From positions 61,760,001 to 61,824,000 of the forward strand of contig CP086569.2 of the NCBI GenBank assembly GCA_009914755.4: DNA of 64,000 nt, given 5' to 3'. The stretch is from the human T2T-CHM13v2.0 reference genome, Homo sapiens. The position numbers and the translations under genes were made by a program. Numbering within the stretch: the stretch's first letter is position 1; each line of letters opens with the position of its first letter. The notes beneath the pieces are model-generated. The model was given only the letters and a program-made list of their open reading frames with translations, ran no database searches and was not told the origin of the DNA. Shown here in pieces: positions 1 through 64,000 of this stretch.

Positions 1-27
1 CGGAATGGAATGCACTCGAATGCAATG

Positions 28-3000
28 GACTCGAAACTAATGGACTGGAATCGAATGGACTCGACTGGTACGGACTCCAATGGAATGGAATCGAATGGAA
101 TGGAATCGAACGGAATGAACTCGAAGTGAAAAGAGTGCAATGGAAAGGTCTCGAATGGAATGGAAATTAATGGAATGGAATGGAATCGAATGAAATGGAG
201 TCAAAAGGAATGGAATCGAATGGCAAGAAATCGAATGTAATGGAATCACAAGGAATGGATGTGAACGGAACGGAATGGAATGGAATCAAAAGGAATGGAA
301 TCGAATGGAATGGACTCGAATGGAAATGACACGAATAGAATGCAATTTAATAAAATAGAATCAAATGTAATGGAATGGAATGGAAAGGAATCGTAACGAA
401 AGGAATGGAGACAGATGGAATGGAATGGAACAGAGAGCAATGGTATAGAATGGAATGGAATCATATGGAATGGAATTGAATGGAATGGAATAATATGAAA
501 TGGAATGGAAAGGAATGGAATGCACTTGAATTAAATGGACTGGAATGGAATGGACTCGAACGGAGTGGAATGGAAAGGATTGAAATAGAATGGAATGGAC
601 TCCTTTGGAATGGTCTAGTATTCAATGCAAACGACTGGCAGGGAATCAAAAGGAATGTAATCGAATGGATTGGACTGGAATACAATGGACTCGAATACGT
701 TGGAAACGGAATGCAATGGAATGGAATGGAATAGTATGCAATGGAACGGAAAGGAATGAAGTAGAATGGACTAGAGTGGAATGGAATGGACTCGAAAGCA
801 ATGGACTGGAATGGAACGATCTTGAATGGACCGGAATCAAACGGAACGGAATGCAATGCAAGGCAATCAAATGGAATGGAATAAAAGAGAATGAAAGAGA
901 ATCAAATGCAATTGAATCGAATGGAATCGAATGGATTGGAAAGGAATAGAATGGAATGGAATGGAATTGACTCCAATGGAATGGACTAGAACGGAATGGA
1001 GTCGAATGGAAGGCAAAGGAATGGAATCTATTGGAATGGACTGTAATGGAATGGCATGGAAGGGATTGGAATGGACTCGAATGGAAAGGACTGCAATAGA
1101 AAGGATTCGAATGGAATGAAAAAGAATTGAATGGAATAGAACAGAATGGAATCAAATCGAATGAAATGGAATGGAATAGAAAGGAATGGAATGAAATGGA
1201 ATGGAAAGGATTCAAATGGAATGCAATCGAATGGAATGCAATAGAATGGAATGGAATCGAACGGAATGGAATAAAATGGAAGGAAACTGGCAAGAAATGG
1301 AATCGAAATGAATGGAGTGTTATGGAACGGACTCCAAAGGAATTGAATGTAATAGAATGGAGTGGAGTGGACTCGAATATAATGGACTGGAATGGAATGG
1401 AATCACATGGAATGGGAACGAATGGAATGGAATGGAAAGGAATGGAATCGAATGGAAAGGAATCAAATGGAAGGGAATGAAATTGAATCAACAGGAATGG
1501 AAGGGAATAGAATAGACTGTAATGGAATGGACTCGAATAGAATGGACACGAATGCTCAAATTGGATGGACTCGAATGGAATGGAAACGAAAGGAATGTCA
1601 TCGAATGGAATTGAATCGATTGGAATGAAATGGCATAGAATGGAGTGGAATGAAATGGAATTGAATCGAAAGGAAAGGAAGCGAATGGACTGAAATGAAA
1701 TGGAATGGAATTGAATGGAAAGTAATGCAATGGAATAGAATGGAACGAAATTTCACGGAATGGAATCAAACAGAATGGAATCAAATCAATGGAATATAAT
1801 CAAATGGAATGGAATGGAATGGAAAGGAATTGAATGGAATAGATTGGATAGGAAGGGATTGGAATGCAATGGAATGGAAAGGACTCGAATTTCATGAAAC
1901 GGAATGGAATGAATTGGAATGGAATGGACTCGAATGGAATGGAATGTCATGGAATGGCATCAAATGGAATGGAATCAAATGGAATGGCATCGAATGCAAT
2001 GGAATGTTATGGAATGGAATGGAATGTATTGGAATGGAATGTCCTCTAATGGAATGGATTCGAGTGGAATGGAATCGAATATAATGGAGTCGAATGAAAT
2101 GGAATTGAAAGGAATGGGATCGAATAGAATGGAATATACTGGAATGTAATGTAATGAAGTCGAATGTAATTGACTGGAATAGAATGTACATGAATGGAAT
2201 GTAATCGAATGGAAAGTAATCCAATGAAATAGAATCTAATGCAATAAAACCGACTCAAATGGAATAGAATGTAATGGAATGGAGTGCAGTGCAATGGAAT
2301 GGAATGGAATGGAATGGAATGGAGTGGAATGGAATGGAATGGGATGGAATGGTATGGAATGGATAGTAAAGGACTGGAGTGAAATGGACTGTAAAGGAAT
2401 GGACTCCAATTGAAAGGGCTCGAAAGGAATGGAGTCAAATGGAATGGTCTGGAATGGAATGAACTCGAATGTAATGCAATCCAATAGAATGGAATCGAAT
2501 GGAATGGAATATAAAGAAATGGAATCGACGAGAATGGAAACAGATGGAATGGAATTGAAAGGAATGGAATTGAATGGAATGGGCATGAATGGAATGAAAT
2601 TGTATGGAATAGAAGAGAATAGAATGGAATGCAATGGATAAGAAAGGAATGGATTGGAATGGAAGGGAATGTAGTGTAATGGACTGGCATGGAATAAACT
2701 GCAATGCTACGGACTCAAATGGAATAAAAATGTATGGAATGGAATGCCATGAAACGGAATCGAATGTCATAGAATGTAATGGAATGCAAAAAAATGGACT
2801 CCAAAATCATTGACTGGAAAGGCTGGGTGTCGAAAGGAATTGACTCCAATGGAATGGAATCGAATGGAACGGAAGTGAATAGAATCGAACTAAATCGAAT
2901 GGAATGGAATTGATAGGAACGGAATGGAAAGGAATGGAATGATTTGGCATGGAATGGAATCGAATGGACTCGAATGGAATGGAATGGAATGCAATGCAAT

Positions 3001-3562
3001 GGAATGTATTAGAATGTAGTGAACTTTAATGGAATGAACTCGAATGGATTCGACTGGAATGGAATGTTCTGGAAGTGAATGGACTCCAATGGAATGGATT
3101 CAAAAGGAATGGAATCGAAGGGAATGGAATCTAATGGAATGGAATGAAATGGAAAGGAATCAAATCGAATAGCACGGAATTGAACTGAATGGAATCGAAT
3201 GCAATGGAATCTAATGAAACGGAAAGGAAAGGAACGGAATGGCATGGAATGGGCTGGAATGGAATGGAATCGAAACGAATGGAAAGGAATCGAACTGAAG
3301 AGACTGGAATGGAATGCACTGGCATGGAAGGGAGTTTAATGGAAGGTTCTCGAAAAGACTGGAATCGAATGCAATGGAATTGAATGGAACGGATATAGAG
3401 TCAAATGGAATTGAATGGAATGGAATGGAGTAGAGTGAAATGGAATCGAGTCACAAGGAATGGACAGGAATAGAACGGTCTCGAATTGAATGGAATCGTA
3501 TGGAATGGAATTCAACGGAATGGAATGGACAGCCACGGAATGGAATGCACTCGAATGCAATG
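28..3562 (+). repeat. HOR unit 1 (3535 bp), subtype I
   Basis: Landmark gactcgaaactaatgg at 28 and next at 3563. Carries subtype-I diagnostic states (gtattcaatgcaaacg at ~620; ctggaatacaatggactcgaatacgttgg at ~675-702). Confidence 0.85.
2786..2837 (+). other. Least pentamer-like segment of the HOR (A7 run plus gctgggtgtcgaaagg); recurs once per unit and could serve as a unit-specific anchor
   Basis: gcaaaaaaatggactccaaaatcattgactggaaaggctgggtgtcgaaagg at 2786-2837. The same segment recurs at about +3535 intervals (6321, 9855, 13389 and so on); the divergent units carry the same block with SNVs. Confidence 0.6.
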
Positions 3563-6500
3563 CACTCGAAACTAATGGACTGGAATCGAATGGACTCGAC
3601 TGGTACGGACTCCAATGGAATGGAATCGAATGGAATGGAATCGAACGGAATGGACTCGAAGTGAAAAGAGTGCAATGGAAAGGTCTCGAATGGAATGGAA
3701 ATTAATGGAATGGAATGGAATCGAATGAAATGGAGTCAAAAGGAATGGAATCGAATGGCAAGAAATCGAATGTAATGGAATCACAAGGAATGGATGTGAA
3801 CGGAACGGAATGGAATGGAATCAAAAGGAATGGAATCGAATGGAATGGACTCGAATGGAAATGACTCGAATAGAATGGAATTCAACAAAATAGAATCAAA
3901 TGTAATGGAATGGAATGGAAAGGAATCAAAACGAAAGGAATGGAGACAGATGGAATGGAATGGAACAGAGAACAATTGTATATAATGGAATGGAATCATA
4001 TGGAATGGAATTGAATGGAATGAAATAATATAAAATGGAATGGAAAGGAATGGAATGCACTTGAATTAAATGGACTGGAATGGAATGGACTCGAACGGAG
4101 TGGAATGGAAAGGATTGAAATAGAATGGAATGGACTCCTTTGGAATGGTCTAGTATGCAATGCAAACGACTGGCAGGGAATCAAAAGGAATGTAATCGAA
4201 TGGATTGGCCTGGAATCAATGGACTCGAATACATTGGAAACGGAATGCAATGGAATGGAATGGAATAGTATGGAATGGAACGGAAAGGAATGAAGTAAAA
4301 TGGACTAGAGTGGAATGGAATGGACTCGAAAGCAATGGACTGGAATGGAACGATCTTGAATGGACCGGAATCAAACGGAAAGGAATGCAATGCAAGGCAA
4401 TCAAATGGAATGGAATAAAAGAGAATGAAAGAGAATCAAATGCAATTGAATCGAATGGAATCGAATGGATTGGAAAGGAATAGAATGGAATGGAATGGAA
4501 TTGACTCAAATGGAATGGACTAGAACGGAATGGAGTCGAATGGAAGGCAAAGGAATGGAATCTATTGGAATGGACTGTAATGGAATGGCATGGAAGGGAT
4601 TGGAATGGACTCGAATGGAAAGGACTGCAATAGAAAGGATTCGAATGGAATGAAAAAGAATTGAATGGAATAGAACAGAATGGAATCAAATCGAATGAAA
4701 TGGAATGGAATAGAAAGGAATGGAATGAAACGGAATGGAAAGGATTCAAATGGAATGCAATCGAATGGAATGCAATCGAATGGAATGGAATCGAACGGAA
4801 TGGAATAAAATGGAAGGAAACTGGCAAGAAATGGAATCGAAATGAATGGAGTGTTATGGAACGGACTCCAAAGGAATTGAATGTAATAGAATGGAGTGGA
4901 GTGGACGCGAACATAATGGACTGGAATGGAATGGAATCACATGGAATGGGAACGAATGGAATGGAATGGAAAGGAATGGAATCGAATGGATAGGAATCAA
5001 ATGGAAGGGAATGAAATTGAATCAACAGGAATGGAAGGGAATAGAATAGACTGTAATGGAATGGACTCGAATAGAATGGACACGAATGCTCAAATTGGAT
5101 GGACTCGAATGGAATGGAAACGAAAGGAATGTCATCGAATGGAATTGAATCGATTGGAATGAAATGGCATAGAATGGATTGGAATGAAATGGAATTGAAT
5201 CGAAAGGAAAGGAAGCGAATGGACTGAAATGAAATGGAATGGAATTAAATGGAAAGTAATGCAATGGAATAGAATGGAACGAAATTTCACGGAATGGAAT
5301 CAAACAGAATGGAATCAAATCAATTGAATATAATCAAATGGAATGGAATGGAATGGAAAGGAAATGAATGGAATAGATTGGATAGGAAGGGATTGGAATG
5401 CAATGGAATGGAAAGGACTCGAATTTCATGAAACGGAATGGAATGAATTGGAATGGAATGGACTCGAATGGAATGGAATGTCATGGAATGGCATCAAATG
5501 GAATGGAATCAAATGGAATGGCATCGAATGCAATGGAATGTTATGGAATGGAATGGAATGTATTGGAATGGAATGTCCTCTAATGGAATGGATTCGAGTG
5601 GAATGGAATCAAATATAATGGAGTCGAATGAAATGGAATTGAAAGGAATGGGATCGAATAGAATGGAATATACTGGAATGTAATGTAATGAAGTCGAATG
5701 TAATTGACTGGAATGGAATGTACATGAATGGAATGTAATCGAATAGAAAGTAATCCAATGAAATAGAATCTAATGCAATAAAACCGACTCAAATGGAATA
5801 GAATGTAATGGAATGGAGTGCAGTGCAATGGAATGGAATGGAATGGAATGCAATGGAGTGGAATGGAATGGAATGGGATGGAATGGTATGGAATGGATAG
5901 TAAAGGACTGGAGTGAAATGGACTGTAAAGGAATGGACTCCAATTGAAAGGGCTCGAAAGGAATGGAGTCAAATGGAATGGTCTGGAATGGAATGAACTC
6001 GAATGTAATGCAATCCAATAGAATGGAATCGAATGGAATGGAATATAAAGAAATGGAATCGACGAGAATGGAAACAGATGGAATGGAATTGAAAGGAATG
6101 GAATTGAATGGAATGGGCACGAATGGAATGAAATTGTATGGAATAGAAGAGAATAGAATGGAATGCAATGGATAAGAAAGGAATGGATTGGAATGGAAGG
6201 GAATGTAGTGTAATGGACTGGCATGGAATAAACTGGAATGCTACGGTCTCAAATGGAATAAAAATGTATGGAATGGAATGCCATGAAACGGAATCGAATG
6301 TCATAGAATGTAATGGAATGCAAAAAAATGGACTCCAAAATCATTGACTGGAAAGGCTGGGTGTCGAAAGGAATTGACTCCAATGGAATGGAATCGAATG
6401 GAATGGAAGTGAATAGAATCGAACTAAATCGAATGGAATGGAATTGATAGGAACGGAATGGAAAGGAATGGAATGATTTGGCATGGAATGGAATCGAATG

Positions 6501-7096
6501 GACTCGAATGGAATGGAATGGAATGCAATGGAATGGAATGTATTAGAATGTAGTGAACTTTAATGGAATGAACTCGAATGGATTCGACTGGAATGGAATG
6601 TTCTGGAAGTGAATGAACTCCAATGGAATGGATTCAAAAGGAATGGAATCGAAGGGAATGGAATCTAATGGAATGGAATGAAATGGAAAGGAATCAAATC
6701 GAATAGCACGGAATTGAACTGAATGGAATCGAATGCAATGGAATCTAATGAAACGGAAAGGAAAGGAATGGAATGGCATGGAATGGGCTGGAATGGAATG
6801 GAATCGAAACGAATGGAATGGAATCGAACTGAAGAGACTGGAATGGAATGCATTGGCATGGAAGGGAGTTTAATGGAAGGTTCTCGAAAAGACTGGAATC
6901 GAATGGAATGGAATTGAATGGAACGGATATAGAGTCAAATGGAATTGAATGGAATGGAATGGAGTAGAGTGAAATGGAATCGAGTCACAAGGAATGGACA
7001 GGAATAGAACGGTCTCGAATTGAATGGAATCGTATGGAATGGAATTCAACGGAATGGAATGGACAGCCACGGAATGGAATGCACTCGAATGCAATG
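3563..7096 (+). repeat. HOR unit 2 (3534 bp), subtype II
   Basis: Subtype-II states: agagaacaattgtatataatgg (~3966), gtatgcaatgcaaacg (~4155), ggattggcctggaatcaatggactcgaatacattgg (~4203-4236, a 1-bp deletion relative to type I). Confidence 0.85.
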
Positions 7097-10000
7097 GACT
7101 CGAAACTAATGGACTGGAATCGAATGGACTCGACTGGTACGGACTCCAATGGAATGGAATCGAATGGAATGGAATCGAACGGAATGAACTCGAAGTGAAA
7201 AGAGTGCAATGGAAAGGTCTCGAATGGAATGGAAATTAATGGAATGGAATGGAATCGAATGAAATGGAGTCAAAAGGAATGGAATCGAATGGCAAGAAAT
7301 CGAATGTAATGGAATCACAAGGAATGGATGTGAACGGAACGGAATGGAATGGAATCAAAAGGAATGGAATCGAATGGAAAGGACTCGAATGGAAATGACT
7401 CGAATAGAATGGAATTCAACAAAATAGAGTCAAATGTAATGGAATGGAATGGAAAGGAATCGAAACGAAAGGAATGGAGACAGATGGAATGGAATGGAAC
7501 AGAGAGCAATGGTATAGAATGGAATGGAATCATATGGAATGGAATTGAATGGAATGGAATAATATGAAATGGAATGGAAAGGAATGGAATGCACTTGAAT
7601 TAAATGGACTGGAATGGAATGGACTCGAACGGAGTGGAATGGAAAGGATTGAAATAGAATGGAATGGACTCCTTTGGAATGGTCTAGTATTCAATGCAAA
7701 CGACTGGCAGGGAATCAAAAGGAATGTAATCGAATGGATTGGACTGGAATACAATGGACTCGAATACGTTGGAAACGGAATGCAATGGAATGGAATGGAA
7801 TAGTATGCAATGGAACGGAAAGGAATGAAGTAGAATGGACTAGAGTGGAATGGAATGGACTCGAAAGCAATGGACTGGAATGGAACGATCTTGAATGGAC
7901 CGGAATCAAACGGAACGGAATGCAATGCAAGGCAATCAAATGGAATGGAATAAAAGAGAATGAAAGAGAATCAAATGCAATTGAATCGAATGGAATCGAA
8001 TGGATTGGAAAGGAATAGAATGGAATGGAATGGAATTGACTCCAATGGAATGGACTAGAACGGAATGGAGTCGAATGGAAGGCAAAGGAATGGAATCTAT
8101 TGGAATGGACTGTAATGGAATGGCATGGAAGGGATTGGAATGGACTCGAATGGAAAGGACTGCAATAGAAAGGATTCGAATGGAATGAAAAAGAATCGAA
8201 TGGAATAGAACAGAATGGAATCAAATCGAATGAAATGGAATGGAATAGAAAGGAATGGAATGAAATGGAATGGAAAGGATTCAAATGGAATGCAATCGAA
8301 TGGAATGCAATAGAATGGAATGGAATCGAACGGAATGGAATAAAATGGAAGGAAACTGGCAAGAAATGGAATCGAAATGAATGGAGTGTTATGGAACGGA
8401 CTCCAAAGGAATTGAATGTAATAGAATGGAGTGGAGTGGACTCGAATATAATGGACTGGAATGGAATGGAATCACATGGAATGGGAACGAATGGAATGGA
8501 ATGGAAAGGAATGGAATCGAATGGAAAGGAATCAAATGGAAGGGAATGAAATTGAATCAACAGGAATGGAAGGGAATAGAATAGACTGTAATGGAATGGA
8601 CTCGAATAGAATGGACACGAATGCTCAAATTGGATGGACTCGAATGGAATGGAAACGAAAGGAATGTCATCGAATGGAATTGAATCGATTGGAATGAAAT
8701 GGCATAGAATGGAGTGGAATGAAATGGAATTGAATCGAAAGGAAAGGAAGCGAATGGACTGAAATGAAATGGAATGGAATTGAATGGAAAGTAATGCAAT
8801 GGAATAGAATGGAACGAAATTTCACGGAATGGAATCAAACAGAATGGAATCAAATCAATGGAATATAATCAAATGGAATGGAATGGAATGGAAAAGAATT
8901 GAATGGAATAGATTGGATAGGAAGGGATTGGAATGCAATGGAATGGAAAGGACTCGAATTTCATGAAACGGAATGGAATGAATTGGAATGGAATGGACTC
9001 GAATGGAATGGAATGTCATGGAATGGCATCAAATGGAATGGAATCAAATGGAATGGCATCGAATGCAATGGAATGTTATGGAATGGAATGGAATGTATTG
9101 GAATGGAATGTCCTCTAATGGAATGGATTCGAGTGGAATGGAATCGAATATAATGGAGTCGAATGAAATGGAATTGAAAGGAATGGGATCGAATAGAATG
9201 GAATATACTGGAATGTAATGTAATGAAGTCGAATGTAATTGACTGGAATGGAATGTACATGAATGGAATGTAATCGAATGGAAAGTAATCCAATGAAATA
9301 GAATCTAATGCAATAAAACCGACTCAAATGGAATAGAATGTAATGGAATGGAGTGCAGTGCAATGGAATGGAATGGAATGGAATGGAATGGAGTGGAATG
9401 GAATGGAATGGGATGGAATGGTATGGAATGGATAGTAAAGGACTGGAGTGAAATGGACTGTAAAGGAATGGACTCCAATTGAAAGGGCTCGAAAGGAATG
9501 GAGTCAAATGGAATGGTCTGGAATGGAATGAACTCGAATGTAATGCAATCCAATAGAATGGAATCGAATGGAATGGAATATAAAGAAATGGAATCGACGA
9601 GAATGGAAACAGATGGAATGGAATTGAAAGGAATGGAATTGAATGGAATGGGCACGAATGGAATGAAATTGTATGGAATAGAAGAGAATAGAATGGAATG
9701 CAATGGATAAGAAAGGAATGGATTGGAATGGAAGGGAATGTAGTGTAATGGACTGGCATGGAATAAACTGGAATGCTACGGTCTCAAATGGAATAAAAAT
9801 GTATGGAATGGAATGCCATGAAACGGAATCGAATGTCATAGAATGTAATGGAATGCAAAAAAATGGACTCCAAAATCATTGACTGGAAAGGCTGGGTGTC
9901 GAAAGGAATTGACTCCAATGGAATGGAATCGAACGGATTGGAAGTGAATAGAATCGAACTAAATCGAATGGAATGGAATTGATAGGAACGGAATGGAAAG

Positions 10001-10631
10001 GAATGCAATGATTTGGCATGGAATGGAATCGAATGGACTCGAATGGAATGGAATGGAATGCAATGCAATGGAATGTATTAGAATGTAGTGAACTTTAATG
10101 GAATGAACTCGAATGGATTCGACTGGAATGGAATGTTCTGGAAGTGAATGGACTCCAATGGAATGGATTCAAAAGGAATGGAATCGAAGGGAATGGAATC
10201 TAATGGAATGGAATGAAATGGAAAGGAATCCAATCGAATAGCACGGAATTGAATTGAATGGAATCGAATGCAATGGAATCTAATGAAACGGAAAGGAAAG
10301 GAACGGAATGGCATGGAATGGGCTGGAATGGAATGGAATCGAAACGAATGGAATGGAATCGAACTGAAGAGACTGGAATGGAATGCACTGGCATGGAAGG
10401 GAGTTTAATGGAAGGTTCTCGAAAAGACTGGAATCGAATGCAATGGAATTGAATGGAACGGATATAGAGTCAAATGGAATTGAATGGAATGGAATGGAGT
10501 AGAGTGAAATGGAATCGAGTCACAAGGAATGGACAGGAATAGAACGGTCTCGAATTGAATGGAATCGTATGGAATGGAATTCAACGGAATGGAATGGACA
10601 GCCACGGAATGGAATGCACTCGAATGCAATG
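7097..10631 (+). repeat. HOR unit 3 (3535 bp), subtype I
   Basis: The landmark period and the translated ORF set match unit 1, with a few private SNVs (for example aagaatcgaatgg at ~8200; aatccaatcgaatagc at ~10229). Confidence 0.85.
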
Positions 10632-13600
10632 GACTCGAAACTAATGGACTGGAATCGAATGGACTCGACTGGTACGGACTCCAATGGAATGGAATCGAAT
10701 GGAATGGAATCGAACGGAATGGACTCGAAGTGAAAAGAGTGCAATGGAAAGGTCTCGAATGGAATGGAAATTAATGCAATGGAATGGAATCGAATGAAAT
10801 GGAGTCAAAAGGAATGGAATCGAATGGCAAGAAATCGAATGTAATGGAATCACAAGGAATGGATGTGAACGGAACGGAATGGAATGGAATCAAAAGGAAT
10901 GGAATCGAATGGAATGGACTCGAATGGAAATGACTCGAATAGAATGGAATTCAACAAAATAGAATCAAATGAAATGGAATGGAATGGAAAGGAATCGAAA
11001 CGAAAGGAATGGAGACAGATGGAATGGAATGGAACAGAGAGCAATGGTATAGAATGGAATGGAATCATATGGAATGGAATTGAATGGAATGGAATAATAT
11101 GAAATGGAATGGAAAGGAATGGAATGCACTTGAATTAAATGGACTGGAATGGAATGGACTCGAACGGAGTGGAATGGAAAGGATTGAAATAGAATGGAAT
11201 GGACTCCTTTGGAATGGTCTAGTATGCAATGCAAACGACTGGCAGGGAATCAAAAGGAATGTAATCGAATGGATTGGACTGGAATCAATGGACTCGAATA
11301 CATTGGAAACGGAATGCAATGGAATGGAATGGAATAGTATGGAATGGAACGGAAAGGAATGAAGTAGAATGGACTAGAGTGGAATGGAATGGACTCGAAA
11401 GCAATGGACTGGAATGGAACGATCTTGAATGGACCGGAATCAAACGGAAAGGAATGCAATGCAAGGCAATGAAATGGAATGGAATAAAAGAGAATGAAAG
11501 AGAATCAAATGCAATTGAATCGAATGGAATCGAATGGATTGGAAAGGAATAGAATGGAATGGAATGGAATTGACTCAAATGGAATGGACTAGAATGGAAT
11601 GGAGTCGAATGGAAGGCAAAGGAATGGAATCTATTGGAATGGACTGTAATGGAATGGCATGGAAGGGATTGGAATGGACTCGAATGGAAAGGACTGCAAT
11701 GGAAAGGATTCGAATGGAATGAAAAAGAATTGAATGGAATAGAACAGAATGGAATCAAATCGAATGAAATGGTATGGAATAGAAAGGAATGGAATGAAAC
11801 GGAATGGAAAGGATTCAAATGGAATGCAATCGAATGGAATGCAATCGAATGGAATGGAATCGAACGGAATGGAATAAAATGGAAGGAAACTGGCAAGAAA
11901 TGGAAGCGAAATGAATGGAGTGTTATGGAACGGACTCCAAAGGAATTGAATGTAATAGAATGGAGTGGAGTGGACTCGAATATAATGGACTGGATTGGAA
12001 TGGAATCACATGGAATGGGAACGAATGGAATGGAATGGAAAGGAATGGAATCGAATGGATAGGAATCAAATGGAAGGGAATGAAATTGAATCAACCGGAA
12101 TGGAAGGGAATAGAATAGACTGTAATGGAATGGACTCGAATAGAATGGACACGAATGCTCAAATTGGATGGACTCGAATGGAATGGAAACGAAAGGAATG
12201 TCATCGAATGGAATTGAATCGATTGGAATGAAATGGCATAGAATGGATTGGAATGAAATGGAATTGAATCGAAAGGAAAGGAAGCGAATGGACTGAAATG
12301 AAATGGAATGGAATTGAATGGAAAGTAATGCAATGGAATAGAATGGAACGAAATTTCACGGAATGGAATCAAACAGAATGGAATCAAATCAATGGAATAT
12401 AATCAAATGGAATGGAATGGAATGGAAAGGAATTGAATGGAATAGATTGGATAGGAAGGGATTGGAATGCAATGGAATGGAAAGGACTCGAATTTCATGA
12501 AACGGAATGGAATGAATTGGAATGGAATGGACTCGAATGGAATGGAATGTCATGGAATGGCATCAAATGGAATGGAATCAAATGGAATGGCATCGAATGC
12601 AATGGAATGTTATGGAATGGAATGGAATGTATTGGAATGGAATGTCCTCTAATGGAATGGATTCGAGTGGAATGGAATCGAATATAATGGAGTCGAATGA
12701 AATGGAATTGAAAGGAATGGGATGGAATAGAATGGAATATACTGGAATGTAATGTAATGAAGTCGAATGTAATTGACTGGAATGGAATGTACATGAATGG
12801 AATGTAATCGAATAGAAAGTAATCCAATGAAATAGAATCTAATGCAATAAAACCGACTCAAATGGAATAGAATGTAATGGAATGGAGTGCAGTGCAATGG
12901 AATGGAATGGAATGGAATGCAATGGAGTGGAATGGAATGGAATGGGATGGAATGGTATGGAATGGATAGTAAAGGACTGGAGTGAAATGGACTGTAAAGG
13001 AATGGACTCCAATTGAAAGGGCTCGAAAGGAATGGAGTCAAATGGAATGGTCTGGAATGGAATGAACTCGAATGTAATGCAATCCAATAGAATGGAATCG
13101 AATGGAATGGAATATAAAGAAATGGAATCGACGAGAATGGAAACAGATGGAATGGAATTGAAAGGAATGGAATTGAATGGAATGGGCACGAATGGAATGA
13201 AATTGTATGGAATAGAAGAGAATAGAATGGAATGCAATGGATAAGAAAGGAATGGATTGGAATGGAAGGGAATGTAGTGTAATGGACTGGCATGGAATAA
13301 ACTGGAATGCTACGGTCTCAAATGGAATAAAAATGTATGGAATGGAATGCCATGAAACGGAATCGAATGTCATAGAATGTAATGGAATGCAAAAAAATGG
13401 ACTCCAAAATCATTGACTGGAAAGGCTGGGTGTCGAAAGGAATTGACTCCAATGGAATGGAATCGAATGGAACGGAAGTGAATAGAATCGAACTAAATCG
13501 AATGGAATGGAATTGATAGGAACGGAATGGAAAGGAATGGAATGATTTGGCATGGAATGGAATCGAATGGACTCGAATGGAATGGAATGGAATGCAATGC

Positions 13601-14165
13601 AATGGAATGTATTAGAATGTAGTGAACTTTAATGGAATGAACTCGAATGGATTCGACTGGAATGGAATGTTCTGGAAGTGAATGAACTCCAATGGAATGG
13701 ATTCAAAAGGAATGGAATCGAAGGGAATGGAATCTAATGGAATGGAATGAAATGGAAAGGAATCAAATCGAATAGCACGGAATTGAACTGAATGGAATCG
13801 AATGCAATGGAATCTAATGAAACGGAAAGGAAAGGAATGGAATGGCATGGAATGGGCTGGAATGGAATGGAATCGAAACGAATGGAATGGAATCGAACTG
13901 AAGAGACTGGAATGGAATGCATTGGCATGGAAGGGAGTTTAATGGAAGGTTCTCGAAAAGACTGGAATCGAATGGAATGGAATTGAATGGAACGGATATA
14001 GAGTCAAATGGAATTGAATGGAATGGAATGGAGTAGAGTGAAATGGAATCGAGTCACAAGGAATGGACAGGAATAGAACGGTCTCGAATTGAATGGAATC
14101 GTATGGAATGGCATCAAACGGAATGGAATGGACAGCCACGGAATGGAATGCACTCGAATGCAATG
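10632..14165 (+). repeat. HOR unit 4 (3534 bp), subtype II variant (I/II recombinant)
   Basis: The upstream part is type-I-like (agagagcaatggtatagaatgg at ~11037). It also has type-II gtatgcaatgcaaacg (~11222) and the 1-bp-deleted ctggaatcaatgg (~11280). Confidence 0.8.
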
Positions 14166-17100
14166 GACTCGAAACTAATGGACTGGAATCGAATGGACTC
14201 GACTGGTACGGACTCCAATGGAATGGAATCGAATGGAATGGAATCGAACGGAATGAACTCGAAGTGAAAAGAGTGCAATGGAAAGGTCTCGAATGGAATG
14301 GAAATTAATGGAATGGAATGGAATCGAATGAAATGGAGTCAAAAGGAATGGAATCGAATGGCAAGAAATCGAATGTAATGGAATCACAAGGAATGGATGT
14401 GAACGGAACGGAATGGAATGGAATCAAAAGGAATGGAATCGAATGGAATGGACTCGAATGGAAATGACACGAATAGAATGCAATTTAATAAAATAGAATC
14501 AAATGTAATGGAATGGAATGGAAAGGAATCGTAACGAAAGGAATGGAGACAGATGGAATGGAATGGAACAGAGAGCAATGGTATAGAATGGAATGGAATC
14601 ATATGGAATGGAATTGAATGGAATGGAATAATATGAAATGGAATGGAAAGGAATGGAATGCACTTGAATTAAATGGACTGGAATGGAATGGACTCGAACG
14701 GAGTGGAATGGAAAGGATTGAAATAGAATGGAATGGACTCCTTTGGAATGGTCTAGTATTCAATGCAAACGACTGGCAGGGAATCAAAAGGAATGTAATC
14801 GAATGGATTGGACTGGAATACAATGGACTCGAATACGTTGGAAACGGAATGCAATGGAATGGAATGGAATAGTATGCAATGGAACGGAAAGGAATGAAGT
14901 AGAATGGACTAGAGTGGAATGGAATGGACTCGAAAGCAATGGACTGGAATGGAACGATCTTGAATGGACCGGAATCAAACGGAACGGAATGCAATGCAAG
15001 GCAATCAAATGGAATGGAATAAAAGAGAATGAAAGAGAATCAAATGCAATTGAATCGAATGGAATCGAATGGATTGGAAAGGAATAGAATGGAATGGAAT
15101 GGAATTGACTCCAATGGAATGGACTAGAACGGAATGGAGTCGAATGGAAGGCAAAGGAATGGAATCTATTGGAATGGACTGTAATGGAATGGCATGGAAG
15201 GGATTGGAATGGACTCGAATGGAAAGGACTGCAATAGAAAGGATTCGAATGGAATGAAAAAGAATTGAATGGAATAGAACAGAATGGAATCAAATCGAAT
15301 GAAATGGAATGGAATAGAAAGGAATGGAATGAAATGGAATGGAAAGGATTCAAATGGAATGCAATCGAATGGAATGCAATAGAATGGAATGGAATCGAAC
15401 GGAATGGAATAAAATGGAAGGAAACTGGCAAGAAATGGAATCGAAATGAATGGAGTGTTATGGAACGGACTCCAAAGGAATTGAATGTAATAGAATGGAG
15501 TGGAGTGGACTCGAATATAATGGACTGGAATGGAATGGAATCACATGGAATGGGAACGAATGGAATGGAATGGAAAGGAATGGAATCGAATGGAAAGGAA
15601 TCAAATGGAAGGGAATGAAATTGAATCAACAGGAATGGAAGGGAATAGAATAGACTGTAATGGAATGGACTCGAATAGAATGGACACGAATGCTCAAATT
15701 GGATGGACTCGAATGGAATGGAAACGAAAGGAATGTCATCGAATGGAATTGAATCGATTGGAATGAAATGGCATAGAATGGAGTGGAATGAAATGGAATT
15801 GAATCGAAAGGAAAGGAAGCGAATGGACTGAAATGAAATGGAATGGAATTGAATGGAAAGTAATGCAATGGAATAGAATGGAACGAAATTTCACGGAATG
15901 GAATCAAACAGAATGGAATCAAATCAATGGAATATAATCAAATGGAATGGAATGGAATGGAAAGGAATTGAATGGAATAGATTGGATAGGAAGGGATTGG
16001 AATGCAATGGAATGGAAAGGACTCGAATTTCATGAAACGGAATGGAATGAATTGGAATGGAATGGACTCGAATGGAATGGAATGTCATGGAATGGCATCA
16101 AATGGAATGGAATCAAATGGAATGGCATCGAATGCAATGGAATGTTATGGAATGGAATGGAATGTATTGGAATGGAATGTCCTCTAATGGAATGGATTCG
16201 AGTGGAATGGAATCGAATATAATGGAGTCGAATGAAATGGAATTGAAAGGAATGGGATCGAATAGAATGGAATATACTGGAATGTAATGTAATGAAGTCG
16301 AATGTAATTGACTGGAATAGAATGTACATGAATGGAATGTAATCGAATGGAAAGTAATCCAATGAAATAGAATCTAATGCAATAAAACCGACTCAAATGG
16401 AATAGAATGTAATGGAATGGAGTGCAGTGCAATGGAATGGAATGGAATGGAATGGAATGGAGTGGAATGGAATGGAATGGGATGGAATGGTATGGAATGG
16501 ATAGTAAAGGACTGGAGTGAAATGGACTGTAAAGGAATGGACTCCAATTGAAAGGGCTCGAAAGGAATGGAGTCAAATGGAATGGTCTGGAATGGAATGA
16601 ACTCGAATGTAATGCAATCCAATAGAATGGAATCGAATGGAATGGAATATAAAGAAATGGAATCGACGAGAATGGAAACAGATGGAATGGAATTGAAAGG
16701 AATGGAATTGAATGGAATGGGCATGAATGGAATGAAATTGTATGGAATAGAAGAGAATAGAATGGAATGCAATGGATAAGAAAGGAATGGATTGGAATGG
16801 AAGGGAATGTAGTGTAATGGACTGGCATGGAATAAACTGCAATGCTACGGACTCAAATGGAATAAAAATGTATGGAATGGAATGCCATGAAACGGAATCG
16901 AATGTCATAGAATGTAATGGAATGCAAAAAAATGGACTCCAAAATCATTGACTGGAAAGGCTGGGTGTCGAAAGGAATTGACTCCAATGGAATGGAATCG
17001 AATGGAACGGAAGTGAATAGAATCGAACTAAATCGAATGGAATGGAATTGATAGGAACGGAATGGAAAGGAATGGAATGATTTGGCATGGAATGGAATCG

Positions 17101-17700
17101 AATGGACTCGAATGGAATGGAATGGAATGCAATGCAATGGAATGTATTAGAATGTAGTGAACTTTAATGGAATGAACTCGAATGGATTCGACTGGAATGG
17201 AATGTTCTGGAAGTGAATGGACTCCAATGGAATGGATTCAAAAGGAATGGAATCGAAGGGAATGGAATCTAATGGAATGGAATGAAATGGAAAGGAATCA
17301 AATCGAATAGCACGGAATTGAACTGAATGGAATCGAATGCAATGGAATCTAATGAAACGGAAAGGAAAGGAACGGAATGGCATGGAATGGGCTGGAATGG
17401 AATGGAATCGAAACGAATGGAAAGGAATCGAACTGAAGAGACTGGAATGGAATGCACTGGCATGGAAGGGAGTTTAATGGAAGGTTCTCGAAAAGACTGG
17501 AATCGAATGCAATGGAATTGAATGGAACGGATATAGAGTCAAATGGAATTGAATGGAATGGAATGGAGTAGAGTGAAATGGAATCGAGTCACAAGGAATG
17601 GACAGGAATAGAACGGTCTCGAATTGAATGGAATCGTATGGAATGGAATTCAACGGAATGGAATGGACAGCCACGGAATGGAATGCACTCGAATGCAATG
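14166..17700 (+). repeat. HOR unit 5 (3535 bp), subtype I; no differences from unit 1 in any translated ORF
   Basis: All ORF translations of unit 1 recur unchanged at an offset of 14138 bp, including the private variants (RYDSF/NCILFVSF, MYILFQ, FIPFMPIPFN). Confidence 0.85.
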
Positions 17701-20700
17701 GACTCGAAACTAATGGACTGGAATCGAATGGACTCGACTGGTACGGACTCCAATGGAATGGAATCGAATGGAATGGAATCGAACGGAATGGACTCGAAGT
17801 GAAAAGAGTGCAATGGAAAGGTCTCGAATGGAATGGAAATTAATGGAATGGAATGGAATCGAATGAAATGGAGTCAAAAGGAATGGAATCGAATGGCAAG
17901 AAATCGAATGTAATGGAATCACAAGGAATGGATGTGAACGGAACGGAATGGAATGGAATCAAAAGGAATGGAATCGAATGGAATGGACTCGAATGGAAAT
18001 GACTCGAATAGAATGGAATTCAACAAAATAGAATCAAATGTAATGGAATGGAATGGAAAGGAATCAAAACGAAAGGAATGGAGACAGATGGAATGGAATG
18101 GAACAGAGAACAATTGTATATAATGGAATGGAATCATATGGAATGGAATTGAATGGAATGAAATAATATAAAATGGAATGGAAAGGAATGGAATGCACTT
18201 GAATTAAATGGACTGGAATGGAATGGACTCGAACGGAGTGGAATGGAAAGGATTGAAATAGAATGGAATGGACTCCTTTGGAATGGTCTAGTATGCAATG
18301 CAAACGACTGGCAGGGAATCAAAAGGAATGTAATCGAATGGATTGGCCTGGAATCAATGGACTCGAATACATTGGAAACGGAATGCAATGGAATGGAATG
18401 GAATAGTATGGAATGGAACGGAAAGGAATGAAGTAAAATGGACTAGAGTGGAATGGAATGGACTCGAAAGCAATGGACTGGAATGGAACGATCTTGAATG
18501 GACCGGAATCAAACGGAAAGGAATGCAATGCAAGGCAATCAAATGGAATGGAATAAAAGAGAATGAAAGAGAATCAAATGCAATTGAATCGAATGGAATC
18601 GAATGGATTGGAAAGGAATAGAATGGAATGGAATGGAATTGACTCAAATGGAATGGACTAGAACGGAATGGAGTCGAATGGAAGGCAAAGGAATGGAATC
18701 TATTGGAATGGACTGTAATGGAATGGCATGGAAGGGATTGGAATGGACTCGAATGGAAAGGACTGCAATAGAAAGGATTCGAATGGAATGAAAAAGAATT
18801 GAATGGAATAGAACAGAATGGAATCAAATCGAATGAAATGGAATGGAATAGAAAGGAATGGAATGAAACGGAATGGAAAGGATTCAAATGGAATGCAATC
18901 GAATGGAATGCAATCGAATGGAATGGAATCGAACGGAATGGAATAAAATGGAAGGAAACTGGCAAGAAATGGAATCGAAATGAATGGAGTGTTATGGAAC
19001 GGACTCCAAAGGAATTGAATGTAATAGAATGGAGTGGAGTGGACGCGAACATAATGGACTGGAATGGAATGGAATCACATGGAATGGGAACGAATGGAAT
19101 GGAATGGAAAGGAATGGAATCGAATGGATAGGAATCAAATGGAAGGGAATGAAATTGAATCAACAGGAATGGAAGGGAATAGAATAGACTGTAATGGAAT
19201 GGACTCGAATAGAATGGACACGAATGCTCAAATTGGATGGACTCGAATGGAATGGAAACGAAAGGAATGTCATCGAATGGAATTGAATCGATTGGAATGA
19301 AATGGCATAGAATGGATTGGAATGAAATGGAATTGAATCGAAAGGAAAGGAAGCGAATGGACTGAAATGAAATGGAATGGAATTAAATGGAAAGTAATGC
19401 AATGGAATAGAATGGAACGAAATTTCACGGAATGGAATCAAACAGAATGGAATCAAATCAATTGAATATAATCAAATGGAATGGAATGGAATGGAAAGGA
19501 AATGAATGGAATAGATTGGATAGGAAGGGATTGGAATGCAATGGAATGGAAAGGACTCGAATTTCATGAAACGGAATGGAATGAATTGGAATGGAATGGA
19601 CTCGAATGGAATGGAATGTCATGGAATGGCATCAAATGGAATGGAATCAAATGGAATGGCATCGAATGCAATGGAATGTTATGGAATGGAATGGAATGTA
19701 TTGGAATGGAATGTCCTCTAATGGAATGGATTCGAGTGGAATGGAATCGAATATAATGGAGTCGAATGAAATGGAATTGAAAGGAATGGGATCGAATAGA
19801 ATGGAATATACTGGAATGTAATGTAATGAAGTCGAATGTAATTGACTGGAATGGAATGTACATGAATGGAATGTAATCGAATGGAAAGTAATCCAATGAA
19901 ATAGAATCTAATGCAATAAAACCGACTCAAATGGAATAGAATGTAATGGAATGGAGTGCAGTGCAATGGAATGGAATGGAATGGAATGGAATGGAGTGGA
20001 ATGGAATGGAATGGGATGGAATGGTATGGAATGGATAGTAAAGGACTGGAGTGAAATGGACTGTAAAGGAATGGACTCCAATTGAAAGGGCTCGAAAGGA
20101 ATGGAGTCAAATGGAATGGTCTGGAATGGAATGAACTCGAATGTAATGCAATCCAATAGAATGGAATCGAATGGAATGGAATATAAAGAAATGGAATCGA
20201 CGAGAATGGAAACAGATGGAATGGAATTGAAAGGAATGGAATTGAATGGAATGGGCACGAATGGAATGAAATTGTATGGAATAGAAGAGAATAGAATGGA
20301 ATGCAATGGATAAGAAAGGAATGGATTGGAATGGAAGGGAATGTAGTGTAATGGACTGGCATGGAATAAACTGGAATGCTACGGTCTCAAATGGAATAAA
20401 AATGTATGGAATGGAATGCCATGAAACGGAATCGAATGTCATAGAATGTAATGGAATGCAAAAAAATGGACTCCAAAATCATTGACTGGAAAGGCTGGGT
20501 GTCGAAAGGAATTGACTCCAATGGAATGGAATCGAATGGAATGGAAGTGAATAGAATCGAACTAAATCGAATGGAATGGAATTGATAGGAACGGAATGGA
20601 AAGGAATGGAATGATTTGGCATGGAATGGAATCGAATGGACTCGAATGGAATGGAATGGAATGCAATGGAATGGAATGTATTAGAATGTAGTGAACTTTA

Positions 20701-21234
20701 ATGGAATGAACTCGAATGGATTCGACTGGAATGGAATGTTCTGGAAGTGAATGAACTCCAATGGAATGGATTCAAAAGGAATGGAATCGAAGGGAATGGA
20801 ATCTAATGGAATGGAATGAAATGGAAAGGAATCAAATCGAATAGCACGGAATTGAACTGAATGGAATCGAATGCAATGGAATCTAATGAAACGGAAAGGA
20901 AAGGAATGGAATGGCATGGAATGGGCTGGAATGGAATGGAATCGAAACGAATGGAATGGAATCGAACTGAAGAGACTGGAATGGAATGCATTGGCATGGA
21001 AGGGAGTTTAATGGAAGGTTCTCGAAAAGACTGGAATCGAATGGAATGGAATTGAATGGAACGGATATAGAGTCAAATGGAATTGAATGGAATGGAATGG
21101 AGTAGAGTGAAATGGAATCGAGTCACAAGGAATGGACAGGAATAGAACGGTCTCGAATTGAATGGAATCGTATGGAATGGAATTCAACGGAATGGAATGG
21201 ACAGCCACGGAATGGAATGCACTCGAATGCAATG
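17701..21234 (+). repeat. HOR unit 6 (3534 bp), subtype II, mosaic
   Basis: The first ~1.7 kb is identical to unit 2 at offset 14138. The middle carries unit-7/9-like variants (HSTPFHSIPF, STPLYSIPF). The tail is unit-2-like (MPMHSIPV, LEFIHFQ). Confidence 0.8.
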
Positions 21235-24200
21235 GACTCGAAACTAATGGACTGGAATCGAATGGACTCGACTGGTACGGACTCCAATGGAATGGAATCG
21301 AATGGAATGGAATCGAACGGAATGAACTCGAAGTGAAAAGAGTGCAATGGAAAGGTCTCGAATGGAATGGAAATTAATGGAATGGAATGGAATCGAATGA
21401 AATGGAGTCAAAAGGAATGGAATCGAATGGCAAGAAATCGAATGTAATGGAATCACAAGGAATGGATGTGAACGGAACGGAATGGAATGGAATCAAAAGG
21501 AATGGAATCGAATGGAAAGGACTCGAATGGAAATGACTCGAATAGAATGGAATTCAACAAAATAGAGTCAAATGTAATGGAATGGAATGGAAAGGAATCG
21601 AAACGAAAGGAATGGAGACAGATGGAATGGAATGGAACAGAGAGCAATGGTATAGAATGGAATGGAATCATATGGAATGGAATTGAATGGAATGGAATAA
21701 TATGAAATGGAATGGAAAGGAATGGAATGCACTTGAATTAAATGGACTGGAATGGAATGGACTCGAACGGAGTGGAATGGAAAGGATTGAAATAGAATGG
21801 AATGGACTCCTTTGGAATGGTCTAGTATTCAATGCAAACGACTGGCAGGGAATCAAAAGGAATGTAATCGAATGGATTGGACTGGAATACAATGGACTCG
21901 AATACGTTGGAAACGGAATGCAATGGAATGGAATGGAATAGTATGCAATGGAACGGAAAGGAATGAAGTAGAATGGACTAGAGTGGAATGGAATGGACTC
22001 GAAAGCAATGGACTGGAATGGAACGATCTTGAATGGACCGGAATCAAACGGAACGGAATGCAATGCAAGGCAATCAAATGGAATGGAATAAAAGAGAATG
22101 AAAGAGAATCAAATGCAATTGAATCGAATGGAATCGAATGGATTGGAAAGGAATAGAATGGAATGGAATGGAATTGACTCAAATGGAATGGACTAGAACG
22201 GAATGGAGTCGAATGGAAGGCAAAGGAATGGAATCTATTGGAATGGACTGTAATGGAATGGCATGGAAGGGATTGGAATGGACTCGAATGGAAAGGACTG
22301 CAATAGAAAGGATTCGAATGGAATGAAAAAGAATCGAATGGAATAGAACAGAATGGAATCAAATCGAATGAAATGGAATGGAATAGAAAGGAATGGAATG
22401 AAATGGAATGGAAAGGATTCAAATGGAATGCAATCGAATGGAATGCAATAGAATGGAATGGAATCGAACGGAATGGAATAAAATGGAAGGAAACTGGCAA
22501 GAAATGGAATCGAAATGAATGGAGTGTTATGGAACGGACTCCAAAGGAATTGAATGTAATAGAATGGAGTGGAGTGGACTCGAATATAATGGACTGGAAT
22601 GGAATGGAATCACATGGAATGGGAACGAATGGAATGGAATGGAAAGGAATGGAATCGAATGGAAAGGAATCAAATGGAAGGGAATGAAATTGAATCAACA
22701 GGAATGGAAGGGAATAGAATAGACTGTAATGGAATGGACTCGAATAGAATGGACACGAATGCTCAAATTGGATGGACTCGAATGGAATGGAAACGAAAGG
22801 AATGTCATCGAATGGAATTGAATCGATTGGAATGAAATGGCATAGAATGGAGTGGAATGAAATGGAATTGAATCGAAAGGAAAGGAAGCGAATGGACTGA
22901 AATGAAATGGAATGGAATTGAATGGAAAGTAATGCAATGGAATAGAATGGAACGAAATTTCACGGAATGGAATCAAACAGAATGGAATCAAATCAATGGA
23001 ATATAATCAAATGGAATGGAATGGAATGGAAAAGAATTGAATGGAATAGATTGGATAGGAAGGGATTGGAATGCAATGGAATGGAAAGGACTCGAATTTC
23101 ATGAAACGGAATGGAATGAATTGGAATGGAATGGACTCGAATGGAATGGAATGTCATGGAATGGCATCAAATGGAATGGAATCAAATGGAATGGCATCGA
23201 ATGCAATGGAATGTTATGGAATGGAATGGAATGTATTGGAATGGAATGTCCTCTAATGGAATGGATTCGAGTGGAATGGAATCGAATATAATGGAGTCGA
23301 ATGAAATGGAATTGAAAGGAATGGGATCGAATAGAATGGAATATACTGGAATGTAATGTAATGAAGTCGAATGTAATTGACTGGAATGGAATGTACATGA
23401 ATGGAATGTAATCGAATGGAAAGTAATCCAATGAAATAGAATCTAATGCAATAAAACCGACTCAAATGGAATAGAATGTAATGGAATGGAGTGCAGTGCA
23501 ATGGAATGGAATGGAATGGAATGGAATGGAGTGGAATGGAATGGAATGGGATGGAATGGTATGGAATGGATAGTAAAGGACTGGAGTGAAATGGACTGTA
23601 AAGGAATGGACTCCAATTGAAAGGGCTCGAAAGGAATGGAGTCAAATGGAATGGTCTGGAATGGAATGAACTCGAATGTAATGCAATCCAATAGAATGGA
23701 ATCGAATGGAATGGAATATAAAGAAATGGAATCGACGAGAATGGAAACAGATGGAATGGAATTGAAAGGAATGGAATTGAATGGAATGGGCACGAATGGA
23801 ATGAAATTGTATGGAATAGAAGAGAATAGAATGGAATGCAATGGATAAGAAAGGAATGGATTGGAATGGAAGGGAATGTAGTGTAATGGACTGGCATGGA
23901 ATAAACTGGAATGCTACGGTCTCAAATGGAATAAAAATGTATGGAATGGAATGCCATGAAACGGAATCGAATGTCATAGAATGTAATGGAATGCAAAAAA
24001 ATGGACTCCAAAATCATTGACTGGAAAGGCTGGGTGTCGAAAGGAATTGACTCCAATGGAATGGAATCGAATGGAATGGAAGTGAATAGAATCGAACTAA
24101 ATCGAATGGAATGGAATTGATAGGAACGGAATGGAAAGGAATGGAATGATTTGGCATGGAATGGAATCGAATGGACTCGAATGGAATGGAATGGAATGCA

Positions 24201-24769
24201 ATGCAATGGAATGTATTAGAATGTAGTGAACTTTAATGGAATGAACTCGAATGGATTCGACTGGAATGGAATGTTCTGGAAGTGAATGGACTCCAATGGA
24301 ATGGATTCAAAAGGAATGGAATCGAAGGGAATGGAATCTAATGGAATGGAATGAAATGGAAAGGAATCAAATCGAATAGCACGGAATTGAACTGAATGGA
24401 ATCGAATGCAATGGAATCTAATGAAACGGAAAGGAAAGGAATGGAATGGCATGGAATGGGCTGGAATGGAATGGAATCGAAACGAATGGAAAGGAATCGA
24501 ACTGAAGAGACTGGAATGGAATGCACTGGCATGGAAGGGAGTTTAATGGAAGGTTCTCGAAAAGACTGGAATCGAATGCAATGGAATTGAATGGAACGGA
24601 TATAGAGTCAAATGGAATTGAATGGAATGGAATGGAGTAGAGTGAAATGGAATCGAGTCACAAGGAATGGACAGGAATAGAACGGTCTCGAATTGAATGG
24701 AATCGTATGGAATGGAATTCAACGGAATGGAATGGACAGCCACGGAATGGAATGCACTCGAATGCAATG
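21235..24769 (+). repeat. HOR unit 7 (3535 bp), subtype I
   Basis: Landmark period. Near-identical to unit 9 at offset 7069. Confidence 0.85.
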
Positions 24770-27700
24770 GACTCGAAACTAATGGACTGGAATCGAATGG
24801 ACTCGACTGGTACGGACTCCAATGGAATGGAATCGAATGGAATGGAATCGAACGGAATGGACTCGAAGTGAAAAGAGTGCAATGGAAAGGTCTCGAATGG
24901 AATGGAAATTAATGGAATGGAATGGAATCGAATGAAATGGAGTCAAAAGGAATGGAATCGAATGGCAAGAAATCGAATGTAATGGAATCACAAGGAATGG
25001 ATGTGAACGGAACGGAATGGAATGGAATCAAAAGGAATGGAATCGAATGGAATGGACTCGAATGGAAATGACTCGAATAGAATGGAATTCAACAAAATAG
25101 AATCAAATGTAATGGAATGGAATGGAAAGGAATCAAAACGAAAGGAATGGAGACAGATGGAATGGAATGGAACAGAGAACAATTGTATATAATGGAATGG
25201 AATCATATGGAATGGAATTGAATGGAATGAAATAATATAAAATGGAATGGAAAGGAATGGAATGCACTTGAATTAAATGGACTGGAATGGAATGGACTCG
25301 AACGGAGTGGAATGGAAAGGATTGAAATAGAATGGAATGGACTCCTTTGGAATGGTCTAGTATGCAATGCAAACGACTGGCAGGGAATCAAAAGGAATGT
25401 AATCGAATGGATTGGCCTGGAATCAATGGACTCGAATACATTGGAAACGGAATGCAATGGAATGGAATGGAATAGTATGGAATGGAACGGAAAGGAATGA
25501 AGTAAAATGGACTAGAGTGGAATGGAATGGACTCGAAAGCAATGGACTGGAATGGAACGATCTTGAATGGACCGGAATCAAACGGAAAGGAATGCAATGC
25601 AAGGCAATCAAATGGAATGGAATAAAAGAGAATGAAAGAGAATCAAATGCAATTGAATCGAATGGAATCGAATGGATTGGAAAGGAATAGAATGGAATGG
25701 AATGGAATTGACTCAAATGGAATGGACTAGAACGGAATGGAGTCGAATGGAAGGCAAAGGAATGGAATCTATTGGAATGGACTGTAATGGAATGGCATGG
25801 AAGGGATTGGAATGGACTCGAATGGAAAGGACTGCAATAGAAAGGATTCGAATGGAATGAAAAAGAATTGAATGGAATAGAACAGAATGGAATCAAATCG
25901 AATGAAATGGAATGGAATAGAAAGGAATGGAATGAAACGGAATGGAAAGGATTCAAATGGAATGCAATCGAATGGAATGCAATCGAATGGAATGGAATCG
26001 AACGGAATGGAATAAAATGGAAGGAAACTGGCAAGAAATGGAATCGAAATGAATGGAGTGTTATGGAACGGACTCCAAAGGAATTGAATGTAATAGAATG
26101 GAGTGGAGTGGACGCGAACATAATGGACTGGAATGGAATGGAATCACATGGAATGGGAACGAATGGAATGGAATGGAAAGGAATGGAATCGAATGGATAG
26201 GAATCAAATGGAAGGGAATGAAATTGAATCAACAGGAATGGAAGGGAATAGAATAGACTGTAATGGAATGGACTCGAATAGAATGGACACGAATGCTCAA
26301 ATTGGATGGACTCGAATGGAATGGAAACGAAAGGAATGTCATCGAATGGAATTGAATCGATTGGAATGAAATGGCATAGAATGGATTGGAATGAAATGGA
26401 ATTGAATCGAAAGGAAAGGAAGCGAATGGACTGAAATGAAATGGAATGGAATTAAATGGAAAGTAATGCAATGGAATAGAATGGAACGAAATTTCACGGA
26501 ATGGAATCAAACAGAATGGAATCAAATCAATTGAATATAATCAAATGGAATGGAATGGAATGGAAAGGAAATGAATGGAATAGATTGGATAGGAAGGGAT
26601 TGGAATGCAATGGAATGGAAAGGACTCGAATTTCATGAAACGGAATGGAATGAATTGGAATGGAATGGACTCGAATGGAATGGAATGTCATGGAATGGCA
26701 TCAAATGGAATGGAATCAAATGGAATGGCATCGAATGCAATGGAATGTTATGGAATGGAATGGAATGTATTGGAATGGAATGTCCTCTAATGGAATGGAT
26801 TCGAGTGGAATGGAATCAAATATAATGGAGTCGAATGAAATGGAATTGAAAGGAATGGGATCGAATAGAATGGAATATACTGGAATGTAATGTAATGAAG
26901 TCGAATGTAATTGACTGGAATGGAATGTACATGAATGGAATGTAATCGAATAGAAAGTAATCCAATGAAATAGAATCTAATGCAATAAAACCGACTCAAA
27001 TGGAATAGAATGTAATGGAATGGAGTGCAGTGCAATGGAATGGAATGGAATGGAATGCAATGGAGTGGAATGGAATGGAATGGGATGGAATGGTATGGAA
27101 TGGATAGTAAAGGACTGGAGTGAAATGGACTGTAAAGGAATGGACTCCAATTGAAAGGGCTCGAAAGGAATGGAGTCAAATGGAATGGTCTGGAATGGAA
27201 TGAACTCGAATGTAATGCAATCCAATAGAATGGAATCGAATGGAATGGAATATAAAGAAATGGAATCGACGAGAATGGAAACAGATGGAATGGAATTGAA
27301 AGGAATGGAATTGAATGGAATGGGCACGAATGGAATGAAATTGTATGGAATAGAAGAGAATAGAATGGAATGCAATGGATAAGAAAGGAATGGATTGGAA
27401 TGGAAGGGAATGTAGTGTAATGGACTGGCATGGAATAAACTGGAATGCTACGGTCTCAAATGGAATAAAAATGTATGGAATGGAATGCCATGAAACGGAA
27501 TCGAATGTCATAGAATGTAATGGAATGCAAAAAAATGGACTCCAAAATCATTGACTGGAAAGGCTGGGTGTCGAAAGGAATTGACTCCAATGGAATGGAA
27601 TCGAATGGAATGGAAGTGAATAGAATCGAACTAAATCGAATGGAATGGAATTGATAGGAACGGAATGGAAAGGAATGGAATGATTTGGCATGGAATGGAA

Positions 27701-28303
27701 TCGAATGGACTCGAATGGAATGGAATGGAATGCAATGGAATGGAATGTATTAGAATGTAGTGAACTTTAATGGAATGAACTCGAATGGATTCGACTGGAA
27801 TGGAATGTTCTGGAAGTGAATGAACTCCAATGGAATGGATTCAAAAGGAATGGAATCGAAGGGAATGGAATCTAATGGAATGGAATGAAATGGAAAGGAA
27901 TCAAATCGAATAGCACGGAATTGAACTGAATGGAATCGAATGCAATGGAATCTAATGAAACGGAAAGGAAAGGAATGGAATGGCATGGAATGGGCTGGAA
28001 TGGAATGGAATCGAAACGAATGGAATGGAATCGAACTGAAGAGACTGGAATGGAATGCATTGGCATGGAAGGGAGTTTAATGGAAGGTTCTCGAAAAGAC
28101 TGGAATCGAATGGAATGGAATTGAATGGAACGGATATAGAGTCAAATGGAATTGAATGGAATGGAATGGAGTAGAGTGAAATGGAATCGAGTCACAAGGA
28201 ATGGACAGGAATAGAACGGTCTCGAATTGAATGGAATCGTATGGAATGGAATTCAACGGAATGGAATGGACAGCCACGGAATGGAATGCACTCGAATGCA
28301 ATG
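24770..28303 (+). repeat. HOR unit 8 (3534 bp), subtype II; no differences from unit 2 in any translated ORF
   Basis: All translated ORFs of unit 2 recur at an offset of 21207 bp, including NQI, IPLHCIPF, STPLYLIPF, MPMHSIPV. Confidence 0.85.
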
Positions 28304-31300
28304 GACTCGAAACTAATGGACTGGAATCGAATGGACTCGACTGGTACGGACTCCAATGGAATGGAATCGAATGGAATGGAATCGAACGGAATGAACTCGA
28401 AGTGAAAAGAGTGCAATGGAAAGGTCTCGAATGGAATGGAAATTAATGGAATGGAATGGAATCGAATGAAATGGAGTCAAAAGGAATGGAATCGAATGGC
28501 AAGAAATCGAATGTAATGGAATCACAAGGAATGGATGTGAACGGAACGGAATGGAATGGAATCAAAAGGAATGGAATCGAATGGAAAGGACTCGAATGGA
28601 AATGACTCGAATAGAATGGAATTCAACAAAATAGAGTCAAATGTAATGGAATGGAATGGAAAGGAATCGAAACGAAAGGAATGGAGACAGATGGAATGGA
28701 ATGGAACAGAGAGCAATGGTATAGAATGGAATGGAATCATATGGAATGGAATTGAATGGAATGGAATAATATGAAATGGAATGGAAAGGAATGGAATGCA
28801 CTTGAATTAAATGGACTGGAATGGAATGGACTCGAACGGAGTGGAATGGAAAGGATTGAAATAGAATGGAATGGACTCCTTTGGAATGGTCTAGTATTCA
28901 ATGCAAACGACTGGCAGGGAATCAAAAGGAATGTAATCGAATGGATTGGACTGGAATACAATGGACTCGAATACGTTGGAAACGGAATGCAATGGAATGG
29001 AATGGAATAGTATGCAATGGAACGGAAAGGAATGAAGTAGAATGGACTAGAGTGGAATGGAATGGACTCGAAAGCAATGGACTGGAATGGAACGATCTTG
29101 AATGGACCGGAATCAAACGGAACGGAATGCAATGCAAGGCAATCAAATGGAATGGAATAAAAGAGAATGAAAGAGAATCAAATGCAATTGAATCGAATGG
29201 AATCGAATGGATTGGAAAGGAATAGAATGGAATGGAATGGAATTGACTCAAATGGAATGGACTAGAACGGAATGGAGTCGAATGGAAGGCAAAGGAATGG
29301 AATCTATTGGAATGGACTGTAATGGAATGGCATGGAAGGGATTGGAATGGACTCGAATGGAAAGGACTGCAATAGAAAGGATTCGAATGGAATGAAAAAG
29401 AATCGAATGGAATAGAACAGAATGGAATCAAATCGAATGAAATGGAATGGAATAGAAAGGAATGGAATGAAATGGAATGGAAAGGATTCAAATGGAATGC
29501 AATCGAATGGAATGCAATAGAATGGAATGGAATCGAACGGAATGGAATAAAATGGAAGGAAACTGGCAAGAAATGGAATCGAAATGAATGGAGTGTTATG
29601 GAACGGACTCCAAAGGAATTGAATGTAATAGAATGGAGTGGAGTGGACTCGAATATAATGGACTGGAATGGAATGGAATCACATGGAATGGGAACGAATG
29701 GAATGGAATGGAAAGGAATGGAATCGAATGGAAAGGAATCAAATGGAAGGGAATGAAATTGAATCAACAGGAATGGAAGGGAATAGAATAGACTGTAATG
29801 GAATGGACTCGAATAGAATGGACACGAATGCTCAAATTGGATGGACTCGAATGGAATGGAAACGAAAGGAATGTCATCGAATGGAATTGAATCGATTGGA
29901 ATGAAATGGCATAGAATGGAGTGGAATGAAATGGAATTGAATCGAAAGGAAAGGAAGCGAATGGACTGAAATGAAATGGAATGGAATTGAATGGAAAGTA
30001 ATGCAATGGAATAGAATGGAACGAAATTTCACGGAATGGAATCAAACAGAATGGAATCAAATCAATGGAATATAATCAAATGGAATGGAATGGAATGGAA
30101 AAGAATTGAATGGAATAGATTGGATAGGAAGGGATTGGAATGCAATGGAATGGAAAGGACTCGAATTTCATGAAACGGAATGGAATGAATTGGAATGGAA
30201 TGGACTCGAATGGAATGGAATGTCATGGAATGGCATCAAATGGAATGGAATCAAATGGAATGGCATCGAATGCAATGGAATGTTATGGAATGGAATGGAA
30301 TGTATTGGAATGGAATGTCCTCTAATGGAATGGATTCGAGTGGAATGGAATCGAATATAATGGAGTCGAATGAAATGGAATTGAAAGGAATGGGATCGAA
30401 TAGAATGGAATATACTGGAATGTAATGTAATGAAGTCGAATGTAATTGACTGGAATGGAATGTACATGAATGGAATGTAATCGAATGGAAAGTAATCCAA
30501 TGAAATAGAATCTAATGCAATAAAACCGACTCAAATGGAATAGAATGTAATGGAATGGAGTGCAGTGCAATGGAATGGAATGGAATGGAATGGAATGGAG
30601 TGGAATGGAATGGAATGGGATGGAATGGTATGGAATGGATAGTAAAGGACTGGAGTGAAATGGACTGTAAAGGAATGGACTCCAATTGAAAGGGCTCGAA
30701 AGGAATGGAGTCAAATGGAATGGTCTGGAATGGAATGAACTCGAATGTAATGCAATCCAATAGAATGGAATCGAATGGAATGGAATATAAAGAAATGGAA
30801 TCGACGAGAATGGAAACAGATGGAATGGAATTGAAAGGAATGGAATTGAATGGAATGGGCACGAATGGAATGAAATTGTATGGAATAGAAGAGAATAGAA
30901 TGGAATGCAATGGATAAGAAAGGAATGGATTGGAATGGAAGGGAATGTAGTGTAATGGACTGGCATGGAATAAACTGGAATGCTACGGTCTCAAATGGAA
31001 TAAAAATGTATGGAATGGAATGCCATGAAACGGAATCGAATGTCATAGAATGTAATGGAATGCAAAAAAATGGACTCCAAAATCATTGACTGGAAAGGCT
31101 GGGTGTCGAAAGGAATTGACTCCAATGGAATGGAATCGAATGGAATGGAAGTGAATAGAATCGAACTAAATCGAATGGAATGGAATTGATAGGAACGGAA
31201 TGGAAAGGAATGGAATGATTTGGCATGGAATGGAATCGAATGGACTCGAATGGAATGGAATGGAATGCAATGCAATGGAATGTATTAGAATGTAGTGAAC

Positions 31301-31838
31301 TTTAATGGAATGAACTCGAATGGATTCGACTGGAATGGAATGTTCTGGAAGTGAATGGACTCCAATGGAATGGATTCAAAAGGAATGGAATCGAAGGGAA
31401 TGGAATCTAATGGAATGGAATGAAATGGAAAGGAATCAAATCGAATAGCACGGAATTGAACTGAATGGAATCGAATGCAATGGAATCTAATGAAACGGAA
31501 AGGAAAGGAATGGAATGGCATGGAATGGGCTGGAATGGAATGGAATCGAAACGAATGGAATGGAATCGAACTGAAGAGACTGGAATGGAATGCACTGGCA
31601 TGGAAGGGAGTTTAATGGAAGGTTCTCGAAAAGACTGGAATCAAATGCAATGGAATTGAATGGAACGGATATAGAGTCAAATGGAATTGAATGGAATGGA
31701 ATGGAGTAGAGTGAAATGGAATCGAGTCACAAGGAATGGACAGGAATAGAACGGTCTCGAATTGAATGGAATCGTATGGAATGGAATTCAACGGAATGGA
31801 ATGGACAGCCACGGAATGGAATGCACTCGAATGCAATG
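28304..31838 (+). repeat. HOR unit 9 (3535 bp), subtype I
   Basis: Landmark at 28304. Almost identical to unit 7; the one difference seen is VRFHSIRFD versus VRFLSIRFD near 31.5 kb. Confidence 0.85.
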
Positions 31839-34800
31839 GACTCGAAACTAATGGACTGGAATCGAATGGACTCGACTGGTACGGACTCCAATGGAATGGA
31901 ATCGAATGGAATGGAATCGAACGGAATGAACTCGAAGTGAAAAGAGTGCAATGGAAAGGTCTCGAATGGAATGGAAATTAATGGAATGGAATGGAATCGA
32001 ATGAAATGGAGTCAAAAGGAATGGAATCGAATGGCAAGAAATCGAATGTAATGGAATCACAAGGAATGGATGTGAACGGAACGGAATGGAATGGAATCAA
32101 AAGGAATGGAATCGAATGGAATGGACTCGAATGGAAATGACTCGAATAGAATGGAATTCAACAAAATAGAATCAAATGTAATGGAATGGAATGGAAAGGA
32201 ATCGAAACGAAAGGAATGGAGACAGATGGAATGGAATGGAACAGAGAGCAATGGTATAGAATGGAATGGAATCATATGGAATGGAATTGAATGGAATGGA
32301 ATAATATGAAATGGAATGGAAAGGAATGGAATGCACTTGAATTAAATGGACTGGAATGGAATGGACTCGAACGGAGTGGAATGGAAAGGATTGAAATAGA
32401 ATGGAATGGACTCCTTTGGAATGGTCTAGTATTCAATGCAAACGACTGGCAGGGAATCAAAAGGAATGTAATCGAATGGATTGGACTGGAATACAATGGA
32501 CTCGAATACGTTGGAAACGGAATGCAATGGAATGGAATGGAATAGTATGCAATGGAACGGAAAGGAATGAAGTAGAATGGACTAGAGTGGAATGGAATGG
32601 ACTCGAAAGCAATGGACTGGAATGGAACGATCTTGAATGGACCGGAATCAAACGGAACGGAATGCAATGCAAGGCAATCAAATGGAATGGAATAAAAGAG
32701 AATGAAAGAGAATCAAATGCAATTGAATCGAATGGAATCGAATGGATTGGAAAGGAATAGAATGGAATGGAATGGAATTGACTCAAATGGAATGGACTAG
32801 AACGGAATGGAGTCGAATGGAAGGCAAAGGAATGGAATCTATTGGAATGGACTGTAATGGAATGGCATGGAAGGGATTGGAATGGACTCGAATGGAAAGG
32901 ACTGCAATAGAAAGGATTCGAATGGAATGAAAAAGAATTGAATGGAATAGAACAGAATGGAATCAAATCGAATGAAATGGAATGGAATAGAAAGGAATGG
33001 AATGAAATGGAATGGAAAGGATTCAAATGGAATGCAATCGAATGGAATGCAATCGAATGGAATGGAATCGAACGGAATGGAATAAAATGGAAGGAAACTG
33101 GCAAGAAATGGAATCGAAATGAATGGAGTGTTATGGAACGGACTCCAAAGGAATTGAATGTAATAGAATGGAGTGGAGTGGACTCGAATATAATGGACTG
33201 GAATGGAATGGAATCACATGGAATGGGAACGAATGGAATGGAATGGAAAGGAATGGAATCGAATGGAAAGGAATCAAATGGAAGGGAATGAAATTGAATC
33301 AACAGGAATGGAAGGGAATAGAATAGACTGTAATGGAATGGACTCGAATAGAATGGACACGAATGCTCAAATTGGATGGACTCGAATGGAATGGAAACGA
33401 AAGGAATGTCATCGAATGGAATTGAATCGATTGGAATGAAATGGCATAGAATGGAGTGGAATGAAATGGAATTGAATCGAAAGGAAAGGAAGCGAATGGA
33501 CTGAAATGAAATGGAATGGAATTGAATGGAAAGTAATGCAATGGAATAGAATGGAACGAAATTTCACGGAATGGAATCAAACAGAATGGAATCAAATCAA
33601 TGGAATATAATCAAATGGAATGGAATGGAATGGAAAGGAATTGAATGGAATAGATTGGATAGGAAGGGATTGGAATGCAATGGAATGGAAAGGACTCGAA
33701 TTTCATGAAACGGAATGGAATGAATTGGAATGGAATGGACTCGAATGGAATGGAATGTCATGGAATGGCATCAAATGGAATGGAATCAAATGGAATGGCA
33801 TCGAATGCAATGGAATGTTATGGAATGGAATGGAATGTATTGGAATGGAATATCCTCTAATGGAATGGATTCGAGTGGAATGGAATCGAATATAATGGAG
33901 TCGAATGAAATGGAATTGAAAGGAATGGGATCGAATAGAATGGAATATACTGGAATGTAATGTAATGAAGTCGAATGTAATTGACTGGAATGGAATGTAC
34001 ATGAATGGAATGTAATCGAATGGAAAGTAATCCAATGAAATAGAATCTAATGCAATAAAACCGACTCAAATGGAATAGAATGTAATGGAATGGAGTGCAG
34101 TGCAATGGAATGGAATGGAATGGAATGGAATGGAGTGGAATGGAATGGAATGGGATGGAATGGTATGGAATGGATAGTAAAGGACTGGAGTGAAATGGAC
34201 TGTAAAGGAATGGACTCCAATTGAAAGGGCTCGAAAGGAATGGAGTCAAATGGAATGGTCTGGAATGGAATGAACTCGAATGTAATGCAATCCAATAGAA
34301 TGGAATCGAATGGAATGGAATATAAAGAAATGGAATCGACGAGAATGGAAACAGATGGAATGGAATTGAAAGGAATGGAATTGAATGGAATGGGCACGAA
34401 TGGAATGAAATTGTATGGAATAGAAGAGAATAGAATGGAATGCAATGGATAAGAAAGGAATGGATTGGAATGGAAGGGAATGTAGTGTAATGGACTGGCA
34501 TGGAATAAACTGGAATGCTACGGTCTCAAATGGAATAAAAATGTATGGAATGGAATGCCATGAAACGGAATCGAATGTCATAGAATGTAATGGAATGCAA
34601 AAAAATGGACTCCAAAATCATTGACTGGAAAGGCTGGGTGTCGAAAGGAATTGACTCCAATGGAATGGAATCGAATGGAACGGAAGTGAATAGAATCGAA
34701 CTAAATCGAATGGAATGGAATTGATAGGAACGGAATGGAAAGGAATGGAATGATTTGGCATGGAATGGAATCGAATGGACTCGAATGGAATGGAATGGAA

Positions 34801-35373
34801 TGCAATGCAATGGAATGTATTAGAATGTAGTGAACTTTAATGGAATGAACTCGAATGGATTCGACTGGAATGGAATGTTCTGGAAGTGAATGGACTCCAA
34901 TGGAATGGATTCAAAAGGAATGGAATCGAAGGGAATGGAATCTAATGGAATGGAATGAAATGGAAAGGAATCAAATCGAATAGCACGGAATTGAACTGAA
35001 TGGAATCGAATGCAATGGAATCTAATGAAACGGAAAGGAAAGGAATGGAATGGCATGGAATGGGCTGGAATGGAATGGAATCGAAACGAATGGAATGGAA
35101 TCGAACTGAAGAGACTGGAATGGAATGCACTGGCATGGAAGGGAGTTTAATGGAAGGTTCTCGAAAAGACTGGAATCGAATGCAATGGAATTGAATGGAA
35201 CGGATATAGAGTCAAATGGAATTGAATGGAATGGAATGGAGTAGAGTGAAATGGAATCGAGTCACAAGGAATGGACAGGAATAGAACGGTCTCGAATTGA
35301 ATGGAATCGTATGGAATGGAATTCAACGGAATGGAATGGACAGCCACGGAATGGAATGCACTCGAATGCAATG
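31839..35373 (+). repeat. HOR unit 10 (3535 bp), subtype I
   Basis: Landmark period. Begins a run of consecutive type-I units, which breaks the I/II alternation. Confidence 0.85.
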
Positions 35374-38300
35374 GACTCGAAACTAATGGACTGGAATCGA
35401 ATGGACTCGACTGGTACGGACTCCAATGGAATGGAATCGAATGGAATGGAATCGAACGGAATGAACTCGAAGTGAAAAGAGTGCAATGGAAAGGTCTCGA
35501 ATGGAATGGAAATTAATGGAATGGAATGGAATCGAATGAAATGGAGTCAAAAGGAATGGAATCGAATGGCAAGAAATCGAATGTAATGGAATCACAAGGA
35601 ATGGATGTGAACGGAACGGAATGGAATGGAATCAAAAGGAATGGAATCGAATGGAATGGACTCGAATGGAAATGACTCGAATAGAATGGAATTCAACAAA
35701 ATAGAATCAAATGTAATGGAATGGAATGGAAAGGAATCGAAACGAAAGGAATGGAGACAGATGGAATGGAATGGAACAGAGAGCAATGGTATAGAATGGA
35801 ATGGAATCATATGGAATGGAATTGAATGGAATGGAATAATATGAAATGGAATGGAAAGGAATGGAATGCACTTGAATTAAATGGACTGGAATGGAATGGA
35901 CTCGAACGGAGTGGAATGGAAAGGATTGAAATAGAATGGAATGGACTCCTTTGGAATGGTCTAGTATTCAATGCAAACGACTGGCAGGGAATCAAAAGGA
36001 ATGTAATCGAATGGATTGGACTGGAATACAATGGACTCGAATACGTTGGAAACGGAATGCAATGGAATGGAATGGAATAGTATGCAATGGAACGGAAAGG
36101 AATGAAGTAGAATGGACTAGAGTGGAATGGAATGGACTCGAAAGCAATGGACTGGAATGGAACGATCTTGAATGGACCGGAATCAAACGGAACGGAATGC
36201 AATGCAAGGCAATCAAATGGAATGGAATAAAAGAGAATGAAAGAGAATCAAATGCAATTGAATCGAATGGAATCGAATGGATTGGAAAGGAATAGAATGG
36301 AATGGAATGGAATTGACTCAAATGGAATGGACTAGAACGGAATGGAGTCGAATGGAAGGCAAAGGAATGGAATCTATTGGAATGGACTGTAATGGAATGG
36401 CATGGAAGGGATTGGAATGGACTCGAATGGAAAGGACTGCAATAGAAAGGATTCGAATGGAATGAAAAAGAATTGAATGGAATAGAACAGAATGGAATCA
36501 AATCGAATGAAATGGAATGGAATAGAAAGGAATGGAATGAAATGGAATGGAAAGGATTCAAATGGAATGCAATCGAATGGAATGCAATCGAATGGAATGG
36601 AATCGAACGGAATGGAATAAAATGGAAGGAAACTGGCAAGAAATGGAATCGAAATGAATGGAGTGTTATGGAACGGACTCCAAAGGAATTGAATGTAATA
36701 GAATGGAGTGGAGTGGACTCGAATATAATGGACTGGAATGGAATGGAATCACATGGAATGGGAACGAATGGAATGGAATGGAAAGGAATGGAATCGAATG
36801 GAAAGGAATCAAATGGAAGGGAATGAAATTGAATCAACAGGAATGGAAGGGAATAGAATAGACTGTAATGGAATGGACTCGAATAGAATGGACACGAATG
36901 CTCAAATTGGATGGACTCGAATGGAATGGAAACGAAAGGAATGTCATCGAATGGAATTGAATCGATTGGAATGAAATGGCATAGAATGGAGTGGAATGAA
37001 ATGGAATTGAATCGAAAGGAAAGGAAGCGAATGGACTGAAATGAAATGGAATGGAATTGAATGGAAAGTAATGCAATGGAATAGAATGGAACGAAATTTC
37101 ACGGAATGGAATCAAACAGAATGGAATCAAATCAATGGAATATAATCAAATGGAATGGAATGGAATGGAAAGGAATTGAATGGAATAGATTGGATAGGAA
37201 GGGATTGGAATGCAATGGAATGGAAAGGACTCGAATTTCATGAAACGGAATGGAATGAATTGGAATGGAATGGACTCGAATGGAATGGAATGTCATGGAA
37301 TGGCATCAAATGGAATGGAATCAAATGGAATGGCATCGAATGCAATGGAATGTTATGGAATGGAATGGAATGTATTGGAATGGAATGTCCTCTAATGGAA
37401 TGGATTCGAGTGGAATGGAATCGAATATAATGGAGTCGAATGAAATGGAATTGAAAGGAATGGGATCGAATAGAATGGAATATACTGGAATGTAATGTAA
37501 TGAAGTCGAATGTAATTGACTGGAATGGAATGTACATGAATGGAATGTAATCGAATGGAAAGTAATCCAATGAAATAGAATCTAATGCAATAAAACCGAC
37601 TCAAATGGAATAGAATGTAATGGAATGGAGTGCAGTGCAATGGAATGGAATGGAATGGAATGGAATGGAGTGGAATGGAATGGAATGGGATGGAATGGTA
37701 TGGAATGGATAGTAAAGGACTGGAGTGAAATGGACTGTAAAGGAATGGACTCCAATTGAAAGGGCTCGAAAGGAATGGAGTCAAATGGAATGGTCTGGAA
37801 TGGAATGAACTCGAATGTAATGCAATCCAATAGAATGGAATCGAATGGAATGGAATATAAAGAAATGGAATCGACGAGAATGGAAACAGATGGAATGGAA
37901 TTGAAAGGAATGGAATTGAATGGAATGGGCACGAATGGAATGAAATTGTATGGAATAGAAGAGAATAGAATGGAATGCAATGGATAAGAAAGGAATGGAT
38001 TGGAATGGAAGGGAATGTAGTGTAATGGACTGGCATGGAATAAACTGGAATGCTACGGTCTCAAATGGAATAAAAATGTATGGAATGGAATGCCATGAAA
38101 CGGAATCGAATGTCATAGAATGTAATGGAATGCAAAAAAATGGACTCCAAAATCATTGACTGGAAAGGCTGGGTGTCGAAAGGAATTGACTCCAATGGAA
38201 TGGAATCGAACGGATTGGAAGTGAATAGAATCGAACTAAATCGAATGGAATGGAATTGATAGGAACGGAATGGAAAGGAATGGAATGATTTGGCATGGAA

Positions 38301-38908
38301 TGGAATCGAATGGACTCGAATGGAATGGAATGGAATGCAATGCAATGGAATGTATTAGAATGTAGTGAACTTTAATGGAATGAACTCGAATGGATTCGAC
38401 TGGAATGGAATGTTCTGGAAGTGAATGGACTCCAATGGAATGGATTCAAAAGGAATGGAATCGAAGGGAATGGAATCTAATGGAATGGAATGAAATGGAA
38501 AGGAATCAAATCGAATAGCACGGAATTGAACTGAATGGAATCGAATGCAATGGAATCTAATGAAACGGAAAGGAAAGGAATGGAATGGCATGGAATGGGC
38601 TGGAATGGAATGGAATCGAAACGAATGGAATGGAATCGAACTGAAGAGACTGGAATGGAATGCACTGGCATGGAAGGGAGTTTAATGGAAGGTTCTCGAA
38701 AAGACTGGAATCGAATGCAATGGAATTGAATGGAACGGATATAGAGTCAAATGGAATTGAATGGAATGGAATGGAGTAGAGTGAAATGGAATCGAGTCAC
38801 AAGGAATGGACAGGAATAGAACGGTCTCGAATTGAATGGAATCGTATGGAATGGAATTCAACGGAATGGAATGGACAGCCACGGAATGGAATGCACTCGA
38901 ATGCAATG
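35374..38908 (+). repeat. HOR unit 11 (3535 bp), subtype I
   Basis: Landmark period. Differs from unit 10 by only a few SNVs (for example MECPLM here versus MEYPLM in unit 10). Confidence 0.85.
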
Positions 38909-41900
38909 GACTCGAAACTAATGGACTGGAATCGAATGGACTCGACTGGTACGGACTCCAATGGAATGGAATCGAATGGAATGGAATCGAACGGAATGAA
39001 CTCGAAGTGAAAAGAGTGCAATGGAAAGGTCTCGAATGGAATGGAAATTAATGGAATGGAATGGAATCGAATGAAATGGAGTCAAAAGGAATGGAATCGA
39101 ATGGCAAGAAATCGAATGTAATGGAATCACAAGGAATGGATGTGAACGGAACGGAATGGAATGGAATCAAAAGGAATGGAATCGAATGGAATGGACTCGA
39201 ATGGAAATGACTCGAATAGAATGGAATTCAACAAAATAGAATCAAATGTAATGGAATGGAATGGAAAGGAATCGAAACGAAAGGAATGGAGACAGATGGA
39301 ATGGAATGGAACAGAGAGCAATGGTATAGAATGGAATGGAATCATATGGAATGGAATTGAATGGAATGGAATAATATGAAATGGAATGGAAAGGAATGGA
39401 ATGCACTTGAATTAAATGGACTGGAATGGAATGGACTCGAACGGAGTGGAATGGAAAGGATTGAAATAGAATGGAATGGACTCTTTTGGAATGGTCTAGT
39501 ATGCAATGCAAACGACTGGCAGGGAACCAAAAGGAATGTAATCGAATGGATTGGACTGGAATACAATGGACTCGAATACGTTGGAAACGGAATGCAATGG
39601 AATGGAATGGAATAGTATGGAATGGAACGGAAAGGAATGAAGTAGAAAGGACTAGAGTGGAATGGAATGGACTCGAAAGCAATGGACTGGAATGGAACGA
39701 TCTTGAATGGACCGGAATCAAACGGAACGGAATGCAATGCAAGGCAATCAAATGGAATGGAATAAAAGAGAATGAAAGAGAATCAAATGCAATTGAATCG
39801 AATGGAATCGAATGGATTGGAAAGGAATAGAATGGAATGGAATGGAATTGACTCAAATGGAATGGACTAGAACGGAATGGAGTCGAATGGAAGGCAAAGG
39901 AATGGAATCTATTGGAATGGACTGTAATGGAATGGCATGGAAGGGATTGGAATGGACTCGAATGGAAAGGACTGCAATAGAAAGGATTCGAATGGAATGA
40001 AAAAGAATTGAATGGAATAGAACAGAATGGAATCAAATCGAATGAAATGGAATGGAATAGAAAGGAATGGAATGAAATGGAATGGAAAGGATTCAAATGG
40101 AATGCAATCGAATGGAATGCAATCGAATGGAATGGAATCAAACGGAATGGAATAAAATGGAAGGAAACTGGCAAGAAATGGAATCGAAATGAATGGAGTG
40201 TTATGGAACGGACTCCAAAGGAATTGAATGTAATAGAATGTAGTGGAGAGGACTCGAATATTATGGACTGGAATGGAATGGAATCACATGGAATGGGAAC
40301 GAATGGAATGGAATGGAAAGGAATGGAATCGAATGGAAAGGAATCGAATGGAAGGGAATGAAATTGAATCAACAGGAATGGAAGGGAATAGAATGGACTG
40401 TAATGGAATGGACTCGAATAGAATGGACACGAATGCTCAAATTGGATGGACTCGAATGGAATGGAAACGAAAGGAATGTCATCGAATGGAATTGAATCGA
40501 TTGGAATGAAATGGCATAGAATGGAGTGGAATGAAATGGAATTGAATCGAAAGGAAAGGAAGTGAATGGACTGAAATGAAATGGAATGGAATTGAATGGA
40601 AAGTAATGCAATGGAATAGAATGGAACGAAATTTCACGGAATGGAATCAAACAGAATGGAATCAAATCAATGGAATATAATCAAATGGAATGGAATGGAA
40701 TGGAAAGGAATTGAATGGAATAGATTGGATAGGAAGGGATTGGAATGCAATGGAATGGAAAGGACTCGAATTTCATGAAACGGAATGGAATGAATTGGAA
40801 TGGAATGGACTCGAATGGAATGGAATGTCATGGAATGGCATCAAATGGAATGGAATCAAATGGAATGGCATCGAATGCAATGGAATGTTATGGAATGGAA
40901 TGGAATGTATTGGAATGGAATGTCCTCTAATGGAATGGATTCGAGTGGAATGGAATCGAATATAATGAAGTCGAATGAAATGGAATTGAAAGTAATGGGA
41001 TCGAATAGAATGGAATATACTGGAATGTAATGTAATGAAGTCGAATGTAATTGACTGGAATGGAATGTACATGAATGGAATGTAATCGAATGGAAAGTAA
41101 TCCAATGAAATAGAATCTAATGCAATAAAACCGACTCAAATGTAATAGAATGTAATGGAATGGAGTGCAGTGCAATGGAATGGAATGGAATGGAATGCAA
41201 AGGAGTGGAATGGAATGGAATGGGATGGAATGGTATGGTATGGATAGTAAAGGACTGGAGTGAAATGGACTGTAAAGGAATGGACTCCAATTGAAAGGGC
41301 TCGAAAGGAATGGAGTCAAATGGAATGGTCTGGAATGGAATGAACTCGAATGTAATGCAATCCAATAGAATGGAATCGAATGGAATGGAATATAAAGAAA
41401 TGGAATCGACGAGAATGGAAACAGATGGAATGGAATTGAAAGGAATGGAATTGAATGGAATGGGCACGAATGGAATGAAATTGTATGGAATAGAAGAGAA
41501 TAGAATGGAATGCAATGGATAAGAAAGGAATGGATTGGAATGGAAGGGAATGTAGTGTAATGGACTGGCATGGAATAAACTGGAATGCTACGGTCTCAAA
41601 TGGAATAAAAATGTATGGAATGGAATGCCATGAAACGGAATCGAATGTCATAGAATGTAATGGAATGCAAAAAAATGGACTCCAAAATCATTGACTGGAA
41701 AGGCTGGGTGTCGAAAGGAATTGACTCCAATGGAATGGAATCGAATGGAATGGAAGTGAATAGAATCGAACTAAATCGAATGGAATGGAATTGATAGGAA
41801 CGGAATGGAAAGGAATGGAATGATTTGGCATGGAATGGAATCGAATGGACTCGAATGGAATGGAATGGAATGCAATGCAATGGAATGTATTAGAATGTAG

Positions 41901-42443
41901 TGAACTTTAATGGAATGAACTCGAATGGATTCGACTGGAATGGAATGTTCTGGAAGTGAATGGACTCCAATGGAATGGATTCAAAAGGAATGGAATCGAA
42001 GGGAATGGAATCTAATGGAATGGAATGAAATGGAAAGGAATCAAATCGAATAGCACGGAATTGAACTGAATGGAATCGAATGCAATGGAATCTAATGAAA
42101 CGGAAAGGAAAGGAATGGAATGGCATGGAATGGGCTGGAATGGAATGGAATCGAAACGAATGGAATGGAATCGAACTGAAGAGACTGGAATGGAATGCAC
42201 TGGCATGGAAGGGAGTTTAATGGAAGGTTCTCGAAAAGACTGGAATCGAATGCAATGGAATTGAATGGAACGGATATAGAGTCAAATGGAATTGAATGGA
42301 ATGGAATGGAGTAGAGTGAAATGGAATCGAGTCACAAGGAATGGACAGGAATAGAACGGTCTCGAATTGAATGGAATCGTATGGAATGGAATTCAACGGA
42401 ATGGAATGGACAGCCACGGAATGGAATGCACTCGAATGCAATG
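38909..42443 (+). repeat. HOR unit 12 (3535 bp), I/II mosaic
   Basis: Has type-II gtatgcaatgcaaacg at ~39500 and the type-I ctggaatacaatggactcgaatacgttgg at ~39555-39585. Several private SNVs remove stop codons and so create the 376-aa artefactual ORF at 39242..40372. Confidence 0.8.
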
Positions 42444-45400
42444 GACTCGAAACTAATGGACTGGAATCGAATGGACTCGACTGGTACGGACTCCAATGGA
42501 ATGGAATCGAATGGAATGGAAACGAACGGAATGAACTCGAAGTGAAAAGAGTGCAATGGAAAGGTCTCGAATGGAATGGAAATTAATGGAATGGAATGGA
42601 ATCGAATGAAATGGAGTCAAAAGGAATGGAATCGAATGGCAAGAAATCGAATGTAATGGAATCACAAGGAATGGATGTGAACGGAACGGAATGGAATGGA
42701 ATCAAAAGGAATGGAATCGAATGGAATGGACTCGAATGGAAATGACTCGAATAGAATGGAATTCAACAAAATAGAATCAAATGTAATGGAATGGAATGGA
42801 AAGGAATCGAAACGAAAGGAATGGAGACAGATGGAATGGAATGGAACAGAGAGCAATGGTATAGAATGGAATGGAATCATATGGAATGGAATTGAATGGA
42901 ATGGAATAATATGAAATGGAATGGAAAGGAATGGAATGCACTTGAATTAAATGGACTGGAATGGAATGGACTCGAACGGAGTGGAATGGAAAGGATTGAA
43001 ATAGAATGGAATGGACTCCTTTGGAATGGTCTAGTATGCAATGCAAACGACTGGCAGGGAATCAAAAGGAATGTAATCGAATGGATTGGACTGGAATACA
43101 ATGGACTCGAATACGTTGGAAACGGAATGCAATGGAATGGAATGGAATAGTATGGAATGGAACGGAAAGGAATGAAGTAGAAAGGACTAGAGTGGAATGG
43201 AATGGACTCGAAAGCAATGGACTGGAATGGAACGATCTTGAATGGACCGGAATCAAACGGAACGGAATGCAATGCAAGGCAATCAAATGGAATGGAATAA
43301 AAGAGAATGAAAGAGAATCAAATGCAATTGAATCGAATGGAATCGAATGGATTGGAAAGGAATAGAATGGAATGGAATGGAATTGACTCAAATGGAATGG
43401 ACTAGAACGGAATGGAGTCGAATGGAAGGCAAAGGAATGGAATCTATTGGAATGGACTGTAATGGAATGGCATGGAAGGGATTGGAATGGACTCGAATGG
43501 AAAGGACTGCAATAGAAAGGATTCGAATGGAATGAAAAAGAATTGAATGGAATAGAAGAGAATGGAATCAAATCGAATGAAATGGAATGGAATAGAAAGG
43601 AACGGAATGAAATGGAATGGAAAGGATTCAAATGGAATGCAATCGAATGAAATGCAATCGAATGAAATGGAATCGAACGGAATAGAATAAAATGGAAGGA
43701 AACTGGCAAGAAATGGAATCGAAATGAATGGAGTGTTATGGAACGGACTCCAAAGGAATTGAATGTAATAGAATGGAGTGGAGTGGACTCGAATATAACG
43801 GACTGGAATGGAATGGAATCACATGGAATGGGAACGAATGGAATGGAATGGAAAGGAATGGAATCGAATGGAAAGGAATCAAATGGAAGGGAATGAAATT
43901 GAATCAACAGGAATGGAAGGGAATAGAATAGACTGTAATGGAATGGACTCGAATAGAATGGACACGAATGCTCAAATTGGATGGACTCGAATGGAATGGA
44001 AACGAAAGGAATGTCATCGAATGGAATTGAATCGATTGGAATGAAATGGCATAGAATGGAGTGGAATGAAATGGAATTGTATCGAAAGGAAAGGAAGCGA
44101 ATGGACTGAAATGAAATGGAATGGAATTGAATGGAAAGTAATGCAATGGAATAGAATGGAACGAAATTTCACGGAATGGAATCAAAGAGAATGGAATCAA
44201 ATCAATGAAATATAATCAAATGGAATGGAATGGAATGGAAAGGAATTGAATGGAATAGATTGGATAGGAAGGGATTGGAATGCAATGGAATGGAAAGGAC
44301 TCGAATTTCATGAAACGGAATGGAATGAATTGGAATGGAATGGACTCGAATGGAATGGAATGTCATGGAATGGCATCAAATGGAATGGCATCGAATGCAA
44401 TGGAATGTTATGGAATGGAATGGAATGTATTGGAATGGAATGTCCTCTAATGGAATGGATTCGAGTGGAATGGAATCGAATGTAATGGAGTCGAATGAAA
44501 TGGAATTGAAAGGAATGGGATCGAATAGAATGGAATATACTGGAATGTAATGTAATGAAGTCGAATGTAATTGACTGGAATGGAATGTACATGAATGGAA
44601 TGTAATCGAATGGAAAGTAATCCAATGAAATAGAATCTAATGCAATAAAACCGACTCAAATGGAATAGAATGTAATGGAATGGAGTGCAGTGCAATGGAA
44701 TGGAATGGAATGGAATGCAATGGAGTGGAATGGAATGGAATGGGATGGAATGGTATGGAATGGATAGTAAAGGACTGGAGTGAAATGGACTGTAAAGGAA
44801 TGGACTCCAATTGAAAGGGCTCGAAAGGAATGGAGTCAAATGGAATGGTCTGGAATGGAATGAACTCGAATGTAATGCAATCCAATAGAATGGAATCGAA
44901 TGGAATGGAATATAAAGAAATGGAATCGACGAGAATGGAAACAGATGGAATGGAATTGAAAGGAATGGAATTGAATGGAATGGGCATGAATGGAATGAAA
45001 TTGTATGGAATAGAAGAGAATAGAATGGAATGCAATGGATAAGAAAGGAATGGATTGGAATGGAAGGGAATGTAGTGTAATGGACTGGCATGGAATAAAC
45101 TGGAATGCTACGGTCTCAAATGGAATAAAAATGTATGGAATGGAATGCCATGAAACGGAATCGAATGTCATAGAATGTAATGGAATGCAAAAAAATGGAC
45201 TCCAAAATCATTGACTGGAAAGGCTGGGTGTCGAAAGGAATTGACTCCAATGGAATGGAATCGAATGGAATGGAAGTGAATAGAATCGAACTAAATCGAA
45301 TGGAATGGAATTGATAGGAACGGAATGGAAAGGAATGGAATGATTTGGCATGGAATGGAATCGAATGGACTCGAATGGAATGGAATGGAATGCAATGCAA

Positions 45401-45963
45401 TGGAATGTATTAGAATGTAGTGAACTTTAATGGAATGAACTCGAATGGATTCGACTGGAATGGAATGTTCTGGAAGTGAATGGACTCCAATGGAATGGAT
45501 TCCAAAGGAATGGAATCGAAGGGAATGGAATCTAATGGAATGGAATGAAATGGAAAGGAATCCAATCGAATAGCACGGAATTGAATTGAATGGAATCGAA
45601 TGCAATGGAATCTAATGAAACGGAAAGGAAAGGAACGGAATGGCATGGAATGGGCTGGAATGGAATGGAATCGAAACGAATGGAATGGAATCGAACTGAA
45701 GAGACTGGAATGGAATGCACTGGCATGGAAGGGAGTTTAATGGAAGGTTCTCGAAAAGACTGGAATCGAATGGAATGGAATTGAATGGAACGGATATAGA
45801 GTCAAATGGAATTGAATGGAATGGAATGGAGTAGAGTGAAATGGAATCGAGTCACAAGGAATGGACAGGAATAGAACGGTCTCGAATTGAATGGAATCGT
45901 ATGGAATGGAATTCAACGGAATGGAATGGACAGCCACGGAATGGAATGCACTCGAATGCAATG
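42444..45963 (+). repeat. HOR unit 13 (3520 bp), mosaic, with a 15-bp in-phase deletion
   Basis: The unit is 15 bp shorter. The canonical ggcatcaaatggaatggaatcaaatggaatggcatcgaatg becomes ggcatcaaatggaatggcatcgaatg at ~44380-44405 (loss of three pentamers). Confidence 0.8.
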
Positions 45964-48900
45964 GACTCGAAACTAATGGACTGGAATCGAATGGACTCGA
46001 CTGGTACGGACTCCAATGGAATGGAATCGAATGGAATGGAATCGAACGGAATGGACTCGAAGTGAAAAGAGTGCAATGGAAAGGTCTCGAATGGAATGGA
46101 AATTAATGGAATGGAATGGAATCGAATGAAATGGAGTCAAAAGGAATGGAATCGAATGGCAAGAAATCGAATGTAATGGAATCACAAGGAATGGATGTGA
46201 ACGGAACGGAATGGAATGGAATCAAAAGGAATGGAATCGAATGGAATGGACTCGAATGGAAATGACTCGAATAGAATGGAATTCAACAAAATAGAATCAA
46301 ATGTAATGGAATGGAATGGAAAGGAATCGAAACGAAAGGAATGGAGACAGATGGAATGGAATGGAACAGAGAGCAATGGTATAGAATGGAATGGAATCAT
46401 ATGGAATGGAATTGAATGGAATGGAATAATATGAAATGGAATGGAAAGGAATGGAATGCACTTGAATTAAATGGACTGGAATGGAATGGACTCGAACGGA
46501 GTGGAATGGAAAGGATTGAAATAGAATGGAATGGACTCCTTTGGAATGGTCTAGTATGCAATGCAAACGACTGGCAGGGAATCTAAAGGAATGTAATCGA
46601 ATGGATTGGACTGGAATCAATGGACTCGAATACATTGGAAACGGAATGCAATGGAATGGAATGGAATAGTATGGAATGGAACGGAAAGGAATGAAGTAGA
46701 ATGGACTAGAGTGGAATGGAATGGACTCGAAAACAATGGACTGGAATGGAACGATCTTGAATGGACCGGAATCAAACGGAAAGGAATGCAATGCAAGGCA
46801 ATGAAATGGAATGGAATAAAAGAGAATGAAAGAGAATCAAATGCAATTGAATCGAATGGAATCGAATGGATTGGAAAGGAATAGAATGGAATGGAATGGA
46901 ATTGACTCAAATGGAATGGACTAGAATGGAATGGAGTCGAATGGAAGGCAAAGGAATGGAATCTATTGGAATGGACTGTAATGGAATGGCATGGAAGGGA
47001 TTGGAATGGACTCGAATGGAAAGGACTGCAATAGAAAGGATTCGAATGGAATGAAAAAGAATTGAATGGAATAGAACAGAATGGAATCAAATCGAATGAA
47101 ATGGTATGGAATAGAAAGGAATGGAATGAAACGGAATGGAAAGGATTCAAATGGAATGCAATCGAATGGAATGCAATCGAATGGAATGGAATCGAACGGA
47201 ATGGAATAAAATGGAAGGAAACTGGCAAGAAATGGAATCGAAATGAATGCAGTTTTATGGAACGGACTCCAAAGGAATTGAATGTAATAGAATGGAGTGG
47301 AGTGGACTCGAATATAATGGACTGGATTGGAATGGAATCACATGGAATGGGAACGAATGGAATGGAATGGAAAGGAATGGAATCGAATGGATAGGAATCA
47401 AATGGAAGGGAATGAAATTGAATCAACCGGAATGGAAGGGAATAGAATAGACTGTAATGGAATGGACTCGAATAGAATGGACACGAATGCTCAAATTGGA
47501 TGGACTCGAATGGAATGGAAACGAAAGGAATGTCATCGAATGGAATTGAATCGATTGGAATGAAATGGCATAGAATGGATTGGAATGAAATGGAATTGAA
47601 TCGAAAGGAAAGGAAGCGAATGGACTGAAATGAAATGGAATGGAATTGAATGGAAAGTAATGCAATGGAATAGAATGGAACGAAATTTCACGGAATGGAA
47701 TCAAACAGAATGGAATCAAATCAATGGAATATAATCAAATGGAATGGAATGGAATGGAAAGGAATTGAATGGAATAGATTGGATAGGAAGGGATTGGAAT
47801 GCAATGGAATGGAAAGGACTCGAATTTCATGAAACGGAATGGAATGAATTGGAATGGAATGGACTCGAATGGAATGGAATGTCATGGAATGGCATCAAAT
47901 GGAATGGAATCAAATGGAATGGCATCGAATGCAATGGAATGTTATGGAATGGAATGGAATGTATTGGAATGGAATGTCCTCTAATGGAATGGATTCGAGT
48001 GGAATGGAATCGAATATAATGGAGTCGAATGAAATGGAATTGAAAGGAATGGGATCGAATAGAATGGAATATACTGGAATGTAATGTAATGAAGTCGAAT
48101 GTAATTGACTGGAATGGAATGTACATGAATGGAATGTAATCGAATAGAAAGTAATCCAATGAAATAGAATCTAATGCAATAAAACCGACTCAAATGGAAT
48201 AGAATGTAATGGAATGGAGTGCAGTGCAATGGAATGGAATGGAATGGAATGCAATGGAGTGGAATGGAATGGAATGGGATGGAATGGTATGGAATGGATA
48301 GTAAAGGACTGGAGTGAAATGGACTGTAAAGGAATGGACTCCAATTGAAAGGGCTCGAAAGGAATGGAGTCAAATGGAATGGTCTGGAATGGAATGAACT
48401 CGAATGTAATGCAATCCAATAGAATGGAATCGAATGGAATGGAATATAAAGAAATGGAATCGACGAGAATGGAAACAGATGGAATGGAACTGAAAGGAAT
48501 GGAATTGAATGGAATGGGCACGAATGGAATGAAATTGTATGGAATAGAAGAGAATAGAATGGAATGCAATGGATAAGAAAGGAATGGATTGGAATGGAAG
48601 GGAATGTAGTGTAATGGACTGGCATGGAATAAACTGGAATGCTACGGTCTCAAATGGAATAAAAATGTATGGAATGGAATGCCATGAAACGGAATCGAAT
48701 GTCATAGAATGTAATGGAATGCAAAAAAATGGACTCCAAAATCATTGACTGGAAAGGCTGGGTGTCGAAAGGAATTGACTCCAATGGAATGGAATCGAAT
48801 GGAATGGAAGTGAATAGAATCGAACTAAATCGAATGGAATGGAATTGATAGGAACGGAATGGAAAGGAATGGAATGATTTGGCATGGAATGGAATCGAAT

Positions 48901-49497
48901 GGACTCGAATGGAATGGAATGGAATGCAATGCAATGGAATGTATTAGAATGTAGTGAACTTTAATGGAATGAACTCGAATGGATTCGACTGGAATGGAAT
49001 GTTATGGAAGTGAATGGACTCCAATGGAATGGATTCAAATGGAATGGAATCGAAGGGAATGGAATCTAATGGAATGGAATGAAATGGAAAGGAATCAAAT
49101 CGAATAGCACGGAATTGAACTGAATGGAATCGAATGCAATGGAATCTAATGAAACGGAAAGGAAAGGAATGGAATGGCATGGAATGGGCTGGAATGGAAT
49201 GGAATCGAAACGAATGGAATGGAATCGAACTGAAGAGACTGGAATGGAATGCACTGGCATGGAAGGGAGTTTAATGGAAGGTTCTCGAAAAGACTGGAAT
49301 CGAATGGAATGGAATTGAATGGAACGGATATAGAGTCAAATGGAATTGAATGGAATGGAATGGAGTAGAGTGAAATGGAATCGAGTCACAAGGAATGGAC
49401 AGGAATAGAACGGTCTCGAATTGAATGGAATCGTATGGAATGGAATTCAACGGAATGGAATGGACAGCCACGGAATGGAATGCACTCGAATGCAATG
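45964..49497 (+). repeat. HOR unit 14 (3534 bp), subtype II variant (like unit 4)
   Basis: ctggaatcaatggactcgaatacattgg at ~46611. Shares the MDWNQWTRIHWKRNAMEWNG ORF variant with unit 4. Confidence 0.8.
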
Positions 49498-52400
49498 GAC
49501 TCGAAACTAATGGACTGGAATCGAATGGACTCGACTGGTACGGACTCCAATGGAATGGAATCGAATGGAATGGAATCGAACGGAATGAACTCGAAGTGAA
49601 AAGAGTGCAATGGAAAGGTCTCGAATGGAATGGAAATTAATGGAATGGAATGGAATCGAATGAAATGGAGTCAAAAGGAATGGAATCGAATGGCAAGAAA
49701 TCGAATGTAATGGAATCACAAGGAATGGATGTGAACGGAACGGAATGGAATGGAATCAAAAGGAATGGAATCGAATGGAATGGACTCGAATGGAAATGAC
49801 TCGAATAGAATGGAATTCAACAAAATAGAATCAAATGTAATGGAATGGAATGGAAAGGAATCGAAACGACAGGAATGGAGACAGATGGAATGGAATGGAA
49901 CAGAGAGCAATGGTATAGAATGGAATGGAATCATATGGAATGGAATTGAATGGAATGGAATAATATGAAATGGAATGGAAAGGAATGGAATGCACTTGAA
50001 TTAAATGGACTGGAATGGAATGGACTCGAACGGAGTGGAATGGAAAGGATTGAAATAGAATGGAATGGACTCCTTTGGAATGGTCTAGTATGCAATGCAA
50101 ACGACTGGCAGGGAATCAAAAGAGATGTAATCGAATGGATTGGACTGGAATACAATGGACTCGAATACGTTGAAAACGGAATGCAATGGAATGGAATGGA
50201 ATAGTATGGAATGGAACGGAAAGGAATGAAGTAGAATGGACTAGAGTGGAATGGAATGGACTCGAAAGCAATGGACTGGAATGGAACGATCTTGAATGGA
50301 CCGGAATCAAACGGAACGGAATGCAATGCAAGGCAATGAAATGGAATGGAATAAAAGAGAATGAAAGAGAATCAAATGCAATTGAATCGAATGGAATCGA
50401 ATGGATTGGAAATGAATAGAATGGAATGGAATGGAATTGACTCAAATGGAATGGACTAGAATGGAATGGAGTCGAATGGAAGGCAAAGGAATGGAATCTA
50501 TTGGAATGGACTGTAATGGAATGGCATGGAAGGGATTGGAATGGACTCGAATGGAAAGGACTGCAATAGAAAGGATTCGAATGGAATGAAAAAGAATTGA
50601 ATGGAACAGAACAGAATGGAATCAAATCGAATGAAATGGAATGGAATAGAAAGGAATGGAATGAAATGGAATGGAAAGGATTCAAATGGAATGCAATCGA
50701 ATGGAATGCAATCGAATGGAATGGAATCGAACGGAATGGAATAAAATGGAAGGAAACTGGCAAGAAATGGAATCGAAATGAATGGAGTGTTATGGAACGG
50801 ACTCCAAAGGAATTGAATGTAATAGAATGGAGTGGAGTGGACTCGAATATAATGGACTGGAATGGAATGGAATCACATGGAATGGGAACGAATGGAATGG
50901 AATGGAAAGGAATGGAATCGAATGGAAAGGAATCAAATGGAAGGGAATGAAATTGAATCAACAGGAATGGAAGGGAATAGAATAGACTGTAATGGAATGG
51001 ACTCGAATAGAATGGACACGAATGCTCAAATTGGATGGACTCGAATGGAATGGAAACGAAAGGAATGTCATCGAATGGAATTGAATCGATTGGAATGAAA
51101 TGGCATAGAATGGAGTGGAATCAAATGGAATTGAATCGAAAGGAAAGGAAGCGAATGGACTGAAATGAAATGGAATGGAATTGAATGGAAAGTAATGCAA
51201 TGGAATAGAATGGAACGAAATTTCACGGAATGGAATCAAACAGAATGGAATCAAATCAATGGAATATAATCAAATGGAATGGAATGGAATGGAAAGGAAT
51301 TGAATGGAATAGATTGGATAGGAAGGGATTGGAATGCAATGGAATGGAAAGGACTCGAATTTCATGAAACGGAATGGAATGAATTGGAATGGAATGGACT
51401 CGAATGGAATGGAATGTCATGGAATGGCATCAAATGGAATGGAATCAAATGGAATGGCATCGAATGCAATGGAATGTTATGGAATGGAATGGAATGTATT
51501 GGAATGGAATGTCCTCTAATGGAATGGATTCGAGTGGAATGGAATCGAATATAATGGAGTCGAATGAAATGGAATTGAAAGGAATGGGATCGAATAGAAT
51601 GGAATATACTGGAATGTAATGTAATGAAGTCGAATGTAATTGACTGGAATGGAATGTACATGAATGGAATGTAATCGAATGGAAAGTAATCCAATGAAAT
51701 AGAATCTAATGCAATAAAACCGACTCAAATGGAATAGAATGTAATGGAATGGAGTGCAGTGCAATGGAATGGAATGGAATGGAATGCAATGGAGTGGAAT
51801 GGAATGGAATGGGATGGAATGGTATGGAATGGATAGTAAAGGACTGGAGTGAAATGGACTGTAAAGGAATGGACTCCAATTGAAAGGGCTCGAAAGGAAT
51901 GGAGTCAAATGGAATGGTCTGGAATGGAATGAACTCGAATGTAATGCAATCCAATAGAATGGAATCGAATGGAATGGAATATAAAGAAATGGAATCGACG
52001 AGAATGGAAACAGATGGAATGGAATTGAAAGGAATGGAATTGAATGGAATGGGCATGAATGGAATGAAATTGTATGGAATAGAAGAGAATAGAATGGAAT
52101 GCAATGGATAAGAAAGGAATGGATTGGAATGGAAGGGAATGTAGTGTAATGGACTGGCATGGAATAAACTACAATGCTACGGACTCAAATGGAATAAAAA
52201 TGTATGGAATGGAATGCCATGAAACGGAATCGAATGTCATAGAATGTAATGGAATGCAAAAAAATGGACTCCAAAATCATTGACTGGAAAGGCTGGGTGT
52301 CGAAAGGAATTGACTCCAATGGAATGGAATCGAATGGAATGGAAGTGAATAGAATCGAACTAAATCGAATGGAATGGAATTGATAGGAACGGAATGGAAA

Positions 52401-53032
52401 GGAATGGAATGATTTGGCATGGAATGGAATCGAATGGACTCGAATGGAATGGAATGGAATGCAATGCAATGGAATGTATTAGAATGTAGTGAACTTTAAT
52501 GGAATGAACTCGAATGGATTCGACTGGAATGGAATGTTCTGGAAGTGAATGGACTCCAATGGAATGGATTCAAAAGGAATGGAATCGAAGGGAATGGAAT
52601 CTAATGGAATGGAATGAAATGGAAAGGAATCAAATCGAATAGCACGGAATTGAACTGAATGGAATAGAATGCAATGGAATCTAATGAAACGGAAAGGAAA
52701 GGAATGGAATGGCATGGAATGGGCTGGAATGGAATGGAATCGAAACGAATGGAAAGGAATCGAACTGAAGAGACTGGAATGGAATGCACTGGCATGGAAG
52801 GGAGTTTAATGGAAGGTTCTCGAAAAGACTGGAATCGAATGGAATGGAATTGAATGGAACGGATATAGAGTCAAATGGAATTGAATGGAATGGAATGGAG
52901 TAGAGTGAAATGGAATCGAGTCACAAGGAATGGACAGGAATAGAACGGTCTCGAATTGAATGGAATCGTATGGAATGGAATTCAACGGAATGGAATGGAC
53001 AGCCACGGAATGGAATGCACTCGAATGCAATG
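49498..53032 (+). repeat. HOR unit 15 (3535 bp), subtype I mosaic
   Basis: Landmark period. Has type-II gtatgcaatgcaaacg (~50090) together with type-I gaatacaatgg. The tail shares unit-1 variants (FIPFMPIPFN, GMGMNG). Confidence 0.8.
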
Positions 53033-56000
53033 GACTCGAAACTAATGGACTGGAATCGAATGGACTCGACTGGTACGGACTCCAATGGAATGGAATCGAA
53101 TGGAATGGAATCGAACGGAATGGACTCGAAGTGAAAAGAGTGCAATGGAAAGGTCTCGAATGGAATGGAAATTAATGGAATGGAATGGAATCGAATGAAA
53201 TGGAGTCAAAAGGAATGGAATCGAATGGCAAGAAATCGAATGTAATGGAATCACAAGGAATGGATGTTAACGGAACGGAATGGAATGGAATCAAAAGGAA
53301 TGGAATCGAATGGAATGGACTCGAATGGAAATGACTCGAATAGAATGGAATTCAACAAAATAGAATCAAATGTAATGGAATGGAATGGAAAGGAATCGAA
53401 ACGAAAGGAATGGAGACAGACGGAATGGAATGGAACAGAGAACAATGGAATATAATGGAATGGAATCATATGGAATGGAATTGAATGGAATGGAATAATA
53501 TAAAATGAAATGGAAAGGAATGGAATGCACTTGAATTAAATGGACTGGAATGGAATGGACTCGAACGGAGTGGAATGGAAAGGATTGAAATAGAATGGAA
53601 TGGACTCCTTTGGAATGGTCTAGTATGCAATGCAAACGACTGGCAGGGAATCAAAAGGAATGTAATCGAATGGATTGGCCTGGAATCAATGGACTCGAAT
53701 AGATTGGAAACGGAATGCAAAGGAATGGAATGGAATAGTGCGGAATGGAATGGAAAGGAATGGAGTGGAATAGACTAGAGAGGAATGGAATGGACTCTAA
53801 AGCAATGGACTGGAATGGAACTTTCTTGAATGGACTGGAATCAAACGGAATGGAATGCAATGCAATCAAATGGCATGGAATAAAATAGAATGAAAGAGAA
53901 TCAAATGGGATTGAATCGAATGGAATCGAATGGATTGGAAAGGAATAGAATGGAATGGAATGGAACTGACTCAAATGGAATGGACTAGAATGGAATGGAG
54001 TCGAATGGAAGGCAAAGGAATAGAATCTATTGGAATGGACTGTAATGGAATGGAATGGAAAGGATTGGAATGGACTCGAATGGAATGGACTGCAATAGAA
54101 AGGATTCGAATGGAATGAAAAAGAATTGAATGGAATAGAACAGAATGGAGTCAAATCGAATGTAACGGAATGGAATTGAAAGGAATGGAAAGAAATGGAA
54201 TGGAAAGGATTCGAATGGAATGCAATCGAAGGGAATGCAATCGAATGGAATGGAATCGAACGGAATGGAATAAAATGGAAGAAAACTGGCAAGAAATGGA
54301 ATCGAAATAAATGGAGTGTTATGGAACGGACTCAAAAGGAATTGAATGTAATAGAATGGAGTGGAGTGGACTCGAATATAATGGACTGGAATGGAATGGA
54401 ATCACATGGAATGGGAACGAATGGAATGGAATGGAAAGGAATGGAATCGAATGGAAAGGAATCGAATGGAAGGTAATGAAATTGAATCAACAGGAATGGA
54501 AGGGAATAGAATAGACTGTAATGGAATGGACTCGAATAGAATGGACACGAATGCTCAAATTGAATGGACTCGTATAGAATGGAAACGAAAGGAATGTCAT
54601 CGAATGGAATTGAATGGATTGGAATGAAATCGCATAGAATGGAGTGGAATCTAATGGAATTGAATTGAAAGTAAAGGAAGCGAATGGACTGAAATGAAAT
54701 GGAATGGAATTGAATGGAAAGTAATGCAATGGAATGGAATGGAACGAAATTTCACGGAATGGAATCAAACAGAATGGAATCAAATCAATGGAATATAATC
54801 AAATGGAATGGATAGGAATTGAATGGAATAGATTGGATTGGAAGGGATTGGAATGCAATGGAATGGGAAGTACTCGAATTTAATGAAACGGAATGGAATG
54901 GACTCGAATGGAATGGAATGTCATGGAATGGCATCAAATGGAATGGCATCAAATGGAATGGAATCGAATGCAATGGAATGTTATGGAATGGAATGGGATG
55001 CATTGGAATGAAATGTCCTCTAATGGAATGGATTCGAGTGGTATGGAATCTAATATAATGGAGTCGAATGAAATGGAATTGAAAGGAATGGGATCGAATA
55101 GAATGGAATATACTGGAATGTAATGTAATGAAGTCGAATGTAATTGACTGGAATTGAATGTACGTGAATGGAATGTAATCGAATGGAAAGTAATCCAATG
55201 GAATAGAATCTAATGCAATAAAATCGACTCGAATGGAATAGAATGTAATGGAATGGAATGCAGTGCAGTGGAACGGAATGGAATGGAATGCAATGGAGTG
55301 GAATGGAATGGAATGGAATGGGATGGAATGGTTTGGAATGGATAGTAATGGACTGGAGTGAAATGGACTGGAAAGGAATGGACTCAAATTGAAAGGGCTC
55401 GAAAGGAATGGAGTCAAATGGAATGATCTGAAATGGAATGAACTCGAATGTAATACAATCCAATAGAATGGAAACAAATGGAATGGAATTGAATGGAATG
55501 GAATTGAATGGAATGGGAACGAATGGAGTGAAATTGTATGGAATAGAAGAGAATAGAATGGAATGCAAGGGAAAGGAAAGGAATGGATTGGAATGGAATG
55601 GAATTCATTGGAATGGAAGGGAATGTAGTGTAATGGACAGGCCTGGAATAAACTGGAATGCTACGGTCTCGAATGGAATAAAAATGTATGGAATGGAATG
55701 CAATGAAACGGAATCGAATGTCATAGAATGTAATGGAATGCAAAAAAATGGACTCCAAAATCATTGACTGGAAAGGCTGGGTGTCGAAAGGAATTGACTC
55801 CAATGGAATGGAATCGAATGGAATGGAAGTGAATAGAATCGAACTAAATCGAATGGAATGGAATTGATAGGAACGGAATGGAAAGGAATGGAATGATTTG
55901 GCATGGAATGGAATCGAATGGCATCGAATGGAATGGAATGGAATGCAATGGAATGGAATGTATTAGAATGTAATGAACTTTAATGGGATGTACTCGAATG

Positions 56001-56520
56001 GATTCGACTGGAATGGAATGTTCTGGAAGTGAATGGACTCCAATGGAATGGATTCGAAAGGAATGGAATCGAACGGAATGGAATCTAATGGAATGGAATT
56101 AAATGGAAAGGAATCAAGTGGAATAGCACGGAATTGAATTGAATGGAATCGAATGCAATGGAATCTAATGAAACGGAAAGGAATGGAATGGAATGGGCTG
56201 GAATGGAATGGGCTGGAATGGAATGGAATCGAAACGAATGGAATGGAATCGAACTGCAGATACTGCAATGGAATGTACTGGAATGCAACGGAGTGTAATG
56301 GAAGGTTCTCGAAAAGAATGGAATCGAATGGAATGCAATGGAATGGAACGGAATAGAGTCGAATGGAATTGAATGGAATGGAATTGACTAGAGTGAAATG
56401 TAATCGAATCACAAGGAATGGACAGGAATAGAATGGTCTCGAATTGAATGGAATCGTATGGAATGGCATCAAACGGAATGGAATGGACAGCCACGTAATG
56501 GAAAGCACTCGAATGCAATG
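53033..56520 (+). repeat. HOR unit 16 (3488 bp), type-II-like start that becomes strongly diverged from ~53.7 kb
   Basis: Landmark at 53033, with the next at 56521 (gagtcgaaactaatgg). Many substitutions and indels relative to all other units; for example, 53701-53830 differs from 4221-4350 at many positions. Confidence 0.8.
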
Positions 56521-59500
56521 GAGTCGAAACTAATGGACTGGAATAGAATGGACTCGACTGGTACGGACTCCAATGGAATGGAATGGAATGGAAGGGAATC
56601 GAACGGAATGGACTCGAAGTGAAAAGACTGCAACGGAAAGGTTTCGAATGGAATGGAAATTAATGGAATGGAATGGAATCGAATGAAATGGAGTCAAAAG
56701 GAATGGAATCGAATGGCAAGGAATCGAATGTAATGGAATCGCAAGGAATGGATGTGAACGGAACGGAATGGAATGGAATCAAAAGGAACGGAATAGAATG
56801 GAATGGAATCGAATGGAAAGGACTCGAATGGAAATCACTTGAATAGAATGAAATTTAATAAAATAGGATCAAATGTAATGGAATGGAATGGAAAGGAATC
56901 GAAACGAAAGGAATGGAGACAGATGGAATGGAATGGAACAGAGAGCAATGATATAGAATGGAATGGAAGCATCTGGAATGGAATTGAATGGAATGGAATA
57001 ATATGATACGGAATGGAATGGAATGGAATGCCCTTGAATTAAATGGACTGGAATGGAATGGACTCGAACAGAGTGGAATGGAAAGTGTTGAAATAGAATG
57101 GAATGGACTCCTTTGGAATGGTCTAGTATGAAATGCAATCGACTGGCAGGGAATCAAAAGGAATGTAATCGAATGGATTGGACTGGAATGCAATGGACTC
57201 GAATAGATAGGAAACGGAATGCAAAGGAATGGAATGGAATAGTATGGAATGGAATGGAAAGGAATGGAGTGGAATAGACTAGAGTGGAATGGAATGGACT
57301 CGAAAGCAATGGACTGGAATGAAACTTTCTTGAATGGACTGGAATCAAACGGAATGGAGTGCAATGCAATCAAAAGGCATGGAATAAAATAGAATGAAAG
57401 AGAATCAAATGGAATTGAATCGAATGGAATCGAATGGATTGGAAAGGAATAGAATGGAATGGAATGGAACTGACTCAAATGGAATGGACTAGAATGGAAT
57501 GGAGTCGAATGGAAGGCAAAGGAATAGAATCTATTGGAATGGACTGTAATGGAATGGAATGGAAGGGATTGGAATGGACTCGAATGGAATGGACTGCAAT
57601 AGAAAGGATTCGAATGGAATGAAAAAGAATTGAATGGAATAGAACAGAATGGAATCAAATGGAATGTAACGGAATGAAATTGAAAGGAATGGAATGAAGT
57701 GGAATGGAAAAGATTCGAATGGAATGCAATCGAAGGGAATGCAATCGAATGGAATGGAATCGAACGGAATGGAATAAAATGGAAGAAAACTGGCAAGAAA
57801 TGGAATCGAAATGAATGGAGTGTTATGGAACGGACTCAAAAGGAATTGAATGTAATAGAATGGAGTGGAGTGGACTCGAATATAATGGACTGGAATGGAA
57901 TGGAATCTCATTTAATGGGAACGAATGGAATGGAATGGAAAGGAATGGAATCGAATGGAAAGGAATCTTATGGAAGGGAAGGAAATTGAATCAACAGGAA
58001 TGGAAGGGAATAGAATAGACTGTAATGGAATGGACTCGAATAGAATGGACACGAATGCTCAAATTGAATGGACTCGTATAGAATGGAAACGAAAGGAAAG
58101 TCATCGAATGGAATTGAATCGATTGGAATGAAATCGCATAGAATGGAGTGGAATCTAATGGAATTGAATCGAAAGTAAAGGAAGCGAATGGACTGAAATG
58201 AAATGGAATGGAATTGAATGGAAAGTAATGCAATGGAATGGAATGGAACGAAATTTCACGGAATGGAATCAAACAGAATGGAATCAAATCAATGGAATAT
58301 AATCAAATGGAATGGATAGGAATTGAATGGAATAGATTGGATTGGAAGGGATTGGAATGCAATGGAATGGGAAGGACTCGAATTTCATGAAACAGAATGG
58401 AATGGACTCGAATGGAATGGAATGTCATGGAATGGCATCAAATGGAATGGCATCAAATGGAATGGAATCGAATGCAATGGAATGTTATGGAATGGAATGG
58501 GATGCATTGGAATGAAATGTCCTCTAATGGAATGGATTCGAGTGGAATGGAATCGAATATAATGGAGTCGAATGAAATGGAATTGAAAGGAATGGGATCG
58601 AATAGAATGGAATATACTGGAATGTAATGGAATGAAGTCGAATGTAATTGACTGGAATGGAATGTATGTGAATGGAATGTAATCGAATGGAAAGTAATCC
58701 AATGGAATAGAATCTAATGCAATAAAATCGACTCGAATGGAATAGAATGGAATGGAATGGAATGCAGTGCAATGGAACGGAATGGAATGGAATGCAATGG
58801 AATGGAATGGAATGGAATGGAATGGAATGGGATGGAATGGTATGGAATGGATAGTAATGGACTGGAGTGAAATGGACTGGAAAGGAATGGACTCAAATTG
58901 AAAGGGCTCGAAAGGAATGGAGTCAAATGGAATGATCGGTAATGGAATGAACTCGAATGTAATGCAATCCAATAGAATGGAAACAAATGGAATGGAATTG
59001 AATGGAATGGAATTGAATGGAATGGGAACGAATGGAGTGAAATTGTATGGAATAGAAGAGAATAGAATGGAATGCAAGGGAAAGGAAAGGAATGGATTGG
59101 AATGGAATGGAATTCATTGGAATGGAAGGGAATGTAGTGTAATGGACAGGCCTGGAATAAACTGGAATGCTACGGTCTCGAATGGAATAAAAATGTATGG
59201 AATGGAATGCAATGAAACGAATCGAATGTCATAGAATGTAATGGAATGCAAAAAAATGGACTTCAAAATCATTGACTGGAAAGGCTGGGTGTCGAAAGGA
59301 ATTGACTCCAATGGAATGGAATCGAATGGAATGGAAGTGAATAGAATCGAACTAAATCGAATGGAATGGAATTGATAGGAACGGAATGGAAAGGAATGGA
59401 ATGATTTGGCATGGAATGGAATCGAATGGCATCGAATGGAATGGAATGGAATGCAATGGAATGGAATGTATTAGAATGTAATGAACTTTAATGAGATGTA

Positions 59501-59750
59501 CTCGAATGGATTCGACTGGAATGGAATGTTCTGGAAGTGAATGGACTCCAATGGAATGGATTCAAAAGGAATGGAATCGAACAGAATGGAATCTAATGGA
59601 ATGGAATTAAATGGAAAGGAATCAAATGGAATAGCACGGAATTGAATTGAATGGAATCGAATGCAATGTAATCTAATGAAACGGAAAGGAAAGGAACGGA
59701 ATGGCATGGAATGGGCTGGAATGGAATGGAATCAAAACGAATGGAATGGA
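53700..59750 (+). repeat. Diverged HSat3 HOR island (about 1.7 units) inside the homogeneous array
   Basis: By eye, roughly 5-10 percent nucleotide divergence plus indels relative to the flanking units, which differ from each other by well under 1 percent. Its two copies resemble each other more than they resemble canonical units. Still a pure pentamer satellite, with no foreign sequence. Confidence 0.75.
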
Positions 59751-60024
59751 ATCGAACTGAAGAGACTGGAATGGAATGCACTGGCATGGAAGGGAGTTTA
59801 ATGGAAGGTTCTCGAAAAGACTGGAATCGAATGGAATGGAATTGAATGGAACGGATATAGAGTCAAATGGAATTGAATGGAATGGAATGGAGTAGAGTGA
59901 AATGGAATCGAGTCACAAGGAATGGACAGGAATAGAACGGTCTCGAATTGAATGGAATCGTATGGAATGGAATTCAACGGAATGGAATGGACAGCCACGG
60001 AATGGAATGCACTCGAATGCAATG
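56521..60024 (+). repeat. HOR unit 17 (3504 bp), diverged variant paralogous to the diverged part of unit 16
   Basis: Shares derived variants with unit 16 at an offset of ~3504 (ORFs 53930..54118 and 57434..57622 translate identically; 53651..54292 and 56855..57796 are homologous). Returns to canonical sequence at ~59.75 kb. Confidence 0.8.
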
Positions 60025-63000
60025 GACTCGAAACTAATGGACTGGAATCGAATGGACTCGACTGGTACGGACTCCAATGGAATGGAATCGAATGGAATGG
60101 AATCGAACGGAATGGACTCGAAGTGATAAGAGTGCAATGGAAAGGTCTCGAATGGAATGGAAATTAATGGAATGGAATGGAATCGAATGAAATGGAGTCA
60201 AAAGGAATGGAATCGAATGGCAAGAAATCGAATGTAATGGAATCACAAGGAATGGATGTGAACGGAACGGAATGGAATGGAATCAAAAGGAATGGAATCG
60301 AATGGAATGGACTCGAATGGAAATGACTCGAATAGAATGGAATTCAACAAAATAGAATCAAATGTAATGGAATGGAATGGAAAGGAATCGAAACGAAAGG
60401 AATGGAGACAGATGGAATGGAATGGAACAGAGAGCAATGGTATATAATGGAATGGAATCATATGGAATGGAATTGAATGGAATGGAATAATATGAAATGG
60501 AATGGAAAGGAATGGAATGCACTTGAATTAAATGGACTGGAATGGAATGGACTCGAACGGAGTGGAATGGAAAGGATTGAAATAGAATGGAATGGACTCC
60601 TTTGGAATGGTCTAGTATGCAATGCAAACGACTGGCAGGGAATCAAAAGGGATGTAATCGAATGGATTGGACTGGAATACAATGGACTCGAATACATTGG
60701 AAACGGAATGCAATGGAATGGAATGGAATAGTATGGAATGGAACGGAAAGGAATGAAGTAGAATGTACTAGAGTGGAATGGAATGGACTCGAAAGCAATG
60801 GACTGGAATGGAACGATCTTGAATGGACCGGAATCAAACGGAACGGAATGCAATGCAAGGCAATCAAATGGAATGGAATAAAAGGGAATGAAAGAGAATC
60901 AAATGCAATTGAATCGAATGGAATCGAATGGATTGGAAAGGAATAGAATGGAATGGAATGGAATTGACTCAAATGGAATGGACTAGAACGGAATGGAGTC
61001 GAATGGAAGGCAAAGGAATGGAATCTATTGGAATGGACTGTAATGGAATGGCATGGAAGGGATTGGAATGGACTCGAATGGAAAGGACTGCAATAGAAAG
61101 GATTCGAATGGAATGAAAAAGAATTGAATGGAATAGAACAGAATGGAATCAAATCGAATGAAATGGAATGGAATAGAAAGGAATGGAATGAAATGGAATG
61201 GAAAGGATTCAAATGGAATGCAATCGAATGGAATGCAATCGAATGGAATGGAATCGAACGGAATGGAATAAAATGGAAGGAAACTGGCAAGAAATGGAAT
61301 CGAAATGAATGGAGTGTTATGGAACGGACTCCAAAGGAATTGAATGTAATAGAAAGGAGTGGAGTGGACTCGAATATAATGGACTGGAATGGAATGGAAT
61401 CACATGGAATGGGAACGAATGGAATGGAATGGAAAGGAATGGAATCGAATGGAAAGGAATCAAATGGAAGGGAATGAAATTGAATCAACTGGAATGGAAG
61501 GGAATAGAATAGACTGTAATGGAATGGACTCGAATAGAATGGACACGAATGCTCAAATTGGATGGACTCGAATGGAATGGAAACGAAAGGAATGTCATCG
61601 AATGGAATTGAATCGATTGGAATGAAATGGCATAGAATGGAGTGGAATGAAATGGAATTGAATCGAAAGGAAAGGAAGCGAATGGACTGAAATGAAATGG
61701 AATGGAATTGAATGGAAAGTAATGCAATGGAATAGAATGGAACGAAATTTCACGGAATGGAATCAAACAGAATGGAATCAAATCAATGGAATATAATCAA
61801 ATGGAATGGAATGGAATGGAAAGGAATTGAATGGAATAGATTGGATAGGAAGGGATTGGAATGCAATGGAATGGAAAGGACTCGAATTTCATGAAACGGA
61901 ATGGAATGAATTGGAATGGAATGGACTCGAATGGAATGGAATGTCATGGAATGGCATCAAATGGAATGGAATCAAATGGAATGGCATCGAATGCAATGGA
62001 ATGTTATGGAATGGAATGGAATGTATTGGAATGGAATGTCCTCTAATGGAATGGATTCGAGTGGAATGGAATCGAATATAATGGAGTCGAATGAAATGGA
62101 ATTGAAAGGAATGGGATCGAATAGAATGGAATATACTGGAATGTAATGTAATGAAGTCGAATGTAATTGACTGGAATGGAATGTACATGAATGGAATGTA
62201 ATCGAATGGAAAGTAATCCAATGAAATAGAATCTAATGCAATAAAACCGACTCAAATGGAATAGAATGTAATGGAATGGAGTGCAGTGCAATGGAATGGA
62301 ATGGAATGGAATGCAATGGAGTGGAATGGAATGGAATGGGATGGAATGGTATGGAATGGATAGTAAAGGACTGGAGTGAAATGGACTGTAAAGGAATGGA
62401 CTCCAATTGAAAGGGCTCGAAAGGAATGGAGTCAAATGGAATGGTCTGGAATGGAATGAACTCGAATGTAATGCAATCCAATAGAATGGAATCGAATGGA
62501 ATGGAATATAAAGAAATGGAATCGACGAGAATGGAAACAGATGGAATGGAATTGAAAGGAATGGAATTGAATGGAATGGGCACGAATGGAATGAAATTGT
62601 ATGGAATAGAAGAGAATAGAATGGAATGCAATGGATAAGAAAGGAATGGATTGGAATGGAAGGGAATGTAGTGTAATGGACTGGCATGGAATAAACTGGA
62701 ATGCTACGGTCTCAAATGGAATAAAAATGTATGGAATGGAATGCCATGAAACGGAATCGAATGTCATAGAATGTAATGGAATGCAAAGAAATGGACTCCA
62801 AAATCATTGACTGGAAAGGCTGGGTGTCGAAAGGAATTGACTCCAATGGAATGGAATCGAATGGAATGGAAGTGAATAGAATCGAACTAAATCGAATGGA
62901 ATGGAATTGATAGGAACGGAATGGAAAGGAATGGAATGATTTGGCATGGAATGGAATCGAATGGCATCGAATGGAATGGAATGGAATGCAATGGAATGGA

Positions 63001-63559
63001 ATGTATTAGAATGTAGTGAACTTTAATGGAATGAACTCGAATGGATTCGACTGGAATGGAATGTTCTGGAAGTGAATGGACTCCAATGGAATGGATTCCA
63101 AAGGAATGGAATCGAAGGGAATGGAATCTAATGGAATGGAATGAAATGGAAAGGAATCCAATCGAATAGCACGGAATTGAATTGAATGGAATCGAATGCA
63201 ATGGAATCTAATGAAACGGAAAGGAAAGGAACGGAATGGCATGGAATGGGCTGGAATGGAATGGAATCGAAACGAATGGAATGGAATCGAACTGAAGAGA
63301 CTGGAATGGAATGCACTGGCATGGAAGGGAGTTTAATGGAAGGTTCTCGAAAAGACTGGAATGGAATGGAATGGAATTGAATGGAACGGATATAGAGTCA
63401 AATGGAATTGAATGGAATGGAATGGAGTAGAGTGAAATGGAATCGAGTCACAAGGAATGGACAGGAATAGAACGGTCTCGAATTGAATGGAATCGTATGG
63501 AATGGAATTCAACGGAATGGAATGGACAGCCACGGAATGGAATGCACTCGAATGCAATG
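60025..63559 (+). repeat. HOR unit 18 (3535 bp), subtype I mosaic
   Basis: Landmark at 60025 and 63560. Canonical apart from SNVs. The tail shares variants with units 3 and 13 (aatccaatcgaatagcacggaattgaattgaatgg at ~63169) and with the diverged island (atggcatcgaatgg at ~62963). Confidence 0.8.
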
Positions 63560-64000
63560 GACTCGAAACTAATGGACTGGAATCGAATGGACTCGACTGG
63601 TACGGAGTCCAATGGAATGAAATCGAATGGAATGGAATCGATCGGAATGGACTCGAAGTGATAAGAGTGCAATGGAAAGGTCTCGAATGGAATGGAAATT
63701 AATGGAATGGAATGGAATCGAATGAAATGGAGTCAAAAGGAATGGAATCGAATGGCAAGAAATCGAATGTAATGGAATCACAAGGAATGGATGTGAACGG
63801 AACGGAATGGAATGGAATCAAAAGGAATGGAATCGAATGGAATGGACTCGAATGGAAATGACTCGAATAGAATGGAATTCAACAAAATAGAATCAAATGT
63901 AATGGAATGGAATGGAAAGGAATCGAAACGAAAGGAATGGAGACAGATGGAATGGAATGGAACAGAGAGCAATGGTATATAATGGAATGGAATCATATGG
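63560..64000 (+). repeat. HOR unit 19 (partial, first 441 bp)
   Basis: Landmark gactcgaaactaatgg at 63560; the window ends inside the unit. Confidence 0.8.

What the first reader, a model, noticed from the sequence alone, without database searches (positions are those of the whole stretch)
1..64000. Entire window is an HSat3 (GGAAT)n array with a 3,534/3,535-bp higher-order repeat, probably Y-chromosome DYZ1
Seen in sequence: 18 complete tandem units are delimited by a recurring landmark (gactcgaaactaatgg). Unit lengths are 3535, 3534, 3535, 3534, ..., 3520, 3534, 3535, 3488, 3504, 3535, and canonical units are more than 99 percent identical to one another. Established knowledge: DYZ1 on Yq12 is an HSat3 pentamer satellite with a ~3.5-3.6-kb unit, whereas other large HSat3 arrays (9q12, D15Z1) have different unit structures. 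No genes are expected or seen.
Basis: partly seen in the sequence, partly recalled or inferred. Interest (0 to 1): 0.5.

Follow-up and report, generated by a model that had tools for sequence, protein, structure and literature searches.

The report
Diverged DYZ1-family satellite III array
The whole window is ordinary human-type satellite III heterochromatin of the Y-chromosome DYZ1 family, but it is a roughly 4-6% diverged 3,535-bp variant, not the standard 3,569-bp DYZ1 repeat, and its chromosomal position could not be proven with the tools available.

Summary
The whole window is a one-stranded (GGAAT)n-derived satellite. A landmark delimits 18 tandem units with exactly the reported lengths.

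The DYZ1 interpretation is only partly right. Of the 14 Altemose subfamily-diagnostic 24-mers, only the HSat3A6 (=DYZ1) one matches exactly, once per unit in 14 units. The unit is colinear over its full length with canonical DYZ1.

I recovered canonical DYZ1 as human contamination in bacterial assemblies. One contig collapses to a period of 3,569 bp and carries the classical sexing primers exactly, 154 bp apart. Against it the window's unit shows:
- 95.7% substitution identity;
- nine indels;
- no copy of the single EcoRI and HaeIII sites that define classical DYZ1;
- two new EcoRI sites.

A block of about 6.1 kb (53.7-59.8 kb) is a third unit type. It keeps the classical sites and groups with DYZ1.

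Units of 3,535 and 3,534 bp alternate, giving a 7,069-bp super-repeat. No genes, tRNAs or Rfam RNAs were found.

The most likely origin is a diverged boundary array of human Yq12, which published Y assemblies describe in general terms. An autosomal or non-human origin is not excluded. This is a known kind of sequence and of low interest.

The parts
1..64000 (+). Uninterrupted HSat3 (GGAAT-rich strand) array of the HSat3A6/DYZ1 family. It holds 18 complete units plus partial units at 1-27 and 63560-64000.
   Evidence: Landmark spacing; composition and skew; HSat3A6 24-mer.
28..31838 (+). Units U1-U9: 3,535-bp 'A' and 3,534-bp 'B' units in strict alternation, forming a 7,069-bp dimer super-repeat. 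U1 and U5 are identical. U2, U6 and U8 differ by 1-4 bases.
   Evidence: Pairwise table; exact repeats at lags 7,069, 14,138 and 21,207. B units lack one A at unit offset ~654, e.g. window 4217.
31839..42443 (+). Units U10-U12: three consecutive A-type 3,535-bp units. U10 and U11 are the closest to the consensus, with 4 differences each.
42444..53032 (+). Units U13-U15. U13 is A-type with a 15-bp deletion at 44375 (3,520 bp), U14 is B-type, and U15 is A-type.
53700..59830 (+). Block of a different unit type, about 1.75 units long, which explains the 3,488- and 3,504-bp units. It is 95.4% identical to the window consensus and 96.5-97.0% identical to canonical DYZ1. The boundaries are approximate, to about 100-300 bp.
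   Evidence: Difference density per 100 bp; three-way site patterns, with 93-99 sites where the window type alone differs; identities.
55504..55657 (+). Classical DYZ1 154-bp primer interval. Y1.2 matches exactly and Y1.1 has 1 mismatch. It contains EcoRI at 55601 and HaeIII/StuI at 55640.
59013..59166 (+). Second copy of the classical 154-bp interval, with EcoRI at 59110 and HaeIII/StuI at 59149.
6104..6237 (+). Example of the window-type version of the same interval. It is 134 bp long, the primers have 1 and 3 mismatches, and there is no EcoRI or HaeIII site. It recurs once per window-type unit.
7445..7468 (-). Example of the HSat3A6-specific 24-mer TCGTTTCGATTCCTTTCCATTCCA. There are 14 exact copies, at most one per unit, at unit offset 348-363.
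60025..63559 (+). Unit U18: the 3,535-bp window type resumes after the divergent block.

Best explanation
The window is non-coding constitutive-heterochromatin satellite DNA: a human satellite III array of the HSat3A6 (DYZ1) family.

Its higher-order unit is a diverged derivative of the DYZ1 unit. It measures 3,535 bp against the modal 3,569 bp, with about 4.3% substitutions, nine indels that are mostly multiples of five, and loss of the classical EcoRI and HaeIII sites.

The most likely source is one of the older, less homogenised DYZ1 arrays at the proximal or distal boundary of human Yq12.

The array has no gene-like function. It evolves by replication slippage in pentamer register and by unequal sister-chromatid exchange and gene conversion. 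These processes spread variants locally, and here they produced the A/B dimer of 7,069 bp and multi-kilobase exact duplications. They also left a ~6-kb relic or import of a second unit type closer to classical DYZ1.

Shown here: the structure, the family assignment and the divergence from canonical DYZ1. Inferred: the Yq12 location, the human origin and the exchange mechanism.
For: Structure.

Family:
- Only the HSat3A6 24-mer hits exactly.
- 36-40% of each unit's 24-mers are shared with canonical DYZ1 contig L010.
- The unit is colinear with L010 over its full length.
- GC of 38.9% and one CpG per 34 bp match the DYZ1 figures of 38% and 1 per 35 bp in Hallast et al..

Canonical reference:
- L010 collapses to a period of 3,569 bp, the modal DYZ1 fragment in Hallast et al..
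- It holds both Kogan primers exactly, 154 bp apart.
- It has single EcoRI and HaeIII sites 39 bp apart.
- 8 of 10 independent contaminant contigs are 97-100% identical to it, and none is closer to the window type.

Yq12 periphery:
- Hallast et al. report DYZ1 units of 1,165-3,608 bp (mean 3,543 among those longer than 3,000 bp), HaeIII fragments of up to more than 200 kb inside DYZ1 arrays, and less consensus-like units in the proximal and distal boundary arrays.
- T2T-Y reports higher divergence in peripheral blocks.
- hg19 BAC RP11-242E13, at the distal edge of the Yq12 gap, holds 91 kb of HSat3A6.
- A unit type closer to classical DYZ1 is embedded in the same array.

Mechanism:
- Eight of the nine indels against DYZ1 are multiples of 5 bp.
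- Exact repeats of 3.5-4.5 kb lie at multiples of 7,069 bp.
- Both Y papers attribute Yq12 dynamics to unequal exchange.
Against: - No human or primate genome could be searched, so neither the chromosome nor the species was tested directly.
- The window type was not found elsewhere. A window-specific 27-mer found only three metagenome contigs, at 75-82% identity, and none in IMG/VR. Window ORFs have no exact counterpart and no close one (best hit 50% identity) in the protein collections.
- Altemose 2014 lists chromosome 7 as a minor HSat3A6 location, at 94 kb.
- At about 92-94% overall identity, the window is well outside the '>98%' reported for most Yq12 DYZ1 units.
Confidence: 0.62

Rival explanations
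1. It is an autosomal HSat3A6-like array, for example the ~94 kb of HSat3A6 that Altemose 2014 assigned to chromosome 7. It would derive from an old exchange with the Y and would have diverged since.
For: - Table 1 and Table S7 of Altemose 2014 list 94 kb [82-107] of 3A6 on chr7.
- The chr7 pericentromere does hold HSat3.
- Altemose 2021 says 3A6 is 'almost entirely', not entirely, on the Y.
- An array of that size would accommodate a 64-kb window, and 4-6% divergence from DYZ1 would suit a separated copy.
Against: - In the same table chr7 also shows 6 kb of the other Y-specific family, 3A3. The ratio to 3A6 is close to the Y's own (1:16 against 1:22), which is what about 1% carry-over of Y DNA in the sorted library would give (my inference).
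- No chr7 clone in hg19 was assigned 3A6.
- The embedded DYZ1-like block is more simply explained by residence among DYZ1 arrays.
Confidence: 0.18
2. It is canonical Yq12 DYZ1 as classically defined.
For: Same family 24-mer, similar unit length, and the same GC and CpG density.
Against: - The unit is 3,535 bp, not 3,569 bp.
- Against the canonical unit it has 150 substitutions and 9 indels.
- Both defining restriction sites are missing, and the Kogan interval is 134 bp with mismatched primers.
- All near-full contaminant DYZ1 contigs are of the 3,569/3,574-bp type.
Confidence: 0.03
3. It is a DYZ1-related satellite array from a non-human great ape genome.
For: (AATGG)n satellites lie on the Y of orangutan, gorilla, chimpanzee and bonobo (Cechova 2019). 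A divergence of 4-6% from human DYZ1, with the higher-order unit conserved, would be compatible with an orthologous or paralogous ape array.
Against: - A 24-mer derived from human reads matches exactly in 14 units.
- A 23-mer human sexing primer matches exactly in the embedded block, with the human 154-bp spacing.
- The ape sex-chromosome paper highlights StSat/pCht, HSat1A and alpha-satellite expansions rather than a DYZ1-like array.
- Nothing here tests this positively.
Confidence: 0.1
4. The variant structure is an assembly artefact, i.e. a mis-assembled or collapsed DYZ1 region.
For: Satellite arrays are prone to mis-assembly. Identical units (U1 = U5) could reflect collapse or duplication errors.
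Against: - The differences from canonical DYZ1 are fixed in all 16 window-type units and include nine consistent indels and restriction-site changes.
- The units carry a structured hierarchy of shared variants: 134 variable columns in nested patterns. This is what real arrays show, and it is not error noise.
Confidence: 0.04

Closest known systems
DYZ1 / HSat3A6 (human Yq12, modal unit 3,569 bp; Nakahori 1986 clone 3,564 bp)
   Same: - Pentamer (GGAAT/CATTC)-derived nested tandem repeat.
- The unit is colinear over its full length.
- It shares the diagnostic HSat3A6 24-mer and the same 15-bp sub-period.
- GC is 38.9% and there is about one CpG per 34 bp.
- It forms a long head-to-tail array.
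   Different: - The unit is 34-35 bp shorter.
- It has 4.3% substitutions and 9 indels.
- It lacks the single EcoRI and HaeIII sites and has new EcoRI sites at offsets 315 and 3480.
- The sexing-primer interval is 134 bp, not 154 bp.
- It is organised as 7,069-bp A/B dimers.
Boundary (proximal/distal) DYZ1 arrays of Yq12 described by Hallast et al. 2023 and Rhie et al. 2023
   Same: They are described as less similar to the DYZ1 consensus and less homogenised. They show variable unit lengths and large HaeIII fragments.
   Different: The papers available here give no sequence or unit length for those arrays, so identity with the window is inferred and not shown.
The 2.7-kbp repeat of the Yq11/Yq12 transition zone (Hallast et al. 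2023)
   Same: It is also a DYZ1 derivative: 77% of its unit is 97% identical to DYZ1.
   Different: Its unit is 2.7 kb and is a DYZ18/DYZ1 chimera. The window's unit is 3.5 kb and matches DYZ1 along its whole length.
D15Z1 / HSat3A5 (chromosome 15, KpnI 1.8/3.6 kb)
   Same: It is HSat3 with a multi-kilobase unit of similar size.
   Different: The window has no KpnI site, and the HSat3A5 24-mer has no hit at 0 or 1 mismatch.

Membership tests
Human satellite III (HSat3) | Derived from tandem (CATTC/GGAAT)n pentamers, with strong strand asymmetry. | tested here: met
   Exact GGAAT words cover 33% of the bases, and ATTCC occurs twice. GC skew is +0.52 to +0.60 throughout, and the 5/10/15-bp lags dominate.
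HSat3A6 subfamily (Altemose 2014) | [quoted passage not shown] | tested here: met
   Only the single most common 24-mer of each of the 14 subfamilies could be tested. 3A6 gave 14 exact hits and all the others gave 0. The full list of 2,696 3A6 24-mers is not held, because the stored file is cut within 2A1.
DYZ1 (classical definition) | A ~3.56-kb unit, modal 3,569 bp, released by a single HaeIII or EcoRI site per unit. | tested here: not met
   The unit is 3,535/3,534 bp. The window has only six GGCC sites in total, and none lies at the DYZ1 position in window-type units. EcoRI cuts at offsets 315 and 3480 instead. Only the two units U16 and U17 keep the classical pair of sites. The reference L010 has one of each, 39 bp apart.
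DYZ1 (classical definition) | A 154-bp product with the Kogan Y1.1/Y1.2 sexing primers. | tested here: not met
   Window-type units give a 134-bp interval with 1 and 3 primer mismatches. The 154-bp interval is present only at 55504-55657 and 59013-59166. The primer sequences are recalled from memory, but they match L010 exactly at 154 bp.
DYZ1 (sequence family) | More than 98% identity to the DYZ1 consensus for the vast majority of units (Rhie et al.). | tested here: not met
   Identity to canonical contig L010 is 95.7% counting substitutions only and 91.8-94.5% overall.
DYZ1 (location) | Male-specific, located in Yq12 and interspersed with DYZ2/HSat1B blocks. | not testable with these tools
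   No human assembly or sexed read set is searchable here, and the window contains no DYZ2 or other flank.
D15Z1 / HSat3A5 | KpnI 1.8/3.6-kb unit and HSat3A5-specific 24-mers. | tested here: not met
   No KpnI site. The 3A5 24-mer has 0 hits at 0 or 1 mismatch.

The most novel reading that the evidence does not exclude
The 3,535-bp unit may be a discrete sub-family of DYZ1 that has not been described by name. It lacks the classical EcoRI and HaeIII sites and is organised in 7,069-bp dimers. It could mark an old, poorly homogenised layer of Yq12, or an autosomal offshoot. Because standard DYZ1 restriction and PCR assays would miss it, it could serve as a marker for reconstructing how the Yq12 heterochromatin was built.
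Probability: 0.2. Interest if true: 0.3.

Novelty: already known. Interest (0 to 1): 0.12.

Why it matters
It matters little for biology. HSat3/DYZ1-type heterochromatin is fully assembled in T2T-Y and in dozens of other Y assemblies, and diverged boundary arrays are already reported.

The practical points are three:
- A ~3.5-kb HSat3 unit is not sufficient to call canonical DYZ1.
- This variant would be invisible to the classical EcoRI/HaeIII and 154-bp PCR definitions of DYZ1.
- Sequence of this kind yields long spurious ORFs and is a common contaminant of microbial assemblies.

Tried and rejected
- Simple base-match autocorrelation. It peaks at 7,069 and 3,535 bp, but 1-bp phase shifts blur it, so I used unit alignment instead.
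- The full Altemose 24-mer list. The stored file is truncated within subfamily 2A1, so only the Table 1 24-mers were usable.
- Literature check of the Kogan primer strings. They are not in the held library, so I validated them in silico against L010.
- Nakahori 1986 (PMC311781) and the Nature version of Hallast et al. are not held.
- Exact look-up of two window ORFs, and one homologous-protein search, to trace the source record or other copies. These returned nothing useful: one hit at 50% identity.
- A window-specific 27-mer. In metagenome contigs it found only three distant (75-82%) relatives, and in IMG/VR it found none.
- Polarising window-versus-DYZ1 differences with those three contigs. 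Two of them side with the window about 2:1. I do not rely on this, because they were selected with a window-specific marker.
- A first rotation of L010 to the landmark was wrong by 295 bp. It was corrected.
- D15Z1, DYZ18 and the 2.7/3.1-kb transition repeats were considered and rejected on unit length, 24-mers and full-length colinearity with DYZ1.
Full report
**Observation.** The + strand is a continuous GGAAT-rich satellite.
- Composition is A 26,029, G 19,372, T 13,100 and C 5,499.
- Exact GGAAT words cover 33% of the bases, while ATTCC occurs twice.
- GC content and both skews are flat across all 64 kb.

The 16 'canonical' units differ pairwise by 0-43 substitutions, which is 98.8-100% identity.

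**Finer structure.** The 3,535-bp and 3,534-bp units are two sequence types.
- B units (U2, U4, U6, U8, U14) lack one A at unit offset ~654 and share further private substitutions.
- A and B alternate from 28 to 31,838. The true local period there is 7,069 bp.
- The longest exact repeats are 4,502 bp at lag 7,069, 4,479 bp at lag 21,207 and 3,562 bp at lag 14,138. U1 and U5 are identical.
- U13 carries a 15-bp deletion at 44,375.
- The short units of 3,488 and 3,504 bp are not eroded copies. A block from about 53,700 to 59,830 is a different unit type, 95.4% identical to the window consensus, with 7-8 indels.
- Inside the unit the 15-bp lag is stronger than the 5-bp lag.

**No genes.** There are no tRNAs, no Rfam family at gathering score and no Pfam domain at its cut-off. 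The minus-strand ORFs of up to 376 aa are pentapeptide-periodic translations of the satellite. They give only sub-threshold Pentapeptide_4 and Extensin_1 scores.

**Family.** Altemose et al. [quoted passage not shown]
- Only the HSat3A6 24-mer matches the window exactly: 14 times, at most once per unit, at a fixed phase.
- The other 13 have no exact hit.
- HSat3A6 is the subfamily of the DYZ1 clone of Nakahori 1986.
- D15Z1/HSat3A5 also has a 1.8/3.6-kb unit, so unit length alone does not discriminate. It is excluded by its 24-mer and by the absence of KpnI sites.

**A canonical DYZ1 reference.** No human genome is searchable here. I therefore scanned the bacterial and archaeal genome collection for the HSat3A6 24-mer and recovered ten contigs that are evidently human contaminants. 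The T2T-Y paper documents this phenomenon for HSat3 and HSat1B.
- L010 (3,604 bp) has a 35-bp terminal overlap, so it is a collapsed tandem of period 3,569 bp. L001 has a period of 3,574 bp.
- 3,569 bp is exactly the modal DYZ1 HaeIII fragment reported by Hallast et al..
- The two classical DYZ1 sexing primers match L010 with zero mismatches, 154 bp apart. I recalled their sequences from memory and could not find the strings in the held literature. Kogan 1987 is cited as the DYZ1 assay in PMC3776702.
- L010 has one EcoRI and one HaeIII/StuI site, 39 bp apart.
- Eight of the ten contaminant contigs are 97-100% identical to L010, and none is closer to the window.

L010 is therefore a sound proxy for canonical DYZ1.

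**Window versus canonical DYZ1.** The 3,535-bp window consensus aligns with L010 along its full length.
- There are 150 substitutions (95.7% identity) and nine indels: +15, +5, -5, -15, -10, +25, +45, -25 and -1. All but one are multiples of five.
- Overall identity is 91.8-94.5%, depending on the aligner.
- Only 36-40% of each unit's 24-mers occur in L010.
- Window-type units lack the DYZ1 EcoRI and HaeIII sites. EcoRI cuts instead at offsets 315 and 3480.
- Their primer interval is 134 bp, with 1 and 3 mismatches.
- Base composition and CpG density (38.9% GC, one CpG per 34 bp) equal the published DYZ1 values.
- Rhie et al. state that most DYZ1 units are more than 98% identical.

The window is thus a diverged member of the DYZ1 family, not the DYZ1 repeat as classically or currently defined.

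**The embedded block.** The block at about 53.7-59.8 kb has these properties:
- It keeps the classical EcoRI (55,601; 59,110) and HaeIII/StuI (55,640; 59,149) sites.
- It keeps the 154-bp primer interval, with Y1.2 exact and Y1.1 at one mismatch.
- It shares several indel states with L010.
- It is 96.5-97.0% identical to L010.
- In three-way comparisons there are 93-99 sites where the window type alone differs, against 45-65 for either of the others. The block therefore groups with canonical DYZ1.

Two unit types thus coexist in one array. This is most simply explained if the array lies among DYZ1 arrays, but it is not proof.

**Location.** Published Y assemblies describe:
- DYZ1 units of 1,165-3,608 bp, with a mean of 3,543 among those longer than 3 kb;
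- HaeIII fragments of up to more than 200 kb within DYZ1 arrays;
- units less like the consensus in the proximal and distal boundary arrays of Yq12, and similarly in T2T-Y.

In hg19 the BAC at the distal edge of the Yq12 gap, RP11-242E13, contains 91 kb of HSat3A6. A boundary Yq12 array is therefore my best estimate (0.62).

The main rival is an autosomal copy. Altemose 2014 assign 94 kb of HSat3A6 to chr7, and chr7 does carry HSat3. However, the same table gives chr7 6 kb of the other Y-specific family, 3A3, in nearly the Y's own ratio.

A non-human ape origin is not excluded, but nothing here positively supports it.

Attempts to find the window type elsewhere failed. A window-specific 27-mer hit three metagenome contigs of only 75-82% identity and no IMG/VR contig. 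ORF look-ups and one protein search gave nothing.

**Mechanism.** This is constitutive-heterochromatin satellite DNA with no coding or structured-RNA content.
- Pentamer-register indels point to replication slippage.
- The nested sharing of variants among units (134 variable columns), the A/B dimer and the multi-kilobase exact repeats at multiples of 7,069 bp are the expected products of unequal sister-chromatid exchange and gene conversion. Both Y-chromosome papers invoke these processes for Yq12.

These steps are inferred from pattern and were not observed.

**Verdict.** This is a known kind of sequence and of low interest.

Noticed in passing
window 28-31838: Units of 3,535 and 3,534 bp are two sequence types in strict alternation, so the local period is 7,069 bp. 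Exact repeats reach 4,502 bp at lag 7,069, and U1 and U5 are identical.
   Followed up: yes
window ~53700-59830: An embedded block of about 1.75 units of a third unit type keeps the classical DYZ1 EcoRI and HaeIII/StuI sites and the 154-bp primer interval. It groups with canonical DYZ1, not with the surrounding units.
   Followed up: yes
L010 (CAYVXY010000078.1, Polyangiaceae MAG) and L001 (BMRF01000076.1, Actinomadura cremea JCM 3308); also L002-L009: Contigs in public bacterial and archaeal assemblies are collapsed human DYZ1 units, with periods of 3,569 and 3,574 bp. They are human male DNA contamination of the kind reported in the T2T-Y paper.
   Followed up: partly
L011 (OUNP010003001.1), L012 (SKEQ01019505.1), L013 (OLKE01006545.1): These metagenome contigs share a window-specific 27-mer and are colinear with the DYZ1 unit over 1-2.4 kb, but at only 75-82% identity. 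They carry none of the 14 subfamily 24-mers. They may be an unidentified HSat3 relative, non-human host DNA or chimeric short-read assemblies.
   Followed up: partly
Altemose 2014 Table S7: Chromosome 7 is credited with 94 kb of HSat3A6 and also 6 kb of HSat3A3, the two Y-specific families, in about the Y's own ratio. This suggests roughly 1% Y carry-over in the flow-sorted chr7 library, not a real chr7 array.
   Followed up: no
window, whole; consensus unit: The 15-bp lag gives a higher match fraction (0.69) than the 5- or 10-bp lags (0.64), both in the window unit and in canonical DYZ1 (L010). This indicates an old 15-bp sub-repeat layer.
   Followed up: partly
window 4207, 18345, 25414, 53677: A HaeIII site at unit offset 644 is present only in units U2, U6, U8 and U16. 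U16 also lacks the A at offset ~654, so it begins as a B-type unit before the divergent block starts.
   Followed up: partly
window 39242-40372 (-) and about 118 other ORFs ≥110 aa: Long minus-strand ORFs (up to 376 aa) are translations of the pentamer satellite. They give sub-threshold Pfam hits (Pentapeptide_4, Extensin_1), and a prokaryotic gene caller could report them as spurious proteins.
   Followed up: yes
window 44375: A 15-bp deletion (ATCAAATGGAATGGA) is private to unit U13, which also has the most private substitutions among the window-type units.
   Followed up: partly

What the first reader, a model, noticed from the sequence alone, without database searches (positions are those of the whole stretch)
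1..31838. Long tracts with no detectable differences at 4-unit and 6-unit offsets
All translated ORFs of 1-~5340 recur unchanged at 14139-~19478 (offset 14,138 bp), including private variants found nowhere else in the window (RYDSF...NCILFVSF, MYILFQ, FIPFMPIPFN, GMGMNG). Identity breaks near 5600 versus 19740 (NQI versus NRI). Unit 8 (24770-28303) matches unit 2 in every translated ORF at offset 21,207, and unit 9 closely resembles unit 7 at offset 7,069. This indicates very recent segmental duplication or conversion events spanning several HOR units, that is, multi-unit slippage within the array.
Basis: seen in the sequence. Interest (0 to 1): 0.5.

Follow-up and report, generated by a model that had tools for sequence, protein, structure and literature searches.

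The report
Recent multi-unit duplications in DYZ1-like satellite
The near-identical tracts are real: they are recent head-to-tail duplications of two and four repeat units, plus a small gene-conversion patch, inside a Y-chromosome-type (DYZ1/HSat3A6-like) pentamer satellite, which is how such arrays are already known to evolve.

Summary
The window is one uninterrupted (GGAAT)n satellite made of 18 higher-order units of about 3,535 bp. At offset 14,138 (4 units), 1-9933 matches 14139-24071 with 5 mismatches. At offset 7,069 (2 units), 17374-24491 matches 24443-31560 with 3. At offset 21,207 (6 units), 3236-9933 matches 24443-31140 with 2. Ordinary unit pairs differ at a median of 30 sites.

The 2-unit tract is 7,118 bp long for an offset of 7,069. 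That equality is the signature of a tandem duplication by out-of-register exchange, with the junction in 24443-24491. The 6-unit tract is exactly the intersection of the other two, so it is a by-product, not a third event. This is a short gene-conversion patch (241-1,166 bp), not the end of the tract.

The array carries the published HSat3A6 (DYZ1) marker 24-mer. However, it is about 4% diverged from the canonical 3,569-bp DYZ1 unit, is 34 bp shorter and lacks its HaeIII site.

Unequal exchange and conversion in DYZ1 are already documented, so this is a clean but ordinary example. Species and chromosomal position could not be established.

The parts
1..9933 (+). Copy 1 of the 4-unit-offset tract (units 1, 2 and most of 3). 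It is cut by the window start. If this is a simple tandem duplication, it should begin about 4.2 kb upstream of the window.
   Evidence: only 5 mismatches against 14139-24071 (3563, 5611, 5745, 5851, 8043). Mismatches then cluster from 9934 onwards; exact blocks of 3,562, 2,047, 2,191 and 1,890 bp.
14139..24071 (+). Copy 2 of the 4-unit-offset tract (units 5, 6 and most of 7).
17374..24442 (+). Copy 1 of the 2-unit (7,069-bp) tandem duplication, running from unit 5 position 3236 to unit 7 position 3235.
   Evidence: at offset 7,069 the bounding mismatches are 17373 and 24492. Inside the tract only 19749, 19883 and 19989 differ. Tract length is 7,118 bp against an offset of 7,069.
24443..31511 (+). 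Copy 2 of the 2-unit tandem duplication (tail of unit 7, unit 8 and most of unit 9).
   Evidence: 19990-24491 = 27059-31560 exactly (4,502 bp) and 17374-19748 = 24443-26817 exactly (2,375 bp).
24443..24491 (+). The 49-bp interval that contains the junction of the 2-unit duplication. Unit 7 switches here from a C-type head to an A-type (unit 5-like) tail.
   Evidence: At alignment site u-pos 3235, unit 7 has T (C-type) and unit 5 has C. At u-pos 3285, unit 7 has A, shared with units 1, 5 and 15, while unit 9 has T. The hybrid call rests on this single site.
3236..9933 (+). The 6-unit-offset tract (matches 24443-31140). It is the intersection of the 4-unit and 2-unit tracts and a by-product of them.
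   Evidence: mismatches only at 3563 and 8043, bounded by 3235 and 9934.
19503..20668 (+). Maximum extent of the gene-conversion patch in unit 6. The three converted sites are 19749, 19883 and 19989, so the tract is at least 241 bp and at most 1,166 bp.
   Evidence: at u-pos 2077, 2211 and 2317, unit 6 carries G/G/G like the A/C-type units, whereas its sister copies (units 2 and 8) carry A/A/C; 19503-20668 is exactly identical to 23038-24203 in adjacent unit 7.
3563..3563 (+). Singleton substitution private to unit 2 (C; every other unit has G). It is a point mutation after the duplication, or a base error.
8043..8043 (+). Single-site difference between unit 3 (C, shared with units 1 and 5) and units 7 and 9 (A, the majority allele). 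It is a point change or a very short conversion.
9934..10604 (+). Tail of unit 3, which has a different haplotype from the tails of units 7 and 9. On the duplication model it is the start of copy 2, derived from a unit upstream of the window.
   Evidence: unit 3 differs from unit 7 at u-pos 2865, 2869, 2937, 3162, 3185, 3235 and 3285. Several of these alleles are shared with units 11, 13 and 18.
31812..38881 (+). Units 10 and 11, a near-identical adjacent pair from a single-unit duplication (4 differences).
   Evidence: 31644-33851 = 35179-37386, 2,208 bp exact.
1..64000 (+). A continuous (GGAAT)n-derived satellite in one orientation: 18 complete units of 3,488-3,535 bp plus a partial 19th.

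Best explanation
The window is a stretch of a DYZ1/HSat3A6-family pentamer satellite built of about 3.5-kb higher-order units.

In its first 32 kb, two recent out-of-register exchanges produced head-to-tail duplications. These were most likely unequal sister-chromatid exchanges, or an equivalent template-switching repair event. One duplicated four units (14,138 bp) and one duplicated two units (7,069 bp). The present order of unit types is A B C* D A B C^ B C, where C* and C^ are hybrid junction units. The 6-unit-offset identity follows automatically from the two events. Their order cannot be resolved.

After the duplications, a short gene conversion (241-1,166 bp) copied a neighbouring unit's sequence into unit 6. 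One or two single-base changes also arose (3563, 8043).

Shown directly:
- the tracts, their boundaries and their mismatches;
- tract length approximately equal to the offset for the 2-unit event;
- the allele pattern of the patch.

Inferred:
- the molecular mechanism (unequal exchange);
- the full extent of the 4-unit event, which is cut by the window start;
- the age. This is a few hundred generations if the pedigree rate for Yq12 applies (3.86e-7 per bp per generation, PMC12240836). For example, 5/(2 x 9933 x 3.86e-7) is about 650 and 3/(2 x 7069 x 3.86e-7) is about 550. At a euchromatic rate the age would be more than ten times greater.
For: - **Observation.** Near-identity at offsets 14,138, 7,069 and 21,207, against a background median of 30 substitutions per unit pair.
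- **Duplication signature.** The 2-unit tract is 7,118 bp against an offset of 7,069, and unit 7 is a hybrid at the junction.
- **Internal consistency.** The 6-unit tract boundaries (3236 and 9933) equal the relevant boundaries of the other two tracts.
- **Conversion patch.** Three sites within 241 bp all change to the allele of the adjacent unit, with 1,166 bp of exact identity to unit 7.
- **Single orientation.** GC skew is constant and one TRF array spans the window, as tandem duplication requires.
- **Family.** The published HSat3A6 24-mer occurs 14 times exactly, and none of the 13 other subfamily 24-mers occurs (PMC4022460).
[quoted passage not shown] In pedigrees, 29% of Yq12 de novo SNVs look like interlocus gene conversion, and about one whole-unit structural change occurs per Y transmission (PMC12240836). 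A second pedigree set classed 17% as conversion-like (PMC13252187).
Against: - The 4-unit tract is cut by the window start. Only 9,933 of the expected 14,138 bp are visible, so its tract-equals-offset test cannot be done.
- The hybrid status of unit 7 rests on a single informative site (u-pos 3285).
- No reads are available, so an assembly artefact cannot be excluded.
- Unequal crossover, replication slippage and break-induced replication cannot be told apart from sequence alone.
- The chromosome and species are not established, so the Yq12 rates may not apply.
Confidence: 0.8

Rival explanations
1. Long-tract, multi-unit gene conversion. Pre-existing units at 14139-24071 and 24443-31560 were overwritten with the sequence of units lying 4 and 2 units away, with no change in copy number.
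For: Conversion does operate in this array: the unit 6 patch and the pedigree data for Yq12. The 4-unit tract's full length is unseen, so its length need not equal the offset.
Against: The 2-unit tract length (7,118 bp) matches the offset (7,069 bp) to within 49 bp. A conversion model would have to treat this as coincidence. Tracts of 7-10 kb are far longer than the one conversion patch seen here (1,166 bp at most). The junction unit is a hybrid, as expected from a crossover.
Confidence: 0.08
2. Assembly artefact. A satellite segment was falsely duplicated, or copies were wrongly made uniform during assembly or polishing, so the identical tracts are not in the genome.
For: Satellite arrays are a known source of assembly errors. 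The 2026 Y-assembly preprint describes mis-walked loops in tandem repeats. No reads were available here.
Against: The copies are not fully identical. Each long tract carries copy-specific differences (3563, the three-site patch, 8043, 24492) spaced at most 4.5 kb apart, which long accurate reads can phase. The boundaries also form a coherent nested pattern, which random mis-joins would not give.
Confidence: 0.07
3. Chance similarity, or sequence constraint that keeps some units identical.
For: None beyond the generally high (about 99%) similarity of units.
Against: The chance of zero differences in a unit is about 1e-13 at the median divergence. Identity follows contiguous multi-unit blocks with sharp edges, not particular functional sites. 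The ORFs are translation artefacts of the pentamer with no Pfam match above cut-off.
Confidence: 0.01

Closest known systems
DYZ1 (HSat3A6), the ~3.5-3.6-kb nested pentamer satellite of human Yq12
   Same: - Derived from the (CATTC/GGAAT)n pentamer and organised in units of about 3.5 kb.
- Carries the published HSat3A6-specific 24-mer, 14 times exactly.
- 95.7% identical at aligned positions over the whole unit to canonical DYZ1. The canonical unit was recovered here from contaminant contigs with periods of 3,569 and 3,574 bp.
- Units 16 and 17 keep the canonical HaeIII site and the 154-bp primer interval.
   Different: - The main unit is 3,535/3,534 bp, not 3,569 bp.
- It shows 149 substitutions and 10 indels against the canonical unit. 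All indels but one are multiples of 5 bp.
- It has no HaeIII site at the canonical position, and the primer interval is 134 bp instead of 154 bp.
- Published Yq12 units are mostly more than 98% identical to consensus, so this is an outlying subfamily.
- No DYZ2 is present in the window, and chromosome and species are unverified.
Tandem duplication and homogenisation of satellite arrays by unequal exchange, as reported for Yq12, DYZ19 and centromeric alpha-satellite arrays in complete Y assemblies
   Same: Head-to-tail multi-unit duplicates, locally near-identical units embedded among more diverged ones, hybrid junction units, and co-occurring short conversion patches.
   Different: The scale here is small (7 and 14 kb), whereas published examples reach 5 Mb. 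Here the breakpoints can be placed to tens of base pairs.
Interlocus gene conversion in Yq12 seen in pedigrees (PMC12240836; PMC13252187)
   Same: Clustered base changes whose new alleles already exist in a nearby non-orthologous repeat copy. The unit 6 patch matches adjacent unit 7 exactly over 1,166 bp.
   Different: Here the event is inferred from a single sequence and was not observed across a transmission.

Membership tests
HSat3-type pentameric satellite | Array derived from tandem GGAAT/CATTC pentamers | tested here: met
   TRF reports one array covering 3-63962 with 10-, 15-, 30- and 45-bp consensus units built of GGAAT. Composition and skew are uniform.
HSat3A6 / DYZ1 | Presence of the subfamily-specific 24-mer of Altemose et al. 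2014 and absence of other subfamilies' markers | tested here: met
   TCGTTTCGATTCCTTTCCATTCCA is found 14 times exactly (36 times with at most 1 mismatch). The example 24-mers of the 13 other HSat2/3 subfamilies are found 0 times exactly. Only the one example 24-mer per subfamily printed in the paper was available.
HSat3A6 / DYZ1 | Nested higher-order unit of about 3.5-3.6 kb | tested here: met
   Unit lengths are 3,535 or 3,534 bp in 15 of 18 units. The modal human unit is 3,569 bp.
HSat3A6 / DYZ1 | One HaeIII (GGCC) site per unit, giving the classical 3.4-3.57-kb fragment | tested here: not met
   There are only 6 GGCC sites in 64 kb. The canonical site is present only in units 16 and 17 (55640, 59149). 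The main consensus has none. The canonical proxies L009 and L003 have exactly one per unit.
HSat3A6 / DYZ1 | High identity (>98%) to the DYZ1 consensus, as reported for most Yq12 units | tested here: not met
   The main consensus is 95.7% identical at aligned positions to L009 and L003, plus 10 indels. Units 16 and 17 are 96.6-96.9% identical. The proxies are contaminant contigs, not the published consensus.
HSat3A6 / DYZ1 | Location in Yq12, in blocks alternating with DYZ2 (HSat1B) | not testable with these tools
   No DYZ2 or any non-pentamer sequence lies in the window. No primate genome database was available.
Tandem duplication by unequal (out-of-register) exchange | The near-identical tract at offset P has length approximately P, and the copies are adjacent and in the same orientation | tested here: met
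   For the 2-unit event the tract is 7,118 bp and the offset 7,069 bp. For the 4-unit event the test is inconclusive, because the tract (at least 9,933 bp) is cut by the window start.
Tandem duplication by unequal (out-of-register) exchange | A hybrid repeat unit at the junction | tested here: met
   Unit 7 has a C-type head up to u-pos 3235 and the A-type allele at 3285, which is a single informative site. Unit 3 has a C-type head up to 2864 and a foreign tail with 7 differing sites.
Short-tract gene conversion | Clustered changes that all match an existing donor copy, with unchanged flanks | tested here: met
   Unit 6 differs from its sister copies (units 2 and 8) only at 19749, 19883 and 19989. 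All three match unit 7, and 19503-20668 = 23038-24203 exactly.

The most novel reading that the evidence does not exclude
The array may belong to a DYZ1 subfamily that has not been described as such. Its features are:
- a 3,535/3,534-bp unit;
- about 4% substitution divergence plus ten indels relative to the canonical 3,569-bp unit;
- no HaeIII site;
- a 20-bp deletion inside the classical 154-bp DYZ1 PCR interval.

It forms its own homogenisation domain and encloses two relic units (16 and 17) that are closer to canonical DYZ1. It could mark a peripheral or ancient Yq12 block, a non-Y copy, or a non-human ape orthologue.
Probability: 0.2. Interest if true: 0.25.

Novelty: already known. Interest (0 to 1): 0.1.

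Why it matters
It matters little beyond illustration. The window gives a base-pair-resolved example of how satellite arrays are homogenised, with the following features:
- nested multi-unit tandem duplications;
- one junction localised to 49 bp;
- a later conversion patch that separates two processes usually lumped together as "concerted evolution".

If the array can be placed on a Y phylogeny, the two duplications could be dated independently and compared with pedigree-based Yq12 mutation rates. The divergent, HaeIII-less unit type is a reminder that restriction-based or PCR-based DYZ1 assays do not see all DYZ1-family sequence.

Tried and rejected
- **Ungapped offset scan.** It showed peaks at 7,069 and 3,535 but was blurred by indels. 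I replaced it with unit segmentation and MAFFT.
- **Fuzzy anchor search with indels.** It gave shifted starts. I replaced it with a substitution-only 80-mer anchor.
- **Source identification through proteins.** An exact look-up of the 214-aa ORF found nothing. A homology search with the 281-aa ORF gave only two weak, low-complexity hits.
- **Literature search for the DYZ1 primer strings.** It found no paper, so the primers are from my memory. They were validated only indirectly: both match the canonical contaminant contigs with 0 mismatches and a 154-bp interval.
- **First pattern scan of genome contigs.** No hits. The viral-contig scan also gave none.
- **Nakahori 1986 (PMC311781).** Not held.
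- **Coding potential of the ORFs.** Rejected, because nothing in Pfam passed the cut-off. They are read-through of a 15-nt periodic repeat.
- **A separate 6-unit duplication.** Rejected, because its boundaries are those of the other two tracts.
- **Order of the two duplications.** I tried to resolve it from shared derived sites, but there are none, so it remains unresolved.
Full report
**What the window is**

The whole 64-kb window is one uninterrupted satellite derived from the pentamer GGAAT. It lies in a single orientation. GC content is constant at 0.38-0.40 and GC skew at about +0.55. Tandem Repeats Finder reports one array covering 3-63962.

An 80-base anchor recurs every 3,534-3,535 bp. 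This defines 18 complete higher-order units and a partial 19th. The unit starts are 1, 3536, 7070, 10605, 14139, 17674, 21208, 24743, 28277, 31812, 35347, 38882, 42417, 45937, 49471, 53006, 56494, 59998 and 63533.

**Checking the observation**

- 1-6000 against 14139-20138 has four mismatches (3563, 5611, 5745, 5851).
- 3563-7096 against 24770-28303 has one mismatch, at 3563.

The longest exact repeats in the window are:
- 4,502 bp: 19990-24491 = 27059-31560, offset 7,069.
- 4,479 bp: 3564-8042 = 24771-29249, offset 21,207.
- 3,562 bp: 1-3562 = 14139-17700, offset 14,138.

In a MAFFT alignment of the units, u1 and u5 are identical. The other close pairs are u2/u8 (1 difference), u7/u9 (2), u6/u8 (3), u2/u6 (4) and u3/u7 (8). 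The 120 pairs of ordinary units have a median of 30 substitutions, with quartiles 23-35. At that rate, the probability that a whole unit shows no difference by chance is about 1e-13.

Three details of the finding need correcting:
- There is one nucleotide difference inside the "unchanged" 1-5340 stretch, at 3563.
- Two of the five "private" peptides (FIPFMPIPFN and GMGMNG) also occur in units 13 and 15.
- Near-identity at the 4-unit offset does not end near 5600. It continues to 9933.

**Anatomy of the tracts**

| Offset | Copy 1 | Copy 2 | Mismatches inside | Bounding mismatches |
|---|---|---|---|---|
| 14,138 (4 units) | 1-9933 | 14139-24071 | 3563, 5611, 5745, 5851, 8043 | window start; 9934 |
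| 7,069 (2 units) | 17374-24491 | 24443-31560 | 19749, 19883, 19989 | 17373; 24492 |
| 21,207 (6 units) | 3236-9933 | 24443-31140 | 3563, 8043 | 3235; 9934 |

After 9933, seven more mismatches follow within 420 bp at the 4-unit offset. Units 4 and 8 then differ at 29 sites.

**Duplication or conversion?**

The 2-unit tract is 7,118 bp long and its offset is 7,069 bp. A tandem duplication of period P must produce a near-identical tract of length P at offset P, plus a short chance extension. A conversion tract has no reason to equal the offset.

The variant table also shows that unit 7 is a hybrid. It has the C-type allele at unit position 3235. At position 3285 it has the allele of units 1, 5 and 15. 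This is what an out-of-register crossover between unit 7 and unit 5 would produce. The junction therefore lies within 24443-24491. The hybrid call rests on a single informative site. Without that site the tract would still end at 24573, giving 7,200 bp.

The 6-unit tract is exactly the intersection of the other two. Its left edge, 3236, equals 17374 - 14138. Its right edge, 9933, is the right edge of the 4-unit tract. It is therefore a transitive consequence of two events, not a third event.

The 4-unit tract is truncated by the window start. The model predicts that it extends about 4.2 kb upstream. It also predicts that the foreign tail of unit 3 plus unit 4 (9934-14138) repeats that upstream sequence. 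This could not be tested.

The present order of unit types is A B C* D A B C^ B C. No shared derived sites exist, so the order of the two events cannot be resolved.

**The "identity break" is a conversion patch**

Unit 6 differs from its sister copies u2 and u8 only at three sites within 241 bp (unit positions 2077, 2211 and 2317; window 19749, 19883 and 19989). At all three it carries the allele of the flanking A/C-type units. B-type markers are retained on both sides, at unit positions 1830 and 2997. Unit 6 is exactly identical to adjacent unit 7 over 19503-20668 = 23038-24203, which is 1,166 bp.

This is the pattern of a short gene conversion of 241-1,166 bp. It occurred after both duplications, because u2 and u8 still share the original state.

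Position 3563 is a singleton in u2 (C; every other unit has G). It is a point mutation or a base error. Position 8043 is a single-site difference involving an allele shared with units 1 and 5.

**Which satellite**

Altemose et al. 2014 (PMC4022460) print one diagnostic 24-mer for each of 14 HSat2/3 subfamilies. The HSat3A6 (DYZ1) 24-mer occurs 14 times exactly on the minus strand. None of the other 13 occurs exactly.

A conserved 30-mer from the window retrieved seven short contigs from bacterial genome assemblies. This is the kind of human Y-satellite contamination that the T2T-Y paper describes. Two of these contigs close on themselves with periods of 3,569 and 3,574 bp. They are 99.9% identical to each other.

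The figure of 3,569 bp is the most abundant DYZ1 HaeIII fragment length in complete human Y assemblies (10.1101/2022.12.01.518658). Each of these contigs has one GGCC per unit. The DYZ1 primer pair I recalled from memory matches them with no mismatch and a 154-bp interval. I therefore take them as proxies for canonical DYZ1.

Against these proxies, the window's main consensus (3,535 bp) shows:
- 95.7% identity at aligned positions, with ten indels, all but one a multiple of five bases;
- no GGCC site;
- a primer interval of 134 bp instead of 154 bp.

The array therefore belongs to the DYZ1/HSat3A6 family by marker and architecture. It fails two properties of typical Yq12 units: the HaeIII site and more than 98% identity to consensus. 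I could not determine chromosome or species. Protein-based look-ups gave nothing and no primate genome database was available.

**Comparison with what is known**

The following are already published:
[quoted passage not shown] It also reports sister chromatid exchanges in about 15% of Strand-seq libraries.
- Hallast et al. report homogenised units in array centres and divergent units towards the edges.
- Pedigree studies report a Yq12 rate of 3.86e-7 per bp per generation. They find 29% (or, in another data set, 17%) of new SNVs attributable to interlocus gene conversion. They also find roughly one whole-unit structural change per Y transmission.

The finding is therefore a clear small-scale instance of documented processes.

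If the Yq12 rate applies, the differences between copies imply ages of a few hundred generations. The estimates are 5/(2 x 9933 x 3.86e-7), about 650, and 3/(2 x 7069 x 3.86e-7), about 550. At euchromatic rates the ages would be more than ten times larger. This dating is inference and depends on the unverified location.

**Rivals**

- **Multi-unit conversion.** It is disfavoured by the equality of tract length and offset and by tract size. It is not excluded for the 4-unit event.
- **Assembly artefact.** It cannot be excluded without reads. However, each copy carries its own variants at spacings of at most 4.5 kb, and the boundaries nest coherently.
- **Chance or selection.** Both are excluded by the statistics and by the block structure.

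**Verdict**

- The phenomenon is already known, so interest is low.
- The only mildly unusual aspect is the divergent, HaeIII-less unit type and the two canonical-like relic units embedded in it.

Noticed in passing
window 53006-59997 (divergence begins near 53250): Units 16 and 17 (3,488 and 3,504 bp) are sharply divergent from their neighbours, at about 95.3% identity to the main consensus. They differ from each other by 110 substitutions. They are closer to canonical DYZ1 (96.6-96.9%) and keep its HaeIII site (55640, 59149) and the 154-bp primer interval. They look like relics of another subfamily inside a homogenised array.
   Followed up: partly
window 1-31811 (units 1-9): Units of 3,535 and 3,534 bp alternate. 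The 3,534-bp B/D-type units (u2, u4, u6, u8, and also u14) share a 1-bp deletion at unit position 682 and about 10 further alleles. This gives a 7,069-bp dimeric super-period, which is the best ungapped self-match offset in the window. Much of the alternation is explained by the two duplications.
   Followed up: partly
window 10605-17673 vs 45937-53005: Units 4 and 14 share D-type alleles and differ by only 18 substitutions. Unit 15 is a mosaic. It carries D-type alleles at unit positions 868 and 992, and A-type alleles at 2586, 2702, 2713 and 3285. This suggests an older relationship at a 10-unit offset and repeated exchange.
   Followed up: no
window ~44375 (unit 13, unit positions 1959-1973): A 15-bp deletion (three pentamers) is private to unit 13, making it 3,520 bp.
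   Followed up: no
window 31812-38881: Units 10 and 11 differ at only 4 sites. Three of these (unit positions 2865, 2869, 2870) are clustered and carry alleles shared with other units. This is a single-unit duplication, probably followed by a small conversion.
   Followed up: partly
L003-L009 (for example BMRF01000076.1 Actinomadura cremea JCM 3308; CAYVXY010000078.1; NZ_JBFAJD010000109.1): Seven contigs in bacterial genome assemblies are 98.4-100% identical to one canonical DYZ1 unit. This is human male DNA contamination of microbial assemblies, as the T2T-Y paper reported.
   Followed up: partly
L002 524-1693 (OAWE01001279.1) and L001 (OAUT01000082.1): The two metagenome contigs carry DYZ1 variants intermediate between canonical DYZ1 and the window's type. 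Part of L002 is 97.1% identical to the window consensus and 96.5% to canonical. L001 has one canonical and one window-type primer site in adjacent units. DYZ1-family variants that share features of the window's type therefore exist in public data alongside canonical units.
   Followed up: partly

What the first reader, a model, noticed from the sequence alone, without database searches (positions are those of the whole stretch)
28..45963. Two HOR subtypes alternate to give a 7,069-bp dimeric super-unit, then collapse into a run of type-I units
Units 1-8 alternate strictly between subtype I (3535 bp) and subtype II (3534 bp), distinguished by a 1-bp indel (gaatacaatgg versus gaatcaatgg) and linked SNVs (gtattcaatg versus gtatgcaatg; acgttgg versus acattgg; agagagcaatggtatagaatgg versus agagaacaattgtatataatgg). 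Units 9-13 are all type I or I-like (period 3535), so the dimeric organisation is lost and unit 14 resumes a type-II variant. This is the expected signature of local homogenisation by unequal crossover over a dimeric ancestral HOR.
Basis: seen in the sequence. Interest (0 to 1): 0.5.

Follow-up and report, generated by a model that had tools for sequence, protein, structure and literature searches.

The report
Local dimer pattern in Y satellite
This is a stretch of a diverged form of the human Y-chromosome DYZ1 satellite in which neighbouring 3.5-kb repeat units alternate between two variants because two- and four-unit blocks were recently re-copied, which is ordinary satellite turnover and not a new kind of structure.

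Summary
The window holds 18 full units of a (GGAAT)n-derived 3.5-kb repeat. Units 1-8 alternate 3535/3534 bp, and the difference is a 1-bp deletion that co-segregates perfectly with four other sites. Three details are wrong. Unit 13 is 3,520 bp, not 3,535. The strongest periodicity in units 1-7 is 14,138 bp (Ia-IIa-Ib-IIb), not 7,069 bp.

The repeat belongs to the DYZ1/HSat3A6 family. It is a diverged subfamily: about 96% substitution identity to a cloned 3,564-bp DYZ1 unit, nine indels, and no canonical HaeIII site.

Rooting on canonical DYZ1 makes type II a derived clade and "type I" a grade. U18, U12, U13 and U15 are basal with long private branches, whereas the alternating units are almost identical copies (0-8 differences). 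The dimer or tetramer is therefore most likely a young local amplification by unequal exchange, overlaid by short conversion tracts. It is probably not an ancestral dimeric HOR that collapsed. This is ordinary and of low interest.

The parts
28..3562 (.). U1, 3535 bp, type Ia
   Evidence: Identical to U5 (0 differences). Three derived sites are shared with U5 only.
3563..7096 (.). U2, 3534 bp, type IIa (1-bp deletion at 4216|4217)
   Evidence: Differs from U8 by 1 event and from U6 by 4. Twelve derived substitutions are shared by U2, U6 and U8.
7097..10631 (.). U3, 3535 bp, type Ib with a mosaic 3' part
   Evidence: Eight events from U7 and U9. All differences lie at unit positions 947-3258, and most of the alleles are shared with other units (U1/U5, U11, U13/U18; 2910 is private to U3).
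10632..14165 (.). U4, 3534 bp, type IIb
   Evidence: Carries the deletion. It is 18 events from U14 and 29-30 from IIa, with 5 private substitutions.
14166..17700 (.). U5, 3535 bp, type Ia
   Evidence: Window 1-3562 is an exact copy of 14139-17700 at lag 14,138.
17701..21234 (.). U6, 3534 bp, type IIa, with a short patch of type I alleles at 19749-19989
   Evidence: Three consecutive informative sites (2050, 2184, 2290) carry type I alleles in an otherwise IIa unit.
21235..24769 (.). U7, 3535 bp, type Ib
   Evidence: Two events from U9.
24770..28303 (.). U8, 3534 bp, type IIa
   Evidence: 3564-8042 is an exact copy of 24771-29249 (lag 21,207), and 19990-24491 is an exact copy of 27059-31560 (lag 7,069).
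28304..31838 (.). U9, 3535 bp, type Ib; last unit of the alternating block
31839..38908 (.). U10 and U11, 3535 bp each, type Ic; ancestral-like hub of the young I clade and a one-unit duplication
   Evidence: Four events apart, with 0-1 private substitutions. U10 is the hub of the minimum spanning tree.
38909..42443 (.). U12, 3535 bp, basal I-like unit
   Evidence: Thirteen private substitutions and ancestral alleles at 595, 712 and 2290.
42444..45963 (.). U13, 3520 bp, basal I-like unit with a 15-bp deletion at 44374|44375
   Evidence: Ten private substitutions. The deletion lies between direct repeats ATCAAATGGAATGG.
45964..49497 (.). U14, 3534 bp, type IIb
   Evidence: Carries the deletion at 46617|46618. 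Seven private substitutions; sister to U4 (92% bootstrap).
49498..53032 (.). U15, 3535 bp, mosaic I-like unit
   Evidence: Shares 841 and 965 with IIb, and 2559, 2675, 2686 and 3258 with Ia. Seven private substitutions.
53033..53695 (.). Head of U16, type II-like (1-bp deletion at 53686|53687)
   Evidence: Twenty-five of 26 main-versus-canonical marker events are 'main'. It shares 410, 421, 470, 647 and 655 with IIa.
53700..59740 (.). About 6 kb of a third DYZ1 lineage (body of U16 plus most of U17), with in-register junctions inside units
   Evidence: About 3-3.5% substitutions from canonical DYZ1 and about 4% from the main type. It carries the canonical AGGCCT HaeIII site (55640, 59149) and the classic 154-bp DYZ1 amplicon sites. 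The markers switch to 'main' after unit position ~3250 of U17.
60025..63559 (.). U18, 3535 bp, basal unit (neither I nor II)
   Evidence: Haplotype G/A/A at 595/655/672, the same as independent copies L016 and L031. Basal in the rooted tree.
63560..64000 (.). Partial U19, closest to U18
   Evidence: Three mismatches to U18 over 441 bp.

Best explanation
The window is part of an array of a diverged subfamily of the human Y-chromosome satellite DYZ1 (HSat3A6). GGAAT lies on the + strand and the unit is 3,535 bp.

The left part (U1-U11) is a recently expanded zone. A four-unit block Ia-IIa-Ib-IIb (14,138 bp) is present about 1.75 times. It is followed by one more IIa-Ib dimer (7,069 bp) and then by a one-unit duplication of an ancestral-like I unit (U10/U11). 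The I/II alternation follows from re-copying blocks of an even number of units, most plausibly by out-of-register unequal sister-chromatid exchange at offsets of 2, 4 and 6 units. Short gene-conversion tracts lie on top of this.

The right part (U12-U18) is an older zone that has not been homogenised. It contains basal I-like units, one IIb unit and a 6-kb patch of a third DYZ1 lineage. The dimer is therefore a young, local, derived amplification, not an ancestral HOR that decayed.

Shown here: the sequence relationships, the polarity of alleles and family membership. Inferred: the exchange mechanism and the order of events.
For: Identity. The HSat3A6-specific 24-mer from Altemose 2014 (PMC4022460, Table 1) occurs exactly once per unit in 14 of 19 units, and no other subfamily's marker 24-mer matches exactly. 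The units are colinear over their full length with the cloned 3,564-bp DYZ1 unit printed in the supplement of PMC3925983, at 95.9-96.2% substitution identity. GC is 38.9% with 1 CpG per 34 bp, against 38% and 1 per 35 bp reported for DYZ1.

Block copying. Exact repeats are 1-3562 = 14139-17700, 3564-8042 = 24771-29249 and 19990-24491 = 27059-31560. Distances at lags 4 and 6 are 0-8 events, against 32-44 at lag 1.

Youth of the alternating part. Terminal branches are 0-1 substitutions in U1-U11 (except U4, with 5) and 6-13 in U12-U15 and U18.

Polarity. Canonical DYZ1 has G at position 655, so A (type I) and the deletion (type II) are both derived. U12, U13, U15 and U18 keep ancestral alleles where the dimer's I units are derived. 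In the rooted NJ tree, II has 88% support, I-narrow 71%, and 'all I-like' only 31.5%, with U18 basal. The minimum spanning tree is a star centred on U10, not two clusters. The two independent copies of the subfamily (L016, L031) have the basal haplotype, with no II alleles and no derived I alleles.

Conversion. U6 has a 3-site patch; U3 and U15 are mosaic; 234 of 1,653 site pairs fail the four-gamete test.

Literature. Sister-chromatid exchange and iterative tandem duplication in Yq12 are reported in the T2T-Y paper (10.1101/2022.12.01.518724). De novo gene conversion in Yq12 is reported in PMC13252187. Homogeneous array centres with diverged peripheries are reported by Hallast et al. (10.1101/2022.12.01.518658).
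Against: Only 64 kb of an array that may span hundreds of kb is visible, and the alternation reaches the left edge of the window and may continue far beyond it. The IIa branch is long (12 derived substitutions), so type II lineages are old, and an old I-II pairing elsewhere in the array is not excluded. Conversion is pervasive, so tree-based polarity is approximate, and bootstraps for the I grade are only 56-71%. Only two short, short-read-assembled external copies of this subfamily were found. Chromosomal location and species were not tested directly.
Confidence: 0.7

Rival explanations
1. The ancestral repeat was a 7,069-bp I-II dimer. Unequal crossover between I units removed the II units and homogenised units 9-13 into a run of type I.
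For: Strict I/II alternation over units 1-9 and the return of a II unit at U14. Type II is an old, well-supported clade. U9-U11 are similar to one another at 4-8 events, as a local I-I expansion would give.
Against: U12 and U13 (and U15, U18) retain ancestral alleles at sites where the dimer's I units are derived, and they have 6-13 private substitutions, so they are not recent products of the dimer's I units. U10 and U11 lack the derived alleles of both Ia and Ib and sit at the ancestral node. Copies inside the alternating block are 0-8 events apart, making it the youngest part of the window. External copies of the subfamily are basal-like. Unit 13 is 3,520 bp.
Confidence: 0.15
2. There was no block duplication. 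The alternation is a patchwork produced only by short-tract gene conversion among neighbouring units, or is chance ordering of variants.
For: Conversion-like patches exist (U6, U1/U5, U4), and many site pairs fail the four-gamete test.
Against: Uninterrupted exact matches of 3.5-4.5 kb cross unit boundaries at lags of 2, 4 and 6 units. These are far longer than the patches of about 0.01-1 kb seen here. Permutation tests reject chance ordering (p = 0.008 and 0.017).
Confidence: 0.05
3. Assembly artefact. Near-identical units from different places were threaded together, creating an artificial alternation.
For: Yq12-type satellite is hard to assemble, and manual graph curation is described for such regions (PMC13252187). 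No reads are available here to check.
Against: The units carry consistent, phylogenetically structured private variants, and the junctions are clean and in register. The identical stretches (at most 4.5 kb) are shorter than typical long reads. Nothing in the sequence itself indicates a mis-join.
Confidence: 0.05

Closest known systems
Canonical DYZ1 / HSat3A6 unit of human Yq12 (3,564-bp HaeIII unit, e.g. GenBank KF941192 as printed in PMC3925983; 3,569 bp is the commonest length in Hallast et al.)
   Same: Pentamer-derived (TTCCA/GGAAT) satellite with a unit of about 3.5 kb, colinear over the full length. Shares the HSat3A6 marker 24-mer and the same GC and CpG density. Primers C and F of PMC3925983 match perfectly.
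   Different: About 4% substitutions plus nine indel events (net -34 bp). The canonical HaeIII/StuI site is lost in 16 of 18 units, and the classic primer sites are mismatched (Y1.1 with 3-5 mismatches). Five independent canonical copies, including the clone, are 99.6-99.8% alike, so this is a separate subfamily and not noise.
Iterative tandem duplications and unequal exchange in Yq12 DYZ1/DYZ2 blocks (T2T-Y paper, 10.1101/2022.12.01.518724), and homogenised array centres with diverged peripheries (Hallast et al., 10.1101/2022.12.01.518658)
   Same: The same process, in-register re-copying of multi-unit blocks, and the same gradient from a homogeneous zone (U1-U11) to a heterogeneous zone (U12-U18).
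   Different: The scale here is 7-21 kb inside one array. The papers describe events up to 5 Mb spanning whole blocks, and I found no description of a 7,069-bp or 14,138-bp DYZ1 super-unit in the texts searched.
Nested higher-order repeats and HOR variants in alpha satellite (from my own knowledge, not tested here)
   Same: Variant units that alternate create a longer period through unequal crossover. Local HOR variants mark recently expanded domains.
   Different: The base unit here is itself a 3.5-kb higher-order unit of a 5-bp satellite. There is no centromere function, and the super-unit spans only about 9 units in the window.

Membership tests
DYZ1 / HSat3A6 (human Y satellite III subfamily) | Derived from the pentamer CATTC/GGAAT | tested here: met
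   TRF periods of 5n cover positions 3-63962. The + strand is GGAAT-rich, with GC skew +0.55.
DYZ1 / HSat3A6 (human Y satellite III subfamily) | Higher-order unit of about 3.5-3.6 kb | tested here: met
   Units are 3535/3534 bp, with variants of 3520, 3504 and 3488 bp. Published lengths are 3,564 and 3,569 bp, with a mean of 3,543 bp.
DYZ1 / HSat3A6 (human Y satellite III subfamily) | Subfamily-specific 24-mer TCGTTTCGATTCCTTTCCATTCCA (Altemose 2014, Table 1) | tested here: met
   Exact on the - strand once per unit in 14 of 19 units; the other five differ at polymorphic sites 366/367. None of the other 13 subfamily marker 24-mers matches exactly. Only one marker per subfamily was available.
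DYZ1 / HSat3A6 (human Y satellite III subfamily) | Full-length colinear homology to a cloned DYZ1 unit | tested here: met
   95.9-96.9% substitution identity over about 3,500 aligned bases to the 3,564-bp clone sequence. This is lower than the 99.75% shown by typical copies.
DYZ1 / HSat3A6 (human Y satellite III subfamily) | One HaeIII site per unit, giving the 3.4-3.56-kb male-specific band | tested here: not met
   The canonical AGGCCT site is present only in U16 and U17. A virtual digest of the window gives 14,138, 7,069, 28,263, 1,963 and 3,509 bp. Hallast's supplement reports HaeIII fragments of more than 200 kb in DYZ1 arrays, so site-less stretches are known.
DYZ1 / HSat3A6 (human Y satellite III subfamily) | Located in Yq12, male-specific, interspersed with DYZ2 blocks | not testable with these tools
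   No human genome is available to the tools, and the window contains no DYZ2 and no array boundary. Two independent human-contaminated metagenome contigs (L016, L031) carry the same subfamily.
Dimeric higher-order repeat (two subtypes forming a 7,069-bp super-unit) | Units two apart are more alike than adjacent units | tested here: met
   In U1-U9 the mean distance is 17.3 at lag 2 and 38.5 at lag 1, p = 0.008. This does not hold in U9-U15 (23.8 versus 22.2).
Dimeric higher-order repeat (two subtypes forming a 7,069-bp super-unit) | Diagnostic sites co-segregate into exactly two haplotypes | tested here: not met
Five sites do share one perfect partition, but type II splits into IIa and IIb (29-30 events apart) and 'type I' is a grade.
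Dimeric higher-order repeat (two subtypes forming a 7,069-bp super-unit) | The dimer is the ancestral or array-wide organisation | tested here: inconclusive
   Within the window the evidence points the other way: the dimer copies are young, the non-dimer units are basal, and the external copies are basal-like. The rest of the array is not visible.

The most novel reading that the evidence does not exclude
The window samples a DYZ1 subfamily that has not been catalogued: a 3,535-bp unit without the HaeIII site, about 4% diverged and with nine indels relative to bulk DYZ1. Its local hierarchy of 5 bp, 3.5 kb, 7.07 kb and 14.1 kb, together with an embedded 6-kb patch of a third lineage, would mark a boundary zone where distinct DYZ1 lineages exchange sequence. 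Such variants could serve as markers for tracing how Yq12 arrays are gained, lost and homogenised across Y haplogroups.
Probability: 0.25. Interest if true: 0.3.

Novelty: already known. Interest (0 to 1): 0.15.

Why it matters
It matters little beyond bookkeeping. The window is a clean small-scale example of how unequal exchange and short conversion tracts build nested periodicities in a Y-chromosome satellite. It also shows that a local dimer can be a young derived amplification and need not be a relic.

There are two practical points. Units of this subfamily would escape HaeIII-based or classic-primer-based DYZ1 assays. Variant-typed units like these could serve as markers for array history if they were catalogued across complete Y assemblies.

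Tried and rejected
- Full-text searches for the classic Y1.1/Y1.2 DYZ1 primer strings found nothing usable. The primers were verified instead because their sequence spans the HaeIII junction of the cloned DYZ1 unit.
- A scan of viral contigs with the diagnostic pattern gave 0 hits.
- The metagenome loci L001, L013 and L025 carry the U18-like 3-site haplotype, but they align only at about 70% overall, with one segment of about 740-800 bp at about 93%. They are another HSat3 type and say nothing about this subfamily.
- The long contigs BNJT/BNJU (L004, L010, L023) are only 90-94% identical to any unit, possibly because of assembly errors (not tested). I did not use them for unit lengths or as canonical references.
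- Searching Hallast's supplement for 3535, 3534, 7069, 3569 and 3559 gave nothing.
- A literature search for a described DYZ1 dimer, multimer or subfamily returned only irrelevant papers.
- I first read U16 and U17 as simple mosaics of main-type and canonical DYZ1. I rejected this for their interiors once indels were collapsed to single events, because the m/c markers are interspersed there, as expected for an independent third lineage. Only the head of U16 and the tail of U17 are true main-type segments.
- No protein, RNA-family or structure tools were used, because the whole window is pentamer-derived satellite.
Full report
WHAT IS THERE

The whole 64-kb window is pentamer-derived satellite with GGAAT on the + strand, GC 38.9%, GC skew about +0.55 and 1 CpG per 34 bp. 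The distances between nearest identical 24-mers peak at 3,535, 3,534 and 7,069 bp, with smaller peaks at 14,138 bp and other multiples. BLAST of the first unit against the window delimits 18 full units and a partial 19th. Their lengths are 3535, 3534, 3535, 3534, 3535, 3534, 3535, 3534, 3535, 3535, 3535, 3535, 3520, 3534, 3535, 3488, 3504 and 3535 bp.

CHECK OF THE OBSERVATION

The 3535/3534 alternation in units 1-8 is real. It is caused by a 1-bp deletion at unit position 655 (GGAATACAATGG versus GGAAT-CAATGG), present in U2, 4, 6, 8 and 14 and also in the head of U16. Four further sites (820, 1170, 1430, 1618) split the 16 core units in exactly the same way, and five more are one unit off.

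The pattern is not chance. In U1-U9 the mean distance is 38.5 events between neighbours and 17.3 between units two apart (order permutation p = 0.008). An alternating run of 9 has p = 0.017. Uninterrupted exact repeats cross unit boundaries: 1-3562 = 14139-17700, 3564-8042 = 24771-29249, and 19990-24491 = 27059-31560.

Several details are wrong:
- Unit 13 is 3,520 bp. It has a 15-bp deletion at 44374|44375 between direct repeats ATCAAATGGAATGG.
- At position 595 (gtattcaatg versus gtatgcaatg), U12, U13, U15 and U18 carry the 'type II' allele.
- At position 672, U18 carries the 'type II' allele.
- The agagaacaattgtatataatgg block occurs only in U2, U6 and U8, not in U4 or U14.
- In U1-U7, units four apart differ by 0, 4 and 8 events, whereas units two apart differ by 16-30. 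A 14,138-bp four-unit block (Ia-IIa-Ib-IIb) describes that part better than a 7,069-bp dimer. The 7,069-bp lag dominates only for U6-U9.

WHAT IT IS

Altemose et al. 2014 (PMC4022460, Table 1) list the commonest subfamily-specific 24-mer for each of 14 HSat2/3 subfamilies. Only the HSat3A6 (DYZ1) marker is found exactly. It occurs once per unit on the - strand in 14 of 19 units, and the other five differ at polymorphic sites 366/367.

The supplement of PMC3925983 prints a cloned 3,564-bp DYZ1 HaeIII unit (MZT1a blood, GenBank KF941192). I transcribed it and recovered exactly 3,564 bases. Its ends contain the classic Y-specific primer sequences that I had recalled from memory, which verifies them.

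A pattern scan recovered 51 stretches of human contamination from public metagenomes and bacterial assemblies. Four collapsed full-length contigs (L030, L037, L045, L051; unit lengths 3,544, 3,559, 3,574 and 3,569 bp) are 99.75-99.78% identical to the clone, so they represent bulk DYZ1.

The window's 16 core units are colinear with this reference but only 95.9-96.2% identical in substitutions. Between the main-type consensus and the consensus of the canonical contigs there are nine indel events (-15, -5, +5, +9, +6, +10, -25, -20, +1). The core units lack the canonical AGGCCT HaeIII site. GGCC occurs only at 4207, 18345, 25414, 53677, 55640 and 59149, so a virtual digest would give fragments of 14,138, 7,069 and 28,263 bp instead of 3.56 kb. 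Hallast et al. report HaeIII fragments of more than 200 kb within DYZ1 arrays, so site-less stretches are already known.

Two independent contigs, L016 and L031, match the window's subfamily (about 96-99% over their whole length; 98.4-99.8% over the unit head) better than canonical DYZ1 (92-95%). The subfamily is therefore real and recurrent. Chromosomal location could not be tested.

FINE STRUCTURE AND POLARITY

I rooted the units on the canonical copies plus U16 and U17 and, in the NJ tree, on the cloned unit. The main results:
- Type II {2, 4, 6, 8, 14} is a derived clade defined by 1170, 1430 and 1618, plus the deletion and site 820. Bootstrap support is 88%.
- Type II has two branches. 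IIa {2, 6, 8} has 12 derived substitutions and 100% support. IIb {4, 14} has 92% support. The two are 29-30 events apart, as far as either is from the hub unit U10.
- 'Type I' is a grade. U18 is basal, and then U12, U13 and U15 branch off. The dimer's I units plus U10 and U11 form a young clade marked by derived alleles at 595 and 712 (71% support). A clade of all I-like units has only 31.5% support.
- At position 655, canonical DYZ1 has G in 47 of 52 external copies, so both A (type I) and the deletion (type II) are derived.
- Private substitutions number 0-1 in U1-U11 (5 in U4) but 13, 10, 7, 7 and 6 in U12, U13, U14, U15 and U18.
- L016 and L031 carry no type II alleles and none of the derived 595/712 alleles.

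The order along the array is Ia IIa Ib IIb Ia IIa Ib IIa Ib Ic Ic Id Ie IIb If (II-head/X) (X/I-tail) Ig.

MECHANISM

The simplest reading is repeated in-register unequal exchange at offsets of 4, 2 (and 6) and 1 units. On a Y chromosome this would be between sister chromatids, and the T2T-Y paper reports sister-chromatid exchange in Yq12. These events copied Ia-IIa-Ib(-IIb), then IIa-Ib, then Ic, within a pre-existing heterogeneous array that already held old I-like and II lineages.

Short conversion tracts are superimposed:
- U6 carries type I alleles at three consecutive sites (19749-19989).
- U1 and U5 carry canonical alleles at 316/321/324.
- U4 carries canonical alleles at 3482/3485/3486.
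- U3 and U15 are mosaics.
- 234 of 1,653 site pairs fail the four-gamete test.

De novo gene conversion in Yq12 has been seen in pedigrees (PMC13252187). The gradient from a homogeneous zone to a heterogeneous zone matches the pattern of homogeneous array centres and diverged peripheries described by Hallast et al..

A rough dating, as inference only. PMC13252187 reports 40 de novo SNVs in six transmissions and a cohort mean Yq12 length of 27 Mb, which gives about 2.5e-7 per bp per generation. At that rate, the single point difference across the roughly 8 kb shared by U1-U3 and U5-U7 implies a few hundred generations. The 1.1% divergence between types I and II implies roughly 20,000 generations.

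VERDICT ON THE INTERPRETATION

The family assignment and the general mechanism class are right. The claim that a dimeric ancestral HOR collapsed into type I is not supported. The non-alternating units U12, U13, U15 and U18 are older and basal, not homogenised descendants, and the alternating block is the youngest part of the window.

The caveats are real. Only 64 kb is visible, the alternation reaches the left edge, conversion blurs the tree, and only two external copies of the subfamily were found.

OUTSIDE THE FINDING'S RANGE

U16 and U17 differ from the other units at about 240-270 aligned columns (about 7%). After collapsing indels, 25 of 26 marker events in U16's first ~670 bp are main-type, and that head is type II-like. 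Sixteen of 17 marker events in U17's last ~370 bp are main-type. Between about 53,700 and 59,740 lies a third DYZ1 lineage. It is 3.0-3.5% from canonical DYZ1 and about 4% from the main type, and its two unit bodies are about 2% apart. It retains the canonical HaeIII site and the 154-bp classic amplicon.

NOVELTY

Nested periodicities produced by unequal exchange are textbook satellite behaviour. Tandem re-duplication, unit-length variation and HaeIII-less stretches in DYZ1 are already reported. I found no explicit description of this 3,535-bp subfamily or of a 7.07-kb or 14.1-kb super-unit in the texts I could search, but that is weak evidence that none exists. Interest is low.

Noticed in passing
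window ~53,700-59,740 (body of U16 plus most of U17): A patch of about 6 kb from a third DYZ1 lineage sits inside the array, with in-register junctions inside units. It keeps the canonical AGGCCT HaeIII site and the classic 154-bp DYZ1 PCR target. Its two unit bodies are about 2% apart, so it is not a fresh duplicate. It is either a relic or an inter-array conversion.
   Followed up: partly
window 4207, 18345, 25414, 53677, 55640, 59149: These are the only GGCC (HaeIII) sites. The IIa units gained a new site (TTGGCCTGG), while the canonical site is absent from all core units. A HaeIII digest would therefore give fragments of 14,138, 7,069 and 28,263 bp instead of the 3.56-kb DYZ1 band.
   Followed up: yes
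window 44374|44375 (U13): A 15-bp (three-pentamer) deletion lies between direct repeats ATCAAATGGAATGG, consistent with slippage. It makes U13 3,520 bp long.
   Followed up: yes
window 19749-19989 (U6): Three consecutive informative sites carry type I alleles inside an otherwise IIa unit. This is a short gene-conversion tract of at least 241 bp and less than about 1.2 kb.
   Followed up: yes
window 343-351 and 14481-14489 (U1, U5); ~14112-14116 (U4): Small clusters of three sites carry canonical-DYZ1 alleles in main-type units. U4's cluster is shared with U16. These are possible micro-conversion from other lineages or retained ancestral states.
   Followed up: no
unit positions 366-1803 in U2, U6, U8, U4 and U14: All 12 IIa-private substitutions and all five perfect I/II diagnostic sites lie in the 5' half of the unit. 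The 3' half is much more uniform across types.
   Followed up: no
L045-L051 (genome contigs) and L001-L044 (metagenome contigs): Human DYZ1 satellite is present as contamination in bacterial assemblies (for example Actinomadura cremea JCM 3308, Streptomyces JCM 4388 and 4381, Streptosporangium JCM 3281, and several MAGs) and in many metagenomes. Collapsed contigs give unit lengths of 3,544, 3,559, 3,569, 3,574 and 3,575 bp, most of which differ by multiples of 5.
   Followed up: partly
L001, L013, L025: Three metagenome contigs share the U18-like haplotype around the indel site, but they match DYZ1 at about 93% over only 740-800 bp and about 70% elsewhere. They appear to be a different HSat3-type repeat containing a DYZ1-like segment.
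   Followed up: no
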